From: Terriglobia bacterium | Lineage (GTDB): Bacteria > Acidobacteriota > Terriglobia > 20CM-2-55-15 | NCBI GenBank assembly: GCA_965218585.1 | Contig: CBDCLE010000023.1 | Span: 10,162 to 74,161 of the forward strand | Direction of reading: 5' to 3' | DNA: 64,000 nt | In this document: one piece after another, positions 1-64,000 of the stretch | Layout: each line of letters starts with the position of its first letter | How positions within the stretch are numbered: the stretch's first letter is position 1 | The notes under the pieces: model-generated | Told to the model about the DNA's origin: nothing | Database searches by the model: none | What the model saw: the letters and a program-made list of their open reading frames with translations, nothing else | Made by a program: the position numbers and the translations under genes

Positions 1-1410
1 GTTGCAGACACAAAGGTTCCTGCGGCCATGAATCATGTCGTTCCGATCCTCGGCATGAGACCGGGTCGGACTCACACGATCCGGGTTGTCGTCACGGACG
101 AAGATGGTGTCAGCGCCTCGTCAGAACCACTGGAGGTCACAACGGATGCACTGCCGGAGGATTTCCCTCCCATCGATGTTCGCATCAGCGTGCCGGACCG
201 TATGGAGCCGGGTGTCACGCTGTTGGAACCGAGTTACAGCCCGGAGGATGGCTCGCAAAACGACTACCAGTTCCTCGTTGCAATTGATGAGGCGGGAGAG
301 GTGGTCTGGTACTACAAGGCGGTGCACGGCGTATCGGACGCACAGCGGCTTCAGAACGGTAACCTCCTCTATCGCTCTGGTAACGCGCACTTGTATGAAA
401 TCGATATGCTTGGGAATCTGGTGTCCAATTGGAGATCGGACCTCGCTGCCGCAGATCGGATTCGAGCCGACAGCGTCCATGTGGCTACAGACACGCTACA
501 CCACGAAGCACTCGAAACTCCTTCCGGCAATATCATGGCGATCAGTACAGAGGTCCGTACTTATGACGACTATCCGACCAGTGAAACCGATCCCGACGCT
601 CCCAGAATGACTTCTGATGTGGTCGGGGACGTTCTGGTCGAGTTTACACGGCAGGGGCAGGTGGATCGCGAGATCGGGTTGCTGGATCTGTTTGACCCCT
701 ACAGGATTGGCTACGGATCTCTGGGAAGGTTCTGGGCGAACACCTACCCGACCGGATCAAGTCCTCCCAGGGATTGGTCTCATGCCAACGGCATCGCAGT
801 GGATGAGACCGGGCGCTATCTGCTCGTGTCGATGAGACGGCAGGCGGTGGCCAAGCTCGACCTCGAGACCAACGAAGTGGTCTGGATTCTCGGTGATCAC
901 AAGGGTTGGGGACCCGAGTGGCAGCACCTGCTTCTGGAACCGCAGGGCGAATTGACGTGGCAGTCCGATCAGCACGCCGCAATGTTTACACCTCAAGGAA
1001 CAATTTTGATGTTCGACAATGGGGCCAGTCGGGCACGCCCTTTCGATCCACCCATGGCGCCTGAGGAATCGTTCAGCCGGGCCGTCGAGTACAGCGTTGA
1101 TGAAGAGCGTATGGAAGTACGCGAAATATGGTCATATGGCGGACCGGGAGAAGAGAGATTTTTCGCCCGTCGCGTCGGTGACGCCGACTGGATGCCGGAA
1201 ACTGGGAACGTCCTCGTGACGTACGGCGGGCTGAGCACGGACGCTGACGGCAATTCCATATCTGGGGGGGGTGGCCATGACTGGGTCAGGATCGTAGAGG
1301 TGACACACGATTCACCTGCGGAGGAGGTCTTCGAGCTCTTCGTCGATGATGAAAGACCCCGGGGCTGGCTTAGCTTCCAGGCCGAACGACTGCCGAGCCT
1401 CTATCCCTGA
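1..1410 (+). CDS. Arylsulfotransferase (ASST-like) with N-terminal Ig-like domain, 5'-partial
   Basis: Frame is open from base 1. ASST-type motifs HHE, DWSHANG, QHAA, MFDNG, SRAVEY; C-terminus AERLPSLYP. Paralogue at 50073-51621. Confidence 0.85.
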   Translation, partial: VADTKVPAAMNHVVPILGMRPGRTHTIRVVVTDEDGVSASSEPLEVTTDALPEDFPPIDVRISVPDRMEPGVTLLEPSYSPEDGSQNDYQFLVAIDEAGEVVWYYKAVHGVSDAQRLQNGNLLYRSGNAHLYEIDMLGNLVSNWRSDLAAADRIRADSVHVATDTLHHEALETPSGNIMAISTEVRTYDDYPTSETDPDAPRMTSDVVGDVLVEFTRQGQVDREIGLLDLFDPYRIGYGSLGRFWANTYPTGSSPPRDWSHANGIAVDETGRYLLVSMRRQAVAKLDLETNEVVWILGDHKGWGPEWQHLLLEPQGELTWQSDQHAAMFTPQGTILMFDNGASRARPFDPPMAPEESFSRAVEYSVDEERMEVREIWSYGGPGEERFFARRVGDADWMPETGNVLVTYGGLSTDADGNSISGGGGHDWVRIVEVTHDSPAEEVFELFVDDERPRGWLSFQAERLPSLYP

Positions 1411-1437
1411 CGAATGGGATCTGTGGTCTCACTGAAG

Positions 1438-2060
1438 GAACGGGTGCCGGTTCTATGACTGTAGGGGCGGCTACGACCGCCCGATCTGTTGACGACTCCA
1501 GGAACGACTGGACTGCCATCGGTCGTCGGAGCAACACTCGCTACCAAAAGGGTCAATTTCGCGATTGTCGCGTAAAAGCAGGCCGCATATTGCCCTCCCC
1601 CCAGTCAAGTCTCCCGAAGCAAAGTGTCTCGTTATTCAATGGCACGCTCCATGCTCATAACAGAGCATGGAGCGGAAGATTAAGCGATATAATTTGCAAG
1701 GACAGTCAAGATGACAGCATCGGTAGAGGAACGCGTAGCCTACCTGGAGGGGAAAATGGAAGAGCACTCCAGAGGATTCGGGGAGATTCGCGAACTCCTG
1801 GTTCATCTCAACGGGCGCATCGACACCATGGACCAGAGGTTTGATTCCCGAATCGACTCACTGGACCAGAAGGTTTCCCGCCATTTTACGTGGCTTGTCG
1901 GTATTCAGGTGGCGATTCTCGTGTCGATCATCGGTGCTCTAATCGGCGGATAGAAGGTCTAAGCCCCGCTGGAGAATGTATTTTTCTCCGCCTCCGTTTC
2001 ACTTTCCCTTAACGGCATCGTCCTGAACGGGTTTGAAGAACTGACCGAACGGGTGCCGGT
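1438..2060 (+). repeat. 14-bp direct repeat GAACGGGTGCCGGT (1438-1451 and 2047-2060) flanking a small gene
   Basis: Exact match read directly from the sequence. Confidence 0.55.
1711..1953 (+). CDS. Small coiled-coil protein with C-terminal transmembrane helix (DUF1640/Bdr-like architecture)
   Basis: 80 aa with heptad-like RID/LDQ repeats, then WLVGIQVAILVSIIGALI. TATAAT and AAGGA lie upstream. Confidence 0.7.
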   Translation: MTASVEERVAYLEGKMEEHSRGFGEIRELLVHLNGRIDTMDQRFDSRIDSLDQKVSRHFTWLVGIQVAILVSIIGALIGG

Positions 2061-2086
2061 CCCCTGATTCCGAGCTCAAGTCAGAG

Positions 2087-2118
2087 GCCCCGGAAGTTGT
2101 CACACTTCCGGAGCTTTT
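2087..2118 (+). terminator. Rho-independent terminator
   Basis: Hairpin GCCCCGGAAGT-tgtcac-ACTTCCGGAGC followed by TTTTT, between convergent genes. Confidence 0.55.
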
Positions 2119-2201
2119 TCCTCAGGCACCGATCTTTTCAACAGAAGCGTCGATGGTGACGCCTTCGGCAATGGAGTTATGGACCGGGGAGAAGTCAATG
2201 G

Positions 2202-2840
2202 CTAGGGCTGATTCTCCAGGAAATCGAGGTGGATCCGGGCGACGGTGTGCATGTAACCGCCTCCTCTGTAGCGATCGGCTGCTGCCGCCTGAATATTTCG
2301 AAGCGACCCGGGCCCGTCCCCGATCGCTTCGTAATACAGGCCGACATAGAGATAGGCGTAGAACTCGGACAGCGTCCCACCGTTCCCGGCCCTCAACACG
2401 TCTTCGGGACCGAGGTCGCCGGCAAACATCTGGTAAACCTGACGCATCGGCACGCGCGCGTCGGGTCCCACGGGAAGCAGGGCCGAGAGAGCCTCGGCTG
2501 GAGATTCCGATCGGGCCACGCAGAGGAAATGCCAGGCGGCATTCTCGACGTCGTTGGGGTTCACGAGGCGGTGCGATTCGAACTGGGCACGGCAGTCCTG
2601 GTAGCGCTCAGCGTAGTAGAGGGCAATGCCGCGTTGCCAGAGTTGGGGAGCGAAGGCTGGGACAAGCCGGGCTACATCATCGAATCCCTCGACGGATTCT
2701 TCTATCCGACCCGCCTGGAAGTCGCTGATGGCCTCCTCGAGGATCGACTGCGGATCATCCTGAGACTCAGAGAAAGCACCGGCGGAAACTAATAATATTG
2801 CGAAGAATGTCGCGACCAGTGGCCGAAGCGTTCTAGCCAT
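2202..2840 (-). CDS. Secreted TPR-like protein
   Basis: Signal peptide MARTLRPLVATFFAILLVSAGAFS; TPR-like helices (LWQRGIALYY, YAYLYVGLYYEA). Start chosen at 2840. Confidence 0.7.
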   Translation of the reverse strand: MARTLRPLVATFFAILLVSAGAFSESQDDPQSILEEAISDFQAGRIEESVEGFDDVARLVPAFAPQLWQRGIALYYAERYQDCRAQFESHRLVNPNDVENAAWHFLCVARSESPAEALSALLPVGPDARVPMRQVYQMFAGDLGPEDVLRAGNGGTLSEFYAYLYVGLYYEAIGDGPGSLRNIQAAAADRYRGGGYMHTVARIHLDFLENQP

Positions 2841-2925
2841 CCCCCTCGACCTTCCCCGATAGAGATGCGCTCCGAATAAGTCGGTCTTCATCAGATGGTC
2901 TCTCATCGACTCTCTTTCCACTGAC

Positions 2926-4173
2926 TTATTGGAGGCCCAGGTTGAACGCGGCCAGGGTATCGCCGTTTCGAAGATAGAGAATGCCGTCTACAAGCGCCGG
3001 GTAGGCCCGCACAGTCTCGGGAAGAAGCTGGGCCCGTGCCAGGGGCTGGAACCCCTCGGGCGATGCCTGGGCCAATACCAGTTCGCCTCTCTCCCGCAGG
3101 ATCAACACATGGTCGCCTGCAAGAATAACGCTTCCCGCACGAAACTGTTCTACGCTCCAGGCTACCTCACCGGTTTCAAAATGGATGGCCCGGAGGCTGG
3201 GACCAAACTCCTGACGGCCATGATATCCATACAGGTAGCCGTCGTGGTAGACGCTGGTCGCGTAGTGGTTCGTGAGCACATCATTGGAAACCCACAGCGG
3301 GCTGAGTTGCTCTCCGTCCCATCGCAGCACACCGGCGCCGGGCCCGTACTCGGCTGAAACGAAGATGAGATCCTCGACAACGATCGGCGATGCCGCGTTT
3401 ATCGAAGACGCCGAACGCGAACGCCACCTTTGGTTGAACGCCACTTCTCCGTTTCGAGGATCGAGTCCAATCAAACCGTTGCGCGTCAGAAAGATCGCGT
3501 AACGGCGTCCCGAGATGTTGACGCTGACGGGAGACGAATAACTGGCCCCATCCTCAGTCGCCGTCCAGAGAACCTCCCCGGTAGCCGCGTCGAACGCCAC
3601 GATCCCAGCATCGGGGCCTCCGATGTTCGCGATGACCCTCCCATCCTCGACCAAAGGGGACCCGCCTGCGCCAAAAAACCCCTTTGAAACGTCAAAGCGG
3701 TCCATGGTGTCATGGCTCCAAATTCTTCGTCCGGTTTCAAGTTCGACAGCATGCAGCTGTCCCTGGGCTCCGAACGTGTAGACGACGCCGTCCACGATAA
3801 CCGGGACGGCCCGGGGTCCTTCGTCGAATCCAAAATCATCGCGATAGGATGTAGGATAACTGTAGTCCCACAGACTTGTCCCGGTCTCCGGATCGAAGGC
3901 TTCGACAACCTCACGATTCGAGACACGATGGAACAGGATGAGGCGGCCATCGGAAACAACGGGCCCACTGAAACCTTCACCGACGTCCTGCTCCCAGACC
4001 AAAGGAGGGCCGTCCTCTCCCCACGCTTCGGCCAGTGGCGAGCCTCTATAGACACCGTTGCGCTCCGGACCGAAGAACTGCGGCCAGTCCTGGGCGGCGC
4101 ATTCAATGCCCATGGCGAGGAAAACGACTGCCAGAGGGGCCATCACTCTTTGCATTTCCGTTGTTCCTTCCAA
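2926..4173 (-). CDS. Secreted PQQ-like (BamB-type) beta-propeller protein
   Basis: Signal peptide, WPQFFGP N-terminal motif, repeated AFD..TG..LW blades. Start may be 4155. Confidence 0.85.
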   Translation of the reverse strand: MEGTTEMQRVMAPLAVVFLAMGIECAAQDWPQFFGPERNGVYRGSPLAEAWGEDGPPLVWEQDVGEGFSGPVVSDGRLILFHRVSNREVVEAFDPETGTSLWDYSYPTSYRDDFGFDEGPRAVPVIVDGVVYTFGAQGQLHAVELETGRRIWSHDTMDRFDVSKGFFGAGGSPLVEDGRVIANIGGPDAGIVAFDAATGEVLWTATEDGASYSSPVSVNISGRRYAIFLTRNGLIGLDPRNGEVAFNQRWRSRSASSINAASPIVVEDLIFVSAEYGPGAGVLRWDGEQLSPLWVSNDVLTNHYATSVYHDGYLYGYHGRQEFGPSLRAIHFETGEVAWSVEQFRAGSVILAGDHVLILRERGELVLAQASPEGFQPLARAQLLPETVRAYPALVDGILYLRNGDTLAAFNLGLQ

Positions 4174-4216
4174 TGAGAACGCGATGTGCGCTCATAGAGC
4201 GCACTACAGAAGAATC

Positions 4217-5491
4217 CTACTTAGAGACTGCCTTGGCCCGAGGCTCGTAGCGGAACTGCTTCGATCCGGCCAGCTTGGAATAGGAGCCAAAGCGCTCCTC
4301 TGCGTCTTCGATAAGATCGAGCGGCGTAGCCTCGTCGTCGCCGTCCTCATATACGTGCAACAATTTGTAGTTCGTCTTTCTCTGGGCGGGGATCCGTCCT
4401 GCGTCGCGAATCAGACGGCGAAGTTCCCGGGGTTGGACCAGCTGTCCGTATTGCGCTCCAGCCGAGGTGGAAATGCTCTCGTTCATCAGAGTCCCGCCGA
4501 CATCGTTCGCACCCGCCGCAAGCAGGTACTGGGCGAACTTCGGTCCCTCCTTCACCCACGATGACTGAAGATTCGGTATAGAAGCTCCCAGCATCAGCCG
4601 GGCAAGGGCATGTAGTTTGACCACTTCCATCCCGCTCGGGCCGGGACGCAGGTTCGGAAGCAGACGATGTTGATACATCGGAGCTTCCTCAGAGATCATT
4701 GACAGAGGCACAAACTCGGTGATTCCACCCGTCTGACGCTGGATGTCCCTCAACAGGTCCATGTGTTTTACCCAGTGAACAGGCGTCTCGATGTGGCCGT
4801 ACATGATCGTCGAGGTCGTGGGAATGTCGAGGCTGTGGGCCGTAGTAATGACTTCAACCCACTCGTTCACTGTGATACGGCCCGGAGAAATGGCGTCACG
4901 CACCTCCTGATCCAGAATCTCGGCCGATGTGCCCGGAAGCGATCCCAACCCCGCCTCTTTCAGCGCCTTGAGATAATCCTCGATCGACGTGCCCGAACGC
5001 GTTGAGCCGTACAGCACTTCCTCGGGCGAAAACGCGTGTATATGGACGTCGGGAACCGCTTTCTTCACTTCGCGTGTGAGGTCGATGTAGAGGTTACCGT
5101 CCATATCGGGCGGCATACCCGCCTGCAGGCAAACCTCTGTCGCCCCCATATCCACTGCTTCGAGTGTCCGCCGGATGATTTCCTCGGAATTGAGAAGATA
5201 GCCCTCTTCGTTACGGTATGTTCGGCTGAAGGCGCAGAAGCCGCAGTGCTTCACACACACGTTGGTGAAGTTGATATTGCGGTTGATGACATAGGTCACC
5301 GTGTCGCCGACCTGAAGCTTCCTCAGCTGGTCGGCCGCAAAAACCATCGCGTGAAAGTCCGCTCCGTTGGTTTCCGACAACTGCAGTGCTTCGGATACCG
5401 AAATCTCCTCACCTTCCAGCGCCCGGGACAGAATCCGGTGGATGTTGGGATCTATGTTGCCGGGAAGTGAAGGCAGTGTCTCTGGTGTCAT
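4217..5491 (-). CDS. cofH: FO synthase subunit 2 (radical SAM)
   Basis: NRNINFTNVCVKHCGFC, PGTSAEIL, TTSTIMYGH, SSWVK, NDVGGTLMNESIS; adjacent to cofG. Confidence 0.9.
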   Translation of the reverse strand: MTPETLPSLPGNIDPNIHRILSRALEGEEISVSEALQLSETNGADFHAMVFAADQLRKLQVGDTVTYVINRNINFTNVCVKHCGFCAFSRTYRNEEGYLLNSEEIIRRTLEAVDMGATEVCLQAGMPPDMDGNLYIDLTREVKKAVPDVHIHAFSPEEVLYGSTRSGTSIEDYLKALKEAGLGSLPGTSAEILDQEVRDAISPGRITVNEWVEVITTAHSLDIPTTSTIMYGHIETPVHWVKHMDLLRDIQRQTGGITEFVPLSMISEEAPMYQHRLLPNLRPGPSGMEVVKLHALARLMLGASIPNLQSSWVKEGPKFAQYLLAAGANDVGGTLMNESISTSAGAQYGQLVQPRELRRLIRDAGRIPAQRKTNYKLLHVYEDGDDEATPLDLIEDAEERFGSYSKLAGSKQFRYEPRAKAVSK

Positions 5492-5503
5492 CGTGTTCCT
5501 CGT

Positions 5504-6655
5504 CTATGCAATTGCTGTTTGAAGATTCGAAACTATCGGTTCGAGCCGGGTCGGGAGAAAACCGGGGCGTTCGATGTACTCATCATAGATCGCCAGTCGT
5601 TCCGAGAGCGTATAGCCCTCTTCCCGGCAAGTTTCCCGAAGCGTGCGAATATGCGGCCAAGCGGCTTCGGGATTGACGTAGTCCTGGGTCACCGGAGAAA
5701 TTCCGCCCCAGTCGTTGATGCCTGCACGGAGTAGAAGCCGATGGTCGTCAGGATTCAGGTTTGGCGGAACCTGGAGGTTCATCGCCCCGCCCAGAATCAG
5801 GCGCCCTACGGCAACGGCTTTCGCCACCTCGAGGCCATCGGGTTCAGGAAACTCTTCCATGCGCGTGTCGGGCTTGGCACGGAAATTCTGGATTATGACT
5901 TCCTGGATGTGGCCGTACCTCTCGTGAAGATCACGAATGGCAATGAGGCTATCGACGATCTCTTCGACGGTTTCTCCAATCCCGATAAGAATTCCTGTCG
6001 TGAACGCTATCGACAGCTCCCCCGCCTCACGAATCATCTGCAAACGTACGTCCGGATGCTTGTCCGGTGCCGAAAAGTGAGGCATGCCTTTCATCGTGAG
6101 TCTGGGGCTGACATTCTCGAGCATCAAGCCGAGGCTGGCGTTCACCGGCTTGAGGAGTTCCATTTGCTGGTACGTGAGCACACCCGCGTTTGTGTGGGGC
6201 AGAAATCCATGCCCAACTGCTATTTCACAAGCCTCGAAGACATATTCGACTGTCGTCTCATGTCCGAAATCCGCAAGGGTCTCCCGATAATGTGGATAGG
6301 CCGCTTCCGGTCTGTCGCCCAGGCACATCAGGGCTTCTTTGCAACCCTGCGCGCTTCCCGATCGCAGCGTATGACGAATGTCGTCCGGGGTCATCGTCCA
6401 TGCGTCCGGGTCGGTCGGATCCTTCCGGAAGGTGCAGTACGAACAACGATCCCGGCACAGGTTCGTCACCGGGAGAAATACCTTTCGGGAATAGGTCACG
6501 GTCCTGCCCTTCGATCGGTCCCGCAGACGGCCGGCGGCTTCGATCACCGAGTAGACCTGGGAACCTTTCGAGTGGATCAGGTCATAACCCTCTCCGGCGG
6601 AGAGGGACTCACCGTCGAGAGCCTTTCGCAGAATCGCGTCTATCTTCAGGGGCAT
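5504..6655 (-). CDS. cofG: FO synthase subunit 1 (radical SAM)
   Basis: TYSRKVFLPVTNLCRDRCSYC, LPHTNAG, FTTGILIGIGE, QVPPNL, GINDWGGISP. Confidence 0.93.
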   Translation of the reverse strand: MPLKIDAILRKALDGESLSAGEGYDLIHSKGSQVYSVIEAAGRLRDRSKGRTVTYSRKVFLPVTNLCRDRCSYCTFRKDPTDPDAWTMTPDDIRHTLRSGSAQGCKEALMCLGDRPEAAYPHYRETLADFGHETTVEYVFEACEIAVGHGFLPHTNAGVLTYQQMELLKPVNASLGLMLENVSPRLTMKGMPHFSAPDKHPDVRLQMIREAGELSIAFTTGILIGIGETVEEIVDSLIAIRDLHERYGHIQEVIIQNFRAKPDTRMEEFPEPDGLEVAKAVAVGRLILGGAMNLQVPPNLNPDDHRLLLRAGINDWGGISPVTQDYVNPEAAWPHIRTLRETCREEGYTLSERLAIYDEYIERPGFLPTRLEPIVSNLQTAIA

Positions 6656-6755
6656 CTGGCTATTTTACACGGTAATGCCGGAGCGGCGACAGGTGGGTCG
6701 GACAGTCAGAGGGGAGGTCTACTCGTCTCGCGAAACGTTCTGGCTTGGTCCTGAA

Positions 6756-6846
6756 GGGCTTGCGATCAGGATGATCGCGAGCGTCGCCCTGCTTTCACAT
6801 AGAAGACTCAGACAGGATGTCTGAAGAACGACCGAGCGAAATCTTC
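6756..6846 (+). repeat. Two-hairpin intergenic element, copy A
   Basis: GCTTGCGATC-AGGAT-GATCGCGAGC GTCGCC ... TCAGAC-AGGAT-GTCTGA ... GAGCGAAATCTTC. Confidence 0.85.
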
Positions 6847-6859
6847 TCCCGACCCCCAC

Positions 6860-7813
6860 CTAAGCCTTTCCGAACTTCGAGTTACCGACGATCTTTTCCA
6901 CAATCGAGTAGGGATCCTGCTTGCGTTCTGCAATCTCTTTAATGAGCTGATCCAGGTCTCCATCAGGGAACACTTCATCGACGGCAGCCGCCACAAGTCT
7001 CTCCTGTAACTGGGTCATCAGGCGTTGCCGGGCGGCATCCCGCTTCTTCTGTGTTCGGATCTTCGAATCTTCGAAAACCTGTCTGCACTCCTCGATTCGT
7101 TCGACCAGTTCGGTGGTTCCTTCTCCGGTGGTCGCCACGGTCTTGACGATCGGGGGATTCCAGTCATCCGGGCGGTGGGCCAGGGAGAGCATGGCGCCAA
7201 TCGCGCTCTCGATCTTGTCGACACCGGGATGATCGGACTTGTTGATCACGAAGATATCGCCGATTTCCATAAGGCCGGCCTTGATCGCCTGAACGTCGTC
7301 TCCCATACCCGGAACCAGGACGACCACCGAAATATCCGCCAACTTTACGATCTCGATCTCATCCTGACCCACACCGACAGTTTCGACGATGATCGGGTCG
7401 CGACCCGCCGCATCCAGAACTGTGACTACATCAGCAGTCGTCGATGCCAGACCGCCCAGGTTACCGCGAGTCGCCATACTGCGAATGTAGATCCCCGGAT
7501 CGACACCCAGAGTCTGCATCCGAATCCGATCACCGAGAATTGCGCCGCCCGTGAAAGGGCTGCTCGGATCGACAGCCACAATCCCCACGCTTTTGTCGCT
7601 CTGCCTGTAATCGATCGCCAATCGATCCACCAGTGAACTCTTCCCCGCTCCCGGACTGCCGGTCACACCGATCACCTGAGACTGCCCGGTCTTGGGGAAC
7701 AGCGCTTTAAGAATCTCCAGGCTGTCCGGGGATCGGTTTTCGACCCGTGTGATCGCCCGGGCCAAGGCCCGTATGTCACCGCTAAGGACTTCTTTTAGAA
7801 GTGAGTTATCCAT
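6860..7813 (-). CDS. meaB: Methylmalonyl-CoA mutase-associated GTPase (ArgK/MeaB), paralogue 1
   Basis: GSPGAGKSS, AVDPSSPFTGGAILGDRIRM, ETVGVGQ, NKSD. Confidence 0.92.
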   Translation of the reverse strand: MDNSLLKEVLSGDIRALARAITRVENRSPDSLEILKALFPKTGQSQVIGVTGSPGAGKSSLVDRLAIDYRQSDKSVGIVAVDPSSPFTGGAILGDRIRMQTLGVDPGIYIRSMATRGNLGGLASTTADVVTVLDAAGRDPIIVETVGVGQDEIEIVKLADISVVVLVPGMGDDVQAIKAGLMEIGDIFVINKSDHPGVDKIESAIGAMLSLAHRPDDWNPPIVKTVATTGEGTTELVERIEECRQVFEDSKIRTQKKRDAARQRLMTQLQERLVAAAVDEVFPDGDLDQLIKEIAERKQDPYSIVEKIVGNSKFGKA

Positions 7814-7893
7814 CAGTGGCTTAGTTCTCGTTGGTAATTTCCATCAATGGCATTGTATCGCAGCCACGACCAGCGGAACCGAAACCCGCTGGT

Positions 7894-7973
7894 GGGAAAT
7901 TCAGGACAGACCCCTGTTTCCAAAAAACGAAAGAGTTGCTTACGGAAAGAGGGATCTGTCCCTGGAATTTCCC
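7894..7973. repeat. REP/REPIN-like imperfect inverted repeat
   Basis: GGGAAATTCAGGACAGACCCCTGTTTCC ... GGAAAGAGGGATCTGTCCCTGGAATTTCCC. Confidence 0.6.
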
Positions 7974-7989
7974 GTAAAATACACCGCCT

Positions 7990-8391
7990 ATGACCGAAGT
8001 ACGACTGCAAACCCACTGGCCCGATTGCGATCCCGCCGGGATCGTCTATTTCGCAAACTTTTTCCGCTTTGTGGGCATCGCCGAGGAAGAGATGTTCCTT
8101 CTCGCCAACAAGCGACGTCAGAAGATACTCGATGACCACGACATCTGGATGCCCCGGGTGGAAACCCACGCGAAGTTCATCAGACCGATTCAGAGTGGAT
8201 CGGCGATTCGAATACGCATGGACCCGCAGTTCAAAGGCTCAAAGACCGTGCGCTTCGAGTTTGAGGTTATCGACGACGAGACAGAGGCATTGTTTGCAAC
8301 CGGCTTTTTGACGGTGGTCTGCGTGGATCGGGAAACGTTCAAAGCCAAACCGATACCGGAAGAAATTAAAAACATCTTGAGTGGAAAGTAA
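7990..8391 (+). CDS. Acyl-CoA thioesterase (4HBT/YbgC hotdog family)
   Basis: DCDPAGIVYFANF motif, 133 aa. Confidence 0.88.
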   Translation: MTEVRLQTHWPDCDPAGIVYFANFFRFVGIAEEEMFLLANKRRQKILDDHDIWMPRVETHAKFIRPIQSGSAIRIRMDPQFKGSKTVRFEFEVIDDETEALFATGFLTVVCVDRETFKAKPIPEEIKNILSGK

Positions 8392-8505
8392 CTTCTTAGC
8401 GCGCCGACGCCTCGGCTCCGCGTCTTTATTTGAAAGCGGTCCACCCGCACCGGCGGACCGGCGCGGGTCCTCCTCTACCTGCTTCAAAATTCCCCTGATC
8501 CAATT

Positions 8506-8584
8506 GGCCTCTCCATCATCCTGATGGAGAGGGTCGCCGGTCGTTCGGCCAGGATGGCCGATTGAACGACCGAGCGAAATCTTC
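8506..8584 (+). repeat. Two-hairpin intergenic element, copy B (first loop inverted)
   Basis: CCTCTCCATC-ATCCT-GATGGAGAGG GTCGCC GGTCGTTCGGCC-AGGAT-GGCCGATTGAACGACC GAGCGAAATCTTC. Confidence 0.85.
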
Positions 8585-8641
8585 TCCAGTGAGCATTTGA
8601 CTAATCCCAACTTTCCCAACACTAATCATGAATAGACACGC

Positions 8642-8677
8642 AAAAAAGCCGGTACCCGCTTTATAGCAGGTACCGGC
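8642..8677 (-). terminator. Rho-independent terminator of the LLM oxidoreductase gene
   Basis: On the minus strand: GCCGGTACCTGC-tataaa-GCGGGTACCGGC-TTTTTT. Confidence 0.8.
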
Positions 8678-8698
8678 CCATAAGACTGTGCGATTAGT

Positions 8699-9625
8699 TT
8701 ACTTAATGTGAGGCAACACGTCCTTGGCAAACCATTCGATCTTCTCTCGACGCTCCGGCCAACGGCCTTTCATGAACTGAAGCGCGATGTGCTTCACGCC
8801 GATGTCCTTGAACTTGTTGATCGACTCGATCAACTGTTCGGGCGTACCCTCGAAGACATCATCCTGCTGGTCTACCGGATCCTTGGTAATCTCAACCGGA
8901 CGGCAGCAGCAAAGGTCAACCTGACCCTCCCTGCCGAGCTCGGCAGCGGCTTTCTGAACCCTGCTGTACTTGGCAGCCAGATCCTCGGCCGAGATCTTCA
9001 CGTGGTAAGAGAACCATGCATCACCATACTTGGCCGCGCGGTTGACCGCAGCTTCACTCTCTCCACCCGTCCAGATCGGGAAACGGGGATCCTGAACCGG
9101 TCTGGGACTGACCGACAGCGGTTCGAAATCGTAATGTTTTCCGTGGTAACTCGGCTTGTCCGATTTCCAGAGGGTATTGAAGATCTCGAGCTGCTCGTTA
9201 CCCATCGCGCCCCTCTTTTTGAAAGGCACACCCAGGGCGTTGAATTCCTCGATCATCCAGCCGATTCCGGCTCCAAGGATGAGCCGACCGTTTGAAAGCG
9301 TATCGATGGATGTCGCGACGCGGGCCGTATAGAGCGGATGGCGAAACGGCAAAACGGCTACGCTGATACCCAGTTTGACCTTCTTGGTCACTCCGGACAG
9401 GAAAGCCAGGCAGGTCAGCGGCTCAAGAAACGGAACGTCAGGTGGAACGAACCACTGTGAGTTGTCCTTATAGGGGTAGGCCGTTTCCATTAGCCATGGA
9501 TTCACAAGGCGTTCTGCTGCCCAGACCGAATCGTAGCCTGCGTTCTCGGCCTGCTGGGCAGCGTCGGTCAAAACTTCAGGAACCGCGGCGCGGCCAGAGA
9601 CTGGGAGAAAGACTCCAACTTCCAT
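8699..9625 (-). CDS. LLM-class (luciferase-like) oxidoreductase, probably F420-dependent
   Basis: GYDSVWAAE, EPLTCLAFLSG, LSNGRLILGAGIGW, PIWTGG; close to cofGH. Confidence 0.85.
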   Translation of the reverse strand: MEVGVFLPVSGRAAVPEVLTDAAQQAENAGYDSVWAAERLVNPWLMETAYPYKDNSQWFVPPDVPFLEPLTCLAFLSGVTKKVKLGISVAVLPFRHPLYTARVATSIDTLSNGRLILGAGIGWMIEEFNALGVPFKKRGAMGNEQLEIFNTLWKSDKPSYHGKHYDFEPLSVSPRPVQDPRFPIWTGGESEAAVNRAAKYGDAWFSYHVKISAEDLAAKYSRVQKAAAELGREGQVDLCCCRPVEITKDPVDQQDDVFEGTPEQLIESINKFKDIGVKHIALQFMKGRWPERREKIEWFAKDVLPHIK

Positions 9626-10038
9626 AAGAAATGTGCCTCCTTACTTTGATTAGGCAGAATTGTATTCTTGTTAAAACTTCGGCGAATCTTCAAACCAGTC
9701 GCGGGTCATCGCAGGAAAGAGGAGCTCTGCCGATCGCACAGAGTAGCAGATGCACCGCATCTGGTGCAAGCTGCGGGTGGTACTGGAAAAAACGCCGCTA
9801 AAGGCGTCTCGGGTCCGGCTATTTCAAACGCGAGTCAGGGCCATAGCCAACTGCTTCCCCTGTCTCATTTTCAATCACTTCCGGCCCCATTCCGGCCCCC
9901 ACTCTTGATATATACTGGGCCCTCGGATCAGCCAATGGCCCTCCTGTCCGGCCAACCTCAGAGGTTCAAGAGTCCGCTGGGTGCTCCCGGACCCGTTCCC
10001 GATAACAGCCATTGCGGATCTCCAATAGAATTAAGCAC

Positions 10039-12228
10039 ATGACCACGGGAAAACATCCAGAACCTGATCGGCCGGAGGACTGGCAGGAGCGGGCTCGGAC
10101 AGAATCCAGGGGCAGGCCTCTCGAAGAACTCAACTGGGAGACCCCCGAGGGCATCCGCGTCAAGCCTCTGTACACGGCCGACGATTTGGACGAGATCTCC
10201 CACCTCGGCAACCTGCCCGGGTTCGCACCGTACGTCCGCGGCCCAAAAGCCACGATGTATGCCGGTCGGCCATGGACGGTTCGCCAGTACGCGGGTTTTT
10301 CCACAGCCGAGGAATCCAACGCGTTTTACCGGAATAACTTGGCCGCTGGTCAGACCGGTCTTTCGGTCGCATTCGACCTGGCTACACACAGGGGCTACGA
10401 CTCGGATCATCCGCGTGTGGTGGGCGATGTGGGCAAGGCCGGCGTGGCTATCGATACGATCGAGGACATGAAGATCCTGTTCGACGGTATGCCCCTGGAG
10501 CAGATGTCGGTGTCGATGACGATGAACGGAGCGGTCCTGCCAATCATGGCGATGTACATCGTTGCCGCCGAGGAACAGGGCGTCAGTCCGGACCAGTTGG
10601 CGGGTACGCTCCAGAACGACATCCTGAAGGAATTCATGGTCCGAAATACCTATATCTATCCGCCCGAGCCTTCGATGCGAATAGTGGCCGACATCATTTC
10701 TTATACCGCCCGGCACATGCCCAAATTCAACTCGGTATCCATCTCCGGCTACCACATGCTGGAAGCCGGAGCCACCAGCGTGCAGGAACTGGGGTTCACG
10801 CTGGCCGACGGGATCGAATACGTGCGTGCAGCCCTCGGCAACGGATTAAAGGTCGATCAATTCGCACCCCGACTTTCGTTCTTCTTTGGTATCGGAATGA
10901 ACTTCTTCATGGAAGTCGCAAAACTCCGGGCGGCAAGGTTGCTCTGGTCCTCGCTGATCGAGGAACTGTTCTCGCCCCAAGACCCCCGCTCGTTGATGCT
11001 GCGAACACATTGCCAGACATCAGGCGTCAGCCTGACGAGTCAGGACGCTTACAACAACATCGTCCGCACGACCGTGGAGGCCATGGCTGCTGCCCTGGGC
11101 GGCACCCAGTCACTCCACACAAATTCCTTCGACGAAGCCCTCGCCTTGCCCACGCCGTTCTCCGCTCACATCGCACGCAATACACAGCTTGTGCTACAAG
11201 AAGAAACTGGAATCACACGCGTGGTCGATCCGCTCGCCGGGTCCTACTACGTCGAGAGTCTGACCGCTTCGCTTGCAGCCGAAGCCCGGAAGCTCATCGA
11301 TGAAGTCGAAGAACTCGGGGGTATGACCCGGGCCGTCGAATCCGGCATGCCGAAGATGCGAATCGAGCAGGCCGCGGCGCTCAGGCAGGCTCGCATCGAC
11401 CGTGGGGAAGAGGTCGTCGTCGGTGTGAACAAGTATCGGCGCGAGGACGAACCGGACATTGAAATTCTGGACATCGATAACCGAGCGGTGCGGAAGGGCC
11501 AGATTGAGCGTCTGGACAGGGTTCGGAAAGAGAGGGACGAGTCGCCATGCCAGGCTCGACTGGAGGCTTTGACAGCCGCAGCAGAAGCAGGCACCGAGAA
11601 CCTGCTTGTCCTGGCCATCGATGCCGCCAGGGCACGAGCAAGCGTCGGGGAAATTTCCGATGCTGTTGAGAAGGTGTACGGACGCCACAAGGCAGTCATT
11701 CACTCGGTTAGCGGCGTCTACGGATCTGCTTACGAGGGAGACATTGGCTTTATGGAGATCCAGCGGGACATCGACGCGTTCGCACGTGAAGAAGGCCGGC
11801 GGCCCCGCATACTGATTGCCAAGCTGGGTCAAGATGGGCATGATCGCGGCGCCAAGGTTATCGCGACGGCGTTCGCCGACATCGGGTTTGACGTCGATAT
11901 CGGCCCGCTGTTCCAAACTCCGGAAGAAGCCGCAGGGCATGCCATCGAAAACGACGTTCACGTCGTCGGCGTGTCGTCTCAAGCGGCAGGCCACAAAACG
12001 CTTGTTCCCCAGCTGTTGGATTCGCTCAAGAAGCAAGGCGCGAACGAAATCATCGTTGTGTGCGGGGGTGTCATCCCACCGCAGGACTACGACGAACTGA
12101 AGGCCGCCGGCGTAGCCGCGGTGTATGGACCGGGAACGAACATCCCTGTGGCGGCCGGTGAAGTACTGAACCTGATTCGTGAAAGGCGGAAAGCCACACT
12201 AGCGACGCCACAACCAAAGAAGGTTTAA
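10039..12228 (+). CDS. scpA: Methylmalonyl-CoA mutase (B12-dependent)
   Basis: [23 protein letters not shown]12-binding GQDGHDRG. Start placed at ATG 10039. Confidence 0.96.
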
Positions 12229-12240
12229 TCGGAGACGTTC

Positions 12241-13773
12241 ATGCAAGACATCATCGAACAATTGGAACAAATGCGATCAGCCGCGAAACTCGGCGGCGGC
12301 AAAGACCGTATCCAGAAACAACATGCGAAGGGCAAACTGACAGCGCGCGAGCGCATCGAACTGCTCCTCGACTCCGGTAGCTTCGAAGAATGGGATATGT
12401 TCGTCGAACATCGGTCGACCGACTTCGGCATGGGCGACAACAAGATACCCGGTGACGGCGTCGTTACCGGCTACGGAACGATCAACGGCCGACTCGTCTT
12501 CGTCTTCAGCCAGGACTTCACCGTGTTCGGTGGGTCGTTGTCGGAAGCCCACGCGGAAAAAATCTGCAAGGTAATGAAGCAGGCCATGAAGGTCGGCGCT
12601 CCGCTGATCGGATTGAACGATTCCGGGGGTGCACGCATCCAGGAAGGAGTTGCCTCCCTGGGCGGCTATGCCGATGTCTTTCAGCAGAACGTCCTGGCCT
12701 CAGGTGTCGTCCCCCAGATCTCGCTGATCATGGGCCCCAGTGCCGGCGGTGCAGTCTACTCCCCAGCGATCACTGACTTTATCTTCATGGTACGAGACAG
12801 TGCTTACATGTTTGTGACCGGGCCCGACGTCGTCAAGACTGTCACTCATGAAGAAGTCACGGCCGAGGAACTCGGCGGGGCGGTCACACACACCTCGAAA
12901 TCCGGGGTGGCCGATCTGGCATTCGAAAACGACGTCGAAGCGCTGCTGATGACGCGGCGGCTCGTCAATTTCCTTCCTCCGAATAACAAAGACAAACCGC
13001 CTACCTGGCCCACATCTGATCCGATGAGCCGCGTGGAATGGTCCCTGGACAGCCTTGTACCTGACGATCCGGCCAAGCCATACGACATGAAGGAATTGAT
13101 CGTGAAGGTAGCCGACGAAGGCGATTTCTTCGAGATACAGACCGAATACGCCAAGAACATTGTTGTGGGGTTCATTCGCATGGAAGGATCGACCGTCGGC
13201 GTCATAGCCAATCAGCCCATGGTCCTGGCAGGCTGTCTGGACATCAATTCGTCGGTGAAAGGAGCGCGTTTTGTCCGTTTCTGCGACGCTTTCAACATAC
13301 CCATGCTGACGCTGGTCGATGTGCCGGGATTCATGCCGGGCACCGCCCAGGAATACGGCGGCATCATCAAACAAGGGGCAAAACTACTGTATGCCTATGC
13401 GGAAGCCACGGTGCCCAAAGTTACCGTCATTACGCGCAAAGCCTACGGTGGGGCCTATGACGTCATGTCCTCGAAGCACCTGCGCGGAGACGTCAATTTT
13501 GCATGGCCGAGCGCCGAGATTGCAGTGATGGGACCGAAAGGAGCCGTAGAAATCATTTTCCGCCAGGACCTGGGAGACGAAGAGAAGATCGCGGAGCGGA
13601 CCGAAGAATATCGGAAAAAGTTCGCGAATCCATTCATCGCGGGAAGCCGCGGATACATCGACGATGTCATCATGCCGAGAAATACACGCGCACGGGTTGC
13701 ACGGTCCTTCGCGATGCTCAGGAACAAGTCGCTGGAGAATCCCTGGCGTAAACATGGAAACATTCCTTTGTAG
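12241..13773 (+). CDS. pccB: Propionyl-CoA carboxylase beta (carboxyltransferase)
   Basis: [32 protein letters not shown]. Confidence 0.95.
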
Positions 13774-13802
13774 ATGAAGCAGCACGCCAAGAAAGCGATC
13801 AC

Positions 13803-15788
13803 ATGTTCGAAAAGATTCTGATAGCAAACCGGGGTGAAATCGCCTGCCGGGTCATGAAAACCGCGAAGAAGATGGGAATCCGCACGGTGGCCGTGTATTC
13901 GGATGCCGACCGGGACGCCGTGCACCGGCGGATGGCAGATGAAGCCGTGCGTATAGGCCCGCCGCCCGCAGCCGAGAGCTATCTGGTGGTAAACAACATT
14001 CTGGACGCGATCAGGGAAACAGGCGCCGAGGCCGTGCATCCCGGCTACGGCTTCCTTTCTGAAAACGCAGCCTTCCGAGAGGCACTCGAGGGCGCTGGCG
14101 TCACCTTTATCGGTCCCGGCGTTGAGGCGATCAACAGCATGGGCGACAAGATCACGTCCAAGAAGCTGGCCGCCGATGCCGGCGTCAATACGATTCCCGG
14201 ATTCGGGGAGACAATCGAGAGTGGGGATCATGCCGTAAAAGTGGCGCGTGAAATTGGTTACCCCGTGATGCTGAAGGCCAGCGCGGGTGGTGGCGGAAAA
14301 GGCATGCGCGTTGTGATCAGCGACGAAGAGACACGCGAGGGTTTCGAGCGTGCGACAAACGAGGCTCAGACCAGCTTCGGCGACGGTCGTGTGTTCGCCG
14401 AGAAATTCATCGAACAGCCGCGGCACATCGAAATCCAGGTGCTCGCCGACACGCAGGGGAACACGATCTTTCTGGGCGAACGCGAGTGTTCCATTCAGCG
14501 GCGCCACCAGAAAGTGATCGAAGAGGCCCCGTCGCCTTTCCTGAACAGGTCCACACGAGAAGCAATGGGTAAACAGGCCGTGGCACTAGCCAGATCGGTG
14601 AACTACTGTTCGGCGGGAACGGTTGAATTCATCGTCGATGCCAAGCGTGACTTCTATTTCCTCGAGATGAATACGCGCTTGCAGGTCGAACACCCTGTGA
14701 CCGAACTGGTAACCGGCCTGGATCTGGTGGAGTTGATGATTCGTATCGCTGCAGGTGAGGCACTCGACATCCGGCAAAAGGACGTGAAGCTGAAAGGCTC
14801 GGCGATCGAGAGCCGGATCTATGCGGAGGATCCGTTCCGCAATTTCATGCCGTCCACAGGCCGACTGGTGCGCTATCAGGCACCGATTGAGACAAAAGTC
14901 ACCCGGATTGATACGGGAATCGAAGAAGGCAGTGAAGTTTCCATGTTTTACGACCCGATGATCGCCAAGCTCATCACCTATGGAGACGACCGGGCCCAGG
15001 CTCTCCGGCGAATGGGCGACGCGCTCGACGCCTACTATATCCGCGGCGTGTCGCATAACATCAGCTTCCTGAACGCTCTGATCGCCCATCCCAGGTTCAT
15101 TAAGGGGAAACTGAGCACGAGTTTCATCGCTGACGAATTCCCTGACGGCTTTCATGCAAACCACGTCCCTCACCACGATCCTGTCCTGCCGGTAGCTGTC
15201 GCCGGAGCCGTCCACCAGAAACATATGCTCCGTGGAGCAGAACTCTCAGGCCAGCTGCCCAGCCACGAACGCCGGGTCGGTGACAGATGGACGGTCATTG
15301 TCGACAAGAAACACTGGGCCATAACCGCAAGGCCCATTGAGGGCGGTTTCGAGATCAAGCACGGTAAGAGCACTTACAGTGTCATGACGGAATGGGAGAT
15401 TGGTAATCCCTTGTTTCGGGCGGAGATCAACGGCCAACAAGTCTGCTTTCAGATTGACGACGAGGGCGCCCGATATCGGTTGTCACATCGCGGCTCACAA
15501 GTGGATGCGCTTGTCATAACGCAGAAGGCGGCGGAACTGAACCGTCATATGCTCGAAAAGCAGCCGCCAGATCTTTCGAAGTTTCTGCTGTCGCCAATGC
15601 CGGGGCTCTTGATCCAGCTCCGGGTGAAGGCGGGTGACCAGGTCAAGGCGGGCGAGGAACTGGCCGTGGTCGAAGCGATGAAAATGGAAAACAGCCTACG
15701 GTCTTCCGAAGACGTCACTATTCGGAAAACACTCGCAGCCCAAGGGGATAGCCTCGTCGTCGATCAACCGATCTTGGAATTTGAATAA
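13803..15788 (+). CDS. pccA: Propionyl-CoA carboxylase alpha (biotin carboxylase + BCCP)
   Basis: ILIANRGEIA, EMNTRLQVEH, biotinylation motif EAMKM. Confidence 0.95.
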   Translation: MFEKILIANRGEIACRVMKTAKKMGIRTVAVYSDADRDAVHRRMADEAVRIGPPPAAESYLVVNNILDAIRETGAEAVHPGYGFLSENAAFREALEGAGVTFIGPGVEAINSMGDKITSKKLAADAGVNTIPGFGETIESGDHAVKVAREIGYPVMLKASAGGGGKGMRVVISDEETREGFERATNEAQTSFGDGRVFAEKFIEQPRHIEIQVLADTQGNTIFLGERECSIQRRHQKVIEEAPSPFLNRSTREAMGKQAVALARSVNYCSAGTVEFIVDAKRDFYFLEMNTRLQVEHPVTELVTGLDLVELMIRIAAGEALDIRQKDVKLKGSAIESRIYAEDPFRNFMPSTGRLVRYQAPIETKVTRIDTGIEEGSEVSMFYDPMIAKLITYGDDRAQALRRMGDALDAYYIRGVSHNISFLNALIAHPRFIKGKLSTSFIADEFPDGFHANHVPHHDPVLPVAVAGAVHQKHMLRGAELSGQLPSHERRVGDRWTVIVDKKHWAITARPIEGGFEIKHGKSTYSVMTEWEIGNPLFRAEINGQQVCFQIDDEGARYRLSHRGSQVDALVITQKAAELNRHMLEKQPPDLSKFLLSPMPGLLIQLRVKAGDQVKAGEELAVVEAMKMENSLRSSEDVTIRKTLAAQGDSLVVDQPILEFE

Positions 15789-15794
15789 CGCGGC

Positions 15795-16784
15795 ATGTCG
15801 TCACCCGATGCCAACAAGCTCGCCCAAACCGTCCTCGGCGGGGATCGCCGAGCCCTCGCCCAAGCCATTACCCTGATCGAATCTACCCGCCCTGAAGATC
15901 GTCAAGGGGCCCATGTCCTTCTGGAAATACTCGTTCCGAAAGCAGGTCAGTCGATTCGAATCGGTATTTCGGGTGCCCCGGGTGTCGGAAAATCTACCTT
16001 CATTGAAAGCCTTGGAAACTACCTGATCGGTGAAGGCCACAAGGTTGCTGTCCTCGCAGTCGATCCCTCTTCGGCCCTCAGCGGAGGATCGATACTCGGC
16101 GACAAGACGCGGATGGAACTGTTGTCACGAAAGCCGGAAGCTTTTATCCGGCCGTCTCCCTCCGGAACGACGTTGGGAGGAGTCACGCGGCGAACCCGGG
16201 AAACGATGCTCGTCGCCGAAGCTGCTGGTTTCGACGTGTTGCTCATCGAAACCGTCGGCGTCGGACAGTCCGAAACCGCCGTCGCCCAAATGACTGATAT
16301 GTTCATCCTGATGCTGTTGCCGGGAGGCGGGGATGACCTGCAGGGAATCAAGAGGGGCATCGTTGAACTGGCGGACTTGATCCTGGTCAACAAGTCCGAT
16401 GGCGACATGCAGCCGGTTGCCGAACGCTCGGTCACCGACTATCGAAACGGATTGCACTTCTTGCGTCCGCGCAGTGAGCACTGGCAAGTGCCGGTGGAGG
16501 GCTATTCGGCGATCGAGGGTTCAGCTACTCCCCGGGTGTGGGAGATTGTAGAGCAATACCAGAAGGCGCTGGTCGACGCAGGTGAGATCGAACGAAAACG
16601 TGAGGATCAGGCAAGGGCGTGGATGTGGAGCGAGGTCACCGATGAATTGCTCGATGAGCTCAAGGACGATCCCGACGTGAAGGGAAAGATCGCCGAGCTC
16701 GAGCGGAGGGTCACAGAAGGCAGTTTGTCACCGACTGTGGCCGCACAGGAATTGATCGCCGCTTTCCTGAAGCGAGATAGCTGA
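15795..16784 (+). CDS. meaB: MeaB GTPase, paralogue 2
   Basis: GAPGVGKST, GGSILGDKTRM, ETVGVGQSE; within the mutase operon. Confidence 0.94.
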   Translation: MSSPDANKLAQTVLGGDRRALAQAITLIESTRPEDRQGAHVLLEILVPKAGQSIRIGISGAPGVGKSTFIESLGNYLIGEGHKVAVLAVDPSSALSGGSILGDKTRMELLSRKPEAFIRPSPSGTTLGGVTRRTRETMLVAEAAGFDVLLIETVGVGQSETAVAQMTDMFILMLLPGGGDDLQGIKRGIVELADLILVNKSDGDMQPVAERSVTDYRNGLHFLRPRSEHWQVPVEGYSAIEGSATPRVWEIVEQYQKALVDAGEIERKREDQARAWMWSEVTDELLDELKDDPDVKGKIAELERRVTEGSLSPTVAAQELIAAFLKRDS

Positions 16785-16798
16785 CGTTTGTGAGGGTC

Positions 16799-17203
16799 AT
16801 GATTGGAAAGCTCAATCACGTGGCAATAGCCGTACCGGATCTCGAGCAGGCGGTCGCCGTCTACAAGGGACTTCTGGGCGCGAGCGTGTCGCCCCCAGTC
16901 GAGCTTCCCGAACACGGCGTGACGACAGTCTTTGTCGAATTGCCCAACACCAAGATCGAACTGCTGCATCCGCTGGGAGAGGACTCACCGATCGGACGGT
17001 TCCTCGAGCGCAATCCTTCGGGAGGAATGCATCACGTCTGCTATGAGGTGGAGGATATTCTCGCGGCCCGTGACAAGCTGACGGCAGCTGGTGCGAGAGT
17101 GCTCGGGGATGGAGAACCGAGTATCGGGGCTCACGGGAAACCCGTGCTGTTTCTGCACCCTAAGGATTTCTGCGGGACGCTGATTGAGCTCGAGCAGGTC
17201 TAG
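16799..17203 (+). CDS. mce: Methylmalonyl-CoA epimerase
   Basis: MIGKLNHVAIAV, GGMHHVCYEV, FLHPKD..GTLIELEQ. Confidence 0.95.
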   Translation: MIGKLNHVAIAVPDLEQAVAVYKGLLGASVSPPVELPEHGVTTVFVELPNTKIELLHPLGEDSPIGRFLERNPSGGMHHVCYEVEDILAARDKLTAAGARVLGDGEPSIGAHGKPVLFLHPKDFCGTLIELEQV

Positions 17204-17290
17204 AAGCCGCCGGCTATCGAAAATCGCCTTCTCTCCCGACGGCCTGTCCCCAAGCCGGCACACTCCAGCTGATCCCACTTTACTCACTTC

Positions 17291-17369
17291 GAAGATTTCG
17301 CTCGGTTGTTCATTCGGACATCCTGTCCGAACGACCGGCGACGCTCGCGATCATCCTGATCGCAAGCCC
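17291..17369 (-). repeat. Two-hairpin intergenic element, copy C
   Basis: Minus strand: GCTTGCGATC-AGGAT-GATCGCGAGC GTCGCC GGTCGTTCGGAC-AGGAT-GTCCGAATGAACAACC GAGCGAAATCTTC. Confidence 0.88.
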
Positions 17370-17414
17370 TTTTTTCGGACAAGATTGGACGTTGTGGGGA
17401 GAGGCTGTCAGGCA

Positions 17415-18544
17415 CTACCCAAAAACATAAACGACGCCGTCGGTCGAACCGATCACGACCCGGCCATCGGCGATCGCCGGGGACGCGGTCAAGTCGGCTC
17501 CCGTGTTGAACTCCCACAGGTTAGATCCCGTGGTGGCGTCGAGCACGTACAGTCGCCCATCACTCGACCCGACGTAGACACGGCCGCCCGCGATTGCCGG
17601 AGACGAGTCCACGCGAGCGCGTGTCTCGAAGGTCCAGGCTGCTTCGCCGGTCGCGGTGTCAATCGCATGTACGAACTTGTCCCGTCCGCCGAGAATGATC
17701 CGACCGTCTTCCAGAGCTGCGGAAGAGTAATAGGGAAACTGTCTGTTCGGGTTGCTGTAGCGCCAGAGAACACTTCGGTCGGTGAGGTCCAGCCCCAGGA
17801 CTTCGTACTCGAAGGTTCCGAAATAGGCCCGATCGCGATCTAGCAACGGAGAGGCGGCCGTGTAGGCGCCCGCGATAATCTGGTACGCCTCTGTCCCGTC
17901 AGCGACACGGACCGCGCGGAAGATTCCATCGCACCCTGCAATAAACGCCAAACCGTCCTGGACTGCAGGCGTTGCATGCACCATGCTATCGGTCTGAAGT
18001 TTCCAACGGAGACTCCATCACCCGTGTCGAGCGCGTACAGGTGGGTGTCATAGGAACCAATTAGCACGACATCGTCTACGACGACCGGTGACGCCTTGAT
18101 CTCCCCGTCCGTTTGATATGTCCACAGAGGCTGGCCGTCTTCGGTACGCACCGCGTGAACGAACCCGTCGAGATCACCGACGTAGACAGTGCCCTGGTCG
18201 ATAGCGGGGGAAGATTCCACGATGAAACTCCCCGTGGAATAGCTCCACTTGAGTTCCCCGGATTCCAGATCAAGAGCAATCAGGTCGCCGTTGCCGACGC
18301 CCACATACACAACACCGTCTGCGATCGCGGCTGATGAGTCGATGGCATCCCCTGTCTCATAACTCCAGAGCAACTCCAAACTGCTGGGTGGAACCGTAGC
18401 CGCAACACCCGTCAGAGCAGGATCGCCACGAAACTGACTCCAGTTTTTGCTTCGAGCCGGGTCGGGTGTCTGGGCGGACACAGACGCAACCACGCCCATG
18501 AGGATCAGGAGAACGGATGACTTACGAATCAAACCAGACTTCAT
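17415..18544 (-). CDS. Secreted PQQ-like beta-propeller (frameshift near 18015, probable sequencing error)
   Basis: WSQFRGD start and regular SSPAIADG.V blades. Adding one G to GG at ~18015 restores GDGSLRWKLQTDSMVHATP. Confidence 0.82.
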
Positions 18545-18554
18545 TGGTCCATGG

Positions 18555-20018
18555 TTATTCGGCCGACAGCGCAAACAACTGGTTGCGGTTGTTCATGAAC
18601 AATGCCCCGTGCGCTGGAACGACAGTCGAATAGACTGCACTCCCCATGTTCATTTCAGCGAGCACATTTTCATCTCGCCCGTGTTCGAGGACGACGACGT
18701 CGCCGTCTTCGTCTCCAAGATAGACTCTACCGTCAACTACGAAAGCCGAGCCCCAAATGGCTGCGAAGGTATCGTGAACCCAGTAGGGCTCACCTGTGGC
18801 AGCATCGAGGCAGTGCAGGTAGCCGCTGAAGTCGGCGATATAGACCAGGCCGTCAACAACGGCAGCCGTGGAAATGGAACGACGGATATCCTCGTAGTGC
18901 CAAATGGCGCCGCTTTCTGTAATATCCCCGCTTCGGGTCGCATCGATCGCATAGAAATGCCCGACGCCTTCTCCATGCTCCGGGTCCTGTCCGTTTCCGA
19001 TGTAAACACGGTCTTCGTAGATGACAGGCGTTGAGATGACTTCGTTGCGTGTTCGCGGCCACACCGAGTCTTTCGGGTTCGTGTCAAACTCCCACAGCTT
19101 TTCGCCTGTCTCGGCCACGTAGCCACGCACCCACCCGTCACCCTGCGCAGAAACCACCTGGATGACGCCGTCGATCTCGCCCACCGAAGGCGTTGACCAC
19201 TGCCCGTGCAGGATCCGATCTTCGACAGAGTTGTCTTCCCAGACCCACTCGCCCGTGTCTTTGTTGATAGCGACAATCGACGGAGCCAGGGGAGAAGGCA
19301 CATTGACATGACTTTCATCATGACCGTTGGACGTGCTTACAAATATCAAATCCTCCCACATGACGGGAGAGGAGTTGGACATGTTGTGCGGGTAAGCACC
19401 CACTTCTTCCAACATGTCGAATTCCCAGAGGACATCGGCATCGAATTCCCCGGTGCGTTCCTCATCGGTGATCGCGCCATCGTTCTCTCCGTCACGGAAA
19501 CCCTGAATGTCCAACGCCGTGACCACTCCGCGATTCGTCGTGTAATAGAGACGCTCGTCCACAACCAATGGTGAGGAGGCTACGCCCTGAAATGGCCAAT
19601 CGTTGGCCCGTCCCGCCTCCAGCTTCGTATGCGTCTGCTGCCACAGGAACTCGCCGTCGGACTCTCGAAACGCCATCAGAACGCCACGATCTCCAGGTTG
19701 ATCGGGATCGCGCAACAACTCGTTGTTCGTTCCAACGAAGACCATTCCTCCTGCAACAACGGGATTGCCATAACTCTGTGAACCCAGATCAGCCACCCAC
19801 TTGACGTTACGTCCGGTTTCCACGTCCCACTCCGCCGGCAGACCGGTCATTTCCGACACCATGTTGCGGTCCGCGGTCCCGCCCCACATCGGCCAGTCTC
19901 CGGTTCCCGGCTCTCCGGGCTGCGTTCTCGCCGGAGCGCCCTCGGGGGCACACACCAATGCGATAACGAGAATGACAAAAGGCTTTGAGTTTTTCAAAAA
20001 TCGCATATATCTATCCAT
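18555..20018 (-). CDS. Secreted PQQ-like beta-propeller
   Basis: Signal peptide, WPMWGG..RN, GNPVVAGG and propeller blades. Start 20018 or 20006. Confidence 0.85.
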   Translation of the reverse strand: MDRYMRFLKNSKPFVILVIALVCAPEGAPARTQPGEPGTGDWPMWGGTADRNMVSEMTGLPAEWDVETGRNVKWVADLGSQSYGNPVVAGGMVFVGTNNELLRDPDQPGDRGVLMAFRESDGEFLWQQTHTKLEAGRANDWPFQGVASSPLVVDERLYYTTNRGVVTALDIQGFRDGENDGAITDEERTGEFDADVLWEFDMLEEVGAYPHNMSNSSPVMWEDLIFVSTSNGHDESHVNVPSPLAPSIVAINKDTGEWVWEDNSVEDRILHGQWSTPSVGEIDGVIQVVSAQGDGWVRGYVAETGEKLWEFDTNPKDSVWPRTRNEVISTPVIYEDRVYIGNGQDPEHGEGVGHFYAIDATRSGDITESGAIWHYEDIRRSISTAAVVDGLVYIADFSGYLHCLDAATGEPYWVHDTFAAIWGSAFVVDGRVYLGDEDGDVVVLEHGRDENVLAEMNMGSAVYSTVVPAHGALFMNNRNQLFALSAE

Positions 20019-20048
20019 TACCTCTGCCTTCCGACCCTTCCCCCCAAC

Positions 20049-20131
20049 GGCTTGCAATCAGGATGATTGGGAGCGTCGCCGGGCTTCTTGCATTCAGACG
20101 TCCTGTCTGAATGCAAGATCAAGCGAAATCC
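20049..20131 (+). repeat. Two-hairpin intergenic element, copy D (second loop inverted)
   Basis: GCTTGCAATC-AGGAT-GATTGGGAGC GTCGCC ... CTTGCATTCAGAC-GTCCT-GTCTGAATGCAAG ... AGCGAAATC. Confidence 0.8.
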
Positions 20132-20157
20132 TATTCTTGCGAGCCTAACTCAAGCCC

Positions 20158-22380
20158 CTAATTCGCCGTTAACACGAAGTTATCCAGATACGCGCCATAC
20201 TCCGCATCGAGAAACAGTCCCGGCGCACCCTCACGATTCCCAATCGGATCCACTTTGTCGATCAGCCATTCCGACGGCTCTGCCTCGTCGACCTGCCACG
20301 CCTTGCCCTGGATTCGGACCTGTCCGTCCGGCAGGTTTTCGACACGCACCTTCATCCGATACCACGTATCCGGCTCCCAGCTGAACGGAATAGTCACGGA
20401 GCGCTCGATCTCGGGCTCCCAGGGTTCCAGCTTCAGCTTCTGTGTGGTTCCGTAAAGGACGAGGGAATAGGCCTGGGCCGTGATTCCTACGTCGGCCATC
20501 TGACGACGACGCGTCGGCGCACGGACGTCCGCCTGGAAAGTGTAGTCCGACCAGTCTGGCGGTCCCAGGAACATCCGAGCCCTTCCGAAGATCGTATTGT
20601 CGGGAGGTTTTTCGAAGACCCGGTCTCCGCCGAGTGTTGAGATCGTAAATCGTCCGGCTTGCGCGTTGACCCAACCCGGAGGCAGATCCCCATCCATATA
20701 GGAATCGAACCCTTCTTCATAGGGAAGCGGATGAGACACTCGCGCTCTGGATTCTCCTGTCAGTCCACCCGCCACAGCCCGGATCACACCCGCCTGCAAC
20801 TGAGGTTCATTCGAAACAGTAAAAGTTCCGTCCTCACCCACCGTCCCTTCCAAACCGTCCAGTGACCACTCGGCCTCGGTCTCGCTCAGGAACCGACCCT
20901 GACTGTCAAACAGCCGCGCACGAAGACGCACCGTATCCCCCGGATCGAGCACCATTTCAGTCGGCACGACCTGGAGGTGGGTGGGAGCACCTTCCCCCTG
21001 GCCGATGGGCTCATCGACGGCCCATCCCTCGAGCGAAGACGCCTGGGCCGAACCGATGGCGTAGACTGCGTCACTGGTAACAAAGAAAACACGGCCTCTC
21101 GAAACAGCCGCTCCCGCGACGATTTGTTCCGGTGTGCCCTCTGAACTGCAACAACTGTCCGTACTCACCGGCAACTCGACGCGACTCAGAACCTCGGCAT
21201 TCGATTCTCCGGGCCGCACGATGTAGAAGGCTCCTCCGTTTGTCCCGACATAAATTTTGCCGTCTGCCAACACGGGCGCCGCACGCTGGGCATTGCCCAG
21301 GGGCAGTTCCCAAAGCTCGTCGCCGGTTTCGGTATCAAACGCCAGCAGGGTTGATCCTGAATCAATTTGATAGATGCGATCTCCATCGATGACCGGGGAC
21401 GAGTAACCAAGCTCGCGCCCCTTCACATCCCAGATCGTCTCTGTGATCTCCCCCGTACGGCCACCGGCGATGGCCGCGATCATGCCCAGTTCGGTACCCT
21501 CTAGATTTTCATCGCCGTGAGACATGAACACGACGTCGTCCTTAACGACCACGCCTGTGTTGACAGCCCTGCGCGCCGCAGGAAAACTCCAGACAACTTC
21601 GCCGGTTTGGGGTTTGATCGCGTGGACACCACCGTTACCGAGCCCCTGGATCAGCAGCCTCTGACCGCCAATAGTCGCTATCGTGGGCGGCCCATAGGCC
21701 GTGTCGAACGGACGGCTGCCCGGAGCAGATGCGTAAACGATCTCACCCGTCCGCTTGTCGAGCCCCACGAGCCGATGAGCCCGATTCCAGTTCGATCCCC
21801 AGCTCGAAATCGCGGCAGACACGATCACCAGATCGCCGTCGATCAACGGGGAGGCGGTCCGTCCGCCGTGGGTTGTGAAGGCTGCCCATTCCTCGGCAAA
21901 CGATCGCTTCCAGAGAAGTTGCCCATCGGAGCTCAAGGCCACGACCATTGCATTGCCGCTCATGGCGTAGATGTTTCCGGTTTCGGGATCTGCAGCAGGC
22001 GAGGCCCAGCCGACGCGGTGGGGCGGTACGTCGCTCTGAAAGATATTGAACCGGTACTCCCAAACTATCTCTCCGGTGTCGACGTCGAGCGCCATCACAC
22101 GTTCCTGAAGTGCGCTGCCCTGCTCGGCAGGGTTCTGCACGTAGAGACGGTCGCTCATCACGATCGGAGTAGAACGGCCACCGTAAGGAGCGCGCCAGAG
22201 GAAGTTCGCTCCGTTGACCTCCCATGTTTCCGGAAGGCCGGTCTCCAGAGAAGAGCCATCCCGGTGGGGTCCACGGATCTCCGGCCAGTCACCCAGGGCC
22301 ACCCGGCCCGGATCCTGTCCGGTTGCGGTCACGGCCACCCCGACCAGCAGTGCCAGGAAGAGGGTCGGTTGTCTCAACAT
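20158..22380 (-). CDS. Secreted PQQ-like beta-propeller with C-terminal Ig-like and ConA/DUF1080-like domains
   Basis: WPEIRGP and propeller blades, then LQVVPTEMVLDPGDTV.L (Ig-like) and WSDYTFQADVR/WYRMKVRV (beta-sandwich). Confidence 0.8.
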   Translation of the reverse strand: MLRQPTLFLALLVGVAVTATGQDPGRVALGDWPEIRGPHRDGSSLETGLPETWEVNGANFLWRAPYGGRSTPIVMSDRLYVQNPAEQGSALQERVMALDVDTGEIVWEYRFNIFQSDVPPHRVGWASPAADPETGNIYAMSGNAMVVALSSDGQLLWKRSFAEEWAAFTTHGGRTASPLIDGDLVIVSAAISSWGSNWNRAHRLVGLDKRTGEIVYASAPGSRPFDTAYGPPTIATIGGQRLLIQGLGNGGVHAIKPQTGEVVWSFPAARRAVNTGVVVKDDVVFMSHGDENLEGTELGMIAAIAGGRTGEITETIWDVKGRELGYSSPVIDGDRIYQIDSGSTLLAFDTETGDELWELPLGNAQRAAPVLADGKIYVGTNGGAFYIVRPGESNAEVLSRVELPVSTDSCCSSEGTPEQIVAGAAVSRGRVFFVTSDAVYAIGSAQASSLEGWAVDEPIGQGEGAPTHLQVVPTEMVLDPGDTVRLRARLFDSQGRFLSETEAEWSLDGLEGTVGEDGTFTVSNEPQLQAGVIRAVAGGLTGESRARVSHPLPYEEGFDSYMDGDLPPGWVNAQAGRFTISTLGGDRVFEKPPDNTIFGRARMFLGPPDWSDYTFQADVRAPTRRRQMADVGITAQAYSLVLYGTTQKLKLEPWEPEIERSVTIPFSWEPDTWYRMKVRVENLPDGQVRIQGKAWQVDEAEPSEWLIDKVDPIGNREGAPGLFLDAEYGAYLDNFVLTAN

Positions 22381-22479
22381 AAGAATTTTCCTTCCGCAAA
22401 AGTGAAGAAACTCTGGGAATCGGAATAGCTAGAAAATATATCGTAGGTAGTTGAGGATTGGGCGAAATTCTGTCAAAAA

Positions 22480-23724
22480 TCAGCGCCCGCGAATGTCGTA
22501 CGCCGTGACTGTGCCCTGATCCCGAATATAGAGAGTCCCATCACTGACTACCGGATGGGCACGACTGGGGAAACCCTGGTCAGACATCTCGAATCGGCCC
22601 TTTTCCGAATAGCCGGTCGGCGTAGCTTCAACCAGGCCTACGACATTGTTCTCGCTCAAGATATAAAGATGACCGTCCGCGTAAGCGAGGGAACCCTTTC
22701 CCACGCTACGGTCCCTCCACATCCTTTCTCCGGTCTCGAAATCCAGACACGTCAGAATAGAGTTATTGAATCCGTAGAGATATCCATCGACAACGACGAC
22801 ACCACCATGATGGTTCCGCATGTCCCTAGTAAAATAGAGCTCCTCGGCAGCCACCTCTCCGCCCTGGGCTCTGAGTTCCAACAATCCTCCACCCGTCCCG
22901 TAAGCCGAGGTATAGAAAACCTTGTTGTCATAAAAGACAGGCGTCGCGACATTGGCAGTCCTGTTGGCTGGCCGCGTGTATCTCCACATCAGTCGGCCGT
23001 CCGCGGCCCGGAGACCCACACCTGCTTCGCCGGTCAGCGTCATCACCGTTCGAACGCCACCGATGTCGGCAACTATGGGTGAAGCATAGCCCGCCGGGTC
23101 GCTGAACCCCTGGCTGGTCCACATCGTTTCGCCGGTCCGCTTGTCGAGGGCGACCACTCCGGCATCGGAACCTCCCGGCGTAACGATGACCATGTCTCCG
23201 TCGATCAGAGGGGATTCGCTGATCAGCCAACTGATATTGCGACCGCCAAACTCTCGAAGGATGTTGAGTTGCCAGACGATGGAGCCGTCGTCGGCCTCGA
23301 GACACACCAAATCGCCAGTTTCGGTCAGGACGTAAAGCCGATCACCGTCGACGGTCGGCGTTCCCCTCGGTCCGGGGCCTTCCCGGTTTCTGAGCGTTCC
23401 ACCGAGAGCACGAGACCAGATCAATCGCCCGTCGGCCCGGTCCAGACTGGCCACAGCGCTCTGCTCCCCGACGAGCATTTGAAGGTAGATTCGGTCTCCG
23501 GCAACAGCCAACGACCCGTATCCGCTGCCGAGACCCTGGGTTCGCCAAAGCTGGGCCGGGCCCGAGGCCGGCCATTCACTCATCAAACCGGACTCTTGGG
23601 AAAGACCGTCGCGGTTTGGCCCGCGCCACTGCGGCCAGTCGGTCAGAGTCAGGGACTGCCCCCCAACGAGGGTCGCCATCCCCACGAAGACCGCGAAGCT
23701 CATCACCCACAGGCGCGCCCGCAT
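22480..23724 (-). CDS. Secreted PQQ-like beta-propeller
   Basis: Signal peptide, WPQWRGPNRDG, GPRGTPTVDGD; GGAG RBS. Confidence 0.85.
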   Translation of the reverse strand: MRARLWVMSFAVFVGMATLVGGQSLTLTDWPQWRGPNRDGLSQESGLMSEWPASGPAQLWRTQGLGSGYGSLAVAGDRIYLQMLVGEQSAVASLDRADGRLIWSRALGGTLRNREGPGPRGTPTVDGDRLYVLTETGDLVCLEADDGSIVWQLNILREFGGRNISWLISESPLIDGDMVIVTPGGSDAGVVALDKRTGETMWTSQGFSDPAGYASPIVADIGGVRTVMTLTGEAGVGLRAADGRLMWRYTRPANRTANVATPVFYDNKVFYTSAYGTGGGLLELRAQGGEVAAEELYFTRDMRNHHGGVVVVDGYLYGFNNSILTCLDFETGERMWRDRSVGKGSLAYADGHLYILSENNVVGLVEATPTGYSEKGRFEMSDQGFPSRAHPVVSDGTLYIRDQGTVTAYDIRGR

Positions 23725-23808
23725 CGCTGCACTCCTCCAGTTACGTTTGTCCCGAGCCTGGCACTGGCTATCCGGGGACGAGACGGCTAACATATTTCTC
23801 CGAACACC

Positions 23809-26800
23809 ATGACACTTTCGGAAAAAGCCTTCAACATGATTTCAGGGTTTGCCCTGACACTGGCCCTGACGCTGTCTCTGGCGGGCCCTCTCGAGGCACA
23901 ATCCTACCGCGCGTCGATCCGCGGAGTCGTCGTCGACCCTTCAGGCGCCAGCGTTCCGGGGGCACAGCTTGAGGTCACCAATGAAGTCACCGGAGACAGG
24001 CGCATCACACTGGCCCGCACCGACGGAAGCTTTGCCATATCTACGCTTCCGCCCGGCACCTACGTAATCGAAGCGGAACTTGACGGGTACCAACGGTACG
24101 TGTACCGCACCGAGTTACAGGTTGGCCAGCAGTTGCGGCTCGACGTGGGTCTCACACTGGGTAACGTCACTGAAGCAATCGAAGTGAGGGCACCCGCCGT
24201 GGTCATCGATTCTCAGTCGGCCGCACTCGGCACCGTAATAGGCGGTGAGCAGCTCGCGGGGCTTCCCCTGGACGGCCGCAATTTTCTGGAATTATCCCTG
24301 CTCGCACCCGGGGCCGCACCGGCGCCTGAAGGCTCCGCCAGTTCTCTGAGAGGTGACTTTTCCTTCACTGTCAATGGTGCCCGCGAAGATGCGCACAGCT
24401 TCATGCTCGACGGTGTGTATAACGTCGACCCCAAACTGAACACCCCCGGTGTGCGACCACCGGTGGACGCGATCCAGGAGTTTGAAGTTCTGACCGGAAC
24501 CTACGATGCGTCGTTTGGACGCAATGCAGCGGGTCAGGTGAACGTCGTCACCCGGTCAGGTGGAAACGATTTTCACGGAACCGCTTACGGTTTCTTCCGA
24601 ACCCGCTCTCTGAATTCACGGAATTTCTTTGCCCCCCGCAACGAAGAGGAACCCGCTTACAGCCGGGGTCAATACGGTGGATCGATCGGCGGACCCATCG
24701 TCACCAACCGTACGTTTTCTTCGCCGACTACGAACACACCCGGCTTCGGGAGGGCATCACACGGGTGACCAACGTACCGACACTGGCCGAACGAAGCGGC
24801 GACTTTTCCGAAAGCCTGCTCAACGCCCCCTTCAACCCGTTCAGTGGGCAGCCGTTTTCCGGCAGAAGAATCCCCGACTTTTTCATTCATCCGGTCGGAC
24901 AGGCAATAGCAAACCTGTATCCGGAACCCAACCGCGCCACACCGTTCGCAAACTACGTGTCTTCGCCGACGCTCACCGACGAGATCGACCATTTCGACGT
25001 GAGGATCGATCACAACTTCGCCCAGGGGCTCGCGGTTGATGACTCGATACAGCCTTCAACGATCGGCGCTTTTTCGAGCCGTTTGCTTCTGCGGTCAGTG
25101 TGCCGGGATACGGCACCGATGTGCCCAGCACGCGGACAGAACCTGGTCATAGGGTTTACCCAGCCTCTCGGCGGAAAACACCATTCATGATTTTCGCGTC
25201 GGATACACGCCGGTCTCGATCGCGGTCCTTCACCAGAACCGGGGCCAAAGCGTCAACCAGGACGTGGGCCCTGCCCGACCTGTCGTCGAAACCGCCGCGA
25301 CTTCGGACTGAGTCAGATCACCGTGACAGGCTTCTCTCCCCTGGGCGACGAGTTCACGTCTCCACAAGAGAGTGCGACTGATATGTGGCAGGTGATGGAC
25401 ACGGTGACCTGGACACGTGGTTCGCACATGGTTGCGACCGGCTTCGATTTTCGGCATGTCGGGCAGGAGGCTTTTCGCGATGTCCCAGTCTCGCGGTTTC
25501 CTGAACTTCTCGGACCGGTACATAACCGGAAATGCGCTGGCCGACCTTCTGCTCGGTTTTCCTCTTGTGACGGGAGGGGCGATTTCCGACAATCCCCAAC
25601 GCCTGCGCTCTTCTGCGTGGAGCGCCTTCGTGCAGGACAGTTGGAGAGTGCGACCCGATCTGACGCTGACAGCCGGCCTCCGCTACGAATACGTCGCACC
25701 AGGAGTCGATGCCGACGATCGGGCGAACCTATATGACCCGGCGACCGGTGGGTTCGTGCAGGTGGGCACGGGCAGCATGCCCCGAGGTGGTTACAGACCG
25801 GACCGCAACAACTGGGGCCCGCGAATCGGATTGGCGTGGACCCCGGACGCGGACAGGCAGACCGTCATCCGCGGGGGGTACGGTGTCTATTACAACCAGG
25901 GTGCTCTGGCCACAGGCGAAGGCCTCTACTTCAACGCTCCCTATTTCGATTTGAAACTCTTCGTCCCTGCTCCAGGCATTCCACCGGTGACACTCCAGGA
26001 TCCCTTTCCCGACTCCTACCCCATCGCGCTTCCGGTTTCGGCCACGGCGTATCAGGGCGACCTCCAGACCGGCCGAATCGAGCACTGGAGCTTCGGTGTA
26101 CAGCGCCAACTGGGGGATACCCGAACCATCGAGGTGGCGTACGTAGGATCGCGAGGTCGCAATCTGATCGCCGCAAAAGACATCAACCAGCCCGCTCCAA
26201 GCACCGCCCCGCGGAATCTCAGACCGAACCCCCTGTTCGATGACATCACGCTGATCGAGTCCCGCGGAAAGTCCGACTACAACGCGCTTCAGATCAAGTT
26301 CCGGCAGCGCTTCGACCGGGGCTTGTCCGTCCTGACGGCATACACGTTGGGTGAATCCAACGATGATGCCTCCGGTTTTTTTGCCAGTTCGGGCGACCCC
26401 AATTTCCCGCAGGACAGCCGGAACCCTGGCCTTGAATACGGACGTTCGAGTTTTGACGTACGGCACCGGTTCTCAACGAGTTTTGCCTGGGAGATGCCGT
26501 TTGGAGAGGGTCAGAGATGGCTGGGGAATAACGGCACGCTTTCGACGATCCTGTCCGACTGGGAACTGCAGGGCATCGTAACCCTCCAGAGTGGCCGCCC
26601 GTTTACGGTAGCCCTGCTGCCCGAATTCGACAACAGCAACACCGGGCGTTCCACACTGGGATTCGGTGCGAATGACCGGCCCGATCTCGTCGGTAACGCG
26701 GTCCTCGCGAACCCATCGCCCGAGCGATGGTTCGACACGACGGCTTTCGCCGTACCCAACTTTGGGAGTTTTGGCGACGCGGGAAGGAACATCCTCACCG

Positions 26801-27012
26801 GGCCCGATTTTCAGAACGTGAATCTGGCGCTTTCGAAAGAAGTGTCGCTAAACGAGGACGTCACTCTCGAGCTTCGCGCGGAAACGTTCAACCTCTTCAA
26901 TCGAACAAACTTCAACCTGCCGGATGCCTTCGTCGGCTCACCGACATTTGGTCAGATCGTATCGGCCCAGAGCCCGCGAAGGTGCCAGTTCGGCGTCAAG
27001 TTGATCTTCTGA
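23809..27012 (+). CDS. TonB-dependent receptor (Oar-like, N-terminal carboxypeptidase regulatory-like domain), several frameshifts at 24.7-25.5 kb
   Basis: [55 protein letters not shown]-terminal QFGVKLIF. Confidence 0.88.
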
Positions 27013-27086
27013 GAAACAATTCGGTCAGATCGTATCGGCCCAGAGCCCGCGAAGGTGCCAGTTCGGCCGTCAAGTTCATCTTTTGA
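26950..27086 (+). repeat. Tandem duplication of the last 63 bp of the TonB receptor gene (26950-27012 and 27023-27086)
   Basis: Near-identical copies; copy 2 has an extra C, TTG>TTC and TTC>TTT. Confidence 0.9.
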
Positions 27087-27267
27087 AACGGAATTCGGAG
27101 ATGCGGGGAGTCGGCTTTAAGTTTGATCCCCGTATCGGTCTCCTGTAACCTGTAGGCGATTTTTCCTAACACAGGTCAAGAGACGGTTGCTGGCATTACG
27201 CCGAATTGAAAGACTGTGGTTCTTCTCGCCTGTGTACGTGCTCATAGGCGTCGAAAAGGGGGTAGAA

Positions 27268-29322
27268 ATGAAACGGACGAACGGTTTTGTGGCCCGATGG
27301 GTTGGGCTCGTAGCTTTGACTGTCGCTGCCGGCGGGTTCCTGGTAGCTTCGGAGGCGAGTGCCCAGGATCAGAGGCTGTCGCTGGAAAACTACCTGGACA
27401 TGGAGTCCGTCTCTAACCCTCAGATCTCACCTGACGGTTCGCGGATCATCTACACGCGCCGGTGGGTGGACAACGTGAACGACCGCAACCAATCGTCGCT
27501 CTGGATCATGAACAGCGATGGTAGCCGGAACCGGCATCTCCTGGAGGGAAGCGGGGCGCGGTGGTCTCCAGACGGTACCCGAATCCTGTTCACGAAACAA
27601 GGAGATCCGAGCGGTTCTCAGGTCTTCGTCCGTTGGATGGACGATGAAAGAGCTGTGAGCCAGATCACTCGCCTGGAGAACGGACCCTCGAACGCACGCT
27701 GGTCGCCGGATGGTGAATCGATCGCCTTTACGAGCCGCGTCGACGAACGCGGAGACTTTGTGAACGTTCAGCTACCATCCCGCCCCGATGGTGCCAGTTG
27801 GACGGGCCCGCCGAAGGTGGTCGAGCGCCTTCGCTACAAACGCGACCGCCAGGGTTACATCGATACGGGTTGGACGCACATCTTCGTGGTGCCGGCCGAG
27901 GGCGGGACTCCACGCCAGCTCACCGACGGCAATTGGAACCACAACGGCGTCGCCTGGAGCCAGGACAGTTCTCGAATCTACTTCACTTCATACCGCACCG
28001 AAGACTGGGACCGCCCCGACAACGAAGGGGAATCGGATATCTACTCTGTGAACGTCGCGACGGAGGAAATTTCCCAACTGACCAATAAGCGCGGTCCCGA
28101 CAGCGGGCCGGTACCCTCTCCCGACGGAGAGCTCGTCGCCTACAGAGCGGGAGACGAACACGAAGACTTCTACCGTAACCAGCGCATTTACGTAATGAAC
28201 CCGGACGGATCGGGCTCACGGCTGATTTCGGGCGACTACGACCGCCAGTCCGGTAATCTACAGTGGGCTTCCAACAGCAGCGGGCTCTACTTCAGTGTTT
28301 CGCGCGAGGGTTACCGCAGCCTCCACTTCGTGTCGGTAGACGGCGGCGTCACCGAACTCACCGAGGGCGAACAGCTTCTCTCGCTTTCGTCCTTCTCCGA
28401 AAACGGTATGGCGGTCGGAACGATCTCGAGCGCGTACGAGCCGGGCGACATCTACAGCTTCTCCCTTTCGAATCCCGACGATGTCACGCGCCTCACCGAG
28501 GTTAACGCTGATGTACTGCATGGGATCACACTCGGCGAAGTTGAGGAAATCTGGTACGATTCCGATCCTTTCGAGGTCCAGGGATGGCTTGTGAAGCCTC
28601 CCGACTTCGATCCGTCACGGGAGTATCCACTGATGCTCGCTATCCACGGTGGGCCCGCCGCCATGTATAACGGAGGGTTCAATTTCGCTTTTCAGGAACA
28701 CGCGGCAAACGACTACGTCGTGCTGTATACAAACCCGCGGGGAAGCACAGGGTATGGCACGGAGTTCGCTAACGCAATCGCCTACGATTACCCGGGCATC
28801 GACATGCAGGATCTGATGAGAGGCGTCGACGAGGCAGTCGATACGGGCTACGTAGACGAGGACAACCTCTTCCTCTACGGTTGTTCGGGGGGCGGAATCC
28901 TCACGACTTACATCGTCGGCAACACGGACCGTTTCACTGCGGCGTCGGCGCACTGTGCAATCGTGAACTGGATGTCCGCCATGGGAACCTCGGACATCGG
29001 CGGTTACATACGCCGGTTCGAACAGCCCTTCTGGGAAGATCCGACGGAGTGGATCGATCGCTCCTCGATCTTTTACGTAGGAAACGTCACGACCCCAACG
29101 ATGCTCATGACGGGTGAGAATGACCTTCGCACGCCCATCGGTCAGGCCGAGGAGTTCTATCAGGCACTCCAGCACCTTGACGTTCCTACGGTCATGGTTC
29201 GATTCAAGGACGAATGGCACGGCACCACGTCGCGTCCGTCCAACTTCATGAGAACACAGCTGTACGTGAGGAAATGGTTTGAGCAGTGGGGCACCCACGA
29301 ACCGCTGGGAACCACTCAGTAA
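27268..29322 (+). CDS. Secreted S9 family peptidase (acylaminoacyl/dipeptidyl aminopeptidase-like)
   Basis: PD40-like propeller, IHGGP, nucleophile GCSGGG, D in ENDLR, H in EWHG. Confidence 0.92.
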   Translation: MKRTNGFVARWVGLVALTVAAGGFLVASEASAQDQRLSLENYLDMESVSNPQISPDGSRIIYTRRWVDNVNDRNQSSLWIMNSDGSRNRHLLEGSGARWSPDGTRILFTKQGDPSGSQVFVRWMDDERAVSQITRLENGPSNARWSPDGESIAFTSRVDERGDFVNVQLPSRPDGASWTGPPKVVERLRYKRDRQGYIDTGWTHIFVVPAEGGTPRQLTDGNWNHNGVAWSQDSSRIYFTSYRTEDWDRPDNEGESDIYSVNVATEEISQLTNKRGPDSGPVPSPDGELVAYRAGDEHEDFYRNQRIYVMNPDGSGSRLISGDYDRQSGNLQWASNSSGLYFSVSREGYRSLHFVSVDGGVTELTEGEQLLSLSSFSENGMAVGTISSAYEPGDIYSFSLSNPDDVTRLTEVNADVLHGITLGEVEEIWYDSDPFEVQGWLVKPPDFDPSREYPLMLAIHGGPAAMYNGGFNFAFQEHAANDYVVLYTNPRGSTGYGTEFANAIAYDYPGIDMQDLMRGVDEAVDTGYVDEDNLFLYGCSGGGILTTYIVGNTDRFTAASAHCAIVNWMSAMGTSDIGGYIRRFEQPFWEDPTEWIDRSSIFYVGNVTTPTMLMTGENDLRTPIGQAEEFYQALQHLDVPTVMVRFKDEWHGTTSRPSNFMRTQLYVRKWFEQWGTHEPLGTTQ

Positions 29323-29384
29323 CAACTCGAGATCTGTTTGGAGACCGACGGGAATCGTAGTATTCGTCCTCAAAGGAGCTCTAG

Positions 29385-31292
29385 ATGAGAGGTAAATTGC
29401 GTGTTTCCCTGTCGGTGCTGACACTTGTCGGTTTCGCCGTCTTGCTGGCGGGAATTTTCGTCGAGGCCCGGCAGGTGCCCATCCAGGACCAACAACCTGC
29501 GGGATCCGCGCTTCGGCCTGCTGTGATGGGTCCGTCGGGCGGAGTGTCCACTGGGCACCTGCTGACGACGGCGGCGGCTTTCGGCATCCTCCTCGATGGT
29601 GGAAACGCCTTTGATGCAGGTGTCACGGCCTTGCTTGCCGCGGGGTGCTCGAACAGGATCTTTACAGTCTCGGGGGCGAGGCGTTGGTCCTGGTTTACCC
29701 CACCAGCGAAGACAAAGTCACTTCAGTCGTCGGCCAGGGTTGGGCGCCTGGCGCCGTGGACGTGGATTGGTACCAGTCGAGAAACAAGACTCTCCAGGGG
29801 GAAGGACTCGATCCGGCTGTCGTTCCGGGCGCTGTTCACGCCGCCCTCACGGTGCTGGAGCGTTGGGGAACGATGAGCTTCGAAGAGGTCGCTCGACCAG
29901 CGATCGAGTATGCCGAAGAGGGTTTTCCGCTACGGCCGAGCACCGCGCGGGCTATTGGGAACCAGCTCACGTTCTTCGAGAGCTGGCCGGACAACCGGGA
30001 GTACTGGTTCAAACCCGACGGGTCCCTGTACGAGGCCGGTGAAACGATCCAGCTGCCGACTCTGGCCAGGACACTCAATAGAATGGTTGAGGCCGAGCGC
30101 GGAGCGAAATCGGCAGGACGCGCCGCCGGAATCGCAGCCGCTCGCGATCTCTTCTACAAGGGTGACATCGCTCGCGAGATGGTAGCGTTCCTCGAGGATA
30201 ACGGTGCCCCGTTCACGTACGCGGATTTCGCCGAATTCTTGCAAGAATCGAGGAACCGGCAAAAACGACCTATCGTGAATACACCGTCTACAAACACGGT
30301 TTTGGCAGTCAGGGTCCCGCTCTTCTTCAGGCGCTGAACATCCTCGAAAATTTCGACCTGAAAGCGATGGGATATGCCAGCGCAGATTACCTTCATACAG
30401 TGGTCGAGGCGATGAAGCTGGCCTACGCAGATCGGGACACCTACTACGGGGATCCTGAATTCGTGGCGGTACCGGGAGAGGGGTTGCTGTCGAAAGACTA
30501 CGCCCGGGAACGGGCACAGCTCATCGATCCACGGCTCGCTTCCCGTTCTTTTGTCGCCGGTGATCCGCTGCCCTACGACACGAACGTCGATGAGTGGAAC
30601 TACTGGAGGGCCGAAATCGAGAATGCCTCTGCAGATAGCGCCGCTCTCTCCGGGGACGCGATGGCATCGCTCGGGCAAGATTCCGCCGGGGTCATGAAAG
30701 ACACGACGCACATGGCGATCATCGACAAGGACGGGAACATCTTCGACTCGACGCCGAGCGGCGGCTGGATCGGCGGCGCAGTGATCCTCGGGGACACAGG
30801 TATCGGCATGAGCGTACGCGGTGAGCAGTTCTGGCTGGACAGTACCCGGGCAAACCAGATTCGCCCCCGGGCGCGGCCGCGATACACGCTAACGCCAACT
30901 CTGGTTTTCAGGAATGACGAACCATGATGGCTCTGGGGACTCCGGGAGGCGACAATCAGGAGCAGACAATACTGCAGGCTTTTCTCAGCATTGTAGAGTT
31001 CTGGGATCACTGGTATCCGAATCTGCATGCCGCACTCGAGCGGCCGCGAGCGCAGACCCAGCATCTCTACGGTTCGTTCTGGCCACACTCCCCCGGCTTC
31101 AACAGGCTGAGAGTCGAGATCCCGATTCCAGATGCGGTTTACAACGAATTGTAATCCCGGGGACACGAGGTGAGCCGATTGCGTTCTTTCGGAATGTCCG
31201 GATGCGCCACGGCAGTGATGATCGATCCGCTCACCGAGAATCGACTCGCGGGCGCCGACCCGCGCCGTGACTGTTACGCAATCGCGTACTAG
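29385..31292 (+). CDS. ggt: Gamma-glutamyltransferase family protein (frameshifts ~29645, ~30240, ~30920; in-frame TAA 31152-31154)
   Basis: GGNAFDA, VVPGA, EAMKLAYADRD, KDTTH (Thr nucleophile), GTPGGD, GADPRR. Confidence 0.8.
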
Positions 31293-31293
31293 C

Positions 31294-32643
31294 CTAGAGC
31301 ACGAACACCAGGACCATGCCTGCCGGCACGACGAATCGGACCAGGAACTTCCAGAGCCGGTACAAGGGGGTCCGCACACCGTATTCTTCGCTCCGCATCT
31401 TTTCGCTGATCCGCCAACCCGCAAAGGCGAGACCAGGAACGCCCCGATGGGCAGGAACACACCTGTAACGGCGAAATCCAGCGAGTCGAAGATATTCATG
31501 TCTTCGAACCGGGCGAGAATTGCCAGCGGCCTTACCTCAGACCAGACATTGAACGAGAACACGGTCGCCAGCCCGATGAACCACGCCACAAAGCCGGCAA
31601 GCACGGCGCCCCATTTTCTGGGAACGCCCCGGGTATCCTCTAGCCAGGCGACGACCGGTTCGAACATTGAAAGTGCCGATGTCAACGTCGCCATCAGCAT
31701 CAACAGGAAGAACATCAACCCGAAAACGATACCGCCCGGCATCTGACCAAACGCAATAGGCAGGGTGACGAATATCAGGCCCGGGCCTTCACCGGGCGTG
31801 AGTCCGTAGGCGAACACCAGTGGGAAAATCACCAGTCCCGCGACGATAGCGGCCGCGGTATCGGCCAGGGCGATCACGGCTCCCGAACGCGGAATAGACG
31901 CCTCGTCGCTCAGGTAGGCGCCGTAGACGATCATGCCGGCGCCACCGACGCTCAGAGTCAGCAGGGCCTGCCCCAGTGCGATTAAAGTCGTCGAGCCATC
32001 AATCCTGCCGAAGTCGGGAGTGAACAGGAACGAGAGGGCCTGGGCAGCGTCGCCCACGATCAGTGAGTAGACGGTCAGGACCAGTATCAGGACGAACAGG
32101 CCCGGCATCATGATCTTGATGGCCCGTTCGATGCCGCGCCGTATGCCGCGGCCGACTATGAAGAGCGTAAAGACCATGAAGAGTCCGTGCCAAAGGGCAA
32201 GTCTCAATGGATTGGCAGTGAGGCCACCGAACAAGGACACGGACGAATCGGCGTCCAGCCCGGAAAACGCTCCGGAAACGGATTTGAAGGAGGTAATCGA
32301 AGGTCCAACTGGCCACGACGCTGAAGTAAGACAGCAACAGGAACGCAGAGATCACCAGCATCCATCCCAGATATATCCATGCCTTGCTGAAGCCTTCCTG
32401 CTGGGCGACCTTTTCGAAACACCGGATAGGGCTGAGTTTGCCGCGCCGCCCGATCATGATCGTTGCGATCAGGGCGGGAAGTCCCACACCGAGGACGAAG
32501 CAGAGATAGAGAATGACGAACGCCCCTCCGCCGTTCGCACCCGCGACATAGGGGAATCGCCAGATGTTGCCGAGCCCAACCGCGCTTCCCAACGCGGCTA
32601 GGATGAAGGTCGCCTCCGAGGACCACTGTTCACGATCGCTCAT
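31294..32643 (-). CDS. Sodium-dependent transporter (NSS/SNF family), frameshifts ~32285 and ~31430
   Basis: GSAVGLGNIWRFPY..G.NGGGAF, GPGLIFVTLP; ATGA overlap with the upstream gene. Confidence 0.88.
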
Positions 32644-33627
32644 AAGGCAAATATCCGTTCGGCGTTTGCACTGCGGACTACGTCCCGCGTTGCCGGATCC
32701 AGTTTGTCCACACGTGACAGGCATCCGGGCATGTCGCCGATGTTGAAGGGATAGTCCGAGCCATACATCACGTGATCGGCGCCCCCGACTTCAACGCATA
32801 ACTCGAGCGACTCCTGTCGATACGTGACAGCGTCGTAGTAGATGTGCCGCAGATACTCACTCGGGGGTCGATCGATCTTGACGCGCGCTCGCTTTGTTCT
32901 GTCGAAGACGCGTTCGAGGCGTCCCGCCAGGTAAGGTAGTGTCGCGCCGGCGTGAGCTGCGATCAGTTTCAGATTGGGATAGCGGTCGAAGAAACCGTCA
33001 AAAATCATGCGGGTTACGGCGACAGTCGTATCGACCATGAAACCGACCGAAGCCACCATCGCGAAATGCGACAGGCTGAGTCCATCGAGACCCGGAGGCG
33101 CCGTGGGATGGAGCAGGACCGGCAGGGCTCTGTCGTCGATCGCCTGCCATACAGGCGCAAACAACTCATCGGTCAGGTGTCTGTTGTTGATGTTTCCCAA
33201 CGTCAGGACGCCCACGGCTCCGTTGTCGCATGCTCTGGCCAACTCTCCCACAGCAGAGGCGGGATGTTCCCAGGGCAGACTGGCCATCCACCCGGATCCT
33301 TTCAGGATAGTTGCTCTGTTCTTGGGCGAACTCGTCATTCGCCGCGCGGGCAGCTTCGAGACTCTGCTCCCCGTTGCCCCAGAAGACACTCGGTGCGGGC
33401 AGCGTCAGGATCGCAATATCGACACCAGCCGCGTCCATATTTTTGATGCGCTCTTCGTAATCGAAATGCGGTGGTTCCAGGACACAGAAGCTCGCACCCC
33501 GGTTGAAGATTGTCTCGGGACTGTCGAGGCTCTCCCTGACTTCCAGGTCCGGCCCCCCATGTTGACGCAAAAGGGCCAACCACTTCTTCGTGAACATGTG
33601 AGTGTGGACATCTATAACCCGATGCAT
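32640..33627 (-). CDS. Amidohydrolase_2 family (ACMSD/decarboxylase-like), frameshift ~33293
   Basis: IDVHTH, LLHP, AHAGATLP, GSDYPF. Confidence 0.85.
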
Positions 33628-33727
33628 AGCATTCCCTCTGAGTCGTGACCTAGGACCCACGCATAGTAAAACAGAATTCGTGGACGGAGACCGAATTCTC
33701 TCTTCAAACTCGTTAGAATCAAAGCGC

Positions 33728-33768
33728 GGCCCTTTAGCTCAGGTGGATAGAGCAGCGGTTTAACTGCT
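33728..33768 (+). pseudogene. 5' half of a tRNA (Arg-like D arm); anticodon loop and T arm absent
   Basis: GGCCCTT TA GCTC AGGTGGATA GAGC A GCGGT tta ACTGC; no TTCRA T-loop follows; TAGAAT just upstream. Confidence 0.65.
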
Positions 33769-33872
33769 GCAACTCTCCTAAAGATTCTCCGAAACAGAGC
33801 CTCAACAGGGCCTATGAAGGAGCGCCCATCCTCTTTAGCTAGGACATAGCCCAGGCGATTCTTCTACTCTTC

Positions 33873-33901
33873 TTGACAAAATTCCGTCTATTTTGTACAA
33901 T
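33873..33901 (+). promoter_or_regulatory. Sigma70 promoter of the toxin gene, probably giving a leaderless transcript
   Basis: TTGACA-17 bp-TACAAT, then 6 nt to ATG 33908, with no SD. Confidence 0.8.
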
Positions 33902-33907
33902 TTGTTC

Positions 33908-34168
33908 ATGTCGTACACAGTACGCATCGACCGGGCAGCGGAAAAGGAAATCAGAAATCTGGACACTAAGATTCGGAAACGGATTCTGGCTGCGCTGCAC
34001 GACCTAGAAGCGGACCCGTTTAGAAGGGGCGTTAAAAAGTTGAAGGACGCAAGCGATCCCTACCGCTATCGGGTTGGTTCTTATCGCATTCTCTTCACAA
34101 TTAAAGGGAAACAACTGGTCGTTCGGGTTGTTGGGGTCCGGCACCGCAGCAAAGCCTACCACGGCTGA
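33908..34168 (+). CDS. RelE/ParE family toxin
   Basis: 86 aa, basic; YTVRI...A.KEI..L, KKL, YRYRVGSYRILF, VGVRHR. Confidence 0.9.
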   Translation: MSYTVRIDRAAEKEIRNLDTKIRKRILAALHDLEADPFRRGVKKLKDASDPYRYRVGSYRILFTIKGKQLVVRVVGVRHRSKAYHG

Positions 34169-34222
34169 AGCTGTGCGGTGCATGACTCCCGGTGCTGGTG
34201 TGGCGGTTAAAGGAGAATCAAT

Positions 34223-34492
34223 ATGGCTGCATCCAACCAACCTACAAGGATTAGTACATCCACGGCTCGTGGAAAACTGGCACTGGTCTTGGACATGGTT
34301 CGAACTGAAGATGAACGAATTGTCCTGACTCATCACGGGCGCGACGTTGCCGCGCTTATACCCGTAGAAGATCTCGAACTACTGGAAGAATTGGAAGATC
34401 GATCAGATGCGGCAGAGATCCGCCGACGCCTGAAGATTTCCAGCGAAACAATCACACTGAAACAGCTAGAGCGGAGCTTGACGCCGAAATAG
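34223..34492 (+). CDS. Phd/YefM family antitoxin
   Basis: ISTSTARGKL, ERIVLTHHGRDVAALIP, acidic C-terminal half; AAGGAG RBS. Confidence 0.88.
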   Translation: MAASNQPTRISTSTARGKLALVLDMVRTEDERIVLTHHGRDVAALIPVEDLELLEELEDRSDAAEIRRRLKISSETITLKQLERSLTPK

Positions 34493-34669
34493 AGAAAAGC
34501 CGAAAAAATAGCAGCAAAATGAAAAGGACGACGGGAGGGGACTTACATACTCCCCCAGCTTGCCGACACTCTAAATCACCACCAATATAGCGATTAGTGT
34601 ATTAATATGTGCTGATAATCCGATTCCTTTCATGGCGACGAATCAGAAAACGAAATAATCAGCGCTGAG

Positions 34670-37303
34670 GTGAAAAGAACCATGACGACCAACTTCTATC
34701 GCATCTCGATCTCTCTGAGCATTTTGCTATTGCTCGGTGCGTCCAGCTTCGAAGCATTCGGCCAACAGAGGGTTCCAAGCCCAGAGGAATATCTAGGCTT
34801 CGAGGTCGGTGCAGACCGGAAGCTTGCCCGATGGGATCAGATCCTGGGTTATATCGGGCAGGTGGATGAGGCGTTTGACCGGGTGGGGATGGAGGTTGTC
34901 GGCGAAACGACCTCGGGCAATCCGTTCGTCGTCGTCGTGGTCTCCTCACCAGAGAACATGCGCCAGTTGGAGCGGTATGAAGACATCGCCGCGCAACTTG
35001 CCAGCGGAAGACTCGAAGCTGACGATGCACGGGACCTGGCCGCCAGCGGCAAGGTCATCGTCTTTCTCAACCATAATGTTCATTCCACGGAGATCGCGTC
35101 GTCCCAGACGACTTTGCGGCTTCTTCATTTCCTTTCTACGGACACGTCAGAAGAAGTCCGGGAGATCCTGGATAAAGTGATTCTGGTCCACCTCCCGTCC
35201 GGAAACCCGGACGGTCAGATCATGGCTGTCGACTGGTACAGGCAGAACGTGGGTACAGAGTACGAACAATCCCCGATGCCATGGCTCTACCATCCGTATA
35301 TCGGCCACGACAACAATCGAGACTTCTTCATGGGCAACGTCGTGGAGTCGGCTCTGATGATGCAGCTCGTTTACAAGGACTGGCATCCGCAGATCTACCT
35401 GGATCAGCACCAGATGGGGGCCTTTGGAGCTCGCATGTTCGTTCCGCCGTTTCCCGACCCGCCGAACGAGCACGTTGATCCCTTGATCTGGCAGCAGATC
35501 AAGTTTCTCGGTGGGGGAATTGCAACCGACCTTCAGGTGGCTGGAAAGCAGGGCGTCCTGACCAACGCCATGTACCGGATCTACCACCAGGGAGGCCCGT
35601 TATCGGTCTGGTGGCACAACATCGTCGGCCTGCTCACTGAAACCGCAAGCGCGTCCATGGCGACACCGCTGACGCTTGATCGGGAAGACCTCAGACCCAC
35701 ACGACCCGACCAGGGGCTTCCTGTCTACGAGACGGCCAAGAATTTTCCGGATCCGTGGTACGGGGGGGAATGGCATCTCAGTGACATTGTCGACCATCAG
35801 TTCATTGCTGCAATGTCCGTACTCAAACAGGCAGCGCGCTACAAGAGTGAGTTCCTGTTCAACAATTATCTGATGGCCCAGAGGGCAATAGAGGCGGCCG
35901 AGGTCGAAGGCCCGTTTGCCTACGTTGTTCCGGCCGGACAAAAGGACGGGCCCACGGCAGACGAAATGATCGAGAGATTGATGTTGCAGGGCATCGAAGT
36001 TCATCGGGCGGATAGCAACGTTCAGGTCGGGGGAGAAACGTATCTCGAAGGTTCTTTCTTCTTATTGGCGGCTCAACCGGCTCGGTCTGCCCTGGTCGAT
36101 CTTTTCGAAAGTCAGGACTATCCGGATGTCCGTCTGTATCCGGAAGGACCACCAATCTTGCCGTATGACGTCACCGGCTACACTCTTCCCATGCAGATGG
36201 GAGTCACGTATGCGGCGATCGAGGCCGGATTCGATGTTTCTAATCTGAGATTGATCAGCAGCGTCGAAAACGACACCGTGGCTCCGGTTCCGGCAGCCAC
36301 AGAGACTTTCGTCCTGAATCATGAGATCAACAAGACGGCCGTTCTGGTCAACCGGCTTCTCGCCAGGGACGTTCCGGTCTACCGCGTGCCTCAGGCAATA
36401 GATTTCAACGGTACGCCCATTTCCTCAGGTGCCTTCGCGGTTCCCGCATCAGCCCAGGTCCGAACTACACTCATGGATTTGAACGCCGATCTTTCGCTGC
36501 CGATCGGGGCCGATCCCAGCGACTTCGATGTCAACGATTCCGGATTGCCACTCAACGAGCCACGAGTAGGCCTTTACAGGTCGTGGGTCCCTTCGATCGA
36601 CGAGGGTTGGACCCGGTGGATTCTTGAAGAGTTCGATTTTGCTTACGTTGGATTGCAGAACGAGGCGGTCCGCAACGGAAATCTCAGGGATGACTATGAC
36701 GTGATTATCCTGCCGGCTCAACTCTCACTCCGGCAACTGGTGGAGGGCCGTCGGCCTGGAGAGATACCCGAACCTTACGTCGGCGGGATAGGCGAGGAAG
36801 GAATAGAAAACCTCAAACGATTCGTAGTGGACGGTGGAACCTTGATCGCCCTTGACTCGGGAGGTGAGGTTGTCCTGGAACATTTTGACGTTCCTCTGAC
36901 CGATGCGCTCGACGACGTATCGACAGATCAGTTCTATTGTCCCGGTTGTATCGTCCGGCTGGGGATCGACACGGACCACCCGATCGGGTTCGGCCTCGAA
37001 CCCGAAGTTGCCGCGAAGTTTGCCAACAGTCCTGGATACGTCGTTGATACCGAATCGAGCAATGACGTCCGCGTTCTGGCCAGCTACCCGTCAGACGGTC
37101 CGTTGTTGATGAGCGGCCTGATCATCGGGGAGGAAGTCCTGCAGGATAAAGCAGCGGTCGTTCAAATAGGATACGGCAGCGGATCAATCATCATGCTCGG
37201 CTTTCGGGTCCAGCACCGTGGCCAGACACACGGGACCTATAAGCTCCTTTTCAACTCCATATACGACGGCGGCAGCAGTAGCCTTGCTCTGGAGTCCGAT
37301 TGA
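34670..37303 (+). CDS. Secreted M14 zinc carboxypeptidase-like protein with C-terminal GATase-like domain
   Basis: HSTE, NPDG, DNNRD, DQHQM; DEGWTRW/YDVIILP. Confidence 0.85.
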   Translation: MKRTMTTNFYRISISLSILLLLGASSFEAFGQQRVPSPEEYLGFEVGADRKLARWDQILGYIGQVDEAFDRVGMEVVGETTSGNPFVVVVVSSPENMRQLERYEDIAAQLASGRLEADDARDLAASGKVIVFLNHNVHSTEIASSQTTLRLLHFLSTDTSEEVREILDKVILVHLPSGNPDGQIMAVDWYRQNVGTEYEQSPMPWLYHPYIGHDNNRDFFMGNVVESALMMQLVYKDWHPQIYLDQHQMGAFGARMFVPPFPDPPNEHVDPLIWQQIKFLGGGIATDLQVAGKQGVLTNAMYRIYHQGGPLSVWWHNIVGLLTETASASMATPLTLDREDLRPTRPDQGLPVYETAKNFPDPWYGGEWHLSDIVDHQFIAAMSVLKQAARYKSEFLFNNYLMAQRAIEAAEVEGPFAYVVPAGQKDGPTADEMIERLMLQGIEVHRADSNVQVGGETYLEGSFFLLAAQPARSALVDLFESQDYPDVRLYPEGPPILPYDVTGYTLPMQMGVTYAAIEAGFDVSNLRLISSVENDTVAPVPAATETFVLNHEINKTAVLVNRLLARDVPVYRVPQAIDFNGTPISSGAFAVPASAQVRTTLMDLNADLSLPIGADPSDFDVNDSGLPLNEPRVGLYRSWVPSIDEGWTRWILEEFDFAYVGLQNEAVRNGNLRDDYDVIILPAQLSLRQLVEGRRPGEIPEPYVGGIGEEGIENLKRFVVDGGTLIALDSGGEVVLEHFDVPLTDALDDVSTDQFYCPGCIVRLGIDTDHPIGFGLEPEVAAKFANSPGYVVDTESSNDVRVLASYPSDGPLLMSGLIIGEEVLQDKAAVVQIGYGSGSIIMLGFRVQHRGQTHGTYKLLFNSIYDGGSSSLALESD

Positions 37304-37458
37304 CAGGTCGCCGTTAGAAGAGCACGATACGCGACCGGTGTCAGCATTAACGATCAGAAACCACTCCCAGTGCCGGTCACCTGACGACCACAACTGCGGG
37401 TTCGATAACATCCCCGACGCCATCTCGGTGGTGCGAAGTTCGTTATACTATTTCGGCT

Positions 37459-38574
37459 ATGGAAGTTGCTGGTCCCACAAACAGGGAGGCCTCCCCAGCC
37501 CAGGTAGAAGCAGCTCGCAATGCGCTCGATGACTGGGTCCGTGAAGTCGTTGACTGGCACTTTGATCCGGCAACCGGGTCTCCATTCTGGCTTGAGCGCG
37601 CGAAGGAACTCGGCTGGGACCCCCGCCGGGAAATCCTGAGCTTCAGCGATCTCGGCCGCTTCGGGCCGTTCGAAGACGAGTGGTTGCGCGGCGGTCCCGT
37701 CGAGCGATGGGTACCCAGTGGTCTCGCGGATAAGGCCGTATTCGTATTCGAAACAGGCGGTACCACAGGCATTCCGAAGACACGCATCAACTGCGAAGAC
37801 TTCAGGACGGACTACGAGGTGTTCAGCGACACGCTTCCCGAAGAGTATTTCCCGAAGGGAGCAAACTGGCTCATGGTCGGACCTTCCGGTCCCCGTCGGC
37901 TGCGCCTGGCTGTAGAACACCTTGCCCAGTACCGCGGCGGCATCTGCTTCCTGGTGGATCTGGATCCCCGCTGGGTCATCAAGCTCATCAAGAAAGGATG
38001 GACCGAACACCTGGAGGCCTACAAGAACCACGTGATCGATCAGGCTGTAACGATCCTCCAGGCCAACCACGACATTCACTGCCTGTTTGCAACGCCGAAA
38101 CTACTTGAAGCCCTGGCCTTGCGCCTGGAATCGATGGACACGACGATTCACAAGGAAGGCATCACAGGTGTGTTCTCCGGAGGCACCGAGTTCACACCCC
38201 AGTGGAATCGTTTTGCGCACGAAGAATTGCTCGACGGAGCATACATGACCCCGACATACGGCAACACCTTGATGGGCCTTGCCCCAAGTGCTCCCAGCGG
38301 TCCAGCGAACGCCTACAAGATCTCTTACTACGCACCACAACCGCGCGGAGTCATTGAAGTCATCGATCCCGATGATCCGGACCGTGTCGTCGGATACGGC
38401 GAAACCGGCCGAATCAAGGTCACCACCCTGACAAAGGAATTCTTCATGCCGGGCTTCCTCGAACGCGATGAAGGTGAACGGGAACCGCCGTCGGATCTCT
38501 ACCCATGGGATGGAGTGAGCGGTGTGCGGCCTTTCGGTAAACTGCCTACGGCGACCACCGTAGGCGTGTACTAG
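37459..38574 (+). CDS. EhpF/GriC-like atypical adenylate-forming enzyme
   Basis: WHF..TGSPFWL, ETGGTTG.PK P-loop, DLDPRWV, GGTE, YGETG, ERD and C-terminal GVY all match the EhpF motifs as I recall them. Confidence 0.8.
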   Translation: MEVAGPTNREASPAQVEAARNALDDWVREVVDWHFDPATGSPFWLERAKELGWDPRREILSFSDLGRFGPFEDEWLRGGPVERWVPSGLADKAVFVFETGGTTGIPKTRINCEDFRTDYEVFSDTLPEEYFPKGANWLMVGPSGPRRLRLAVEHLAQYRGGICFLVDLDPRWVIKLIKKGWTEHLEAYKNHVIDQAVTILQANHDIHCLFATPKLLEALALRLESMDTTIHKEGITGVFSGGTEFTPQWNRFAHEELLDGAYMTPTYGNTLMGLAPSAPSGPANAYKISYYAPQPRGVIEVIDPDDPDRVVGYGETGRIKVTTLTKEFFMPGFLERDEGEREPPSDLYPWDGVSGVRPFGKLPTATTVGVY

Positions 38575-38582
38575 TTTATAAA

Positions 38583-40013
38583 ATGATTACCCTTCCCGTC
38601 CTGCGCTGGGGTCAACCCTACGACAGCCTCGATATAGACGAAGTCGTCCATTTCTCGACGGGTGAGCCGGTCGCAAGGATCGGGCGCGCCAACAGCGGAC
38701 TGATCCAGCGGGACATGCGCCGCGCCCAACGGGCCCGGGACGCCCTCAGGACCATCCCGGTCGGCGAACTGCTCGAAAGGTTCCAGCGTGCGGGCGAGAT
38801 TTACATGACCGGCACGGTTCCAATGGGTGACGGAGGGCAGACCCCTGAACAGTTTGTGACAGCCCAGTCGGCCAGCACCGGTCTGCCCGAAAACATGTGC
38901 CGGGCAAACATGGACAAGAACCGTTTCGTCCTGAACGAAATGGGAAACATCCTCGCTTCGTTGACACGGGGATTAGACCTGGAGATCCTGAACCGGGGTT
39001 TCGGCGAGGAGCATGAGGTCCCGATAAGCTATCAGGCTCAGAGTCCGGTCCTCGGCGTCGTACTGCCGTCTAATTCTCCCGGTGTACACACCCTGTGGCT
39101 GCCGATGCTCGCGTTGCAGATCGGCCTCGTCCTCAAGCCCGGACCGCAGGAACCCTGGACGCCATACCGAATGGCCAACGCTTTCTTCGAAGCGGGCATT
39201 CCAAGGGAAGCGATTTCAGTGTATCCGGGCGAAGCCGACGTCGGTGCGGCCGTACTCGCAGCCTGCCCCCGCAGCATGATCTTTGGTGATGAGACGACCG
39301 TGGACCGTTATCGGGGTGATCCGCGGGTCCAACCGCACGGACCGGGCTTCTCGAAGATTATCTTCGGTGACGACCAGGTGGACGATTGGGAAAAACACCT
39401 GGACCTGATGGTGGAAAGTGTTGCTGTCAACAGCGGACGTAGCTGTATCAATACCTCGGGGATATGGGTGAGTCGACACGCCGGAGAAATCGCCAATGCC
39501 CTGGCCAGAAGACTCGCCGAGATACAACCCCTTCCGCCCCAGGATCCGGAGGCCGGATTGGCGGCGTTCACGGTGCCCGGCGTAGCCGAAGCCATTTCGC
39601 AATCGATCGATGTCGATGTCCAGGCACCCGGGGTTCGGGACGTCTCTTCCGAGTATCGTGAAGGGAGTCGCGTCGTAGACGCCGGACTCGCCGACTATCT
39701 GCTGCCAACCGTGATCCACTCCGAGTCACCGGACACCAGCATTGCGAGAAAGGAATACATGTTCCCTTTTGTCAGCGTCGTCGAGTGTTCCGAAGCTGAC
39801 ATGATTCGGGCCATCGGACCCACGTTGGTTTGCAGCGCGATCACCTGTAACGAAGATTTCCGCAGACAACTCGTGGATGCGGTAAACATCGACCGGCTGA
39901 ACCTCGGCCCGGTGCCGACGACCAAGCTCAACTGGCTGCAACCCCACGAAGGGAACATCGTCGATTTCCTATTTCGCGCACGGGCATTCCAGAACGCGCC
40001 GTTCACGGGTTGA
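38583..40013 (+). CDS. EhpG/GriD-like ALDH-fold acyl-AMP reductase
   Basis: LPSNSPGVH, LKPG..EP, HGPGFSK, catalytic NSGRSCIN, EYMFPFV. Confidence 0.75.
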   Translation: MITLPVLRWGQPYDSLDIDEVVHFSTGEPVARIGRANSGLIQRDMRRAQRARDALRTIPVGELLERFQRAGEIYMTGTVPMGDGGQTPEQFVTAQSASTGLPENMCRANMDKNRFVLNEMGNILASLTRGLDLEILNRGFGEEHEVPISYQAQSPVLGVVLPSNSPGVHTLWLPMLALQIGLVLKPGPQEPWTPYRMANAFFEAGIPREAISVYPGEADVGAAVLAACPRSMIFGDETTVDRYRGDPRVQPHGPGFSKIIFGDDQVDDWEKHLDLMVESVAVNSGRSCINTSGIWVSRHAGEIANALARRLAEIQPLPPQDPEAGLAAFTVPGVAEAISQSIDVDVQAPGVRDVSSEYREGSRVVDAGLADYLLPTVIHSESPDTSIARKEYMFPFVSVVECSEADMIRAIGPTLVCSAITCNEDFRRQLVDAVNIDRLNLGPVPTTKLNWLQPHEGNIVDFLFRARAFQNAPFTG

Positions 40014-40036
40014 CGTGAGTCCTAATTTGCACGACG

Positions 40037-40115
40037 GAAGATTTCGCTCCCTCGTTCATTCAGACATCCTGTCTGAACGAGGGGCGACCCTCTCCATCAT
40101 CCTGATGGAGAGGCC
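40037..40115 (-). repeat. Two-hairpin intergenic element, copy E
   Basis: Minus strand: CCTCTCCATC-AGGAT-GATGGAGAGG GTCGCC CCTCGTTCAGAC-AGGAT-GTCTGAATGAACGAGG GAGCGAAATCTTC. Confidence 0.88.
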
Positions 40116-40155
40116 TATCGGGATCGAGGGAACATTAACTTAAGGCCTAGAGCCC

Positions 40156-41487
40156 ATGAAGGTCTTGTCGATCACAGCCGGCGCGGCGGGAATGTACTGC
40201 GGGAGTTGTGCCCGCGATAACGCTCTGGCGCGAGAACTCTTGTCCCTCGGGCACGACTGCACTCTCATACCCGTCTACACGCCCACACGGACAGACGAAC
40301 CGAACGCAAGCCGCAACCGAGTCCTGTTCGGCGGCATCAGCGTCTATCTTCAGCAGTATGCCCCTCTCTTCCGTAAGACCCCACGACTTCTGGACCGGAT
40401 GTGGGATTCGCCATGGGTGATCAACCGCTTCAGAGGACGTGCGGTGTCGAACGACCCGCAGTTATTGGGAGACCTCACGATCTCCATGCTCGAAGGCGAA
40501 CAGGGCGTCTTAAGTAAGGAATTCGACAAACTTGTGGATTGGATCAGCCACCAGCCCAGACCCGATATCATCAACCTGCCCAACTCGCTGTTGATCGCGC
40601 TCGCGGCACCGCTGAAAGAAACGTTCGATTTACCTGTGTGCTGCACCTTGCAGGGAGAAGAGCTCTTCATCGACGGATTGCTGGCGCCCTACCGCGACGA
40701 GGCTCTGCGGCTGATCCGAGGGCAGGTCTCCACTGTGGATCGTTTTATCGCCGTCAGCGAATACTGTCAGCGCTTCATGACAGAGTATCTCCAGATACCT
40801 CTCGAGCGTATTGGCGTTGTGCCTCTGGGTATCAACCTGACCGGTTATCCTGACAGCCCGGTCTCCACAGACGATGACGGCGAATTCCGTGTGGGATATT
40901 TCGCCCGCATTGCGCCGGAAAAAGGTCTGGACGCGTTGGCCGACGCCTATGTCCGGTTCCGCAAACGGAGCGGGAGTGCTTTGGTGCGATTGTGTGTCGC
41001 GGGCTACACGGCTCCGGCTCACGCTGATTACTTGAACCAGGTCCGCAACATGCTGACCGAAGCCGGTTATGGTGATGAGTTCTCCTATCAAGGCGTTGTG
41101 GACCGGGAGGGAAAGCTGCGGTTTCTCCAGGAACTCGATATCCTTTCGGTGCCGGCAACCTACGATGAACCGAAGGGCATGTTCCTGCTCGAAGCCATGG
41201 CGAATGGCGTTCCAGTCGTTCAACCCCGTCGCGGCGCCTTTACTGAGATCGTCGAAAAAACCGGCGGCGGCCTGTTGGTTGAACCCGACAGTGCGGAAAG
41301 TCTGGCTGAAGGCCTGTACCAGCTATGGAAGGATCGTCAACAGAGGTCCGAATTGGGAAAGTCCGGCCTGGAGGGCGTGCATGAACACTATTCGGTCCGA
41401 CACTCCGCGGACCGGTTGCTGGAAATTTACGATGATGTTCTGAACGCACGGTCTGAGGGAACTATCCCGGTCGGTGCCAGCGTTTGA
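40156..41487 (+). CDS. Glycosyltransferase family 4 with N-terminal CxxC
   Basis: RIAPEKG, EPKGMFLLEAMANGVPVV; N-terminal GMYCGSCARD. Confidence 0.88.
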   Translation: MKVLSITAGAAGMYCGSCARDNALARELLSLGHDCTLIPVYTPTRTDEPNASRNRVLFGGISVYLQQYAPLFRKTPRLLDRMWDSPWVINRFRGRAVSNDPQLLGDLTISMLEGEQGVLSKEFDKLVDWISHQPRPDIINLPNSLLIALAAPLKETFDLPVCCTLQGEELFIDGLLAPYRDEALRLIRGQVSTVDRFIAVSEYCQRFMTEYLQIPLERIGVVPLGINLTGYPDSPVSTDDDGEFRVGYFARIAPEKGLDALADAYVRFRKRSGSALVRLCVAGYTAPAHADYLNQVRNMLTEAGYGDEFSYQGVVDREGKLRFLQELDILSVPATYDEPKGMFLLEAMANGVPVVQPRRGAFTEIVEKTGGGLLVEPDSAESLAEGLYQLWKDRQQRSELGKSGLEGVHEHYSVRHSADRLLEIYDDVLNARSEGTIPVGASV

Positions 41488-42197
41488 GTGCAGAGGACTC
41501 ATTGCTCGAAGTCTCACATCTCAGCAAGGAATACCCGACGCCCCGAGGACCACTCGAAGTCCTGTCGGACGTCAACCTGTCGCTCGCTCCGGGGGAGGCT
41601 GCGGCGATCATGGGTCCGTCCGGCAGCGGGAAGAGCTCGCTGCTTTACGTCCTGGGAGGTCTGGAGCCACCATCGTCTGGAAGCGTAAAGCTCGAGGGAA
41701 ACGACCTGTTTGGAATGAAGCCTTCCCAGCAGGCCAGGTTCCGGAACACGCAGATCGGCTTCATCTTCCAGGATCACTGTCTGCTCCCCCAATGTTCGGT
41801 CCTGGAAAACGTGCTCCTGCCAACGCTGGTAAGGCATGGGAACGACATAAACGAAGATAGGGAACGGAAGAATTTCGCCGAAGACGCGCGCTTGCTCGTC
41901 GAACAGGTGGGACTTGGCGATCGTATCGACCACCGGCCGGCGGAGTTATCGGGAGGGGAAAGACAGCGAGTGGCCATCGCCCGCGCATTGATTCGCAGCC
42001 CCCGTCTCATTCTGTGCGATGAACCCACCGGGAACCTGGACGAAACGACTGCGGACACCGTCGCATCGCTTTTGCTGGAACTCCATCGTGTTCAGAAAAA
42101 CATCCTGATCGCCGTCACACACAGCGCACATCTCGCGGCACGGTTTCCGATTCGTTTTGAGCTTGCACAGCGGCGACTCGGTCGGGTTGAATCATAG
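41484..42197 (+). CDS. ABC transporter ATPase (LolD/MacB-like)
   Basis: [34 protein letters not shown]. Confidence 0.93.
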
Positions 42198-42212
42198 ATG
42201 ACGAGTTAAACA

Positions 42213-45200
42213 ATGGCTGATGGCATAAAACAACGTCGTCTCATCTTCGAGGGTTTGGCGTTTTATTGGCGCACAAACATCGCCGTGATCGCCGGCGTTG
42301 CAACCGCGGTCGCCGTTCTTGCGGGAGCCTTGCTGGTGGGCGACTCCGTACGCGGCAGTCTCCGCGACATGGTCCTCGAGCGAATCGGAAACACAGACCA
42401 TATCGTCGTGTCGACGACTTTCTTTCGAGAGGCCCTGGCCCGGGATCTGGGCAATCATCCCGACTTCCCTGCCAGTTTCAACGGTGTGGCTCCGATCATT
42501 GTCACCGAGGGACTCGTGACCACTCCAACGGGCGAGGGGCGAATGGACCGGGTTCGTGTGTACGGTATCGACGACCGGTTCTGGCGGTTCCACGGTGTGG
42601 AGGAGTTCACCGGTCCCGGAGGCCGTCAGGCATTAGTCAGCCCTGCCCTGGCCGAGGGACTCGGTGTTGAGGCAGGAGCCACCATTCTTGTCCGCGTCGA
42701 ACGACCCTCTGAGATCCCACTGGAGTCCCTCCACGGAAACAAGGCCGACCTGGGCCGTACGATTCGCGCCACACTCGGAAGTGTTGTCCCTGGCGAAACG
42801 CTCGGCGAATTCTCTCTCGAAGCGGGCCAGGGGGAGGTTCACGCAGTCTTTCTTCCTCTGGAGCTTGTCACCGAGGACCTCGAAATAGAAGAACGCGTCA
42901 ACGCGTTGCTCGTTTCGACCACTTTGGCAGATGCCGATGCCGCAACGGCGGAATTGGAAAGGATGGTTCGGAGCGAAGCCGAATTGGAAGATCTGGGTCT
43001 CGGTCTGAGACTCTTGGGACAACCCCAGGCGCTCGCAATTGAAGGCTCTGGCGGTTTGATCGACGATCAAAAGGTTGATATCGCACTGGAGGCCGGGGCA
43101 GCCATGGGCCTGGAAGCACGCCCAATTTTCACCTATCTGGTCAACAGGCTCGGCAACGCTTCAACTGAAATCCCTTATTCGCTTGTAACCGCAACCGACC
43201 TCACCCGCTTAGTCGGAGAAGAACTGTCTTCTGTGTCAGGTCTGCCGCCAATCGTCCTCACTGACTGGGCCGCCGAGGATCTCAGCGTTTCAAGCGGAGA
43301 TCGTCTCTCGATGGAATACTACGTCTGGGTGGAACCTGGTCAACTGGTCACTCGGGAAACCGACTTCGAAGTCGTGAACGTAGTTCCCATCGACGCCGGA
43401 GATCGCGACATGGCTCCGACCTACCCGGGCATTACGGATTCGGAAGCTCTGGCTGACTGGAATCCGCCGTTTCCGATCGATCTCGCACGTATCCGCCCTG
43501 TCGACGAAGAGTTCTGGAATCTTTATCGGACGACACCCAAGGCGTTTATCCCGCTCGAAGTCGGCCGCGAGCTCTGGCAGTCCCGTTACGGATCCATTTC
43601 GTCTATTCGTCTGGCTCCGGAAACGGAGACAGAAGAACTAGCGGGGGAGACTCTTGTCGCCAATTACGCCGAACGTCTTGGAACACTTCTCGACCCGCTC
43701 GGTTTTGGCCTGGCCGTTCGGTCGGTGCGTTCCGAAGGTCTCGAGGCCTCGCGCGGCGCGACGAACTTTGGCGAGTACTTTGTGTACTTCAGTTTCTTCC
43801 TGGTTGTCTCGGCCCTGATGTTGGCGGCGTTGTTCTTCAAGTTGAGTGTCGAGCAACGTGGCCGTGAGATTGGGTTGCTGCGGTCGGTTGGCTTTACTCC
43901 GCCAATGGTCCGACGCCTATTTCTCATTGAAGGATTGATCCTGTCTTCAATCGGTGCCCTCATCGGTGTGTGGGGCGGGATCGGGTACGCCTCGCTCCTG
44001 GTCACCGGCCTCGGCACATGGTGGGTCGATGCCGTTGGAACCACCGCTGTAACGCTTCATGTTTCGGGCTTATCTCTGGCAGCAGGCGTAGTGGGTGGAA
44101 TCGCAGCGGCCATGGCATGCATCTGGGTAACTCTCCGAAGCCTGTCATCGGTGTCCGAACGCCGGTTGCTGGCGGGGCAGCTTTCCCAGGAGAACGCTGG
44201 ACAGAGGGGTCGAACTCGGCCAGCCCGGCTGGGGGCGGTGTCGCTGGGCAGCCTCGGCATCGCACTCATCGTCGGAGCGGGAATGGGTTTCGTCGATCAG
44301 GCGGCTGGCTTTTTTGGAGCGGGAATGGCGTTTCTGGCAGCCAGTCTTTGTTTTCTCGCACTTCGATTCGGCCGTCGGCGCGAAGCGGTGCTCGGAGGCC
44401 AGGGCTGGTGGCCGGTCTCGCGGCTGGGTCTCCGGAACGCGACCTATCGTCCCGCTCGAAGCGTCACTGCAATCGGAATGATCGCGGCGGCAACTTTCAT
44501 TTTGATATCGGTCGATGCCTTCAGAAGGGACACGGTATCGAACGCGGGTCCCGAGTCCGGACTGGGGGGTTACCCCTTGCTCGTCGAGTCCCTTCTGCCT
44601 ATGTTGGAAGATCCAACCAGCCCTGCAGGCCAGGAATTTCTGGGGTTGGGAAGCATCGACTCCGCAGCTGTATCTCCGTTCCGACTCAGACCGGGTGACG
44701 ACGCCAGTTGCCTGAACCTGTACGCCCCCACAAATCCGAGGATCGCGGCACCCAGCGACGCGTTCATCGAACAGGGACGTTTTGCGTTTCAGGATTCGCT
44801 TGCGTCGAATGATGCAGAACGTGCCAACCCGTGGCTCCTCCTCCAACGGGATGGACCCGACGGAACAATTCCCGTGATCGGCGATGCAAACTCGATGACC
44901 TATGTCCTGCACCGGAAGCTGGGCGAGGAGATCCTCATAACCGAAGGAGACCGCACAATTCGGCTGCGGCTCGTTGCGACTCTGGACGACAGTATTTTCC
45001 AGGGCGAGCTCCTGATGTCTGAAACTCATTTCCTGGAACAGTTTCCTTCACAGGAAGGATATCGACTCCTGCTTGTGGAGACAGAAGCAGGAAGCGTGGC
45101 CCAGGCCGAAGAATCGATCGAAAACGCCCTGGCGGACTATGGAGCGACGGCGACGCCGACTGCCGAGCGTCTCGCCCAGTTCCACCAGGTCGAGAACACC

Positions 45201-45578
45201 TACCTGTCGACGTTTCAGATGCTGGGTGGACTGGGCCTGCTGCTTGGAACCGTCGGCCTGGGCGCGGTCCTGTTGCGAAACGTTCTGGAACGACGGCGGG
45301 AACTGGCACTGATGCGTGCGCTCGGTTACCTCGAACGAGACTTTCTCGCGATGTCGATGGCAGAGAACGTGATGTTGCTGACCGTGGGACTGGTGACCGG
45401 CGCGGCATGCGCCTTCCTGGCTACGCTTCCGGTTATCCTGGATCGTGGCGGGCAACTTCCCGGTATGCTTGTCTTCGGACTATTGGGTGGCGTTCTGGCG
45501 GTTGGACTGGTCACCTCCCTGGGGGCGACGATTGCCGTCCTCCAGTCACCTCTGTTGCCGGCTCTAAGAGAGGAGTGA
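42213..45578 (+). CDS. Large FtsX/LolE-type ABC permease (duplicated architecture)
   Basis: Two blocks (EQRGREIGLLRSVG, ERRRELALMRALG), multiple TM helices and large periplasmic loops. Confidence 0.9.
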   Translation: MADGIKQRRLIFEGLAFYWRTNIAVIAGVATAVAVLAGALLVGDSVRGSLRDMVLERIGNTDHIVVSTTFFREALARDLGNHPDFPASFNGVAPIIVTEGLVTTPTGEGRMDRVRVYGIDDRFWRFHGVEEFTGPGGRQALVSPALAEGLGVEAGATILVRVERPSEIPLESLHGNKADLGRTIRATLGSVVPGETLGEFSLEAGQGEVHAVFLPLELVTEDLEIEERVNALLVSTTLADADAATAELERMVRSEAELEDLGLGLRLLGQPQALAIEGSGGLIDDQKVDIALEAGAAMGLEARPIFTYLVNRLGNASTEIPYSLVTATDLTRLVGEELSSVSGLPPIVLTDWAAEDLSVSSGDRLSMEYYVWVEPGQLVTRETDFEVVNVVPIDAGDRDMAPTYPGITDSEALADWNPPFPIDLARIRPVDEEFWNLYRTTPKAFIPLEVGRELWQSRYGSISSIRLAPETETEELAGETLVANYAERLGTLLDPLGFGLAVRSVRSEGLEASRGATNFGEYFVYFSFFLVVSALMLAALFFKLSVEQRGREIGLLRSVGFTPPMVRRLFLIEGLILSSIGALIGVWGGIGYASLLVTGLGTWWVDAVGTTAVTLHVSGLSLAAGVVGGIAAAMACIWVTLRSLSSVSERRLLAGQLSQENAGQRGRTRPARLGAVSLGSLGIALIVGAGMGFVDQAAGFFGAGMAFLAASLCFLALRFGRRREAVLGGQGWWPVSRLGLRNATYRPARSVTAIGMIAAATFILISVDAFRRDTVSNAGPESGLGGYPLLVESLLPMLEDPTSPAGQEFLGLGSIDSAAVSPFRLRPGDDASCLNLYAPTNPRIAAPSDAFIEQGRFAFQDSLASNDAERANPWLLLQRDGPDGTIPVIGDANSMTYVLHRKLGEEILITEGDRTIRLRLVATLDDSIFQGELLMSETHFLEQFPSQEGYRLLLVETEAGSVAQAEESIENALADYGATATPTAERLAQFHQVENTYLSTFQMLGGLGLLLGTVGLGAVLLRNVLERRRELALMRALGYLERDFLAMSMAENVMLLTVGLVTGAACAFLATLPVILDRGGQLPGMLVFGLLGGVLAVGLVTSLGATIAVLQSPLLPALREE

Positions 45579-46621
45579 CTCGAAGCTTGACATGACAAGA
45601 ATCAAACGCACAACGAAGTGGATTTTCGTTCTCCTTTCAGGAATGACGCTGGTGGGTGGAGCCCTGTCGGTCACGACGACGTCCCAGGAGTTGGGAATCC
45701 CCTCCAGCGGACTCGGCGAAAGTTTGGGCGTTCGAATGGTTCCCGTCGAGGGCGAGGGTGCACAGTATTGGTCCCGTTGGCGGGGACCGTCGGGTCAAGG
45801 ACAGGTGGAAGGGAGCGGCTATCCCGATACCTGGTCCGCGACCGAAAACGTCCTCTGGAAGACGCCCGTTCCCGGAAGCAGAAATTCGTCTCCCATCGTG
45901 TGGGATGACCTCATTTTCCTGACGACGTCCTACGACCGGGGGGACCGACTGTCCCTTCTGGCGTACCGGCGCTCTGATGGCGAGTTGCTCTGGGAGAGCT
46001 TCGCCCCGGACGGGGTATCGGAACGGCCCCATCAGAAGAACGGCCATGCCTCCGCGACGCCGACGACCGATGGCGAACGCGTCTACGTCTCGTTTGGTGC
46101 CCGCGGGATGGCGGCATTTAGTTTGGACGGTGAACTGCTCTGGAATCAGGATGTGGGGCGGATCAACAACTATCACGGCACGGCCGGTTCACCTCTGGTT
46201 TATAAGGACCGCATCATCATCTTTCAGGATCACTCCGCAGGTTCGTTCGTGGCTGCTTTCGATACGCGAACAGGCCAGGAGTTGTGGCGAACACCCCGCC
46301 AGGCGAGTGTTGGCTGGGGCTCACCGATCGCGGTTCAGGTGGACGACCACGACGAGATCATCGTCCACAGCCAGAGACGGGTGAATGCATACGATCCCGA
46401 CACTGGAAGAGAGTTGTGGTACTGCAACGGAAACACCTTCGAGGTGATTCCCACACCTGTCGTCGGCTACGGAATGCTGTTCTGCTCCTCGGGCCGCGCG
46501 GGTCCGACGATGGCTATAAAGCCCGGTGGTACGGGCAACGTCACCGACAGCCACCTGGTGTGGTCGAGTCCCAGAGGATCTCCATTCGTTCCGTCTCCGA
46601 TTCTCTATGGCGACCAACTCT

Positions 46622-48477
46622 TGTCCAACGTCAATCAGAATTCCTTCTCGCATTGACTCATTGAAAATGTTACCGAACTGAGGGTTGTTGCCTCATTAGA
46701 AATGTTACCCAACTCTATGAGAACGGAGGTGGGAAGTGAGGACACACATGACTGTTGCGGCAAGGCGAGAATTAGCTCTACGAACGGCGGTTCGCTACAA
46801 GAATGCGGCGCGACCGGAGAAGAAGCGAATCCTGGATGAGTTCCTTGAATCGACCGGGTTCCATCGGAAGCACGCGACACGGCTTCTGAACGACATTCTG
46901 AGGGGCGAACGGCCCCGACGGCAACCGCGCGGCCGGGTCCGTCGATACGGCCCCGCGGTGCAGGCCGCCCTGATCGCGGCCTGGCGCACAGTCAATGATG
47001 TCTGTGGCAAACGGCTCGTTCCGTTTCTGCCGGAGCTGATCCCGACCATGGAGCGTCACGGGCATCTGTTATTGTCTGATAAAACGCGGGCGGATCTGCT
47101 TGAGCTGAGCGCCGCCACGGCTGATCGGATCTTCCGTCAATTCCGATTCGATCATCGACCGCACGGCAAGACCACCACCAAGTCCGGACAGTTACTCAAA
47201 CACCGCGTTCCGATTCGCACATTCGCCGACTGGGCGGACACGCGGCCGGGATTCATGGAAGCGGACTTGGTTGCACACTGCGGCGGGAACTCGGAAGGCC
47301 CTTTCCTCCACACCCTGGTACTGACCGACGTGGCGACCGGCTGGACCGAATGTCTGGCGTTGCTACGGCGTACGGAGGCGGACATTCTGCAGGCGCTCAC
47401 GACGGCACGGCAGATCCTTCCGTTTCAGCTTGTCGGCCTGGACACGGATAACGGTTCCGAGTTCATGAACTACGGACTCCTCGCCTACTGCGAGCGTGAA
47501 ACGATTCAATTCACCCGAGGCCGGGCGCGCCGGAAGAACGACCAGTGCTTCGTCGAACAGAAGAACGGCTCGATCGTCCGCCAATTGGTCGGCTACGACC
47601 GCTACGAAGGCTCACTGGCATACAGGCAGCTTGCCGAGCTCTACCGAGTGGTCCGGCTCTACGTGAACTTCTTCCAGCCGTCCATGAAGCTCACGACGAA
47701 GACTCGCGATGGATCCCGGGTGACGAAACGCTACGATATCGCGCAAACACCCTATCAACGGCTCTCGAATTCGGATGCGCTCGACCCGGAGGTTCGCGTT
47801 CGCCTTGCTGCGATTTATGAACGTTCGGATCCGGTCGATCTCCTACGACAGCTTGAGAAACTCCAGGATGCATTCTGGAGACATGCGAAGGAACTGGCCT
47901 CTCCCACGCTAACGGACGACATCGTGCGCGCCGCCCTTGTGTCCCCGAACTGCGACGCAGATGCAGACCGAGCCCCGATTGAGGCGGAACTCCCCGATCC
48001 CGGCTTCGAGCAACGAATCACGCGTCGGTATCGCAAAACACGGAAACAACCTGTGCCCCACATCTGGCGTACTCGCCCGGACCCGTTCGACGGCGTCTGG
48101 GAGGAGATGCGGTCATGGCTTGAATCCGATCCCGGGCGAACATCAAAGTCGCTGTTGCTTGAGCTTCAGCAGCGGCGCCCGGGACGTTACCCCAACGGTC
48201 AGTTACGGACCCTGCAGCGGCGCGTGCGCGAATGGCGGCGTCAGATTCTGGAGACTTTCGATGGCGAGTGGCTCGAACTGGATCGGGTCCGCCCGGCTTC
48301 AGCATCTGCGGGCGACGGGGGCTGTGGAAAAGGCGGTCGCCCCACAGCCTCGACGGCGGGAAGAACTCTCCCGTTTGACCGGTCGTTCGGTAACATTTTC
48401 GATGAGGCAACAACCCTCAGTTCGGTAACATTTTTAAATGAGGCAATACGGCCGGGAGTTTTGATTGTCGCTGATCA
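46622..48477 (+). mobile_element. 1856-bp insertion sequence with TG...CA ends, ~90-bp imperfect TIRs and a 6-bp TSD (AACTCT/AGCTCT)
   Basis: The left end aligns with the reverse complement of the right end. Each end carries two TTGMCTCAT(N)AAATGTTACC-like boxes. Confidence 0.92.
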
Positions 48478-48577
48478 AGCTCTACATCGTCAACGACATG
48501 GCGAGCATCGCGACGTCCTTCGATGCCAGAACCGGAGACAGTCTGTGGCAGGGACGGCTGGGAGTTGTAAGGCGTGA
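46736..48577 (+). CDS. DDE (rve/integrase-core) transposase, ISNCY-like; the ORF runs past the right end
   Basis: N-terminal ILDEF..TGFHRKHA.RLL; DDE residues in EADLVAHCG, DTDNGSEF, VEQKN; C-terminal WRTRPDPF...LRTLQRRV. Confidence 0.88.
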   Translation: MRTHMTVAARRELALRTAVRYKNAARPEKKRILDEFLESTGFHRKHATRLLNDILRGERPRRQPRGRVRRYGPAVQAALIAAWRTVNDVCGKRLVPFLPELIPTMERHGHLLLSDKTRADLLELSAATADRIFRQFRFDHRPHGKTTTKSGQLLKHRVPIRTFADWADTRPGFMEADLVAHCGGNSEGPFLHTLVLTDVATGWTECLALLRRTEADILQALTTARQILPFQLVGLDTDNGSEFMNYGLLAYCERETIQFTRGRARRKNDQCFVEQKNGSIVRQLVGYDRYEGSLAYRQLAELYRVVRLYVNFFQPSMKLTTKTRDGSRVTKRYDIAQTPYQRLSNSDALDPEVRVRLAAIYERSDPVDLLRQLEKLQDAFWRHAKELASPTLTDDIVRAALVSPNCDADADRAPIEAELPDPGFEQRITRRYRKTRKQPVPHIWRTRPDPFDGVWEEMRSWLESDPGRTSKSLLLELQQRRPGRYPNGQLRTLQRRVREWRRQILETFDGEWLELDRVRPASASAGDGGCGKGGRPTASTAGRTLPFDRSFGNIFDEATTLSSVTFLNEAIRPGVLIVADQALHRQRHGEHRDVLRCQNRRQSVAGTAGSCKA

Positions 48578-48865
48578 GGGTTTTTCCGCATCACCAGTTG
48601 CCGTGGATGGCAAAGTCTTCTTCACCAACGACAACGGTGAAACCTTTGTACTCCGGGCCGGCAGAGAATTCGAGCTGTTGCATGTGAACGATATCGGGGA
48701 ACGCACGCTGGCTTCACTGGCGCTCGTCGATGGCCGATGGTATATCCGGACCGGACAGAATCTGATTTCGATCGGCGAGTGAGGTAATCGATCCGCTGGT
48801 TTAATGTTTGTCATAGCAGTTTGACAAGCGTAAACTTTGTGAGTTGAGTTGAGGGAGGACAGTCA

Positions 48866-49495
48866 GTGGTTCAGTCAGAGTCAGTTGTTCCAACCGCACA
48901 AGGGGAGGCGACCCGGAGCCGGATACTCGATGCAGCAGCGCAGGCCTTTTCAGAACGCGGTTTCAGCGGTGCCACTTTGCGTGATATCGGAGCGGCTGCG
49001 GGTGTTCCATTTCAGTCGATCCGTCACCACTTTGGGTCCAAGGAAGATCTCTAGGAAGCGGTCGTTGAGGAATTGAGCCGACACAGCCAGGAAGGCGCAC
49101 TCCGTAATGAGGAGGTCATCGCATCACTTCCGCCCCGTGAACAACTCCGTGCGCAGATCTTCGCGCTTGTTGCCCGTGTAGCGGAACACCCCCAACTGTC
49201 CCGGATGCTCTTGCGCGAGGCGATGAAGGACAGTGACCGCTATCGAAAGGCCTACGAATTGCATGTCCGCGACCTTACAGTATTAGCGGGCAGGTTCTTC
49301 GGGCGCATGCAAGAGGCCGGTGTCGTCAAGGAAATTCCCATTGAGGATTTCCTGTTCGTCTGGGAGGGTGCCCTACTCCACCGTTTGGTGGCTCCCGCTG
49401 CCAACCAGCTTCGCACCGGAAAACCCATCACGGACCGCGGTGTCATCGAACGCCATGCAAATGCGGTGACACAGTTACTCCTGAAGGACGGGTAA
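48866..49495 (+). pseudogene. TetR family regulator with in-frame TAG at 49052-49054
   Basis: TRSRILDAA..F.E.GF...TLRDI..AAGV..SIRHHFGSKEDL*EAVVEEL; the two ORFs share one frame. Confidence 0.8.
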
Positions 49496-49515
49496 CAGGA
49501 CCATCCTGAGGCCAG

Positions 49516-49917
49516 GTGAAACATCTGACACACGGCGTCGCCGTCCTGGTCTCTCTGATGTTCGTGTTCATCGGCAGTGTGAAACTCTTCGGGGTACCCC
49601 AGTCGATGTTCGAATTCCAGCTCGAAAACTACTTCAATGCGTACGGCCTGACCCGAGGGCATATGTTTGCCGTAGGGCTGGCCGAACTGTTTGGAGCCGT
49701 CGCGATCTGGTGGCACCGCACACGGTGGATCGGGCTTGCGGGACCCGCCGTTCTTGTCGTCGTGACCCTCGGGGCCACTTATTACCATCTCCAGTTCGAC
49801 ACGGTTCGAGAAGCACGCCCCGCGATAATGATGCTGACCTTGTCTTCGTTCGTTCTGTTGATGTCGTGGTATCTCCACTTTCGCCCTTCAAATGTGTTGG
49901 AGAGAAGCCCGGAGTAA
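49516..49917 (+). CDS. DoxX-like membrane protein
   Basis: Four hydrophobic segments; FIGSVKL, VGLAELFGAV, GATYYH. Confidence 0.75.
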   Translation: MKHLTHGVAVLVSLMFVFIGSVKLFGVPQSMFEFQLENYFNAYGLTRGHMFAVGLAELFGAVAIWWHRTRWIGLAGPAVLVVVTLGATYYHLQFDTVREARPAIMMLTLSSFVLLMSWYLHFRPSNVLERSPE

Positions 49918-50072
49918 GGCCAGCCGGGCAATCCGCCACCTCGAACGGGCGTTTTTCCCCCCAATACCCCTCCCCTATTGTTAGACTCACCGGAATCTCA
50001 ACCTCTACTGTAGGTGCGCTCTATGAGCGCACAGTCAAAAGGACGAAGAGAAGTTCAACAGAAGGAGGCCGC

Positions 50073-51621
50073 ATGCATATCCGGCATCTCTATTTCGCGA
50101 TTCTAGTCGTTGTCGTTGCGCTCGGTAGCGCATGCAGTTCTCCGCCTCTTATCATCGAAGGGTTGACGTTGGACCCAAGACCGAGTGAGTCGGTTCCCCT
50201 GGCCGCACAGGTGACCTTTGAAACAAACCGGCCGACAACGGTGGCACTGCTGTTCGACGATGGTGATCGAACCTGGACCTCCGACTTGGGGCTCTCAAGC
50301 CAGACACGCCATGTCGTTCCGGTCCTGGGCATGCGTCCGGGTCGGACACATCAAGTTCGTGTGGTCGTTACCGATCAGGACGGACTCACGGCAACGTCCG
50401 AACTGCTGGCGATCACGACCGATCCTCTCCCCGAACTCTTTCCTCCGATAGACGTTCGCATCAGCGAGCCGGAACGAATGGAGCCGGGTGTGACTGTTTT
50501 CAGCCTTTCCTACAGGCCCGAAGGGGGAGGCGGTGGAAACGTGGGCCTCGCCGTCGCGGTGGACGAGGCCGGAGAAGTAGTCTGGTACTACACCACCGAC
50601 CATGGCGTTCGGGATATCCGGCAGCTCGACAACGGCCATATCCAGTATCTCTCCCGAAATCCCGGTGAGCCCTTATACGAAATCGAGTTTTCACCACGAA
50701 GCCTTCCGGACAGCAACGGGAAACATCCTGACCTCCAGTGCGGATCTGAGAACCTATGACAACTACCCGACCAGCGATTCGGACCCCAATGCACCTCGAG
50801 GTGCCGCCGAATTGATCGGGGACACTCTGATCGAATTCACTCCCGAGGGAGAAATCGTTCGTGAAGTGAAACTACTGGACCTGGTCGATCCCTACCGTTT
50901 TGGATATGGATCGATCGGAGGGGGAGCAGCCCTGGGAAACGTCTTCGGTCCTCGGGGTGAGAATCCCCGTCACGACTGGGCCCATCTCAACGCCGTCATT
51001 CCAGACGACACCGGACGCTACGCGATTGCATCCCTCAGGCACCAGGACGCTGTAGTGAAGGTCGACATGGAGACAGGTGAACTGGTTTGGATTCTGGGCA
51101 ACCACGACGGATGGGGACCCCGATGGCAGGATCTTCTATTAGAGCCCCAGGGCGACCTCCTCTGGAACTACCATCAGCATGCGTCCACGATCACGCCAAG
51201 CGGAACACTCCTCATGTTCGACAACGGCAATTTCCGCGCGTCACCGTACGAGGAACCGATGACGCCGGCAGAGTCCTTCAGCCGAGCGGTTGAATACCGC
51301 ATCGACGAAGAGAGCATGCAGGTGACGGAAGTGTGGTCCTCTGGAGATGATGGAGACGAACGCTTCTTCGCTAACTTCCAGGGTGACGCCGACTGGATGC
51401 CACAGACGGGCAACGTTCTTATTACGTATGGAGGACTGGTCTCAGACGCTGACGGGATCTCTGTGGAAGGCCAAGCCGGTCACAGTTGGGCTCGAATCGC
51501 GGAGGTGACCCATGATACTCCTGCGGAAAAAGTGTTCGAGTTTTTCATAGACGATCAGCGCCCTGAAGGCTGGTCTGTTTATCGCGCTGAACGACTTCCC
51601 AGCCTCTATCCCTCAAGATAG
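50073..51621 (+). pseudogene. Arylsulfotransferase lipoprotein paralogue with an internal deletion and frameshift at ~50686
   Basis: GGAGG RBS and lipobox LGSAC. Highly similar to 1-1410 but lacks about 30 codons between LYEI and HHE. Confidence 0.8.
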
Positions 51622-51703
51622 ATTCCACGGTTGAAAATAGTTCGAGGAACTGAAGGAAGGGCGCTGCCGCGGGCCCAAACCAACGGCAGCGATGATTCGA
51701 ATA

Positions 51704-53107
51704 TTACCGTTCCAGCAAATCCGCCGGAGTCTGACCCTCGTCGTTTTCGATCGTCATCGAGGCTCCGAAGGCGACGAGTGCATCATAGATGCTCTGAGCT
51801 CCATTCGACGCAGCAAGATGCAGGGGAGTATTCCCGGTTCCCCGATCCACGGTATCGACACGGGCACCCGCCGCAAGCAGCGCCTTTGCCATTTCAAATC
51901 GGGCAGGCAGATCCCTGAGCGGGCGCCTCCGACCGCCGGGACCCGGGGCCCCACCGCCGAGGACGGCTAACAGCGGCGTGACACCGAGTTCAGTCTGGAT
52001 CGAGGGGTATGCTCCGGCTTCAACAAGCAAGCTTACAGCCTCCGGACTCGCGATGGTGGTCGCCAGATACAGCGGGGTTGCACCAGCGGCGATCCTGGCC
52101 CCGTAACCCCGATGACGCGCAATCCTCTTCGTGTATGTTTGATTCGGATCCGCACCGGCATCCAGAAGCCGCTCCAACGTGATCAGCGCATTTCCCTTAT
52201 CGGTTGTTGCGCCTAGCCTCTGGGCGTAGTTGATCGCATCCACGGCAAGATACAACGCACCGTCATCCAGATTCGCGCCGGATTCGATCATCGAAGCTAC
52301 GAAGTCGGCCTGTTGATTTGCGACCGCCGTCTGCAACGGCGTGTATCCGTATGCCTCCTCCTCAATGGTCATGTCGGCTCCGGCCGCGATCAGTTCAGCC
52401 CCGGCTTCGACATGCCCGGCCCGGGCCGCAAAATGAAGCGCCGTAAAGCTTCCCGCGGTCCTGTCGTTTCTTCCCATACCCGCCAGGGCCCGCCCGACGT
52501 CCGGATGCTCAAAGTAGCTCGTGACCTGATCGGTATCCGCACCGTTCTCAATCAGCATCTTGACGACCGGTGCATGGCCCTGGGAAGCAGCAAACATCAG
52601 CGCGCTCTGTCCCCATGCGTTTTCGATCGGTCGGACTTCCGTTCCGGCGTCGAGCAACATCTGGACAACTTCGGTGTTCCCCACACGAGCCGCAGCCATC
52701 AAAGGCGTTTCGCCTGATTCGAAAGCCGGTGCGTTCACATCCGCTCCAGCATCGACGAGCACCTCGACCATCTCCCGATTGCCCAGCGTAATCGCCTCGT
52801 GGAGCGGGCCCACGTTGAAGCGATTCACGAGATTCGGATCTGCACCTGCATCAAGCAACAGCATCGTGGCGTCGATGTCATCGCCGAATGCAGCCCACGC
52901 CAATGCCGAAGTGGTGTCGCCACCCACCTCATTCGGATCCGCGCCCGTGTCAAGAAGTCGACGGACTTGGTCCAGATCCCCGGACCGGACCGCAGTGACC
53001 AGTTCCGTGTTGCCGGGGCCGATCGAACTCTGGGCCGACAGCGGAGTCACAACGCCCACGGCTCCGATCATCAAGACCGTCATAAACAGAATCGTGTAGT
53101 TACGCAT
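51704..53107 (-). CDS. Secreted ankyrin repeat protein
   Basis: Signal peptide; repeats GETPLMAAA, TALHFAA, GNTPLHLAA, GADPN. Confidence 0.92.
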   Translation of the reverse strand: MRNYTILFMTVLMIGAVGVVTPLSAQSSIGPGNTELVTAVRSGDLDQVRRLLDTGADPNEVGGDTTSALAWAAFGDDIDATMLLLDAGADPNLVNRFNVGPLHEAITLGNREMVEVLVDAGADVNAPAFESGETPLMAAARVGNTEVVQMLLDAGTEVRPIENAWGQSALMFAASQGHAPVVKMLIENGADTDQVTSYFEHPDVGRALAGMGRNDRTAGSFTALHFAARAGHVEAGAELIAAGADMTIEEEAYGYTPLQTAVANQQADFVASMIESGANLDDGALYLAVDAINYAQRLGATTDKGNALITLERLLDAGADPNQTYTKRIARHRGYGARIAAGATPLYLATTIASPEAVSLLVEAGAYPSIQTELGVTPLLAVLGGGAPGPGGRRRPLRDLPARFEMAKALLAAGARVDTVDRGTGNTPLHLAASNGAQSIYDALVAFGASMTIENDEGQTPADLLER

Positions 53108-53136
53108 GTTTTTCTCCCGACAGCAGTAATCGATTC

Positions 53137-54519
53137 CTAGAGAGGAACAACGACATCTGTACTCTGGTTTTCCGCAGCCCCGAACGAATCGACCTCGACG
53201 CCGGCCAGATTCTGCATCGCCACGTGCAGATTCGAAATCGGCACCATTTCATCGAAGAACGGAATCCCGGGAATGTTCTCTTCCGCAGCCATTCGCCCCA
53301 TCTGGATATGCCGATCTCCGCGGAGTTTTCCCGCTCCGCCGCCGACGAGCAGCACTGGCATGTTCATGTGATCGTGGACCTGGGAGTTGCTCATTCCCGC
53401 GCCGTACATGATCACAATCGAATCGAGCAGGTTGCCATCGCCCTCTGGTGTCGACTTCAACTTATTCACGAACCGCTCGAACAGGCTCATGTGGTAAGCG
53501 TCGATCCGCGCCTTCATCTCCATCCTCTCCGGCAAATAACCGTGGTGCGACACCGGATGGTGGGGATCCGGAACGCCGAACTCAGGATAGGTCTGGCCGC
53601 TCAGTTCCCGCGCCAGCATGTACGACGTGACACGCGTCAGATCGCCCTGGAACGCCAGCGCCTGCAACTCGAACATCATGTCGATCTGTTGTTCAAACCC
53701 CAGGACATCAACCGGCACTTCGGGCGCCTCAAGATTTCTCGACTGTCGCTGCTCTTCGCCCCGAACCAACTGGCGCTCTACCGTACGGACATTCTCCATG
53801 TACTGATCCACTCGCGCGCGGTCTGAAGAGCCCAGCTCACCACCGAGCTCCCGGATATCCGCAGTGATCGTATCCAGAATGCTCGTGTTGTCACGCAGTC
53901 TCCGGGCCCGGGCTTCGGGCGTGGCATCGGCGCCGCCAAACAGACGCTCGAAGAGGGTGCGCGGTTCGCTCTCCATCGTCAGGGATTGCGTCGGGGTGCG
54001 CCAAGAGATCGTGTTCATGTAGGCGCAGTTATCATCGATCGCGCATGTCCCGATCAATTGGGATGCGTCTTCGGTCGCCACCTGCAGAGACTCAAAAATC
54101 GAATCTTTACCAACCTTCTGGGCGATGACCTGGTCCACGGTAGTGGCCAATCGCAGTCGGGTGTCTAGTTGATCGCCACCCGCTCCCGGAACGTTTCCAC
54201 TGAGCCACATCGGTGGGGATGGGGGGTGGTTCTGTACCCCGACGTTATAGAGCCCACTGACAACGTTGATGTATTCCCGATGAGGTTCCATCGACTTCAG
54301 CGCGAGCTTGAAATCAATCCCGGTACCGACCGTGTCTGGCATGAACTGTTTCATCAGAATACCGTTCGGCGTATACACCCACGCGAACCGTTGGATCGGC
54401 GCTTGCCCCGATTGCCCCATCACCGCCGGCACCATGGCATCGAGGAACGGCAGCGCAACAACCGCGCCAGCGCCCTTCAAAAAAGTTCTGCGAGACAGAT
54501 GTTTCTTGGTGATAAACAT
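53137..54519 (-). CDS. DUF1552 (HXXSHH) protein with Tat-like N-terminus
   Basis: SRRTFLKG..ALPFLDAM, HHPVSHH, EGDGNLLD. Confidence 0.9.
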   Translation of the reverse strand: MFITKKHLSRRTFLKGAGAVVALPFLDAMVPAVMGQSGQAPIQRFAWVYTPNGILMKQFMPDTVGTGIDFKLALKSMEPHREYINVVSGLYNVGVQNHPPSPPMWLSGNVPGAGGDQLDTRLRLATTVDQVIAQKVGKDSIFESLQVATEDASQLIGTCAIDDNCAYMNTISWRTPTQSLTMESEPRTLFERLFGGADATPEARARRLRDNTSILDTITADIRELGGELGSSDRARVDQYMENVRTVERQLVRGEEQRQSRNLEAPEVPVDVLGFEQQIDMMFELQALAFQGDLTRVTSYMLARELSGQTYPEFGVPDPHHPVSHHGYLPERMEMKARIDAYHMSLFERFVNKLKSTPEGDGNLLDSIVIMYGAGMSNSQVHDHMNMPVLLVGGGAGKLRGDRHIQMGRMAAEENIPGIPFFDEMVPISNLHVAMQNLAGVEVDSFGAAENQSTDVVVPL

Positions 54520-54617
54520 TCTCTTTCTCCTCCTCTATCTATGTCCTGAATCCATGTCCTGTACCAGCCAGTTCACAGGGTGAATATTCGTATTGACCAT
54601 GACTCGTGTTAATTAAG

Positions 54618-57050
54618 CTACTGCACTCGGGCCGATCGAGTTGGACCAGTATCGCTGACCCTCATTTGAAATGGAACACTGTTGACGATTCCCAGAATAA
54701 AAGACGAAAACCGATAGTCATTTTCCGACGCTGCCCGTGTCAAATCACGTACGACCGGCATGTCGGAGGGATCCAGGCCGCGGCCCAAGGCGTAGGTCAA
54801 CAGCCTCTCCGCAGCTGTCTGCGCAAACCTGTCCGGGTTCTGGATCAGCGCTTCGCCGAGCGCAAGCGGCCCCGCGACAGATCCGTAGTCCTGCAGGATA
54901 TGAATGACGCCGGCGTTCGCATCAACCGGGGCACCTCCATCGTCCTCACGCCACCGGCCCAATCCATCGTAGTTCTCCAGTGCCAGTCCGATCGGGTCCA
55001 TCAACTGATGGCAACCCGAACATGCCGGATTGGCCCGATGCTGCTCCATCCGTTCCCGCATCGTCGTTGGTGCACTCAGTTCCTCATCCAATGCCGGCAC
55101 GTTCGCGGGGGGATCGGGTGCCGGTGTGCCCAGAATATTGGTGAGTATGTAATTGCCGCGAAGCACCGGCGAAGTCCGGTTGGGATACGAATTGACCATC
55201 AGGATGGCTCCGTGTCCCAGGATACCTTTGCGGGTGCTATCCGGGCCCAACTCCACCCTCCGAAACTGTTCGCCGTAAATGTCGGGGATGCCGTAGGCAA
55301 GGGCCACTCTCTCGTTGATGTATGTGTAATCGGCTGTCAGCAACTCGTGGATCGGAAGATCCTGGCTGATGACTTCCAGGAAGAGCAGTTCGGTCTCTCG
55401 CCGGAAGGATTGCCGCAGGGTGTCATCGAAATCCGGGAACACCTGGTTGTTTGGCGTGTGGCCCTGCAGATTCCGGAAACCCAGCCATTGTTCCGCGAAG
55501 TTGGTGACCAGGGCTTCGGCACGGCTATCGGTCAACATGCGTCGCACCTGCTGCTCCAAGACCGCCGGCTCGCTCAGCCGGCCGTCCACGGCCAGATCCA
55601 GCAGTTGGTCGTCCGGAATGCTCGACCAGAGAAAGAACGAAATCCGGGAAGCCAGTTCCAGGTCGCTGATCGTGTAAGCCGAACCCGGGCCAATGTCCTC
55701 CGGATCGGTCTCGTGTCGGAACAGGAACTGCGGTGTCACCAGCATGTACGTCAGTGCCTTCTGGATACCTCGGTCGAAAGTGCCACCCGCATCTCTTTCA
55801 CTCTGATATTGGTCCATCAAACGTCCCAACTGGGATTCAGTCGGAGGACGCCGGTATCCACGACGTGCCATCGTCGTGAGAATTGATTCTGCACAACCAC
55901 TCGCTTGGGCCTCCGACGCCGGATAGCAGGTGAAGATCTGCCGGCGACTTGGAGACTCGCTGACGCCTGTAACCGTCAACGGACCTGAAATGCGCGTCAA
56001 CTTCACCTGGGGGTCCCCATAAAACCAGCTGAAGTCCAGCTCATGGAAAAACGGTTCGATGAGGTCAGGACGCACACCCGAAGTCTTTTTCAGGAAAGCG
56101 ATTCCGATATCATGCGGACCGGCCTGGAGTGTTACCGTAGTCTCGAGTCTTCCTTCGATCTCGAGTCCTTTTCGTGAGGGCGACGACACGGTCTCAAAGG
56201 ATTCCTCCGTACCTCCGAAGGTCGCGAGGTGGACGCGGCCACCGTCCACGCTGACTTCGAGCGTGTGCTCAAACTCCAACCCCCGGACGACGTCGAGCGT
56301 GCTTCGCATCAGCCTGGGACTGATTGTGTACTCTCCATCAACGGGAGCGTAGAACTTAACCAAATGGCCGCCACGAGTGCCCCGCGGCAGTCCTTCGACC
56401 CAGGTGTCCTGCTTGTGATCGGGTGTGACGAGGAAAGACTGGATTGCGGGCTGCATTTCTACGTCGCCGACCGCCCGACCCGTGGCCATCCACGCCGCGC
56501 TCAGGTATTGCCCCATCAACGTGGAATCGGTCCCCAGCACCTCGGCGATGTTGTCAAACCCGTTCAGTGCAGTGTCGGGCGGCAATAGATTCCGGGAGTT
56601 GAACTCGATGTCAAATAGGTCCCGGATCACGTTGCCGTACTCGGTACGATTGAGACGATGGATGTCTTTTCTGCCCGGATTAGGTCCGTCAGCGACGGCA
56701 CGGTCCAGCGCGTCTTCCAGGTAGGCGACAAAGCTGTCCGCAGCGGTCGCATCGATAGACCATCCCGCCGGCGGCATCATCCGCCCGCGCACCTTTCGGA
56801 TCACGCCTTCCCAAATGTCTGCCTCGGCGGCGACATTCGATAGCGTCATATCGACCTCATCCACCCATTGGCGAACCGGGACGAGGCTGGTGACTCCACC
56901 GCCCTGGTGACAGAACTGGCAGTTTTGCTCGATGAAGTTGATCTGAGCGGTGGCGGCCGGTTCCTGCGCCAGAACCGCATCTGGGGTCATGACAGCCAGG
57001 ACTACCGCCAGAATGCACGCGAACTGTATCGCGGAGGCGATTCGATTCAT
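54618..57050 (-). CDS. DUF1592/PSD-domain protein with two c-type heme motifs
   Basis: CQFCH, RLNRTEY, ELASRISFFLWSSIPD, TSPVLRG, CSGCH. Confidence 0.9.
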   Translation of the reverse strand: MNRIASAIQFACILAVVLAVMTPDAVLAQEPAATAQINFIEQNCQFCHQGGGVTSLVPVRQWVDEVDMTLSNVAAEADIWEGVIRKVRGRMMPPAGWSIDATAADSFVAYLEDALDRAVADGPNPGRKDIHRLNRTEYGNVIRDLFDIEFNSRNLLPPDTALNGFDNIAEVLGTDSTLMGQYLSAAWMATGRAVGDVEMQPAIQSFLVTPDHKQDTWVEGLPRGTRGGHLVKFYAPVDGEYTISPRLMRSTLDVVRGLEFEHTLEVSVDGGRVHLATFGGTEESFETVSSPSRKGLEIEGRLETTVTLQAGPHDIGIAFLKKTSGVRPDLIEPFFHELDFSWFYGDPQVKLTRISGPLTVTGVSESPSRRQIFTCYPASEAQASGCAESILTTMARRGYRRPPTESQLGRLMDQYQSERDAGGTFDRGIQKALTYMLVTPQFLFRHETDPEDIGPGSAYTISDLELASRISFFLWSSIPDDQLLDLAVDGRLSEPAVLEQQVRRMLTDSRAEALVTNFAEQWLGFRNLQGHTPNNQVFPDFDDTLRQSFRRETELLFLEVISQDLPIHELLTADYTYINERVALAYGIPDIYGEQFRRVELGPDSTRKGILGHGAILMVNSYPNRTSPVLRGNYILTNILGTPAPDPPANVPALDEELSAPTTMRERMEQHRANPACSGCHQLMDPIGLALENYDGLGRWREDDGGAPVDANAGVIHILQDYGSVAGPLALGEALIQNPDRFAQTAAERLLTYALGRGLDPSDMPVVRDLTRAASENDYRFSSFILGIVNSVPFQMRVSDTGPTRSARVQ

Positions 57051-57107
57051 TTCTTTAAGAACCTCTTAAAAAGCTAACTATTTTATAGATGCACTGAACG
57101 GACCCTC

Positions 57108-57653
57108 TCACAATGACAGGCTCTGTTCCATCTCTGTTCTCTCAGACTCTATTATCTCGGACTCTAGTATCCCGGATGGAACTCCATCGCGCAGACCCTT
57201 TTTCAAATTTTCGAGCATGGTGGACAACACCTGCACAAGAACTTCATAGTCCGCCTGCGAAATACCTCTCATCGCTCCTTTGCGCACGGCTAAGCTCAGC
57301 GGCATCGTATGCTCGACCAAGTCTTTCCCCTTCATGGTAACCGAAACTACGACGCCTCGGCCGTCCTCCGAGCTACGCGTGCGAGCAACTAAACCGGCTT
57401 TCACCAAGCCGTCCAGCTGCCTCTTGAGCGTTGTCACGTCTCGTCCGAGCAAATCCGCGAGCGGCTCCATGCGCTGGGGAGACTCCAGACCGGCCATGAC
57501 CGTCAGAACGATATGCTCCTCGACCGACAGCGGAATGTTGGCTGCTGCGAGATGCTGGCCAGTGCTAAGCCTCAGCAGGTGGGATACCCGTCCTGCTAGA
57601 AAAGCAGCCGAACTCCGGGCGTCGAGCCCTTCCGATACTTTTACTTTGCTCAT
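57108..57653 (-). CDS. MarR family transcriptional regulator
   Basis: LADLLGRD.TTL.R.LD.L...GLV.R.RS.EDGR...V..T.KG. Confidence 0.88.
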   Translation of the reverse strand: MSKVKVSEGLDARSSAAFLAGRVSHLLRLSTGQHLAAANIPLSVEEHIVLTVMAGLESPQRMEPLADLLGRDVTTLKRQLDGLVKAGLVARTRSSEDGRGVVVSVTMKGKDLVEHTMPLSLAVRKGAMRGISQADYEVLVQVLSTMLENLKKGLRDGVPSGILESEIIESERTEMEQSLSL

Positions 57654-57666
57654 AATTCTCACCTGT

Positions 57667-57696
57667 CTGTATAGTACAGCTATATCGGCCTGTCAA
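57667..57696 (-). promoter_or_regulatory. marR promoter with overlapping palindrome (putative auto-operator)
   Basis: Minus strand TTGACA-17 bp-TATACA; palindrome CTGTA-tag-TACAG at 57667-57679. Confidence 0.6.
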
Positions 57697-57829
57697 CGCT
57701 TTTCGCCCGAATTTCGTCTCGAGATCTACTGGTCGTACTCATTTCGCTCCTGGACGTGGCAGAGGTGACACCGGTTTGGCCTTTTCGCTATTATTTTGAG
57801 GGACTGCTTAACAAATCGGGGTCGCTTGC

Positions 57830-58591
57830 TTGCAAAGGAAGATAACGCTCACTTTCCTGTTTCTGACACTCTCAGGATGCCTGTCGACACTCTCAGGATG
57901 CCAGTCGGCTCAAAGGTTCGAGCGATTGCGCAGCGTGGTGGTTCAGGTTGGCGATGACTCGACGGGATTCATTGGTACAGGTTTCTTCATTCAAGACAGC
58001 GAACGTTGCACTCTCCTGACTGCCAAGCACGTGCTCAATCCTCCCAACCGTCCCCCGTTGGACAGGGACAACCTCAAAGTCCGGATGATCTATCCTCCTG
58101 GCGGGGACGTTCTTGCCTCGTTTCCTGTTAGCGTTTTCTACGAAGACCCTCAGCTCGATTTAGCTTTTCTGAGGGTGAATGAGTCTTGCGGAATAGGTAG
58201 GGACCTCCAGATTCAGCCATTACGGATCAGGCAGGAGTCGATCGCTGATGTCGGTGCGCCAGTGACTATCGTCGGCTACCCCGATGCAGGCAGTGGTATC
58301 GACCAGGTAACTGGCGAGCCGTTTCCACAGTCTATTCTTGCCATACCTGTCCTTCAGAGCGGTCACGTAGCGTTCACGGAAATCACATCGACACTTTCTT
58401 TTGGACAGAGAATGCTTCTGGACCTGATAGGAGCTAGTGGATTTAGCGGCGGTCCCGTGATTCTTAATGCGACCGGTGAAGTCATCGGCGTCGTATTCGG
58501 TCGTGCCACAACAGATGGGGACTTCAGTTCCAATTGGGCTACGCCCGTCACGCGTGAGATCTACGAGACGGCGATCGGCGAAAGTCGATGA
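57830..58591 (+). CDS. Trypsin-like serine protease, putative lipoprotein
   Basis: GTGFF, TAKHV, DLAFL, GFSGGP; LSGC lipobox occurs twice. Confidence 0.85.
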   Translation: MQRKITLTFLFLTLSGCLSTLSGCQSAQRFERLRSVVVQVGDDSTGFIGTGFFIQDSERCTLLTAKHVLNPPNRPPLDRDNLKVRMIYPPGGDVLASFPVSVFYEDPQLDLAFLRVNESCGIGRDLQIQPLRIRQESIADVGAPVTIVGYPDAGSGIDQVTGEPFPQSILAIPVLQSGHVAFTEITSTLSFGQRMLLDLIGASGFSGGPVILNATGEVIGVVFGRATTDGDFSSNWATPVTREIYETAIGESR

Positions 58592-58715
58592 TTCCCGACC
58601 GTTTCTTGTTTTAACTTTGAGGCAGTATGGAGAGCCGTGATGATCATCACGGCACCGAACCCGAGCGTGGGACAATCGGGAGCTGAAACGTATGGTCTCA
58701 GCTCCCTGGTATCGA

Positions 58716-59222
58716 TTAATCCGACGACACAGGACCTTCTGCCGGGAGGGTATCGTCCCCGAAGGCGATGTTACCCGTAACCGAGTCGCAGTGCATACCC
58801 GCTCGAGGCGCCTCGCCCATAGGACACTTGAACAGACCTGAACCGCCCCGGTCTCCACCGCGCCTGCCGGTCCGTAACGGATGGATACCCATGCTGAAAA
58901 CGGTTCCCTGCGGGAAGGTTTCCTCAGAGATGTTTTGCCGGCGCGCCTGCGCGGCACTTTCCATCTGAACGACCCAGACGACAGGCTCGCCTTCCTCATC
59001 CCGAAGCAACCCGTCCCGCCCTTCGTTCAGCTCGACAAAGTGCATCTCGAAGTGGGCGGCGTTGGGGACAATCCGGACCATGACGCCGGTAAACACCCGG
59101 TATATTGTTGCGTCATACATGGCGTAGGAGTGATGCGCATCCGCTGACGGCGTCGAAAATCCCAGCAGGGCTGCGACAGCGATCGCAATGATCATTGAAG
59201 TACTGACTTTCTTGATATCCAT
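58716..59222 (-). CDS. DUF6152-like secreted protein
   Basis: Signal peptide followed by AHHSYAMYD, then NAAH and W.V.M. Confidence 0.75.
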   Translation of the reverse strand: MDIKKVSTSMIIAIAVAALLGFSTPSADAHHSYAMYDATIYRVFTGVMVRIVPNAAHFEMHFVELNEGRDGLLRDEEGEPVVWVVQMESAAQARRQNISEETFPQGTVFSMGIHPLRTGRRGGDRGGSGLFKCPMGEAPRAGMHCDSVTGNIAFGDDTLPAEGPVSSD

Positions 59223-59252
59223 AAGTATTCCTCCGCTGAACTTACCTTAATA

Positions 59253-60445
59253 TTAATTGAACCCGAGGTCCAGTTCCTCCTGGGGCCGCTGCATGCCTTG
59301 CTCGAAATACGTTTCCCAGGATTCAGCCCATGGGCGGCTGCCCATGTCCCATACCCGGAACGGGATGATCTCTCCCGGAACGATCGGCGTGGCGCGACCT
59401 TCGATCGGGTACATCGGGCGGATACATTCGTTGTTCGAGAACCGACCGGACTCGGCGAGGGAGCGCTGGTAACTTCGGTACGTGATAAGCCTCACCGGTT
59501 GGGCCAGGGCCTGGGCGTCGTAGATCACTGCTTCCCAGTCGAGCCCGATCATGTTGCCTGCCGCGTCGTTCACCGGCGTGAAGATCTCGACCGTCTCCAG
59601 GGCATCGCTCCACTCCCAGCTCGAGTGCTGGTTCCAGCCCTGCACGTTCGAGGTCATGGTGATCAGGGCGTCGCCGTCCCAGAAGCCGATGGTATCGCCG
59701 TACCACTGGGGCGGACCTCCACCCAGTGGAAACTCACCATTGAGAAACACCGTACGCTTCATCGTGTTTCCGATCATCAACACGACTTCGGGAGTGACTA
59801 CGAATCGGCTGGGCATTGTTCCTCCGGTCGCCCACTGCCGCATGAACCCTTCTGGAAAGCAGTAGGAGGCGGACCACTGATGGGCCCCATTGATACCCTC
59901 ATGATAGATCTGTTGCACCATGCGCTGTTGATGCTCTGGAGTCAGCAGCGAGAGAATCGTCGGCATCTGGTTGGCCCGCATATAGTTCCAAACAACTCGG
60001 CGCGTACCGTCTCCACCATAAGCCCCATCCCACTTGGGCATGGTCTCGTAGGTATGCCGGGTCGGCCCGCCACGGGATTCCACATCCGCCAGCAGTGCAG
60101 CGTAGTGTTCCCCGGCGCTATCGAAGCCATAGGGACTGAGGATGTTCTCAACGGGCCAGTCCTCGTCGCAGTTGCCCCACCGCGCTGAGACCGGCTCATT
60201 GGCGCCGATGCGCGGGTCGGAAGTGGCCCGGCCTGCGCCGCCGCTGCGCAGATCCGCCATCATCCTCGGGGCGTTGCAGCGCCAGTATCGCTGATCCATC
60301 CACAGGTCGCGGTCCTGGTAGAAATCCGTCGTCGTGAATACATCCCTCGGCAACGCCTGGACACCATCGGGCGGCCGGGCGTCAAACTCCGAACCCGCAC
60401 CATAACTGGTAACGTCCACCGGCGGGTACATGGCGGGAACGGCAA
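59253..60445 (-). pseudogene. Hypothetical secreted-type protein co-oriented with DUF6152, 5'-truncated
   Basis: YCFPEGF.R, WYGDTIGFWDGDAL, SDALETVE. No start codon or signal peptide; the frame runs into the antisense strand of the epimerase. Confidence 0.6.
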
Positions 60446-61395
60446 GCGGTGCGCACAAACTCGATGTGTTCGCAGGCGTCGAAACGGTGGCCGGAGATCT
60501 GCGCAACCTTGCCGACGTTGACCGGGCTGTCAAGGGCATGGACGCCGTCTACCATCTGGCCGCGGCCTTCGGTGGCCCCTTCGACAATCGCCAGTATCTG
60601 GACATAAACGCGATCGGTACGCTCAATCTGCTGGAGAGCGTGCACGCCCACTGCCCCAATCTCCAACGCTTCGTATATGCCAGCACCGTCGCCGTCTATC
60701 TACGGCTGGAGAAGAATGGTCGCTATTTCGAGGAGCCCATTCGAGAGAACATGGCCGCCCGCTATCACCAAATGCCCTACTTTCTCAGCAAATGGATTGG
60801 CGAAGAGCTGACCATGGCGTACCACTACCAGTACGATCTGCCGGCGACCTCCTTTCGCTTCTCCACAATTGTCGAGCCTAGCGAGTTCTTGAACGAGGCC
60901 GGCCTGCCAAAACTCCTGGCCTTCAGCACCGCGGTCGACCACTGCAAAAGCATAGAGAGCAGTGATCCGGAAACGAAGGCGATGATCCTCAACCTCAATT
61001 CCCAGTGGACCGGCCGCGATCAACTCCTTCTCAGCCGCAACCCCAACGGTGTACCCTACAAAGAGCACTTCAGCGATGTGCGCGACATCGCCCGCGGTCT
61101 GCTGTTGGGCCTCGAAAGGCAGGAAGCCGTCGGCGAAGAGTTCAACTTGGCTGGCAGCGTGGTCATCGATTGGGAAGAGGCTGTCCCGCGCCTGGCCGAA
61201 CGCTTCGGTGTCAGCTACGCCGACGCGCGCCTGCCGACGCCTGTCCGCTATACGCTTGATCTGACCAAAATCCATTCCAAACTCGGCTTCGAACCGCAGC
61301 ACGATCTGAACAGCGTCATCGAGACCGCAGAAGCCATCCGCCGCGGCGAAAAAACGGACGTCGTCCCTACCGGCATCCGCTACGGAGAGGGCTGA
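60442..61395 (+). pseudogene. NAD-dependent epimerase/dehydratase, 5'-truncated (no GxxGxxG)
   Basis: Aligns to the paralogue at 61744 only from residue ~36 (ASGAHKLDVF vs ASRANKLDAF); HLAA and YFLSK present. Confidence 0.75.
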
Positions 61396-61518
61396 TGCCG
61401 CGTCCTTCGAGCCGGCCCTTCCCCGAAAAGCGGGAATTTATCCCAGACTCCGGCCCGCCAAACGATCCATCTGTCCCCGCAAAAGGACCGCCCCATAGGC
61501 AGCACTCCATCGTCTGCT

Positions 61519-61562
61519 ATCCTGAAAATCCCCGGAATTCCTGCGAATCCTGATTCAGACAA
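61519..61562 (+). repeat. Short ATCC(T)G-rich repeat ending in GATTCAGACAA
   Basis: ATCCTGAAAATCCCGGAATTCCTGCGAATCCTGATTCAGACAA. Confidence 0.45.
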
Positions 61563-61743
61563 CGAGCCGAGCTACCAAACCGTCCCCTCGGTTTGGCAGG
61601 AAGAATCAGGTGCCGGATAATTAGCAACTGGCCGCATGGTAACTTTGTCAGGAAACTTTATTCGAGAATTCGCCGAAAACCTTTCCTTTCATACATGCTG
61701 CGAGAACTGAGACCCTGAACTAAAGAAACTGAAAGGTCCCGCA

Positions 61744-62803
61744 ATGAAGATTCTGGTAACCGGCGGCACAGGCCGGGTCGGCGCCAATCTGGTCACCCGC
61801 CTGCTGAACAAAGGACACGATATTCGTACTCTCGTTTATCCAGGTGATGCCAGTCGCGCAAATAAGCTGGACGCCTTCGCCAGCGTCGAAACAGTCACCG
61901 GCGATCTCCGCAACCTGGATGATGTCCGCAGCGCTGTCAAAGGTGTTGACGCCATCGTCCATCTTGCCGCAGCCTTCGGCGGTCCATTCGACAACCGGCA
62001 ATACCTGGACATCAACGCCATGGGAACCCTCAATCTTCTGGAGAGCGTTCGCGCTGAATGTCCCAACCTGCACCGCTTCGTATACGCCTGTACTGAGGCC
62101 GTCTACTGGCGTCTGGAGGGACTACGGTCGCTACTTCGAAGAGCCGATCACCGAAGATATGGTCGCCCGCTACCACCAGATGCCCTACTTTCTCACCAAA
62201 TGGATCGGTGAGGAGCTGGCCATGGCCTACTACTACCAATATGACGTGCCCGCGACCTCCTTCCGCTTTTCCACAATCATCGAACCGAGTGAATTCTTCG
62301 ATGAGGCCGGCGTGCCGATGCGATTCGCCTTCAGTCCAGTTTACGAGCGCTTCAAATCGATGAAAAGCAGTGATCCGGACACACAGGCGATGCTCGACGA
62401 CCTCAGAGCCCAGTGGACTGGCGAAGATCAACTTCTCCTCAACCGCAACCCCAACGGTGTCCCCCACAAACAGCACTTCTGCGATGTTCGCGACATCGCA
62501 CGCGGCCTGGTCTTAGGTATCGAAAAGGAGGAGGCCGTTGGCGAGGAGTTTACACTGGGTGGCGCCGCAATCATTGACTGGGGCGAAGCTGTCCCTTGGC
62601 TGGCCGAACGTTACGACCTCAGTTTCGCCGACGCGCGAACGCCCGAAGCGAACTACTTTACGCTTGATCTGACCAAAATTCAGACACGCCTTGGCTTCAA
62701 ACCCAAGCATGATCTCGTCAATATCGTCGAGACCGCCGAAGCCATCCGCCGCGGTGAGGAGACCGATGTCGTCCCCACCGGCATTCGCTACGGAGAAAAT
62801 TGA
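61744..62803 (+). CDS. NAD-dependent epimerase/dehydratase (frameshift ~62120)
   Basis: MKILVTGGTGRVG, HLAA, YFLTK; tandem paralogue of the preceding gene. Confidence 0.85.
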
Positions 62804-62870
62804 AGCTCTGCCCTTGGCCCCCGTCCTGAACAGGACGCTCCGCACCTGAAAAAAAGGAGAAAGACTTTCG

Positions 62871-64000
62871 ATGAACAGCGCTACGATCTCCGCCATCGAG
62901 TGGGGCACCCTTGTAGGCCAGCGGCCGCGACAAGCAGGCTGCAACTCCCGCCTCGCCGTCCACGGAAACGACGTCCAGGTGCCCCTGGCCCGCATCACCA
63001 CGACAGATGGAACGACGGGCTTCGGCGCCTGCCGCCCCTTGAGCCAGCAGCAAGCCCACGCCTTTCTCGGCGAGCGGGTCGACGACCTCATTGACGCCAG
63101 CCACGGCGTCGCACCGCGCGCCGCCTCCCCTTGAATTCCCGCTGTGGGATCTGCAGGGCCAGCGCACCGGCCTCCCAGTCTACCAACTCCTGGCGGAATC
63201 GGCCGGCAAAACAGTTACTGAGCCCCAGCGCGTTCGCTGCTACGACACCTCCCTCTATATTGACGACCTACACCTCGCGACCGACGAAGAGGGTGCCGCC
63301 CTTATCGCCTCCGAGGCCCGCTTCGGCTATGAGCACGGCCATCGCTCTTTTAAGATCAAGGTTGGCCGCGGCGCACGGCACATGCCCCTCCTGGAAGGCA
63401 ATCGCCGCGACGTGGCCGTCATCCGGGCCGTACGCGCAGAAGTCGGCCCCGACGCCGCCATCCTTATCGATGCCAACAACGGCTACAATCTCAACATCTC
63501 GAAGCATATCCTGGCCGAAACCGCCGACTGTAACCTCTTCTGGCTCGAAGAAGCCTTTCACGAGGACGGCGCACTCTACGAGGATCTGCATGAATGGATT
63601 GAGCGTGAGGGGTTGTCGACCAACATCGCCGACGGCGAGGGTCAGGCCTCTCCTATGCTCCTGGACTACGCCCGCGACGGTTTCGTCGACATCATTCAGT
63701 ACGATATTTTCAGCTATGGAATAACCAACTGGCTGGAGACCGGCGCCCGCCTCGACGGTTGGAACGTAAGCACAGCGCCGCATCACTACGGCGCCACGTC
63801 GGCAACTATGTCTCCGGCCATCTGGCCTCAGCCGTCGAAGGCTTTCTCTTCATCGAGTGGGACGAGGTCTCCACGCCTGGGCTGGACGGGTCGGCCTACC
63901 AGGTGGAGGATGGCCATGTTCTCATGCCGGACACACCCGGCTTCGGCCTGAAACTCGATGAAGAGCTTTTCCAGCAGGCTGTTGCCGCCAACGGATTCGC
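62871..64000 (+). CDS. Mandelate racemase/enolase superfamily protein, frameshifted and 3'-partial
   Basis: PLWDL.G..TGLPVYQLL, FKIKVG, IDANN, WLEEAF, ADGE, PGFGL. Confidence 0.82.

Follow-up and report, generated by a model that had tools for sequence, protein, structure and literature searches.

Within the 64,000-nt stretch analysed here (the window), a first-pass annotation had described five dispersed two-hairpin elements, all of which we located by alignment at the positions and on the strands that it gave; Table 1 lists them as matched by a covariance model of the element (R1). Copy A is flanked by two minus-strand genes and lies 12 nt from the stop codon of a MeaB-like gene (6860-7813). 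Copy B is separated from the minus-strand gene 8699-9625 by a native terminator-like hairpin, and so lies past that terminator. Copy C lies between convergent genes, a glyoxalase-like gene (16790-17203, plus strand) and a PQQ-repeat gene (17415-17984, minus strand), and copy D lies between two minus-strand PQQ-repeat genes, overlapping the predicted, uncertain TTG start of the neighbouring ORF by ~12-20 nt, depending on the element boundary used. Copy E occupies a 142-nt spacer between an aldehyde dehydrogenase gene (38583-40013) and a glycosyltransferase gene (40156-41487), both on the plus strand.

Table 1. Element copies and neighbouring features, in window coordinates
Feature	Position	Strand	Description
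Copy A	6746..6850	+	R1 match 53.6 bits; short form, variant 5' arm of hairpin 2
Copy B, upstream modules (long form)	8406..8495	+	GACGCCTCGGCTCCGC-type module from ~8406, hairpin 8444-8467, then spacer
Copy B, core	8496..8588	+	R1 match 103.8 bits
Copy B, hairpin 1	8508-8532	+	flipped ATCCT loop at 8518-8522
Copy B, linker	8533-8538	+	
Copy B, hairpin 2	8534-8577	+	AGGAT loop 8551-8555; GATT bulge 8560-8563
Copy B, tail	to 8584	+	
Native terminator-like hairpin with T-run	8646..8679	-	between stop of gene 8699-9625(-) and tail of B
Copy C	17287..17379	-	R1 match 103.0 bits; canonical short form
Copy D	20038..20137	+	R1 match 43.5 bits; degenerate
Copy E	40033..40125	-	R1 match 104.3 bits; canonical short form

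The element has a core of ~93 nt with the layout first proposed for it, namely hairpin 1, GTCGCC, hairpin 2 and the tail GAGCGAAATC, and the stem variants quoted for it and the 4-nt bulge in copies B, C and E were likewise confirmed. Hairpin 1 consists of 10 bp and an AGGAT loop; hairpin 2 consists of 17 bp in three stacked segments, with one A bulge, one 4-nt bulge and again an AGGAT loop. The linker TCGC(C) pairs with G-A-GCGA of the tail, which makes hairpin 2 one long bulged stem. AGGAT loops had been ascribed to the copies, but the loop is ATCCT in hairpin 1 of B and GTCCT in hairpin 2 of D, both being flipped hairpins; in B the flip is visible as a reverse-strand sub-match on hairpin 1 (L016). 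The variant 5' arm of copy A, which weakens the outer stem of hairpin 2, is common to 10 of 57 copies in the source genome on our reading of the printed sequences. The unit forms the 3' portion of a larger mosaic, ~185 nt or more in length: further modules often precede the core, those upstream of B also precede ~17 of 37 full-length copies, and some copies carry nested inserts or sit in head-to-head dimers with a sister type. Window positions 8406-8583 match dozens of places in one congener (G003), at ~78-85% over ~180 nt.

The structure of the element is far above chance. In 24 canonical copies, 97.4% of 646 cells are paired, compared with 86.9% after shuffling and 30-41% after sliding the partners, and both-side changes occur in 13 of 27 pairs, a level reached by none of 500 shuffles. 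The observation that stems vary while pairing is kept thus persists with more copies aligned. The claim built on it, that selection acts on structure, can be upheld only weakly: the stems do stay paired, yet pairing matters to a hairpin-dependent DNA element as well. Because pairing matters for such DNA, and because one orthologous copy has been re-templated to a perfect palindrome, covariation is no proof of RNA function. The two strands fold about equally (-42.3 versus -38.3 and -47.0 versus -46.2 kcal/mol), and mismatch types give no strand signal (G·U 46 versus A·C 31, 17 of the G·U coming from one pair of one subfamily). Loops, linker and tail are more uniform than stems; the hairpin 2 loop is AGGAT in 37 of 57 copies and the hairpin 1 loop in 19 of 57, GGA also occurs in most other hairpin 1 loop variants, and the MFE folds of the loops form GGA triloops. 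In 13 of 57 rows of the model alignment, an insertion of 18-37 nt is placed within the loop of hairpin 2 or next to it.

The five window copies had been thought to imply many more genome-wide, and this was borne out by 57 nhmmer matches at E<0.01 and 58 R1 matches at E<=0.01 in the source genome, with R1 E-values as low as ~1e-27. All five genomes of the genus hold the element, with 58 copies in the source genome and 36 to at least 122 in the four congeners (G001-G004; the count for G003 is a lower bound). Outside the genus, 3 of 30 genomes of the same family carry one or two copies and the other 27 carry none; an R1 scan of 16 genomes from other families of the class found no copies. Exact 18-mers of the stem variants ACC, AGG and ATC occur, in that order, 20, 6 and 2 times in the source genome, 33, 2 and 1 times in G001, 4, 2 and 9 times in G002, 77, 1 and 11 times in G003, and 1, 1 and 4 times in G004, and a reversed control pattern occurs 0 times everywhere. 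Subfamily abundances are therefore species-specific, as lineage-specific bursts, and the family has multiplied and turned over within the genus. An unrecognised RNA motif had been one of the proposals, and Rfam gave no match at gathering score across the whole window, none on A or B at E<=10, and none of relevance at two composite loci (L203, L204). In plasmid and phage collections we found no record with sequence similarity to the element.

The copies show a preference for gene 3' ends, where the tail points to a stop codon; the AGGAT strand is then antisense to the gene concerned and coincides with the C-rich strand. All but one of the 58 copies lie between predicted genes, as called by a simple ad hoc caller, and convergent intergenic regions hold 21 copies versus 9.4 expected (chi-square p 1.8e-4). 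In 39 of 57 copies the gene on the tail side is encoded on the opposite strand, and its stop codon lies 10-113 nt from the tail. The AGGAT strand is the C-rich strand in 41 of 57 copies, in a skew test based on noisy 50-kb windows, in which gene orientation is a confounder (r 0.66). Where the genes lie on the putative lagging strand, no preference for antisense placement is left (4 versus 5).

Comparison of orthologous intergenic regions revealed insertions at sites empty in sister species. Eight sites of the source genome were compared; among those examined in all four congeners, none carries a copy in every one of them. The sites of A and B lack an R1 match in every congener; the gap at A measures just 55-70 nt in G001, G002 and G003, and that at B 84 nt in G001 and 147 nt in G003, versus ~340 nt in the source genome. 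Copy C has like-oriented counterparts in G002, G003 (long form) and G004 (with a loop insert) and is absent from the G001 site, where the gap is 40 nt; copy D has canonical counterparts in G003 and G004 (90-98 bits) and is absent from G001, where the gap is 6 nt. The counterpart of copy E in the nearest relative (L065) has the same place and orientation, but is of the long form, and the four stem pairs that differ between the two are all changed on both sides. Conversely, two G003 copies stand at sites empty in the source genome, one of them as a ~290-nt insert in the 3' end of a mutase gene. Copies are oppositely oriented in two of five shared intergenic regions, and sites C, D and E hold long versus short forms, or different stem variants, at the same site. 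At these three sites the cores are far better kept than the flanks; in our reading of the alignment at site D, G003 and G004 differ at 2-3 of ~75 core positions versus about a quarter of spacer positions. Core conservation and the compensatory changes at site E could reflect selection for a host function rather than conversion or re-insertion.

The copies also carry marks of rearrangement at the DNA level. Flipped hairpins occur in seven copies, affecting hairpin 1 in five and the inner hairpin 2 in two. In copy D, the inner hairpin 2 is flipped, as a reverse-strand sub-match (L036) shows, and the outer stem is rebuilt as a perfect 14-bp palindrome; the G003 and G004 copies are unflipped, and both the flip and the rebuild occurred in place, in the lineage of the source genome. 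A ~125-nt module is nested at an identical point of hairpin 1 in five loci and is also found free-standing. Most copies are single; there are five head-to-head pairs, mostly of type II with type I or III, whose outer ends agree on inspection at only about half of 10 positions.

As first suggested, any spreading enzyme lies elsewhere: the window encodes no transposase. A linked RAYT, by contrast, was sought and not found, as nine loci around Y1 genes in the five genomes contain no R1 match at E<=0.01. Of 41 related genomes, 30 have homologues of the source genome's Y1 (HUH) protein, and 25 of these 30 belong to other genera; the Y1 matches of G003 and G004 carry an in-frame stop. TnpB (PF07282) was not found in the source genome, which is 95% complete. 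Our search for related autonomous insertion sequences returned none, and one head-to-head and one tail-to-tail pair in G003, whose inner ORFs we scanned, enclose only housekeeping genes. No terminal inverted repeats were found: the 5' end (a ACTGACGCC-type module) does not recur in inverted form at the 3' end (GAGCGAAATC). Filled and empty sites are too diverged to fix the element ends; one well-bounded insertion has a possible long, diverged direct repeat, atypical of known transposases. Neither hairpin is flanked by GTAG in our alignments (A2/A3), and CGTC is confined to the one subfamily with a terminal C in hairpin 1, the other having GGTC.

Of the two readings originally offered, an unrecognised RNA motif is not favoured, and a REP/REPIN-like element is supported by the genus-confined multi-copy family, site polymorphism, species-specific subfamilies, flips, nested inserts, head-to-head dimers and the lack of a transposase in the window. 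We consider it probable, at roughly 0.7, that the elements are a genus-restricted family of interspersed mosaic palindromic DNA repeats comparable to REP/BIME, ERIC, BOX or MITE, which would make them a new repeat family of the REP/BIME/ERIC-like kind. Their spread would need hairpins formed in single-stranded DNA and an enzyme acting in trans, unlinked to the copies. Propagation would be limited to copies whose stems are intact, and template switching within hairpins, together with conversion from copy to copy, would repair stems; these processes would produce the compensatory pattern without any RNA function. By analogy with REP and ERIC, a copy that is co-transcribed with the preceding gene would probably impede 3'-to-5' RNA decay through its very stable double hairpin, or serve as a site of RNA processing, and a likely example is copy E in its short spacer between co-oriented genes.

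In the foremost alternative, the family is chiefly an RNA element of gene 3' ends under host selection. Its strand opposite AGGAT would belong to the mRNA directly downstream of the stop codon, serving there as a stabiliser, terminator or processing site, and copies would be kept for expression tuning. The placement of tails near opposite-strand stop codons, the enrichment of convergent regions, the fold that is very stable on the non-AGGAT strand too, the cores that outlast their flanks at C, D and E, and the spacer of E, which leaves little room for a separate promoter, all agree with this reading. However, sites are not conserved across the genus, orientation differs at two of the five shared sites, B lies past a native terminator, and the antisense preference does not extend to putative lagging-strand genes. 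The variant arm that weakens hairpin 2 has nevertheless multiplied to 10 of 57 copies. An intrinsic terminator was rejected specifically: in a terminator scan of window positions 6000-21000, no T-run that qualifies in the scan follows the element hairpins except the inner hairpin of A, and the hairpin near B, the sole strong terminator-like site near an element, is separate from it. We regard a mainly host-selected RNA element as doubtful.

There is a slim chance that the element could be a domesticated, structure-selected module, in which ~50 to >100 transcribed double hairpins, with two identical GGA loops each, would bind one loop-specific protein. Such a module could serve the distributed titration of a FliW-type CsrA, or its loops could be recognised by a nuclease or recombinase that also moves copies as single-stranded DNA. 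If true, domestication would explain why loops, linker and tail are uniform while stems drift with compensation, and why cores are better kept than flanks.

A CsrA role for the element is unlikely. The source genome has two CsrA homologues, and one csrA lies directly beside fliW and a flagellar gene; we take it to be of the type antagonised by FliW protein, not by sponge RNAs. The element might still be a CsrA-binding RNA, acting as cis sites or through AGGAT-strand transcripts that would form a distributed sponge with two GGA loops each, and GGA in two hairpin loops, which MFE folds close to GGA triloops, would suit this. Yet the first-pass doubt about a simple cis CsrA site was right and extends genome-wide, the AGGAT strand being antisense to the adjacent gene in most copies. 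Promoter-like sites before copies are at chance level (5 found versus 5.2 expected), hairpins are flipped in seven copies, the hairpin 2 loop is interrupted or abutted by insertions in 13 rows, the csrA context is fliW-flagellar, and 27 of the 30 family genomes outside the genus lack the family. We therefore judge such an RNA, predicted from sequence motifs, to be very improbable. Chance similarity or an assembly artefact is practically negligible: metagenome contigs do break at the elements, as at any repeat, but it is refuted by E-values of ~1e-27, by copies in five independently assembled genomes, one of them with two large contigs, and by their unique, syntenic flanks.

Among known systems, sponge RNAs of the CsrB/RsmZ type share GGA motifs in hairpin loops with the element, whose copies are, unlike them, dispersed and antisense to neighbours, have no promoter or terminator of their own that we could see, carry flipped or interrupted loops in many cases, and coexist with a csrA paired with fliW. 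The ends of IS200/IS605 elements and their miniature derivatives likewise form imperfect hairpins with conserved bulges, and a strand bias following GC skew (41/57, confounded with gene orientation) is a further likeness that would fit a single-strand, replication-linked mechanism; the differences are that TnpB was not found in the source genome and that Y1 genes are unlinked to copies. ERIC, BOX and Correia-type repeats and MITEs resemble the family in length (~100-200 nt), in a modular or mosaic make-up, in their strong secondary structure and in being polymorphic for insertion among related species. They too lie in transcribed intergenic regions, where orientation-dependent effects would be expected. 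In contrast to this group, the element showed no terminal inverted repeats, clear short target duplication or related autonomous insertion sequence, and no plasmid or phage record searched was similar to it in sequence.

REP/BIME sequences and REPINs, finally, differ in that the unit here is a fixed pair of different hairpins with a conserved linker and tail (93 nt) rather than a single 20-40-nt palindrome. A GTAG (or CGTC) tetranucleotide at the palindrome end is the REP criterion (PMC3733652); the element has no GTAG tag and has CGTC only where hairpin 1 happens to end in C. In the parts of that survey that treat distribution, GTAG repeats are listed in Proteobacteria, Cyanobacteria, Chloroflexi and the PVC superphylum and CGTC repeats in five phyla, and Acidobacteria stand in neither list, appearing only for TIR-flanked tyrosine transposases (PMC3733652). 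Unlike the Y1 genes of RAYT-associated REPs, those here have no copies beside them, and their occurrence does not follow that of the family. The likenesses to REP/BIME and REPINs are otherwise broad: tens to hundreds of short, GC-rich, imperfectly palindromic copies lie outside genes and are enriched at gene 3' ends, stem variants keep pairing, some copies form head-to-head dimers or are combined with other motifs into mosaics, abundance depends on the lineage and, by analogy, transcribed copies would probably affect mRNA decay.

The two-hairpin elements best fit a new mosaic palindromic interspersed repeat family, multiplied within one acidobacterial genus. All five copies in the first-pass annotation lie at the positions and on the strands claimed, and their alignment agrees with the layout described. 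Its expectation of many further copies is also borne out: an nhmmer search (E<0.01) with a profile of strict-pattern hits finds 57 places in the 4.55-Mb source genome (G000), and R1, a covariance model of the element, has 58 matches across the whole genome. In a MAFFT alignment of 24 canonical copies, on which a 27-pair structure was written, hairpin 1 comprises 10 bp and a 5-nt AGGAT loop. Hairpin 2 is a single long stem: at its base the linker TCGC(C) is paired to G-A-GCGA of the tail, and above this come helices of 8 bp and then 4 bp, separated by a 4-nt bulge and capped by another AGGAT loop. Pairing holds in 97.4% of 646 cells, compared with 86.9% when 3' partners are shuffled and 30-41% when partners are slid by 1-3 columns. 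Covariation, proposed from five copies, survives the added ones, with 13 pairs changed on both sides and observed values matched by 0 of 500 shuffles. Rfam returned no family at gathering score across the window and none on the elements at permissive thresholds.

The AGGAT loop, claimed for both hairpins, is read by the model alignment in hairpin 2 of 37/57 copies and hairpin 1 of 19/57. Reverse-strand R1 sub-hits reveal that hairpin 1 is wholly inverted in five copies, B included, and inner hairpin 2 in two, D included; the hairpin 1 loop reads ATCCT in 5/57 copies of the model alignment. At site D, the copies in two other species of the genus (G003 and G004) are canonical and unflipped, while the G000 copy is flipped and has its outer stem rebuilt to a perfect 14-bp palindrome. 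A templated DNA process can thus produce flips and double-sided stem changes in situ. Predicted fold stability is about equal on both strands, and G·U cells outnumber A·C cells 46 to 31, with 17 of the G·U cells coming from one pair of one subfamily; without that position the strand test gives no usable signal. Since both strands fold alike and the G·U excess comes from one subfamily, neither strand is marked as a folded RNA. By our reading of the sequences, 10/57 copies, A included, have in common a variant 5' arm through which hairpin 2 loses strength in its outer stem, and these copies multiplied despite it. The family is a clean case of strong covariation within a repeat turning over at the DNA level, and a warning case for RNA-motif discovery from covariation alone.

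The nearest named records are Acidobacteriota metagenome-assembled genomes. Among 41 related genomes sampled, all five of the genus carry 41 to at least 104 R1 matches, and two genomes of other genera carry one match each. Among 35 genomes of the family, R1 matches number 36 to at least 122 in the genus's five, 1-2 in 3 of the 30 outside the genus, and zero in the rest; in the class's other families, 0 of 16 genomes have an R1 match. In a finer search, which took in five genomes, congeners of the two other-genus genomes with single copies (L050 and L051) had none.

All four congeners (G001-G004) share synteny across the region with copies A-D, at about 76-83% identity in matched, mostly coding, blocks, a divergence between species too high for fixing element ends or target duplication. 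Orthologous loci include empty sites: A and B are unmatched in every congener, and C and D are missing in G001 (Table). Empty site A in G001 and G003 has its own perfect palindrome. Two intergenic regions shared within another 20-kb stretch have copies oriented opposite to those of G000. Sites C, D and E differ between species in long versus short form (core with or without upstream modules) and in stem variants, which correspond to major subfamilies of the repeat family. Exact 18-mers for three outer-stem variants were counted per species; the commonest occurs 77 times in G003 versus once in G004, and the reversed control pattern 0 times. On these counts, the pattern is one of lineage-specific amplification and replacement, and such species-specific subfamilies could mark strains or species. 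In four metagenome runs mapped to window positions 5500-21500, contigs break at elements, word depth is raised there, and joints across empty sites are lacking. The repeat breaks short-read assemblies of these uncultured organisms predictably. Some metagenome contigs join different propeller genes, which suggests paralogue cross-mapping.

Table. Positions of element copies and neighbouring features, with their state in related genomes (window positions unless a fetched locus, L, or a G000 contig, C, is named)
Feature	Position (strand)	Observation
Copy A	6746-6850(+)	R1 match in 0/4 congeners; gaps 55-70 nt in G001, G002, G003 vs about 200 nt in G000
Copy B	8496-8588(+)	Long form, start near 8406, upstream modules present; R1 match in 0/4 congeners; gaps 84 nt (G001), 147 nt (G003) vs about 340 nt in G000
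Copy C	17287-17379(-)	Occupied, same orientation, in G002, G003, G004; absent in G001 (gap 40 nt)
Copy D	20038-20137(+)	Occupied, same orientation, in G002, G003, G004; absent in G001 (gap 6 nt)
Copy E	40033-40125(-)	Copy present in nearest relative's locus L065
Extra G003 copy		Within equivalent of G000 mutase gene 3' end; tail faces shortened gene
Further extra G003 copy		Different place; corresponding G000 site empty
Second R1 match, nearest relative	L065:31-154(-)	67.7 bits; ~1.4 kb upstream of aldehyde dehydrogenase orthologue; no R1 match in corresponding window region
Single copies, two other genera	L050:1501-1594(-); L051:1501-1593(-)	Full architecture, many compensatory changes; L051 tail 7 nt from stop of opposite-strand gene
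Terminator-like hairpin	8646-8679(-)	Strong, with T-run; directly after luciferase-like monooxygenase gene, before copy B
Near-perfect hairpin, 82 nt	7892-7974(-)	Divergent spacer of MeaB-like and thioesterase-like genes; weak microRNA precursor model scores, owing to shape only; unrelated to element
Methylmalonyl-CoA mutase cluster	10012-16784 and 6860-7813	Two MeaB-type GTPase paralogues
PQQ/beta-propeller repeat genes	17415-22380	Three consecutive
csrA	L001:1405-2280 (G000:C2, around 393.5-394.3 kb)	Directly downstream of fliW, adjoining flagellar hook-associated or flagellin-like gene
Second CsrA-domain match	C10	
Second, G-rich repeat module	L203:135-260 (G000:C21:9915-10040)	~110-125 nt; about 11 more G000 places; nested in hairpin 1 at 5 loci, elsewhere free-standing or adjoining elements
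IS256-like IS	L202:18986-19901 (G000:C5:49486 to about 50852)	~1.37 kb, in hairpin 2 loop of one copy, remainder of which is partly deleted; terminal inverted repeats, 8-bp target duplication (AGGATGAC); many matches in G003 and G004, 79-98% identity

The family is built as a mosaic. Of 37 full-length copies, some 17 conserve upstream modules, in which a GACGCCTCGGCTCCGCC-type segment is accompanied by a second hairpin and a spacer, and window 8406-8583 has dozens of matches in one congener at ~78-85% over ~180 nt. A sister type (type II) keeps the architecture unchanged; its linker and tail differ yet still pair. Head-to-head pairs occupy five intergenic regions, and a ~125-nt module is nested at one fixed hairpin 1 point in five loci and stands alone elsewhere. 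Rfam was empty for this G-rich module, which we therefore rejected as a self-cleaving ribozyme, tRNA-like or other known RNA.

Placement relative to genes was scored on calls from our own simple gene caller (4058 genes, 85% coding in G000). In 39/57 copies the tail-side gene lies on the opposite strand and its stop is 10-113 nt away from the tail, and convergent intergenic regions hold 21 copies versus 9.4 expected by intergenic length (p 1.8e-4). The AGGAT strand is the locally C-rich strand in 41/57 copies. Genes on the putative leading strand have the element antisense 14 versus 2, those on the putative lagging strand 4 versus 5; copies in convergent or divergent regions sit on the C-rich strand 22 versus 10. 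Because this cross-table is too small and both factors are correlated, transcription and replication are inseparable on these numbers as causes of the orientation bias, and the large G003 contig displays no clean switch in copy strand pattern. A terminator scan of window positions 6000-21000 places copy B beyond a native terminator, and element hairpins fail it, except the inner hairpin of A.

Some use of the element by the host is favoured by the uniformity of loops, linker and tail, and by cores that at orthologous sites D and E are far better preserved than flanks; copy-to-copy conversion or re-insertion can account for both as well. A role with CsrA, of which G000 encodes two homologues, is unlikely given the fliW-adjacent csrA, which we take to be the protein-antagonised type, together with antisense orientation, flips and interrupted loops.

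Judging from the conserved bulged hairpins, the strand bias and the absence of inverted repeats at the ends, the palindromic repeat family would spread by a hairpin-dependent, probably single-strand, route that involves an unlinked enzyme. A RAYT link was rejected as a specific one: matches to Y1, an HUH/RAYT-type transposase domain, number two in G000, both weak, and 1-12 in congeners, those of G003 and G004 having an in-frame stop; a search around nine Y1 loci shows no adjoining copy at any; and 30 of 41 relatives have homologues of the G000 Y1 protein, 25 of these relatives being outside the genus. An autonomous parent was sought in one head-to-head and one tail-to-tail G003 pair, which enclose only housekeeping genes (transporter, prenyltransferase, peptidase, EF-P). 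Integron attC sites, considered because orientation after stop codons is fixed, were set aside since copies follow housekeeping genes genome-wide and are not arrayed; a TnpB/omega-RNA origin fails as TnpB was not found in G000, and a plasmid or phage origin as such records have no match. The concrete question the family raises concerns the unlinked enzyme that would move such a pair of hairpins with their conserved loops.

Proteobacteria and a few other groups have well-studied interspersed palindromic repeats. We found none described in this Acidobacteriota lineage, nor any description of this family in full-text literature; supplementary files might list Acidobacteria repeats. On present evidence the elements are not a new regulatory principle. 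The marks of REP used here, GTAG/CGTC and a RAYT, are those given in PMC3733652. Copy E is likely co-transcribed, and where copies are co-transcribed they may plausibly act as a decay barrier, by analogy with REP or ERIC.

Follow-up and report, generated by a model that had tools for sequence, protein, structure and literature searches.

The closest described counterpart of the enzyme pair that opens the operon analysed here comes from Pantoea agglomerans, where EhpF and EhpG are encoded side by side, in the same order as in our locus, within the ehp cluster for D-alanylgriseoluteic acid; the reaction proposed for them by Bera et al. 2010 is reportedly the conversion of PDC into a 6-formyl compound. 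The same two-protein logic is found in the grixazone system of Streptomyces griseus, for which the relevant passages of PMC10179220 describe that GriC makes the acyl-AMP of 3,4-AHBA and that the ALDH-like GriD reduces this acyl-AMP to the aldehyde; our pair is likened to it by description, not by sequence. ATP-dependent acyl activation followed by an ALDH-superfamily reductase is also the logic of LuxE/LuxC. Single-chain A-PCP-R carboxylic acid reductases, such as Nocardia Car, likewise turn acid, ATP and NAD(P)H into the aldehyde, and this is the net reaction that we would propose for the pair described below, although ours consists of two proteins with no carrier domain, phosphopantetheine arm or SDR-type reductase domain, and has the Cys of an ALDH fold as its predicted acyl acceptor.

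The envelope part of the operon also has described counterparts. FtsX/MacB-type (type VII) ABC systems work by mechanotransmission, acting on molecules at the periplasmic side or extracting them from the membrane, and the account of them in PMC12646458, as far as it treats their substrates, names lipoproteins and hydrophobic molecules; transport of cytoplasmic solutes across the membrane is not known for them. The same account has YbbAP-TesA extracting hydrophobic molecules for a periplasmic partner.

In the window analysed here, a stretch of 64,000 nucleotides, the ORF list contains five intact co-oriented genes on the plus strand: an EhpF-type truncated ANL adenylating enzyme (g1, 37459-38574, 371 aa), an EhpG-type ALDH-fold reductase partner (g2, 38583-40013, 476 aa), a GT4 glycosyltransferase (g3, 40156-41487, 443 aa), a LolD/YbbA-like ABC ATPase (g4, 41484-42197, 237 aa) and a duplicated FtsX permease of the type VII ABC kind (g5, 42213-45578, 1121 aa). 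The intergenic gaps are 8 nt (g1-g2), 142 nt (g2-g3), -4 nt (g3-g4) and 15 nt (g4-g5), and 13 nt after the end of g5 starts g6, a secreted PQQ_2 (BamB-like) beta-propeller. An earlier note on this DNA had described six co-oriented genes between 37459 and 48782; its positions and families stand, but it did not mention that g6 is split and that a further ORF, the seventh and of foreign origin, with an rve domain, lies in this span, so that its observation is partly confirmed, while its interpretation is partly supported. We read the operon as an EhpF/EhpG-type carboxylate reductase, dependent on ATP and NAD(P)H, whose action is coupled with glycosylation and with an envelope machine of type VII ABC system and propeller, a reading to which we would give an even chance.

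The surroundings of the pair differ from those of its described relatives. A Pfam scan of 43 of the 49 window ORFs of at least 110 aa (the six left out are all shorter than 145 aa) turned up neither phz nor 3,4-AHBA synthase genes, in agreement with the earlier note, and PhzA/B, PhzD, PhzE, PhzF, PhzG, GriH and GriI were equally absent among the neighbour ORFs sampled at 23 of 80 related loci. Unlike the Pantoea cluster, the locus therefore shows no phz/ehp core genes near g1-g2, and it differs from the grixazone cluster in that equivalents of griH and griI are not in the window. The partners are a GT4 enzyme, a type VII ABC system and a propeller, as against a methyltransferase, an MFS exporter and others in ehp, which is plasmid-borne, whereas the present operon is conserved across many species.

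For g1, EhpF in the PDB (3l2k, 3hgu) gave a full-length match (phmmer, E 2e-40), with residues 18-359 of 371 aligned to residues 15-353 of the 366 in the EhpF chain at an identity of only about 30%; Pfam AMP-binding reached 20.9 bits only, under its cut-off. A structure model of good quality (pLDDT 91.9) retrieved EhpF at ranks 1-5 in Foldseek (E 1e-30, TM 0.79-0.85), followed by PaaK-family ligases (E 1e-16). Beyond EhpF the fold neighbours are mostly ligases of this PaaK type, several of them for the small aryl acids phenylacetate, salicylate and 3,4-AHBA; normalised by target length, TM values drop to 0.33-0.61, because the targets are longer than g1 (396-437 aa for the PaaK type, at most 537 aa for other ANL proteins). 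Like EhpF, g1 lacks the C-terminal ANL subdomain, having 371 aa and no Pfam AMP-binding_C match. Across 43 g1-family sequences a glycine-rich loop scarcely varies at G100, G101, G104 and P106; G268 does not vary at all, and Y267 and N269 scarcely do. We take these motifs to be the nucleotide-binding loop T-G-G-T-T-G-x-P-K and Y-G-N-T. By alignment and predicted fold, g1 is a genuine homologue of EhpF. In the tree it belongs to a well-supported clade of its own (28 rows, support 98/99), which includes neither EhpF nor the phenazine enzymes, and it is 30-39% identical to any annotated relative, all of which are located in chorismate-derived aromatic clusters. Given this separate clade and such identities, the substrate class of g1 may differ from that of its relatives. 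The Streptomyces plasmid proteins named 'arylcarboxylate reductase' share 31.5-36% identity with g1; three of them form their own clade in the tree. Their gene is followed by one for a type I PKS at each of the three loci retrieved, where the annotation lists no ALDH.

The second gene combines a Pfam Aldedh match (66 bits) with similarity to Pantoea EhpG along its entire length (25% identity over 430 columns, E 6e-32) and to a haloarchaeal partner ALDH (E 3e-39). All 24 g2 sequences compared keep the catalytic Cys288, as do all nine of an alignment that includes E. coli AldA. In hydrolytic ALDHs a Glu serves as general base and water-activating residue, and at this column (L-E-L-G-G-K in AldA) g2 has His252, which is invariant in 24/24 and present in the four window-clade sequences aligned with AldA, while four other EhpG-type proteins carry Q, Y, R or L. 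EhpG thus resembles g2 in keeping the Cys and missing the Glu, and also in a C-terminal P-H-E/D-G motif common to g2 and six of the seven other EhpG-type partners aligned, the haloarchaeal one having HET; AldA is without the motif. The structure model of g2 is poor (pLDDT 63.9) and contributes nothing to this assignment. Adjacent genes for an adenylating partner and an ALDH also occur in records from Pantoea, Burkholderia, Streptomyces ADI95-16 and Halalkalicoccus. The EhpF/EhpG likeness that the earlier note proposed is hence borne out by sequence, fold and active-site pattern alike. The pair does not resemble LuxE/LuxC: for neither protein does Pfam LuxE (PF04443) or LuxC (PF05893) give a match, with E values up to 10 allowed, while EhpG scores 19.6 bits with LuxC, under the threshold.

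Sequence comparison thus supports the assignment of g1 and g2 as a probable two-component carboxylate reductase of the EhpF/EhpG and GriC/GriD kind. In the proposed mechanism, g1 would adenylate a carboxylic acid with ATP, and thioesterification with CoA or a carrier would be impossible for it because, as in EhpF, the C-terminal ANL subdomain is missing. The acyl group would then pass from the acyl-AMP to Cys288 of g2, as homology and active-site pattern suggest, and g2 would reduce the thioester to the aldehyde with NAD(P)H; the acyl-enzyme would not simply be hydrolysed, since the water-activating Glu is missing. Natural fusions of EhpF-like domains are counted in favour of carboxylate reduction: eight protein clusters join one to a class-III aminotransferase (six with an NCBI Streptomyces name) and one protein to a Zn-ADH, both being aldehyde-using enzymes. 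Seven further proteins fuse g1 to an ALDH, each a single-member case and possibly an assembly artefact. As to the substrate, both the precedent of the family and the fold neighbours of g1 speak for a small acid of aromatic or heteroaromatic type; the aromatic acid of the earlier note is in this sense a matter of precedent, from relatives of limited identity outside the g1 clade.

How the product would be used is suggested by the conserved operon structure, from which we infer a coupling between the enzyme, GT4 and ABC/propeller modules. The aldehyde, or the alcohol formed from it by a host reductase, may feed a GT4 pathway through g3, which matches Pfam Glycos_transf_1 (86 bits) and Glyco_transf_4 (54.5 bits) and no NCBIfam model at its cut-off. 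All 50 orthologues of g3 compared share an unchanged N-terminal motif, M-Y-C-G-S-C-x-R-D-N, and the nearest solved full-length relatives of g3, the sucrose-phosphate-synthase-like 6kih, GlgM 6tvp and the MshA-like 3c48, are GT4s with small acceptors. The product, or its membrane carrier, would finally be handled on the periplasmic side by g4 and g5.

The strength of this coupling was judged on 80 related loci, chosen as those of the closest g1 relatives (at least 71% identity), so that conserved order may partly reflect shared descent. Identity among g1 relatives is unusually high (median 78%). A g2 gene follows g1 in 73 of the 75 loci with at least 1.5 kb downstream, and in 71 of the 75 where g2 was found the two genes are no more than 400 nt apart; where at least 8 kb follow g1, g2, GT4, ABC ATPase and FtsX permease are all present in 50 of 62 loci, a recurrence that makes chance no explanation for the five-gene arrangement. 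This bears out the expectation in the earlier note that the order is conserved elsewhere. Its term 'orphan', on the other hand, is misleading, as close g1 relatives occur in at least 537 genome stretches of a species-level genome collection, more than 8000 protein clusters match g1 and more than 8000 match g2. Far from being an orphan cluster of one strain, the operon is lineage-wide in Vicinamibacteria-type Acidobacteriota. The FtsX match is missing in 5 of the 62 loci: four have instead an 820-aa gene with a Spermine_synth domain 3' of the ATPase, and the fifth (L017) stops within g4. The operon also recurs in many soil Acidobacteria.

These comparisons bear directly on the possibility, unlikely in our view but deserving real weight, that two independent modules simply lie next to each other, a self-contained g1-g2 reductase, which might for example assimilate or detoxify environmental aromatic acids, and an unrelated envelope system of g3-g6. 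Indeed, 7 of the 62 loci have g1-g2 with neither GT4 nor ABC genes less than 10 kb away, among them those of two planctomycetes, Kolteria novifilia and a Pirellulales MAG, and on a haloarchaeal plasmid a pair of this type adjoins a sodium:solute symporter and an SDR, which looks like a context of uptake or catabolism. Unrelated genes are found between g1 and g2 in four loci and between g2 and g3 in several. Moreover, the 142-nt spacer that separates g2 and g3 here is unusually structured (MFE -56.1 kcal/mol, z = -3.7, equalled by none of 200 shuffles), with two adjacent strong hairpins predicted by folding energy at 40044-40113 on the plus strand and no U-run 3' of them; 16 of 26 related loci have a similarly structured spacer (z < -2 against 30 mononucleotide shuffles), and the two halves could accordingly be expressed and function apart. 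Against their independence, the five genes stay together in most loci despite differing flanks, the genes around the operon being otherwise unconserved. Four loci have the contiguous order g3-g1-g2-g4-g5, where g4 begins 5-31 nt past the end of the g2 match, and this embeds g1-g2 inside the other module, tens of bases from the adjoining genes; unless co-expression is selected for, such an arrangement would be difficult to account for.

The coupled reading we prefer also depends on the nature of g4 and g5. The ATPase matches Pfam ABC_tran (124.9 bits) and, below the respective cut-offs, LolD (TIGR02211, 237 bits against 307.75) and YbbA (PRK10584, 199 bits), with 47% identity to E. coli YbbA. 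The permease carries two Pfam FtsX domains and by hydropathy about 10 TM segments, with large predicted periplasmic domains at residues of about 42-522 and 770-1002 (about 480 and about 230 aa); its PDB matches, to YtrF, LolF and FtsX, are weak, and a resemblance of residues 42-522 to MacB periplasmic-core clusters (score 0.95) is a lead only. An FtsX permease together with a LolD/MacB-type ATPase is what defines type VII (MacB/FtsX/LolCDE) ABC systems, in which g4-g5 can be placed by their domain content. A match of g5 to the acidobacterial duplicated orphan permeases (ADOP, TIGR03434) was discarded, as it scores 41.9 bits where the family cut-off is 622.3, and with an ATPase gene immediately upstream g5 is not an 'orphan' permease. 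YbbP resembles g5 in combining two FtsX modules and about 10 TM segments in one chain, and both transporters have a secreted protein encoded beside them, the SGNH hydrolase TesA there and the PQQ_2 propeller here, although g5 is 317 aa longer and BLASTP detects no similarity between the two permeases. By analogy with YbbAP-TesA, the g5-g6 pairing would make the secreted propeller the likely periplasmic partner of g4-g5.

A transporter of this kind might also serve lipids. In heterocyst-glycolipid synthesis with DevBCA export, such a logic is established, and one might suppose that g1-g2 convert a fatty acid, or another lipophilic one, into an aldehyde or alcohol, that the GT4 enzyme makes a glycolipid of it and that the FtsX-type ABC system moves the glycolipid in the envelope. 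The match of g4 to DevA (TIGR02982, E 2e-47), the weak one of g5 to DevC (E 4e-4), the hydrophobic substrates of type VII systems and the neighbours of ybbA-ybbP in E. coli, namely tesA and the aldehyde reductase gene ybbO, all point in this direction. We nevertheless consider this improbable, as LuxE/LuxC signatures are absent from both enzymes, the fold neighbours and annotated relatives of g1 lead towards aromatic acids, and the operon is without a DevB-type membrane-fusion protein in Pfam and NCBIfam.

The last gene, g6, matches Pfam PQQ_2 (80 bits) and has an N-terminal hydrophobic segment (residues 11-29) that may act as signal or anchor, with no lipobox Cys after it; its identification as BamB was discarded (TIGR03300, 42.8 bits against 285.2, and no lipoprotein signal). 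A PQQ_2 propeller lies directly 3' of g5 in 20 of 33 loci by Pfam and in six more by tblastn, and we know of no earlier link between propellers of this type and type VII ABC systems. That the reduced and glycosylated (hetero)aromatic acid would be exported to the periplasm and serve the many PQQ-like propellers there as cofactor or ligand, as the earlier note imagined, is very doubtful: the aromatic precedent of the family, the at least six PQQ_2 genes of the window and the recurrence of such genes beside the system, even at the Pirellulales g1-g2 locus lacking ABC genes, speak for it, but adjacency is weak evidence because these propellers are abundant in these genomes, export fits poorly with FtsX/MacB-type systems as PMC12646458 describes them in its treatment of their action, no result supports the ligand role, and the operon's own propeller gene is broken here.

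The break is due to an insertion sequence of about 1.85 kb (46621-48476, plus strand), which does not belong to the operon and has inactivated g6 in the present genome; the propeller is thus dispensable, at least in this strain. The N-terminal part (45592-46620, plus strand) corresponds to residues 1-371 of the orthologue at locus L073 (72% identity), its ORF continuing to 46656 within the element. The last ~100 propeller residues follow at 48477-48782 on the same strand, where 48477-48779 corresponds to residues 370-470 of the L073 orthologue (88% identity) and the C-terminal part as a whole to residues 340-438 of that at L076 (80%); as this part ends at 48782, this position is the true end of the propeller gene. 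The element has an rve-domain transposase ORF (46736-48577; rve 27.8 bits, with weak IS481 and IS21 matches) and 53-nt terminal inverted repeats (46661-46713 and 48385-48437) that are 91% complementary and whose core occurs within the window at the two ends of the element only.

On the forward strand, the region 37459-48782 opens with g1 (37459-38574; 371 aa), the gene for an EhpF-type adenylating enzyme whose Pfam AMP-binding match of 20.9 bits stays under the cut-off, followed by g2 (38583-40013; 476 aa; Pfam Aldedh, 66 bits), which codes for its EhpG-type partner with an aldehyde dehydrogenase (ALDH) fold. Downstream we find g3 (40156-41487; 443 aa), a glycosyltransferase with GT4 domains in Pfam, g4 (41484-42197; 237 aa), an ABC_tran ATPase whose best NCBIfam models are LolD (237 bits) and YbbA (199 bits), both sub-threshold, and g5 (42213-45578; 1121 aa), a permease with two FtsX stretches in Pfam. 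The last gene, g6, encodes a PQQ_2 beta-propeller and appears as a 5′ ORF (45592-46656; 354 aa; PQQ_2, 80 bits) and a 3′ ORF (48465-48782; 105 aa), together with a third ORF (46736-48577; 613 aa) carrying an rve integrase core, all of them on the same strand. The gaps from g1 to g6 in the ORF list are 8, 142, -4, 15 and 13 nt. An earlier note, made from the sequence alone, had correctly read the set of six genes, their order and their end coordinate, but had missed the putative insertion sequence in the propeller gene.

The assignment of g1 was obtained from both sequence and fold. In the PDB, EhpF was matched with an E value of 2e-40 over residues 18-359 of 371, all other matches having E values of at least 0.1. 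The AlphaFold2 model of g1 (alignment of 43 sequences; pLDDT 91.9, pTM 0.89) returned EhpF chains as the top five Foldseek matches (E 1e-30 to 1e-28, TM 0.79-0.85), followed by ligases of the PaaK family (E ~1e-16), several of which act on small aryl acids such as phenylacetate, salicylate and 3,4-AHBA. The terminus of g1 coincides with that of EhpF, indicating that the C-terminal ANL subdomain is missing from g1. A kinship with LuxE and LuxC, the alternative that the earlier note had raised against its own assignment, is not supported, since searches of both proteins with these two Pfam families remained empty up to E≤10.

For the second protein, the EhpG sequence was taken from the Pantoea agglomerans plasmid retrieved with g1 as query. 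Both proteins align over 430 columns with 25% identity (E 6e-32), and g2 also matches the ALDH from a haloarchaeal pair, with an E value of 3e-39. In an active-site alignment of nine sequences, E. coli AldA included, the catalytic cysteine (Cys288 in g2) is invariant. The glutamate in the L-E-L-G-G-K motif of AldA is the water-activating base; its column holds a histidine in the window clade (His252 of g2, invariant in 24/24 close relatives) and Q, Y, R or L in other EhpG-type proteins. Moreover, a C-terminal P-H-E/D-G motif was present in seven of eight EhpG-type proteins, with H-E-T in the haloarchaeal partner and no such motif in AldA. Such features would suit an enzyme shuttling between acyl-Cys and aldehyde, and not a thioester hydrolase. 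The structural model of g2 was poor (pLDDT 63.9), and its matches to generic ALDHs (TM ~0.57) consequently carry no weight. Altogether, the sequence and fold match of g1 and the alignment and active site of g2 give good support to the proposal that both form a pair of the EhpF/EhpG (GriC/GriD) kind.

The known two-component reductases of this kind come from a few clusters for aromatic antibiotics and pigments. Bera et al. reportedly proposed in 2010 that EhpF/EhpG make a 6-formyl compound. GriC makes the acyl-AMP of 3,4-AHBA, which GriD reduces to the aldehyde (PMC10179220, citing Suzuki et al. 2007), and another paper places EhpF-O downstream of phenazine-1,6-dicarboxylate (PMC3175449). Among plasmids, 29 records carry a g1 relative with 30-39% identity, and seven of these loci were inspected: three sit in chorismate-derived aromatic clusters, three upstream of a type I PKS gene, and the remaining one is haloarchaeal, with genes for a solute symporter and an SDR as neighbours. 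A search for longer g1 relatives gave 22 proteins. The well-populated kind, with eight clusters (P0340, P0403-P0408 and P0410), six of them with a Streptomyces name at NCBI, combines a class-III aminotransferase with an EhpF-like domain, and one protein (P0409) joins this domain to a Zn-ADH; both types of fusion fit an aldehyde product that is later aminated or reduced. The singletons P0391-P0399 comprise seven fusions of a g1-like protein with an ALDH, including a 1258-aa protein that adds an Fe-ADH, and two with a propeller, and such single-member forms may be artefacts of assembly or gene calling. A 956-aa ORF in a related locus (L080), which looked like another fusion, was rejected as spurious, because it is read in a third frame and lacks any Pfam match.

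More than 8000 protein clusters match g1 and more than 8000 match g2, and the best 120 among the matches listed show 77-95% identity to g1 and 73-95% to g2. Clustered at 50%, the family is small: an E value limit of 1e-3 leaves 1509 representatives and one of 1e-30 leaves 295, with many fragments among them. Relatives of g1 are encoded in at least 537 of the 560 candidate stretches from a species-level genome collection, and the best 80 of these (71-84% identity to g1) were taken as our locus set. They are nearly all MAGs of Acidobacteriota, mostly labelled Vicinamibacterales or Vicinamibacteria, together with planctomycete members from Kolteria novifilia Pan216 (L067) and two Pirellulales MAGs (L045 and L079). 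Three MAG contigs labelled 'uncultured Bifidobacteriaceae' (L010, L060 and L062) carry acidobacterial-type g1-g2 with 73-81% identity, L062 having the whole operon, and these labels are probably wrong.

The window proteins were searched by tblastn in the 80 loci. Of the 75 loci with at least 1.5 kb available downstream of g1, 73 have g2. Among the 75 loci in which g2 was detected, the gap between both genes was 400 nt or less in 71, and the other four hold 2.6-5.3 kb of unrelated genes (tannase, DNA methyltransferase) in between. Where at least 8 kb was available downstream (62 loci), g2, g3, g4 and g5 occur together in 50, g2, g3 and g4 alone in five, and g2 alone in seven, these last sharing no common partner gene among their neighbours. 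Four of the five loci that gave no FtsX match (L020, L021, L031 and L061) show a variant operon, g1-g2-g3-g4, where the permease is replaced after the ATPase by a Spermine_synth-domain protein of ~820 aa, with a nitronate monooxygenase-like gene intervening in L061; the fifth, L017, ends within g4. The PQQ_2 propeller is the next ORF after g5 in 20 of 33 loci according to Pfam, six more have a propeller found by tblastn where the ORF call was in the wrong frame, and seven have none directly adjacent. Clusters of neighbouring genes, built from greedy ORF calls by single linkage, chained families and picked antisense ORFs, and serve as pointers only.

Part of this conservation is shared descent, because the 80 loci were selected for their closeness to g1. 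Selection on the cluster is argued for by an order that is rearranged yet contiguous, g3-g1-g2-g4-g5, in four loci (L032, L042, L051 and L057) with neighbours tens of bases apart, and by upstream flanks that are not conserved: the M14 peptidase gene of the window has no tblastn match in any of the 80 loci, and the commonest upstream neighbour, a GH77 glucanotransferase gene, precedes g1 in 13 of them. The gene order thus recurs elsewhere, as the earlier note had suggested checking, and its word 'orphan' has to be abandoned, since 50 of 62 loci and the g1-bearing stretches of the genome collection mark the operon as a trait conserved within a large lineage of Acidobacteria. In some genomes, and in Planctomycetota, the g1-g2 cassette occurs by itself, and in one Pirellulales locus it is followed by genes for an Fe-ADH, a propeller of the PQQ type and a radical SAM protein resembling HemN. 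No paper on this operon was found in the literature covered, outside of which most subscription journals lie.

Median identities to the window were 77.6% for g1, 72.0% for g2, 63.1% for g3, 62.9% for g4 and 51.6% for g5, so that conservation is higher in the adenylating enzyme than in the ABC ATPase. A tree built from 68 full-length members places the g1 of the window in a clade of 28 rows with very short branches (ultrafast bootstrap 98, SH-aLRT 99), outside of which we find EhpF grouped with a protein from a Burkholderia phenazine cluster, the 'arylcarboxylate reductase' proteins of Streptomyces and the adenylating protein of the haloarchaeal pair. The planctomycete g1 proteins are 72-74% identical to the acidobacterial one and nested among acidobacterial sequences, in a tree of low resolution, and their g2 proteins are more diverged (59-66%). 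These relationships suggest a transfer of the cassette between phyla.

The glycosyltransferase g3 reaches no NCBIfam cut-off. Among solved structures, those closest to it over the full length are a sucrose-phosphate-synthase-like protein, GlgM and an MshA-like protein, all using small soluble acceptors, a comparison that does not discriminate among the acceptors possible for g3. An N-terminal loop, M-Y-C-G-S-C-x-R-D-N (residues 13-22), is invariant in 50/50 orthologues at a position usually occupied in GT4 enzymes by a Gly-rich loop, and its CxxC could have a redox role or bind a metal. E. coli YbbA is 47% identical to g4. The permease g5, with ~10 hydrophobic segments, has two large periplasmic domains, the first of which resembles MacB periplasmic-core clusters (a lead only); its PDB matches, to YtrF, LolF and FtsX, are weak, BLASTP similarity to E. 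coli YbbP is absent, and the ADOP model is failed with 41.9 bits against 622.3. A defence system was ruled out, as PADLOC matched g4 only to generic ATPase domains and g5, weakly, to the LolE-type transmembrane FtsX region. Type VII ABC systems are described as mechanotransmission machines (PMC12646458). By analogy with TesA for YbbAP, the secreted propeller could be a partner of g5; for the previous idea that the product is exported as a propeller cofactor we found no support. In E. coli K-12 (L088, 518340-522830), ybbA-ybbP adjoin tesA and ybbO, annotated as an NADP-dependent aldehyde reductase, a second case of type VII ABC genes beside aldehyde metabolism.

Promoter-like and terminator-like sites between 36800 and 49200 stay at chance level (5 versus 3.2 and 13 versus 11.8 expected, respectively), and Rfam gave nothing at gathering scores in the whole window nor at E≤1 in 37150-40300, and thus no riboswitch to reveal a ligand. 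The 142-nt spacer between g2 and g3 folds into two strong hairpins at 40044-40113 (-56.1 kcal/mol, z = -3.7, with 0/200 shuffles as stable) lacking U-runs. Excess structure was detected in 16 of 26 related spacers (L003, L011, L015, L020, L021, L031, L046, L048, L049, L050, L056, L065, L068, L070, L073 and L076), reaching -185 kcal/mol over 295 nt in L011. The hairpins may be REP-like palindromes or processing/stabilising elements, and such structure could allow g1-g2 and g3-g6 to differ in expression.

Taken jointly, these genes might constitute an envelope pathway, class-wide and not recognised before, in Acidobacteria of the Vicinamibacteria type, a reading that we regard as rather unlikely as a whole. 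A cytoplasmic two-component carboxylate reductase would convert a common cellular acid into an aldehyde or alcohol building block, the GT4 enzyme with its invariant CxxC loop would glycosylate it, and a type VII ABC machine of a new kind would install or remodel the product in the envelope with the beta-propeller as its periplasmic partner, in the manner of TesA for YbbAP, the g1-g2 cassette being mobile between phyla. A universal substrate would explain the exceptional conservation of g1 (median 78% over 80 genomes; 72-74% in Planctomycetota). If the coupling is true, Acidobacteria would have an unknown glycoconjugate or membrane component, and beta-propellers would be a new type of partner for type VII ABC machines. 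If it is not, the gain is in annotation, as thousands of 'PaaK-like', 'hypothetical' and 'aldehyde dehydrogenase' proteins become readable as EhpF/EhpG-type pairs. The pair stands out here as a clade of its own, very strongly conserved and fixed in an operon with envelope genes in a large group of abundant, mostly uncultured soil bacteria. For biocatalysis, g1 plus g2 are a candidate carboxylate reductase of the carrier-free type.

In related loci, the orthologues of g6 have 415-470 aa. By tblastn, those of L073 and L076 match the window in two pieces, for L073 residues 1-371 at 45532-46620 (72% identity) and residues 370-470 at 48477-48779 (88% identity), which confirms 48782 as the true end of the propeller gene. 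Terminal inverted repeats of 53 nt (46661-46713 and 48385-48437; 91% complementary) lie between the pieces, and the repeat core has no further copy anywhere in the window. The gene is thus broken by an insertion sequence of ~1.85 kb (46621-48476). Its 613-aa rve ORF extends beyond the right repeat, to 48577, and the short similar sequences GACCAACTCTT and GATCAAGCTCT that flank the element may be an imperfect target duplication. Other genes of the window also look broken: an OMP_b-brl_4 outer-membrane beta-barrel gene is in three ORFs (23809-24768, 24765-25190 and 25417-27012), an arylsulfotransferase gene in two overlapping ones (49710-50759 and 50602-51621), and a 230-aa ORF (29645-30337) has just part of a gamma-glutamyltranspeptidase domain. 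Together with the element in g6, these apparently split and truncated genes suggest either gene decay or sequencing frameshifts in the stretch. Five further PQQ_2 genes, four of them consecutive, occur on the reverse strand (2926-4173, 17840-18574, 18555-20057, 20158-22380 and 22480-23793), and that at 2926-4173 adjoins two radical SAM genes (4217-5491 and 5504-6655), one of them with a CofH/MqnC-type C-terminal region.
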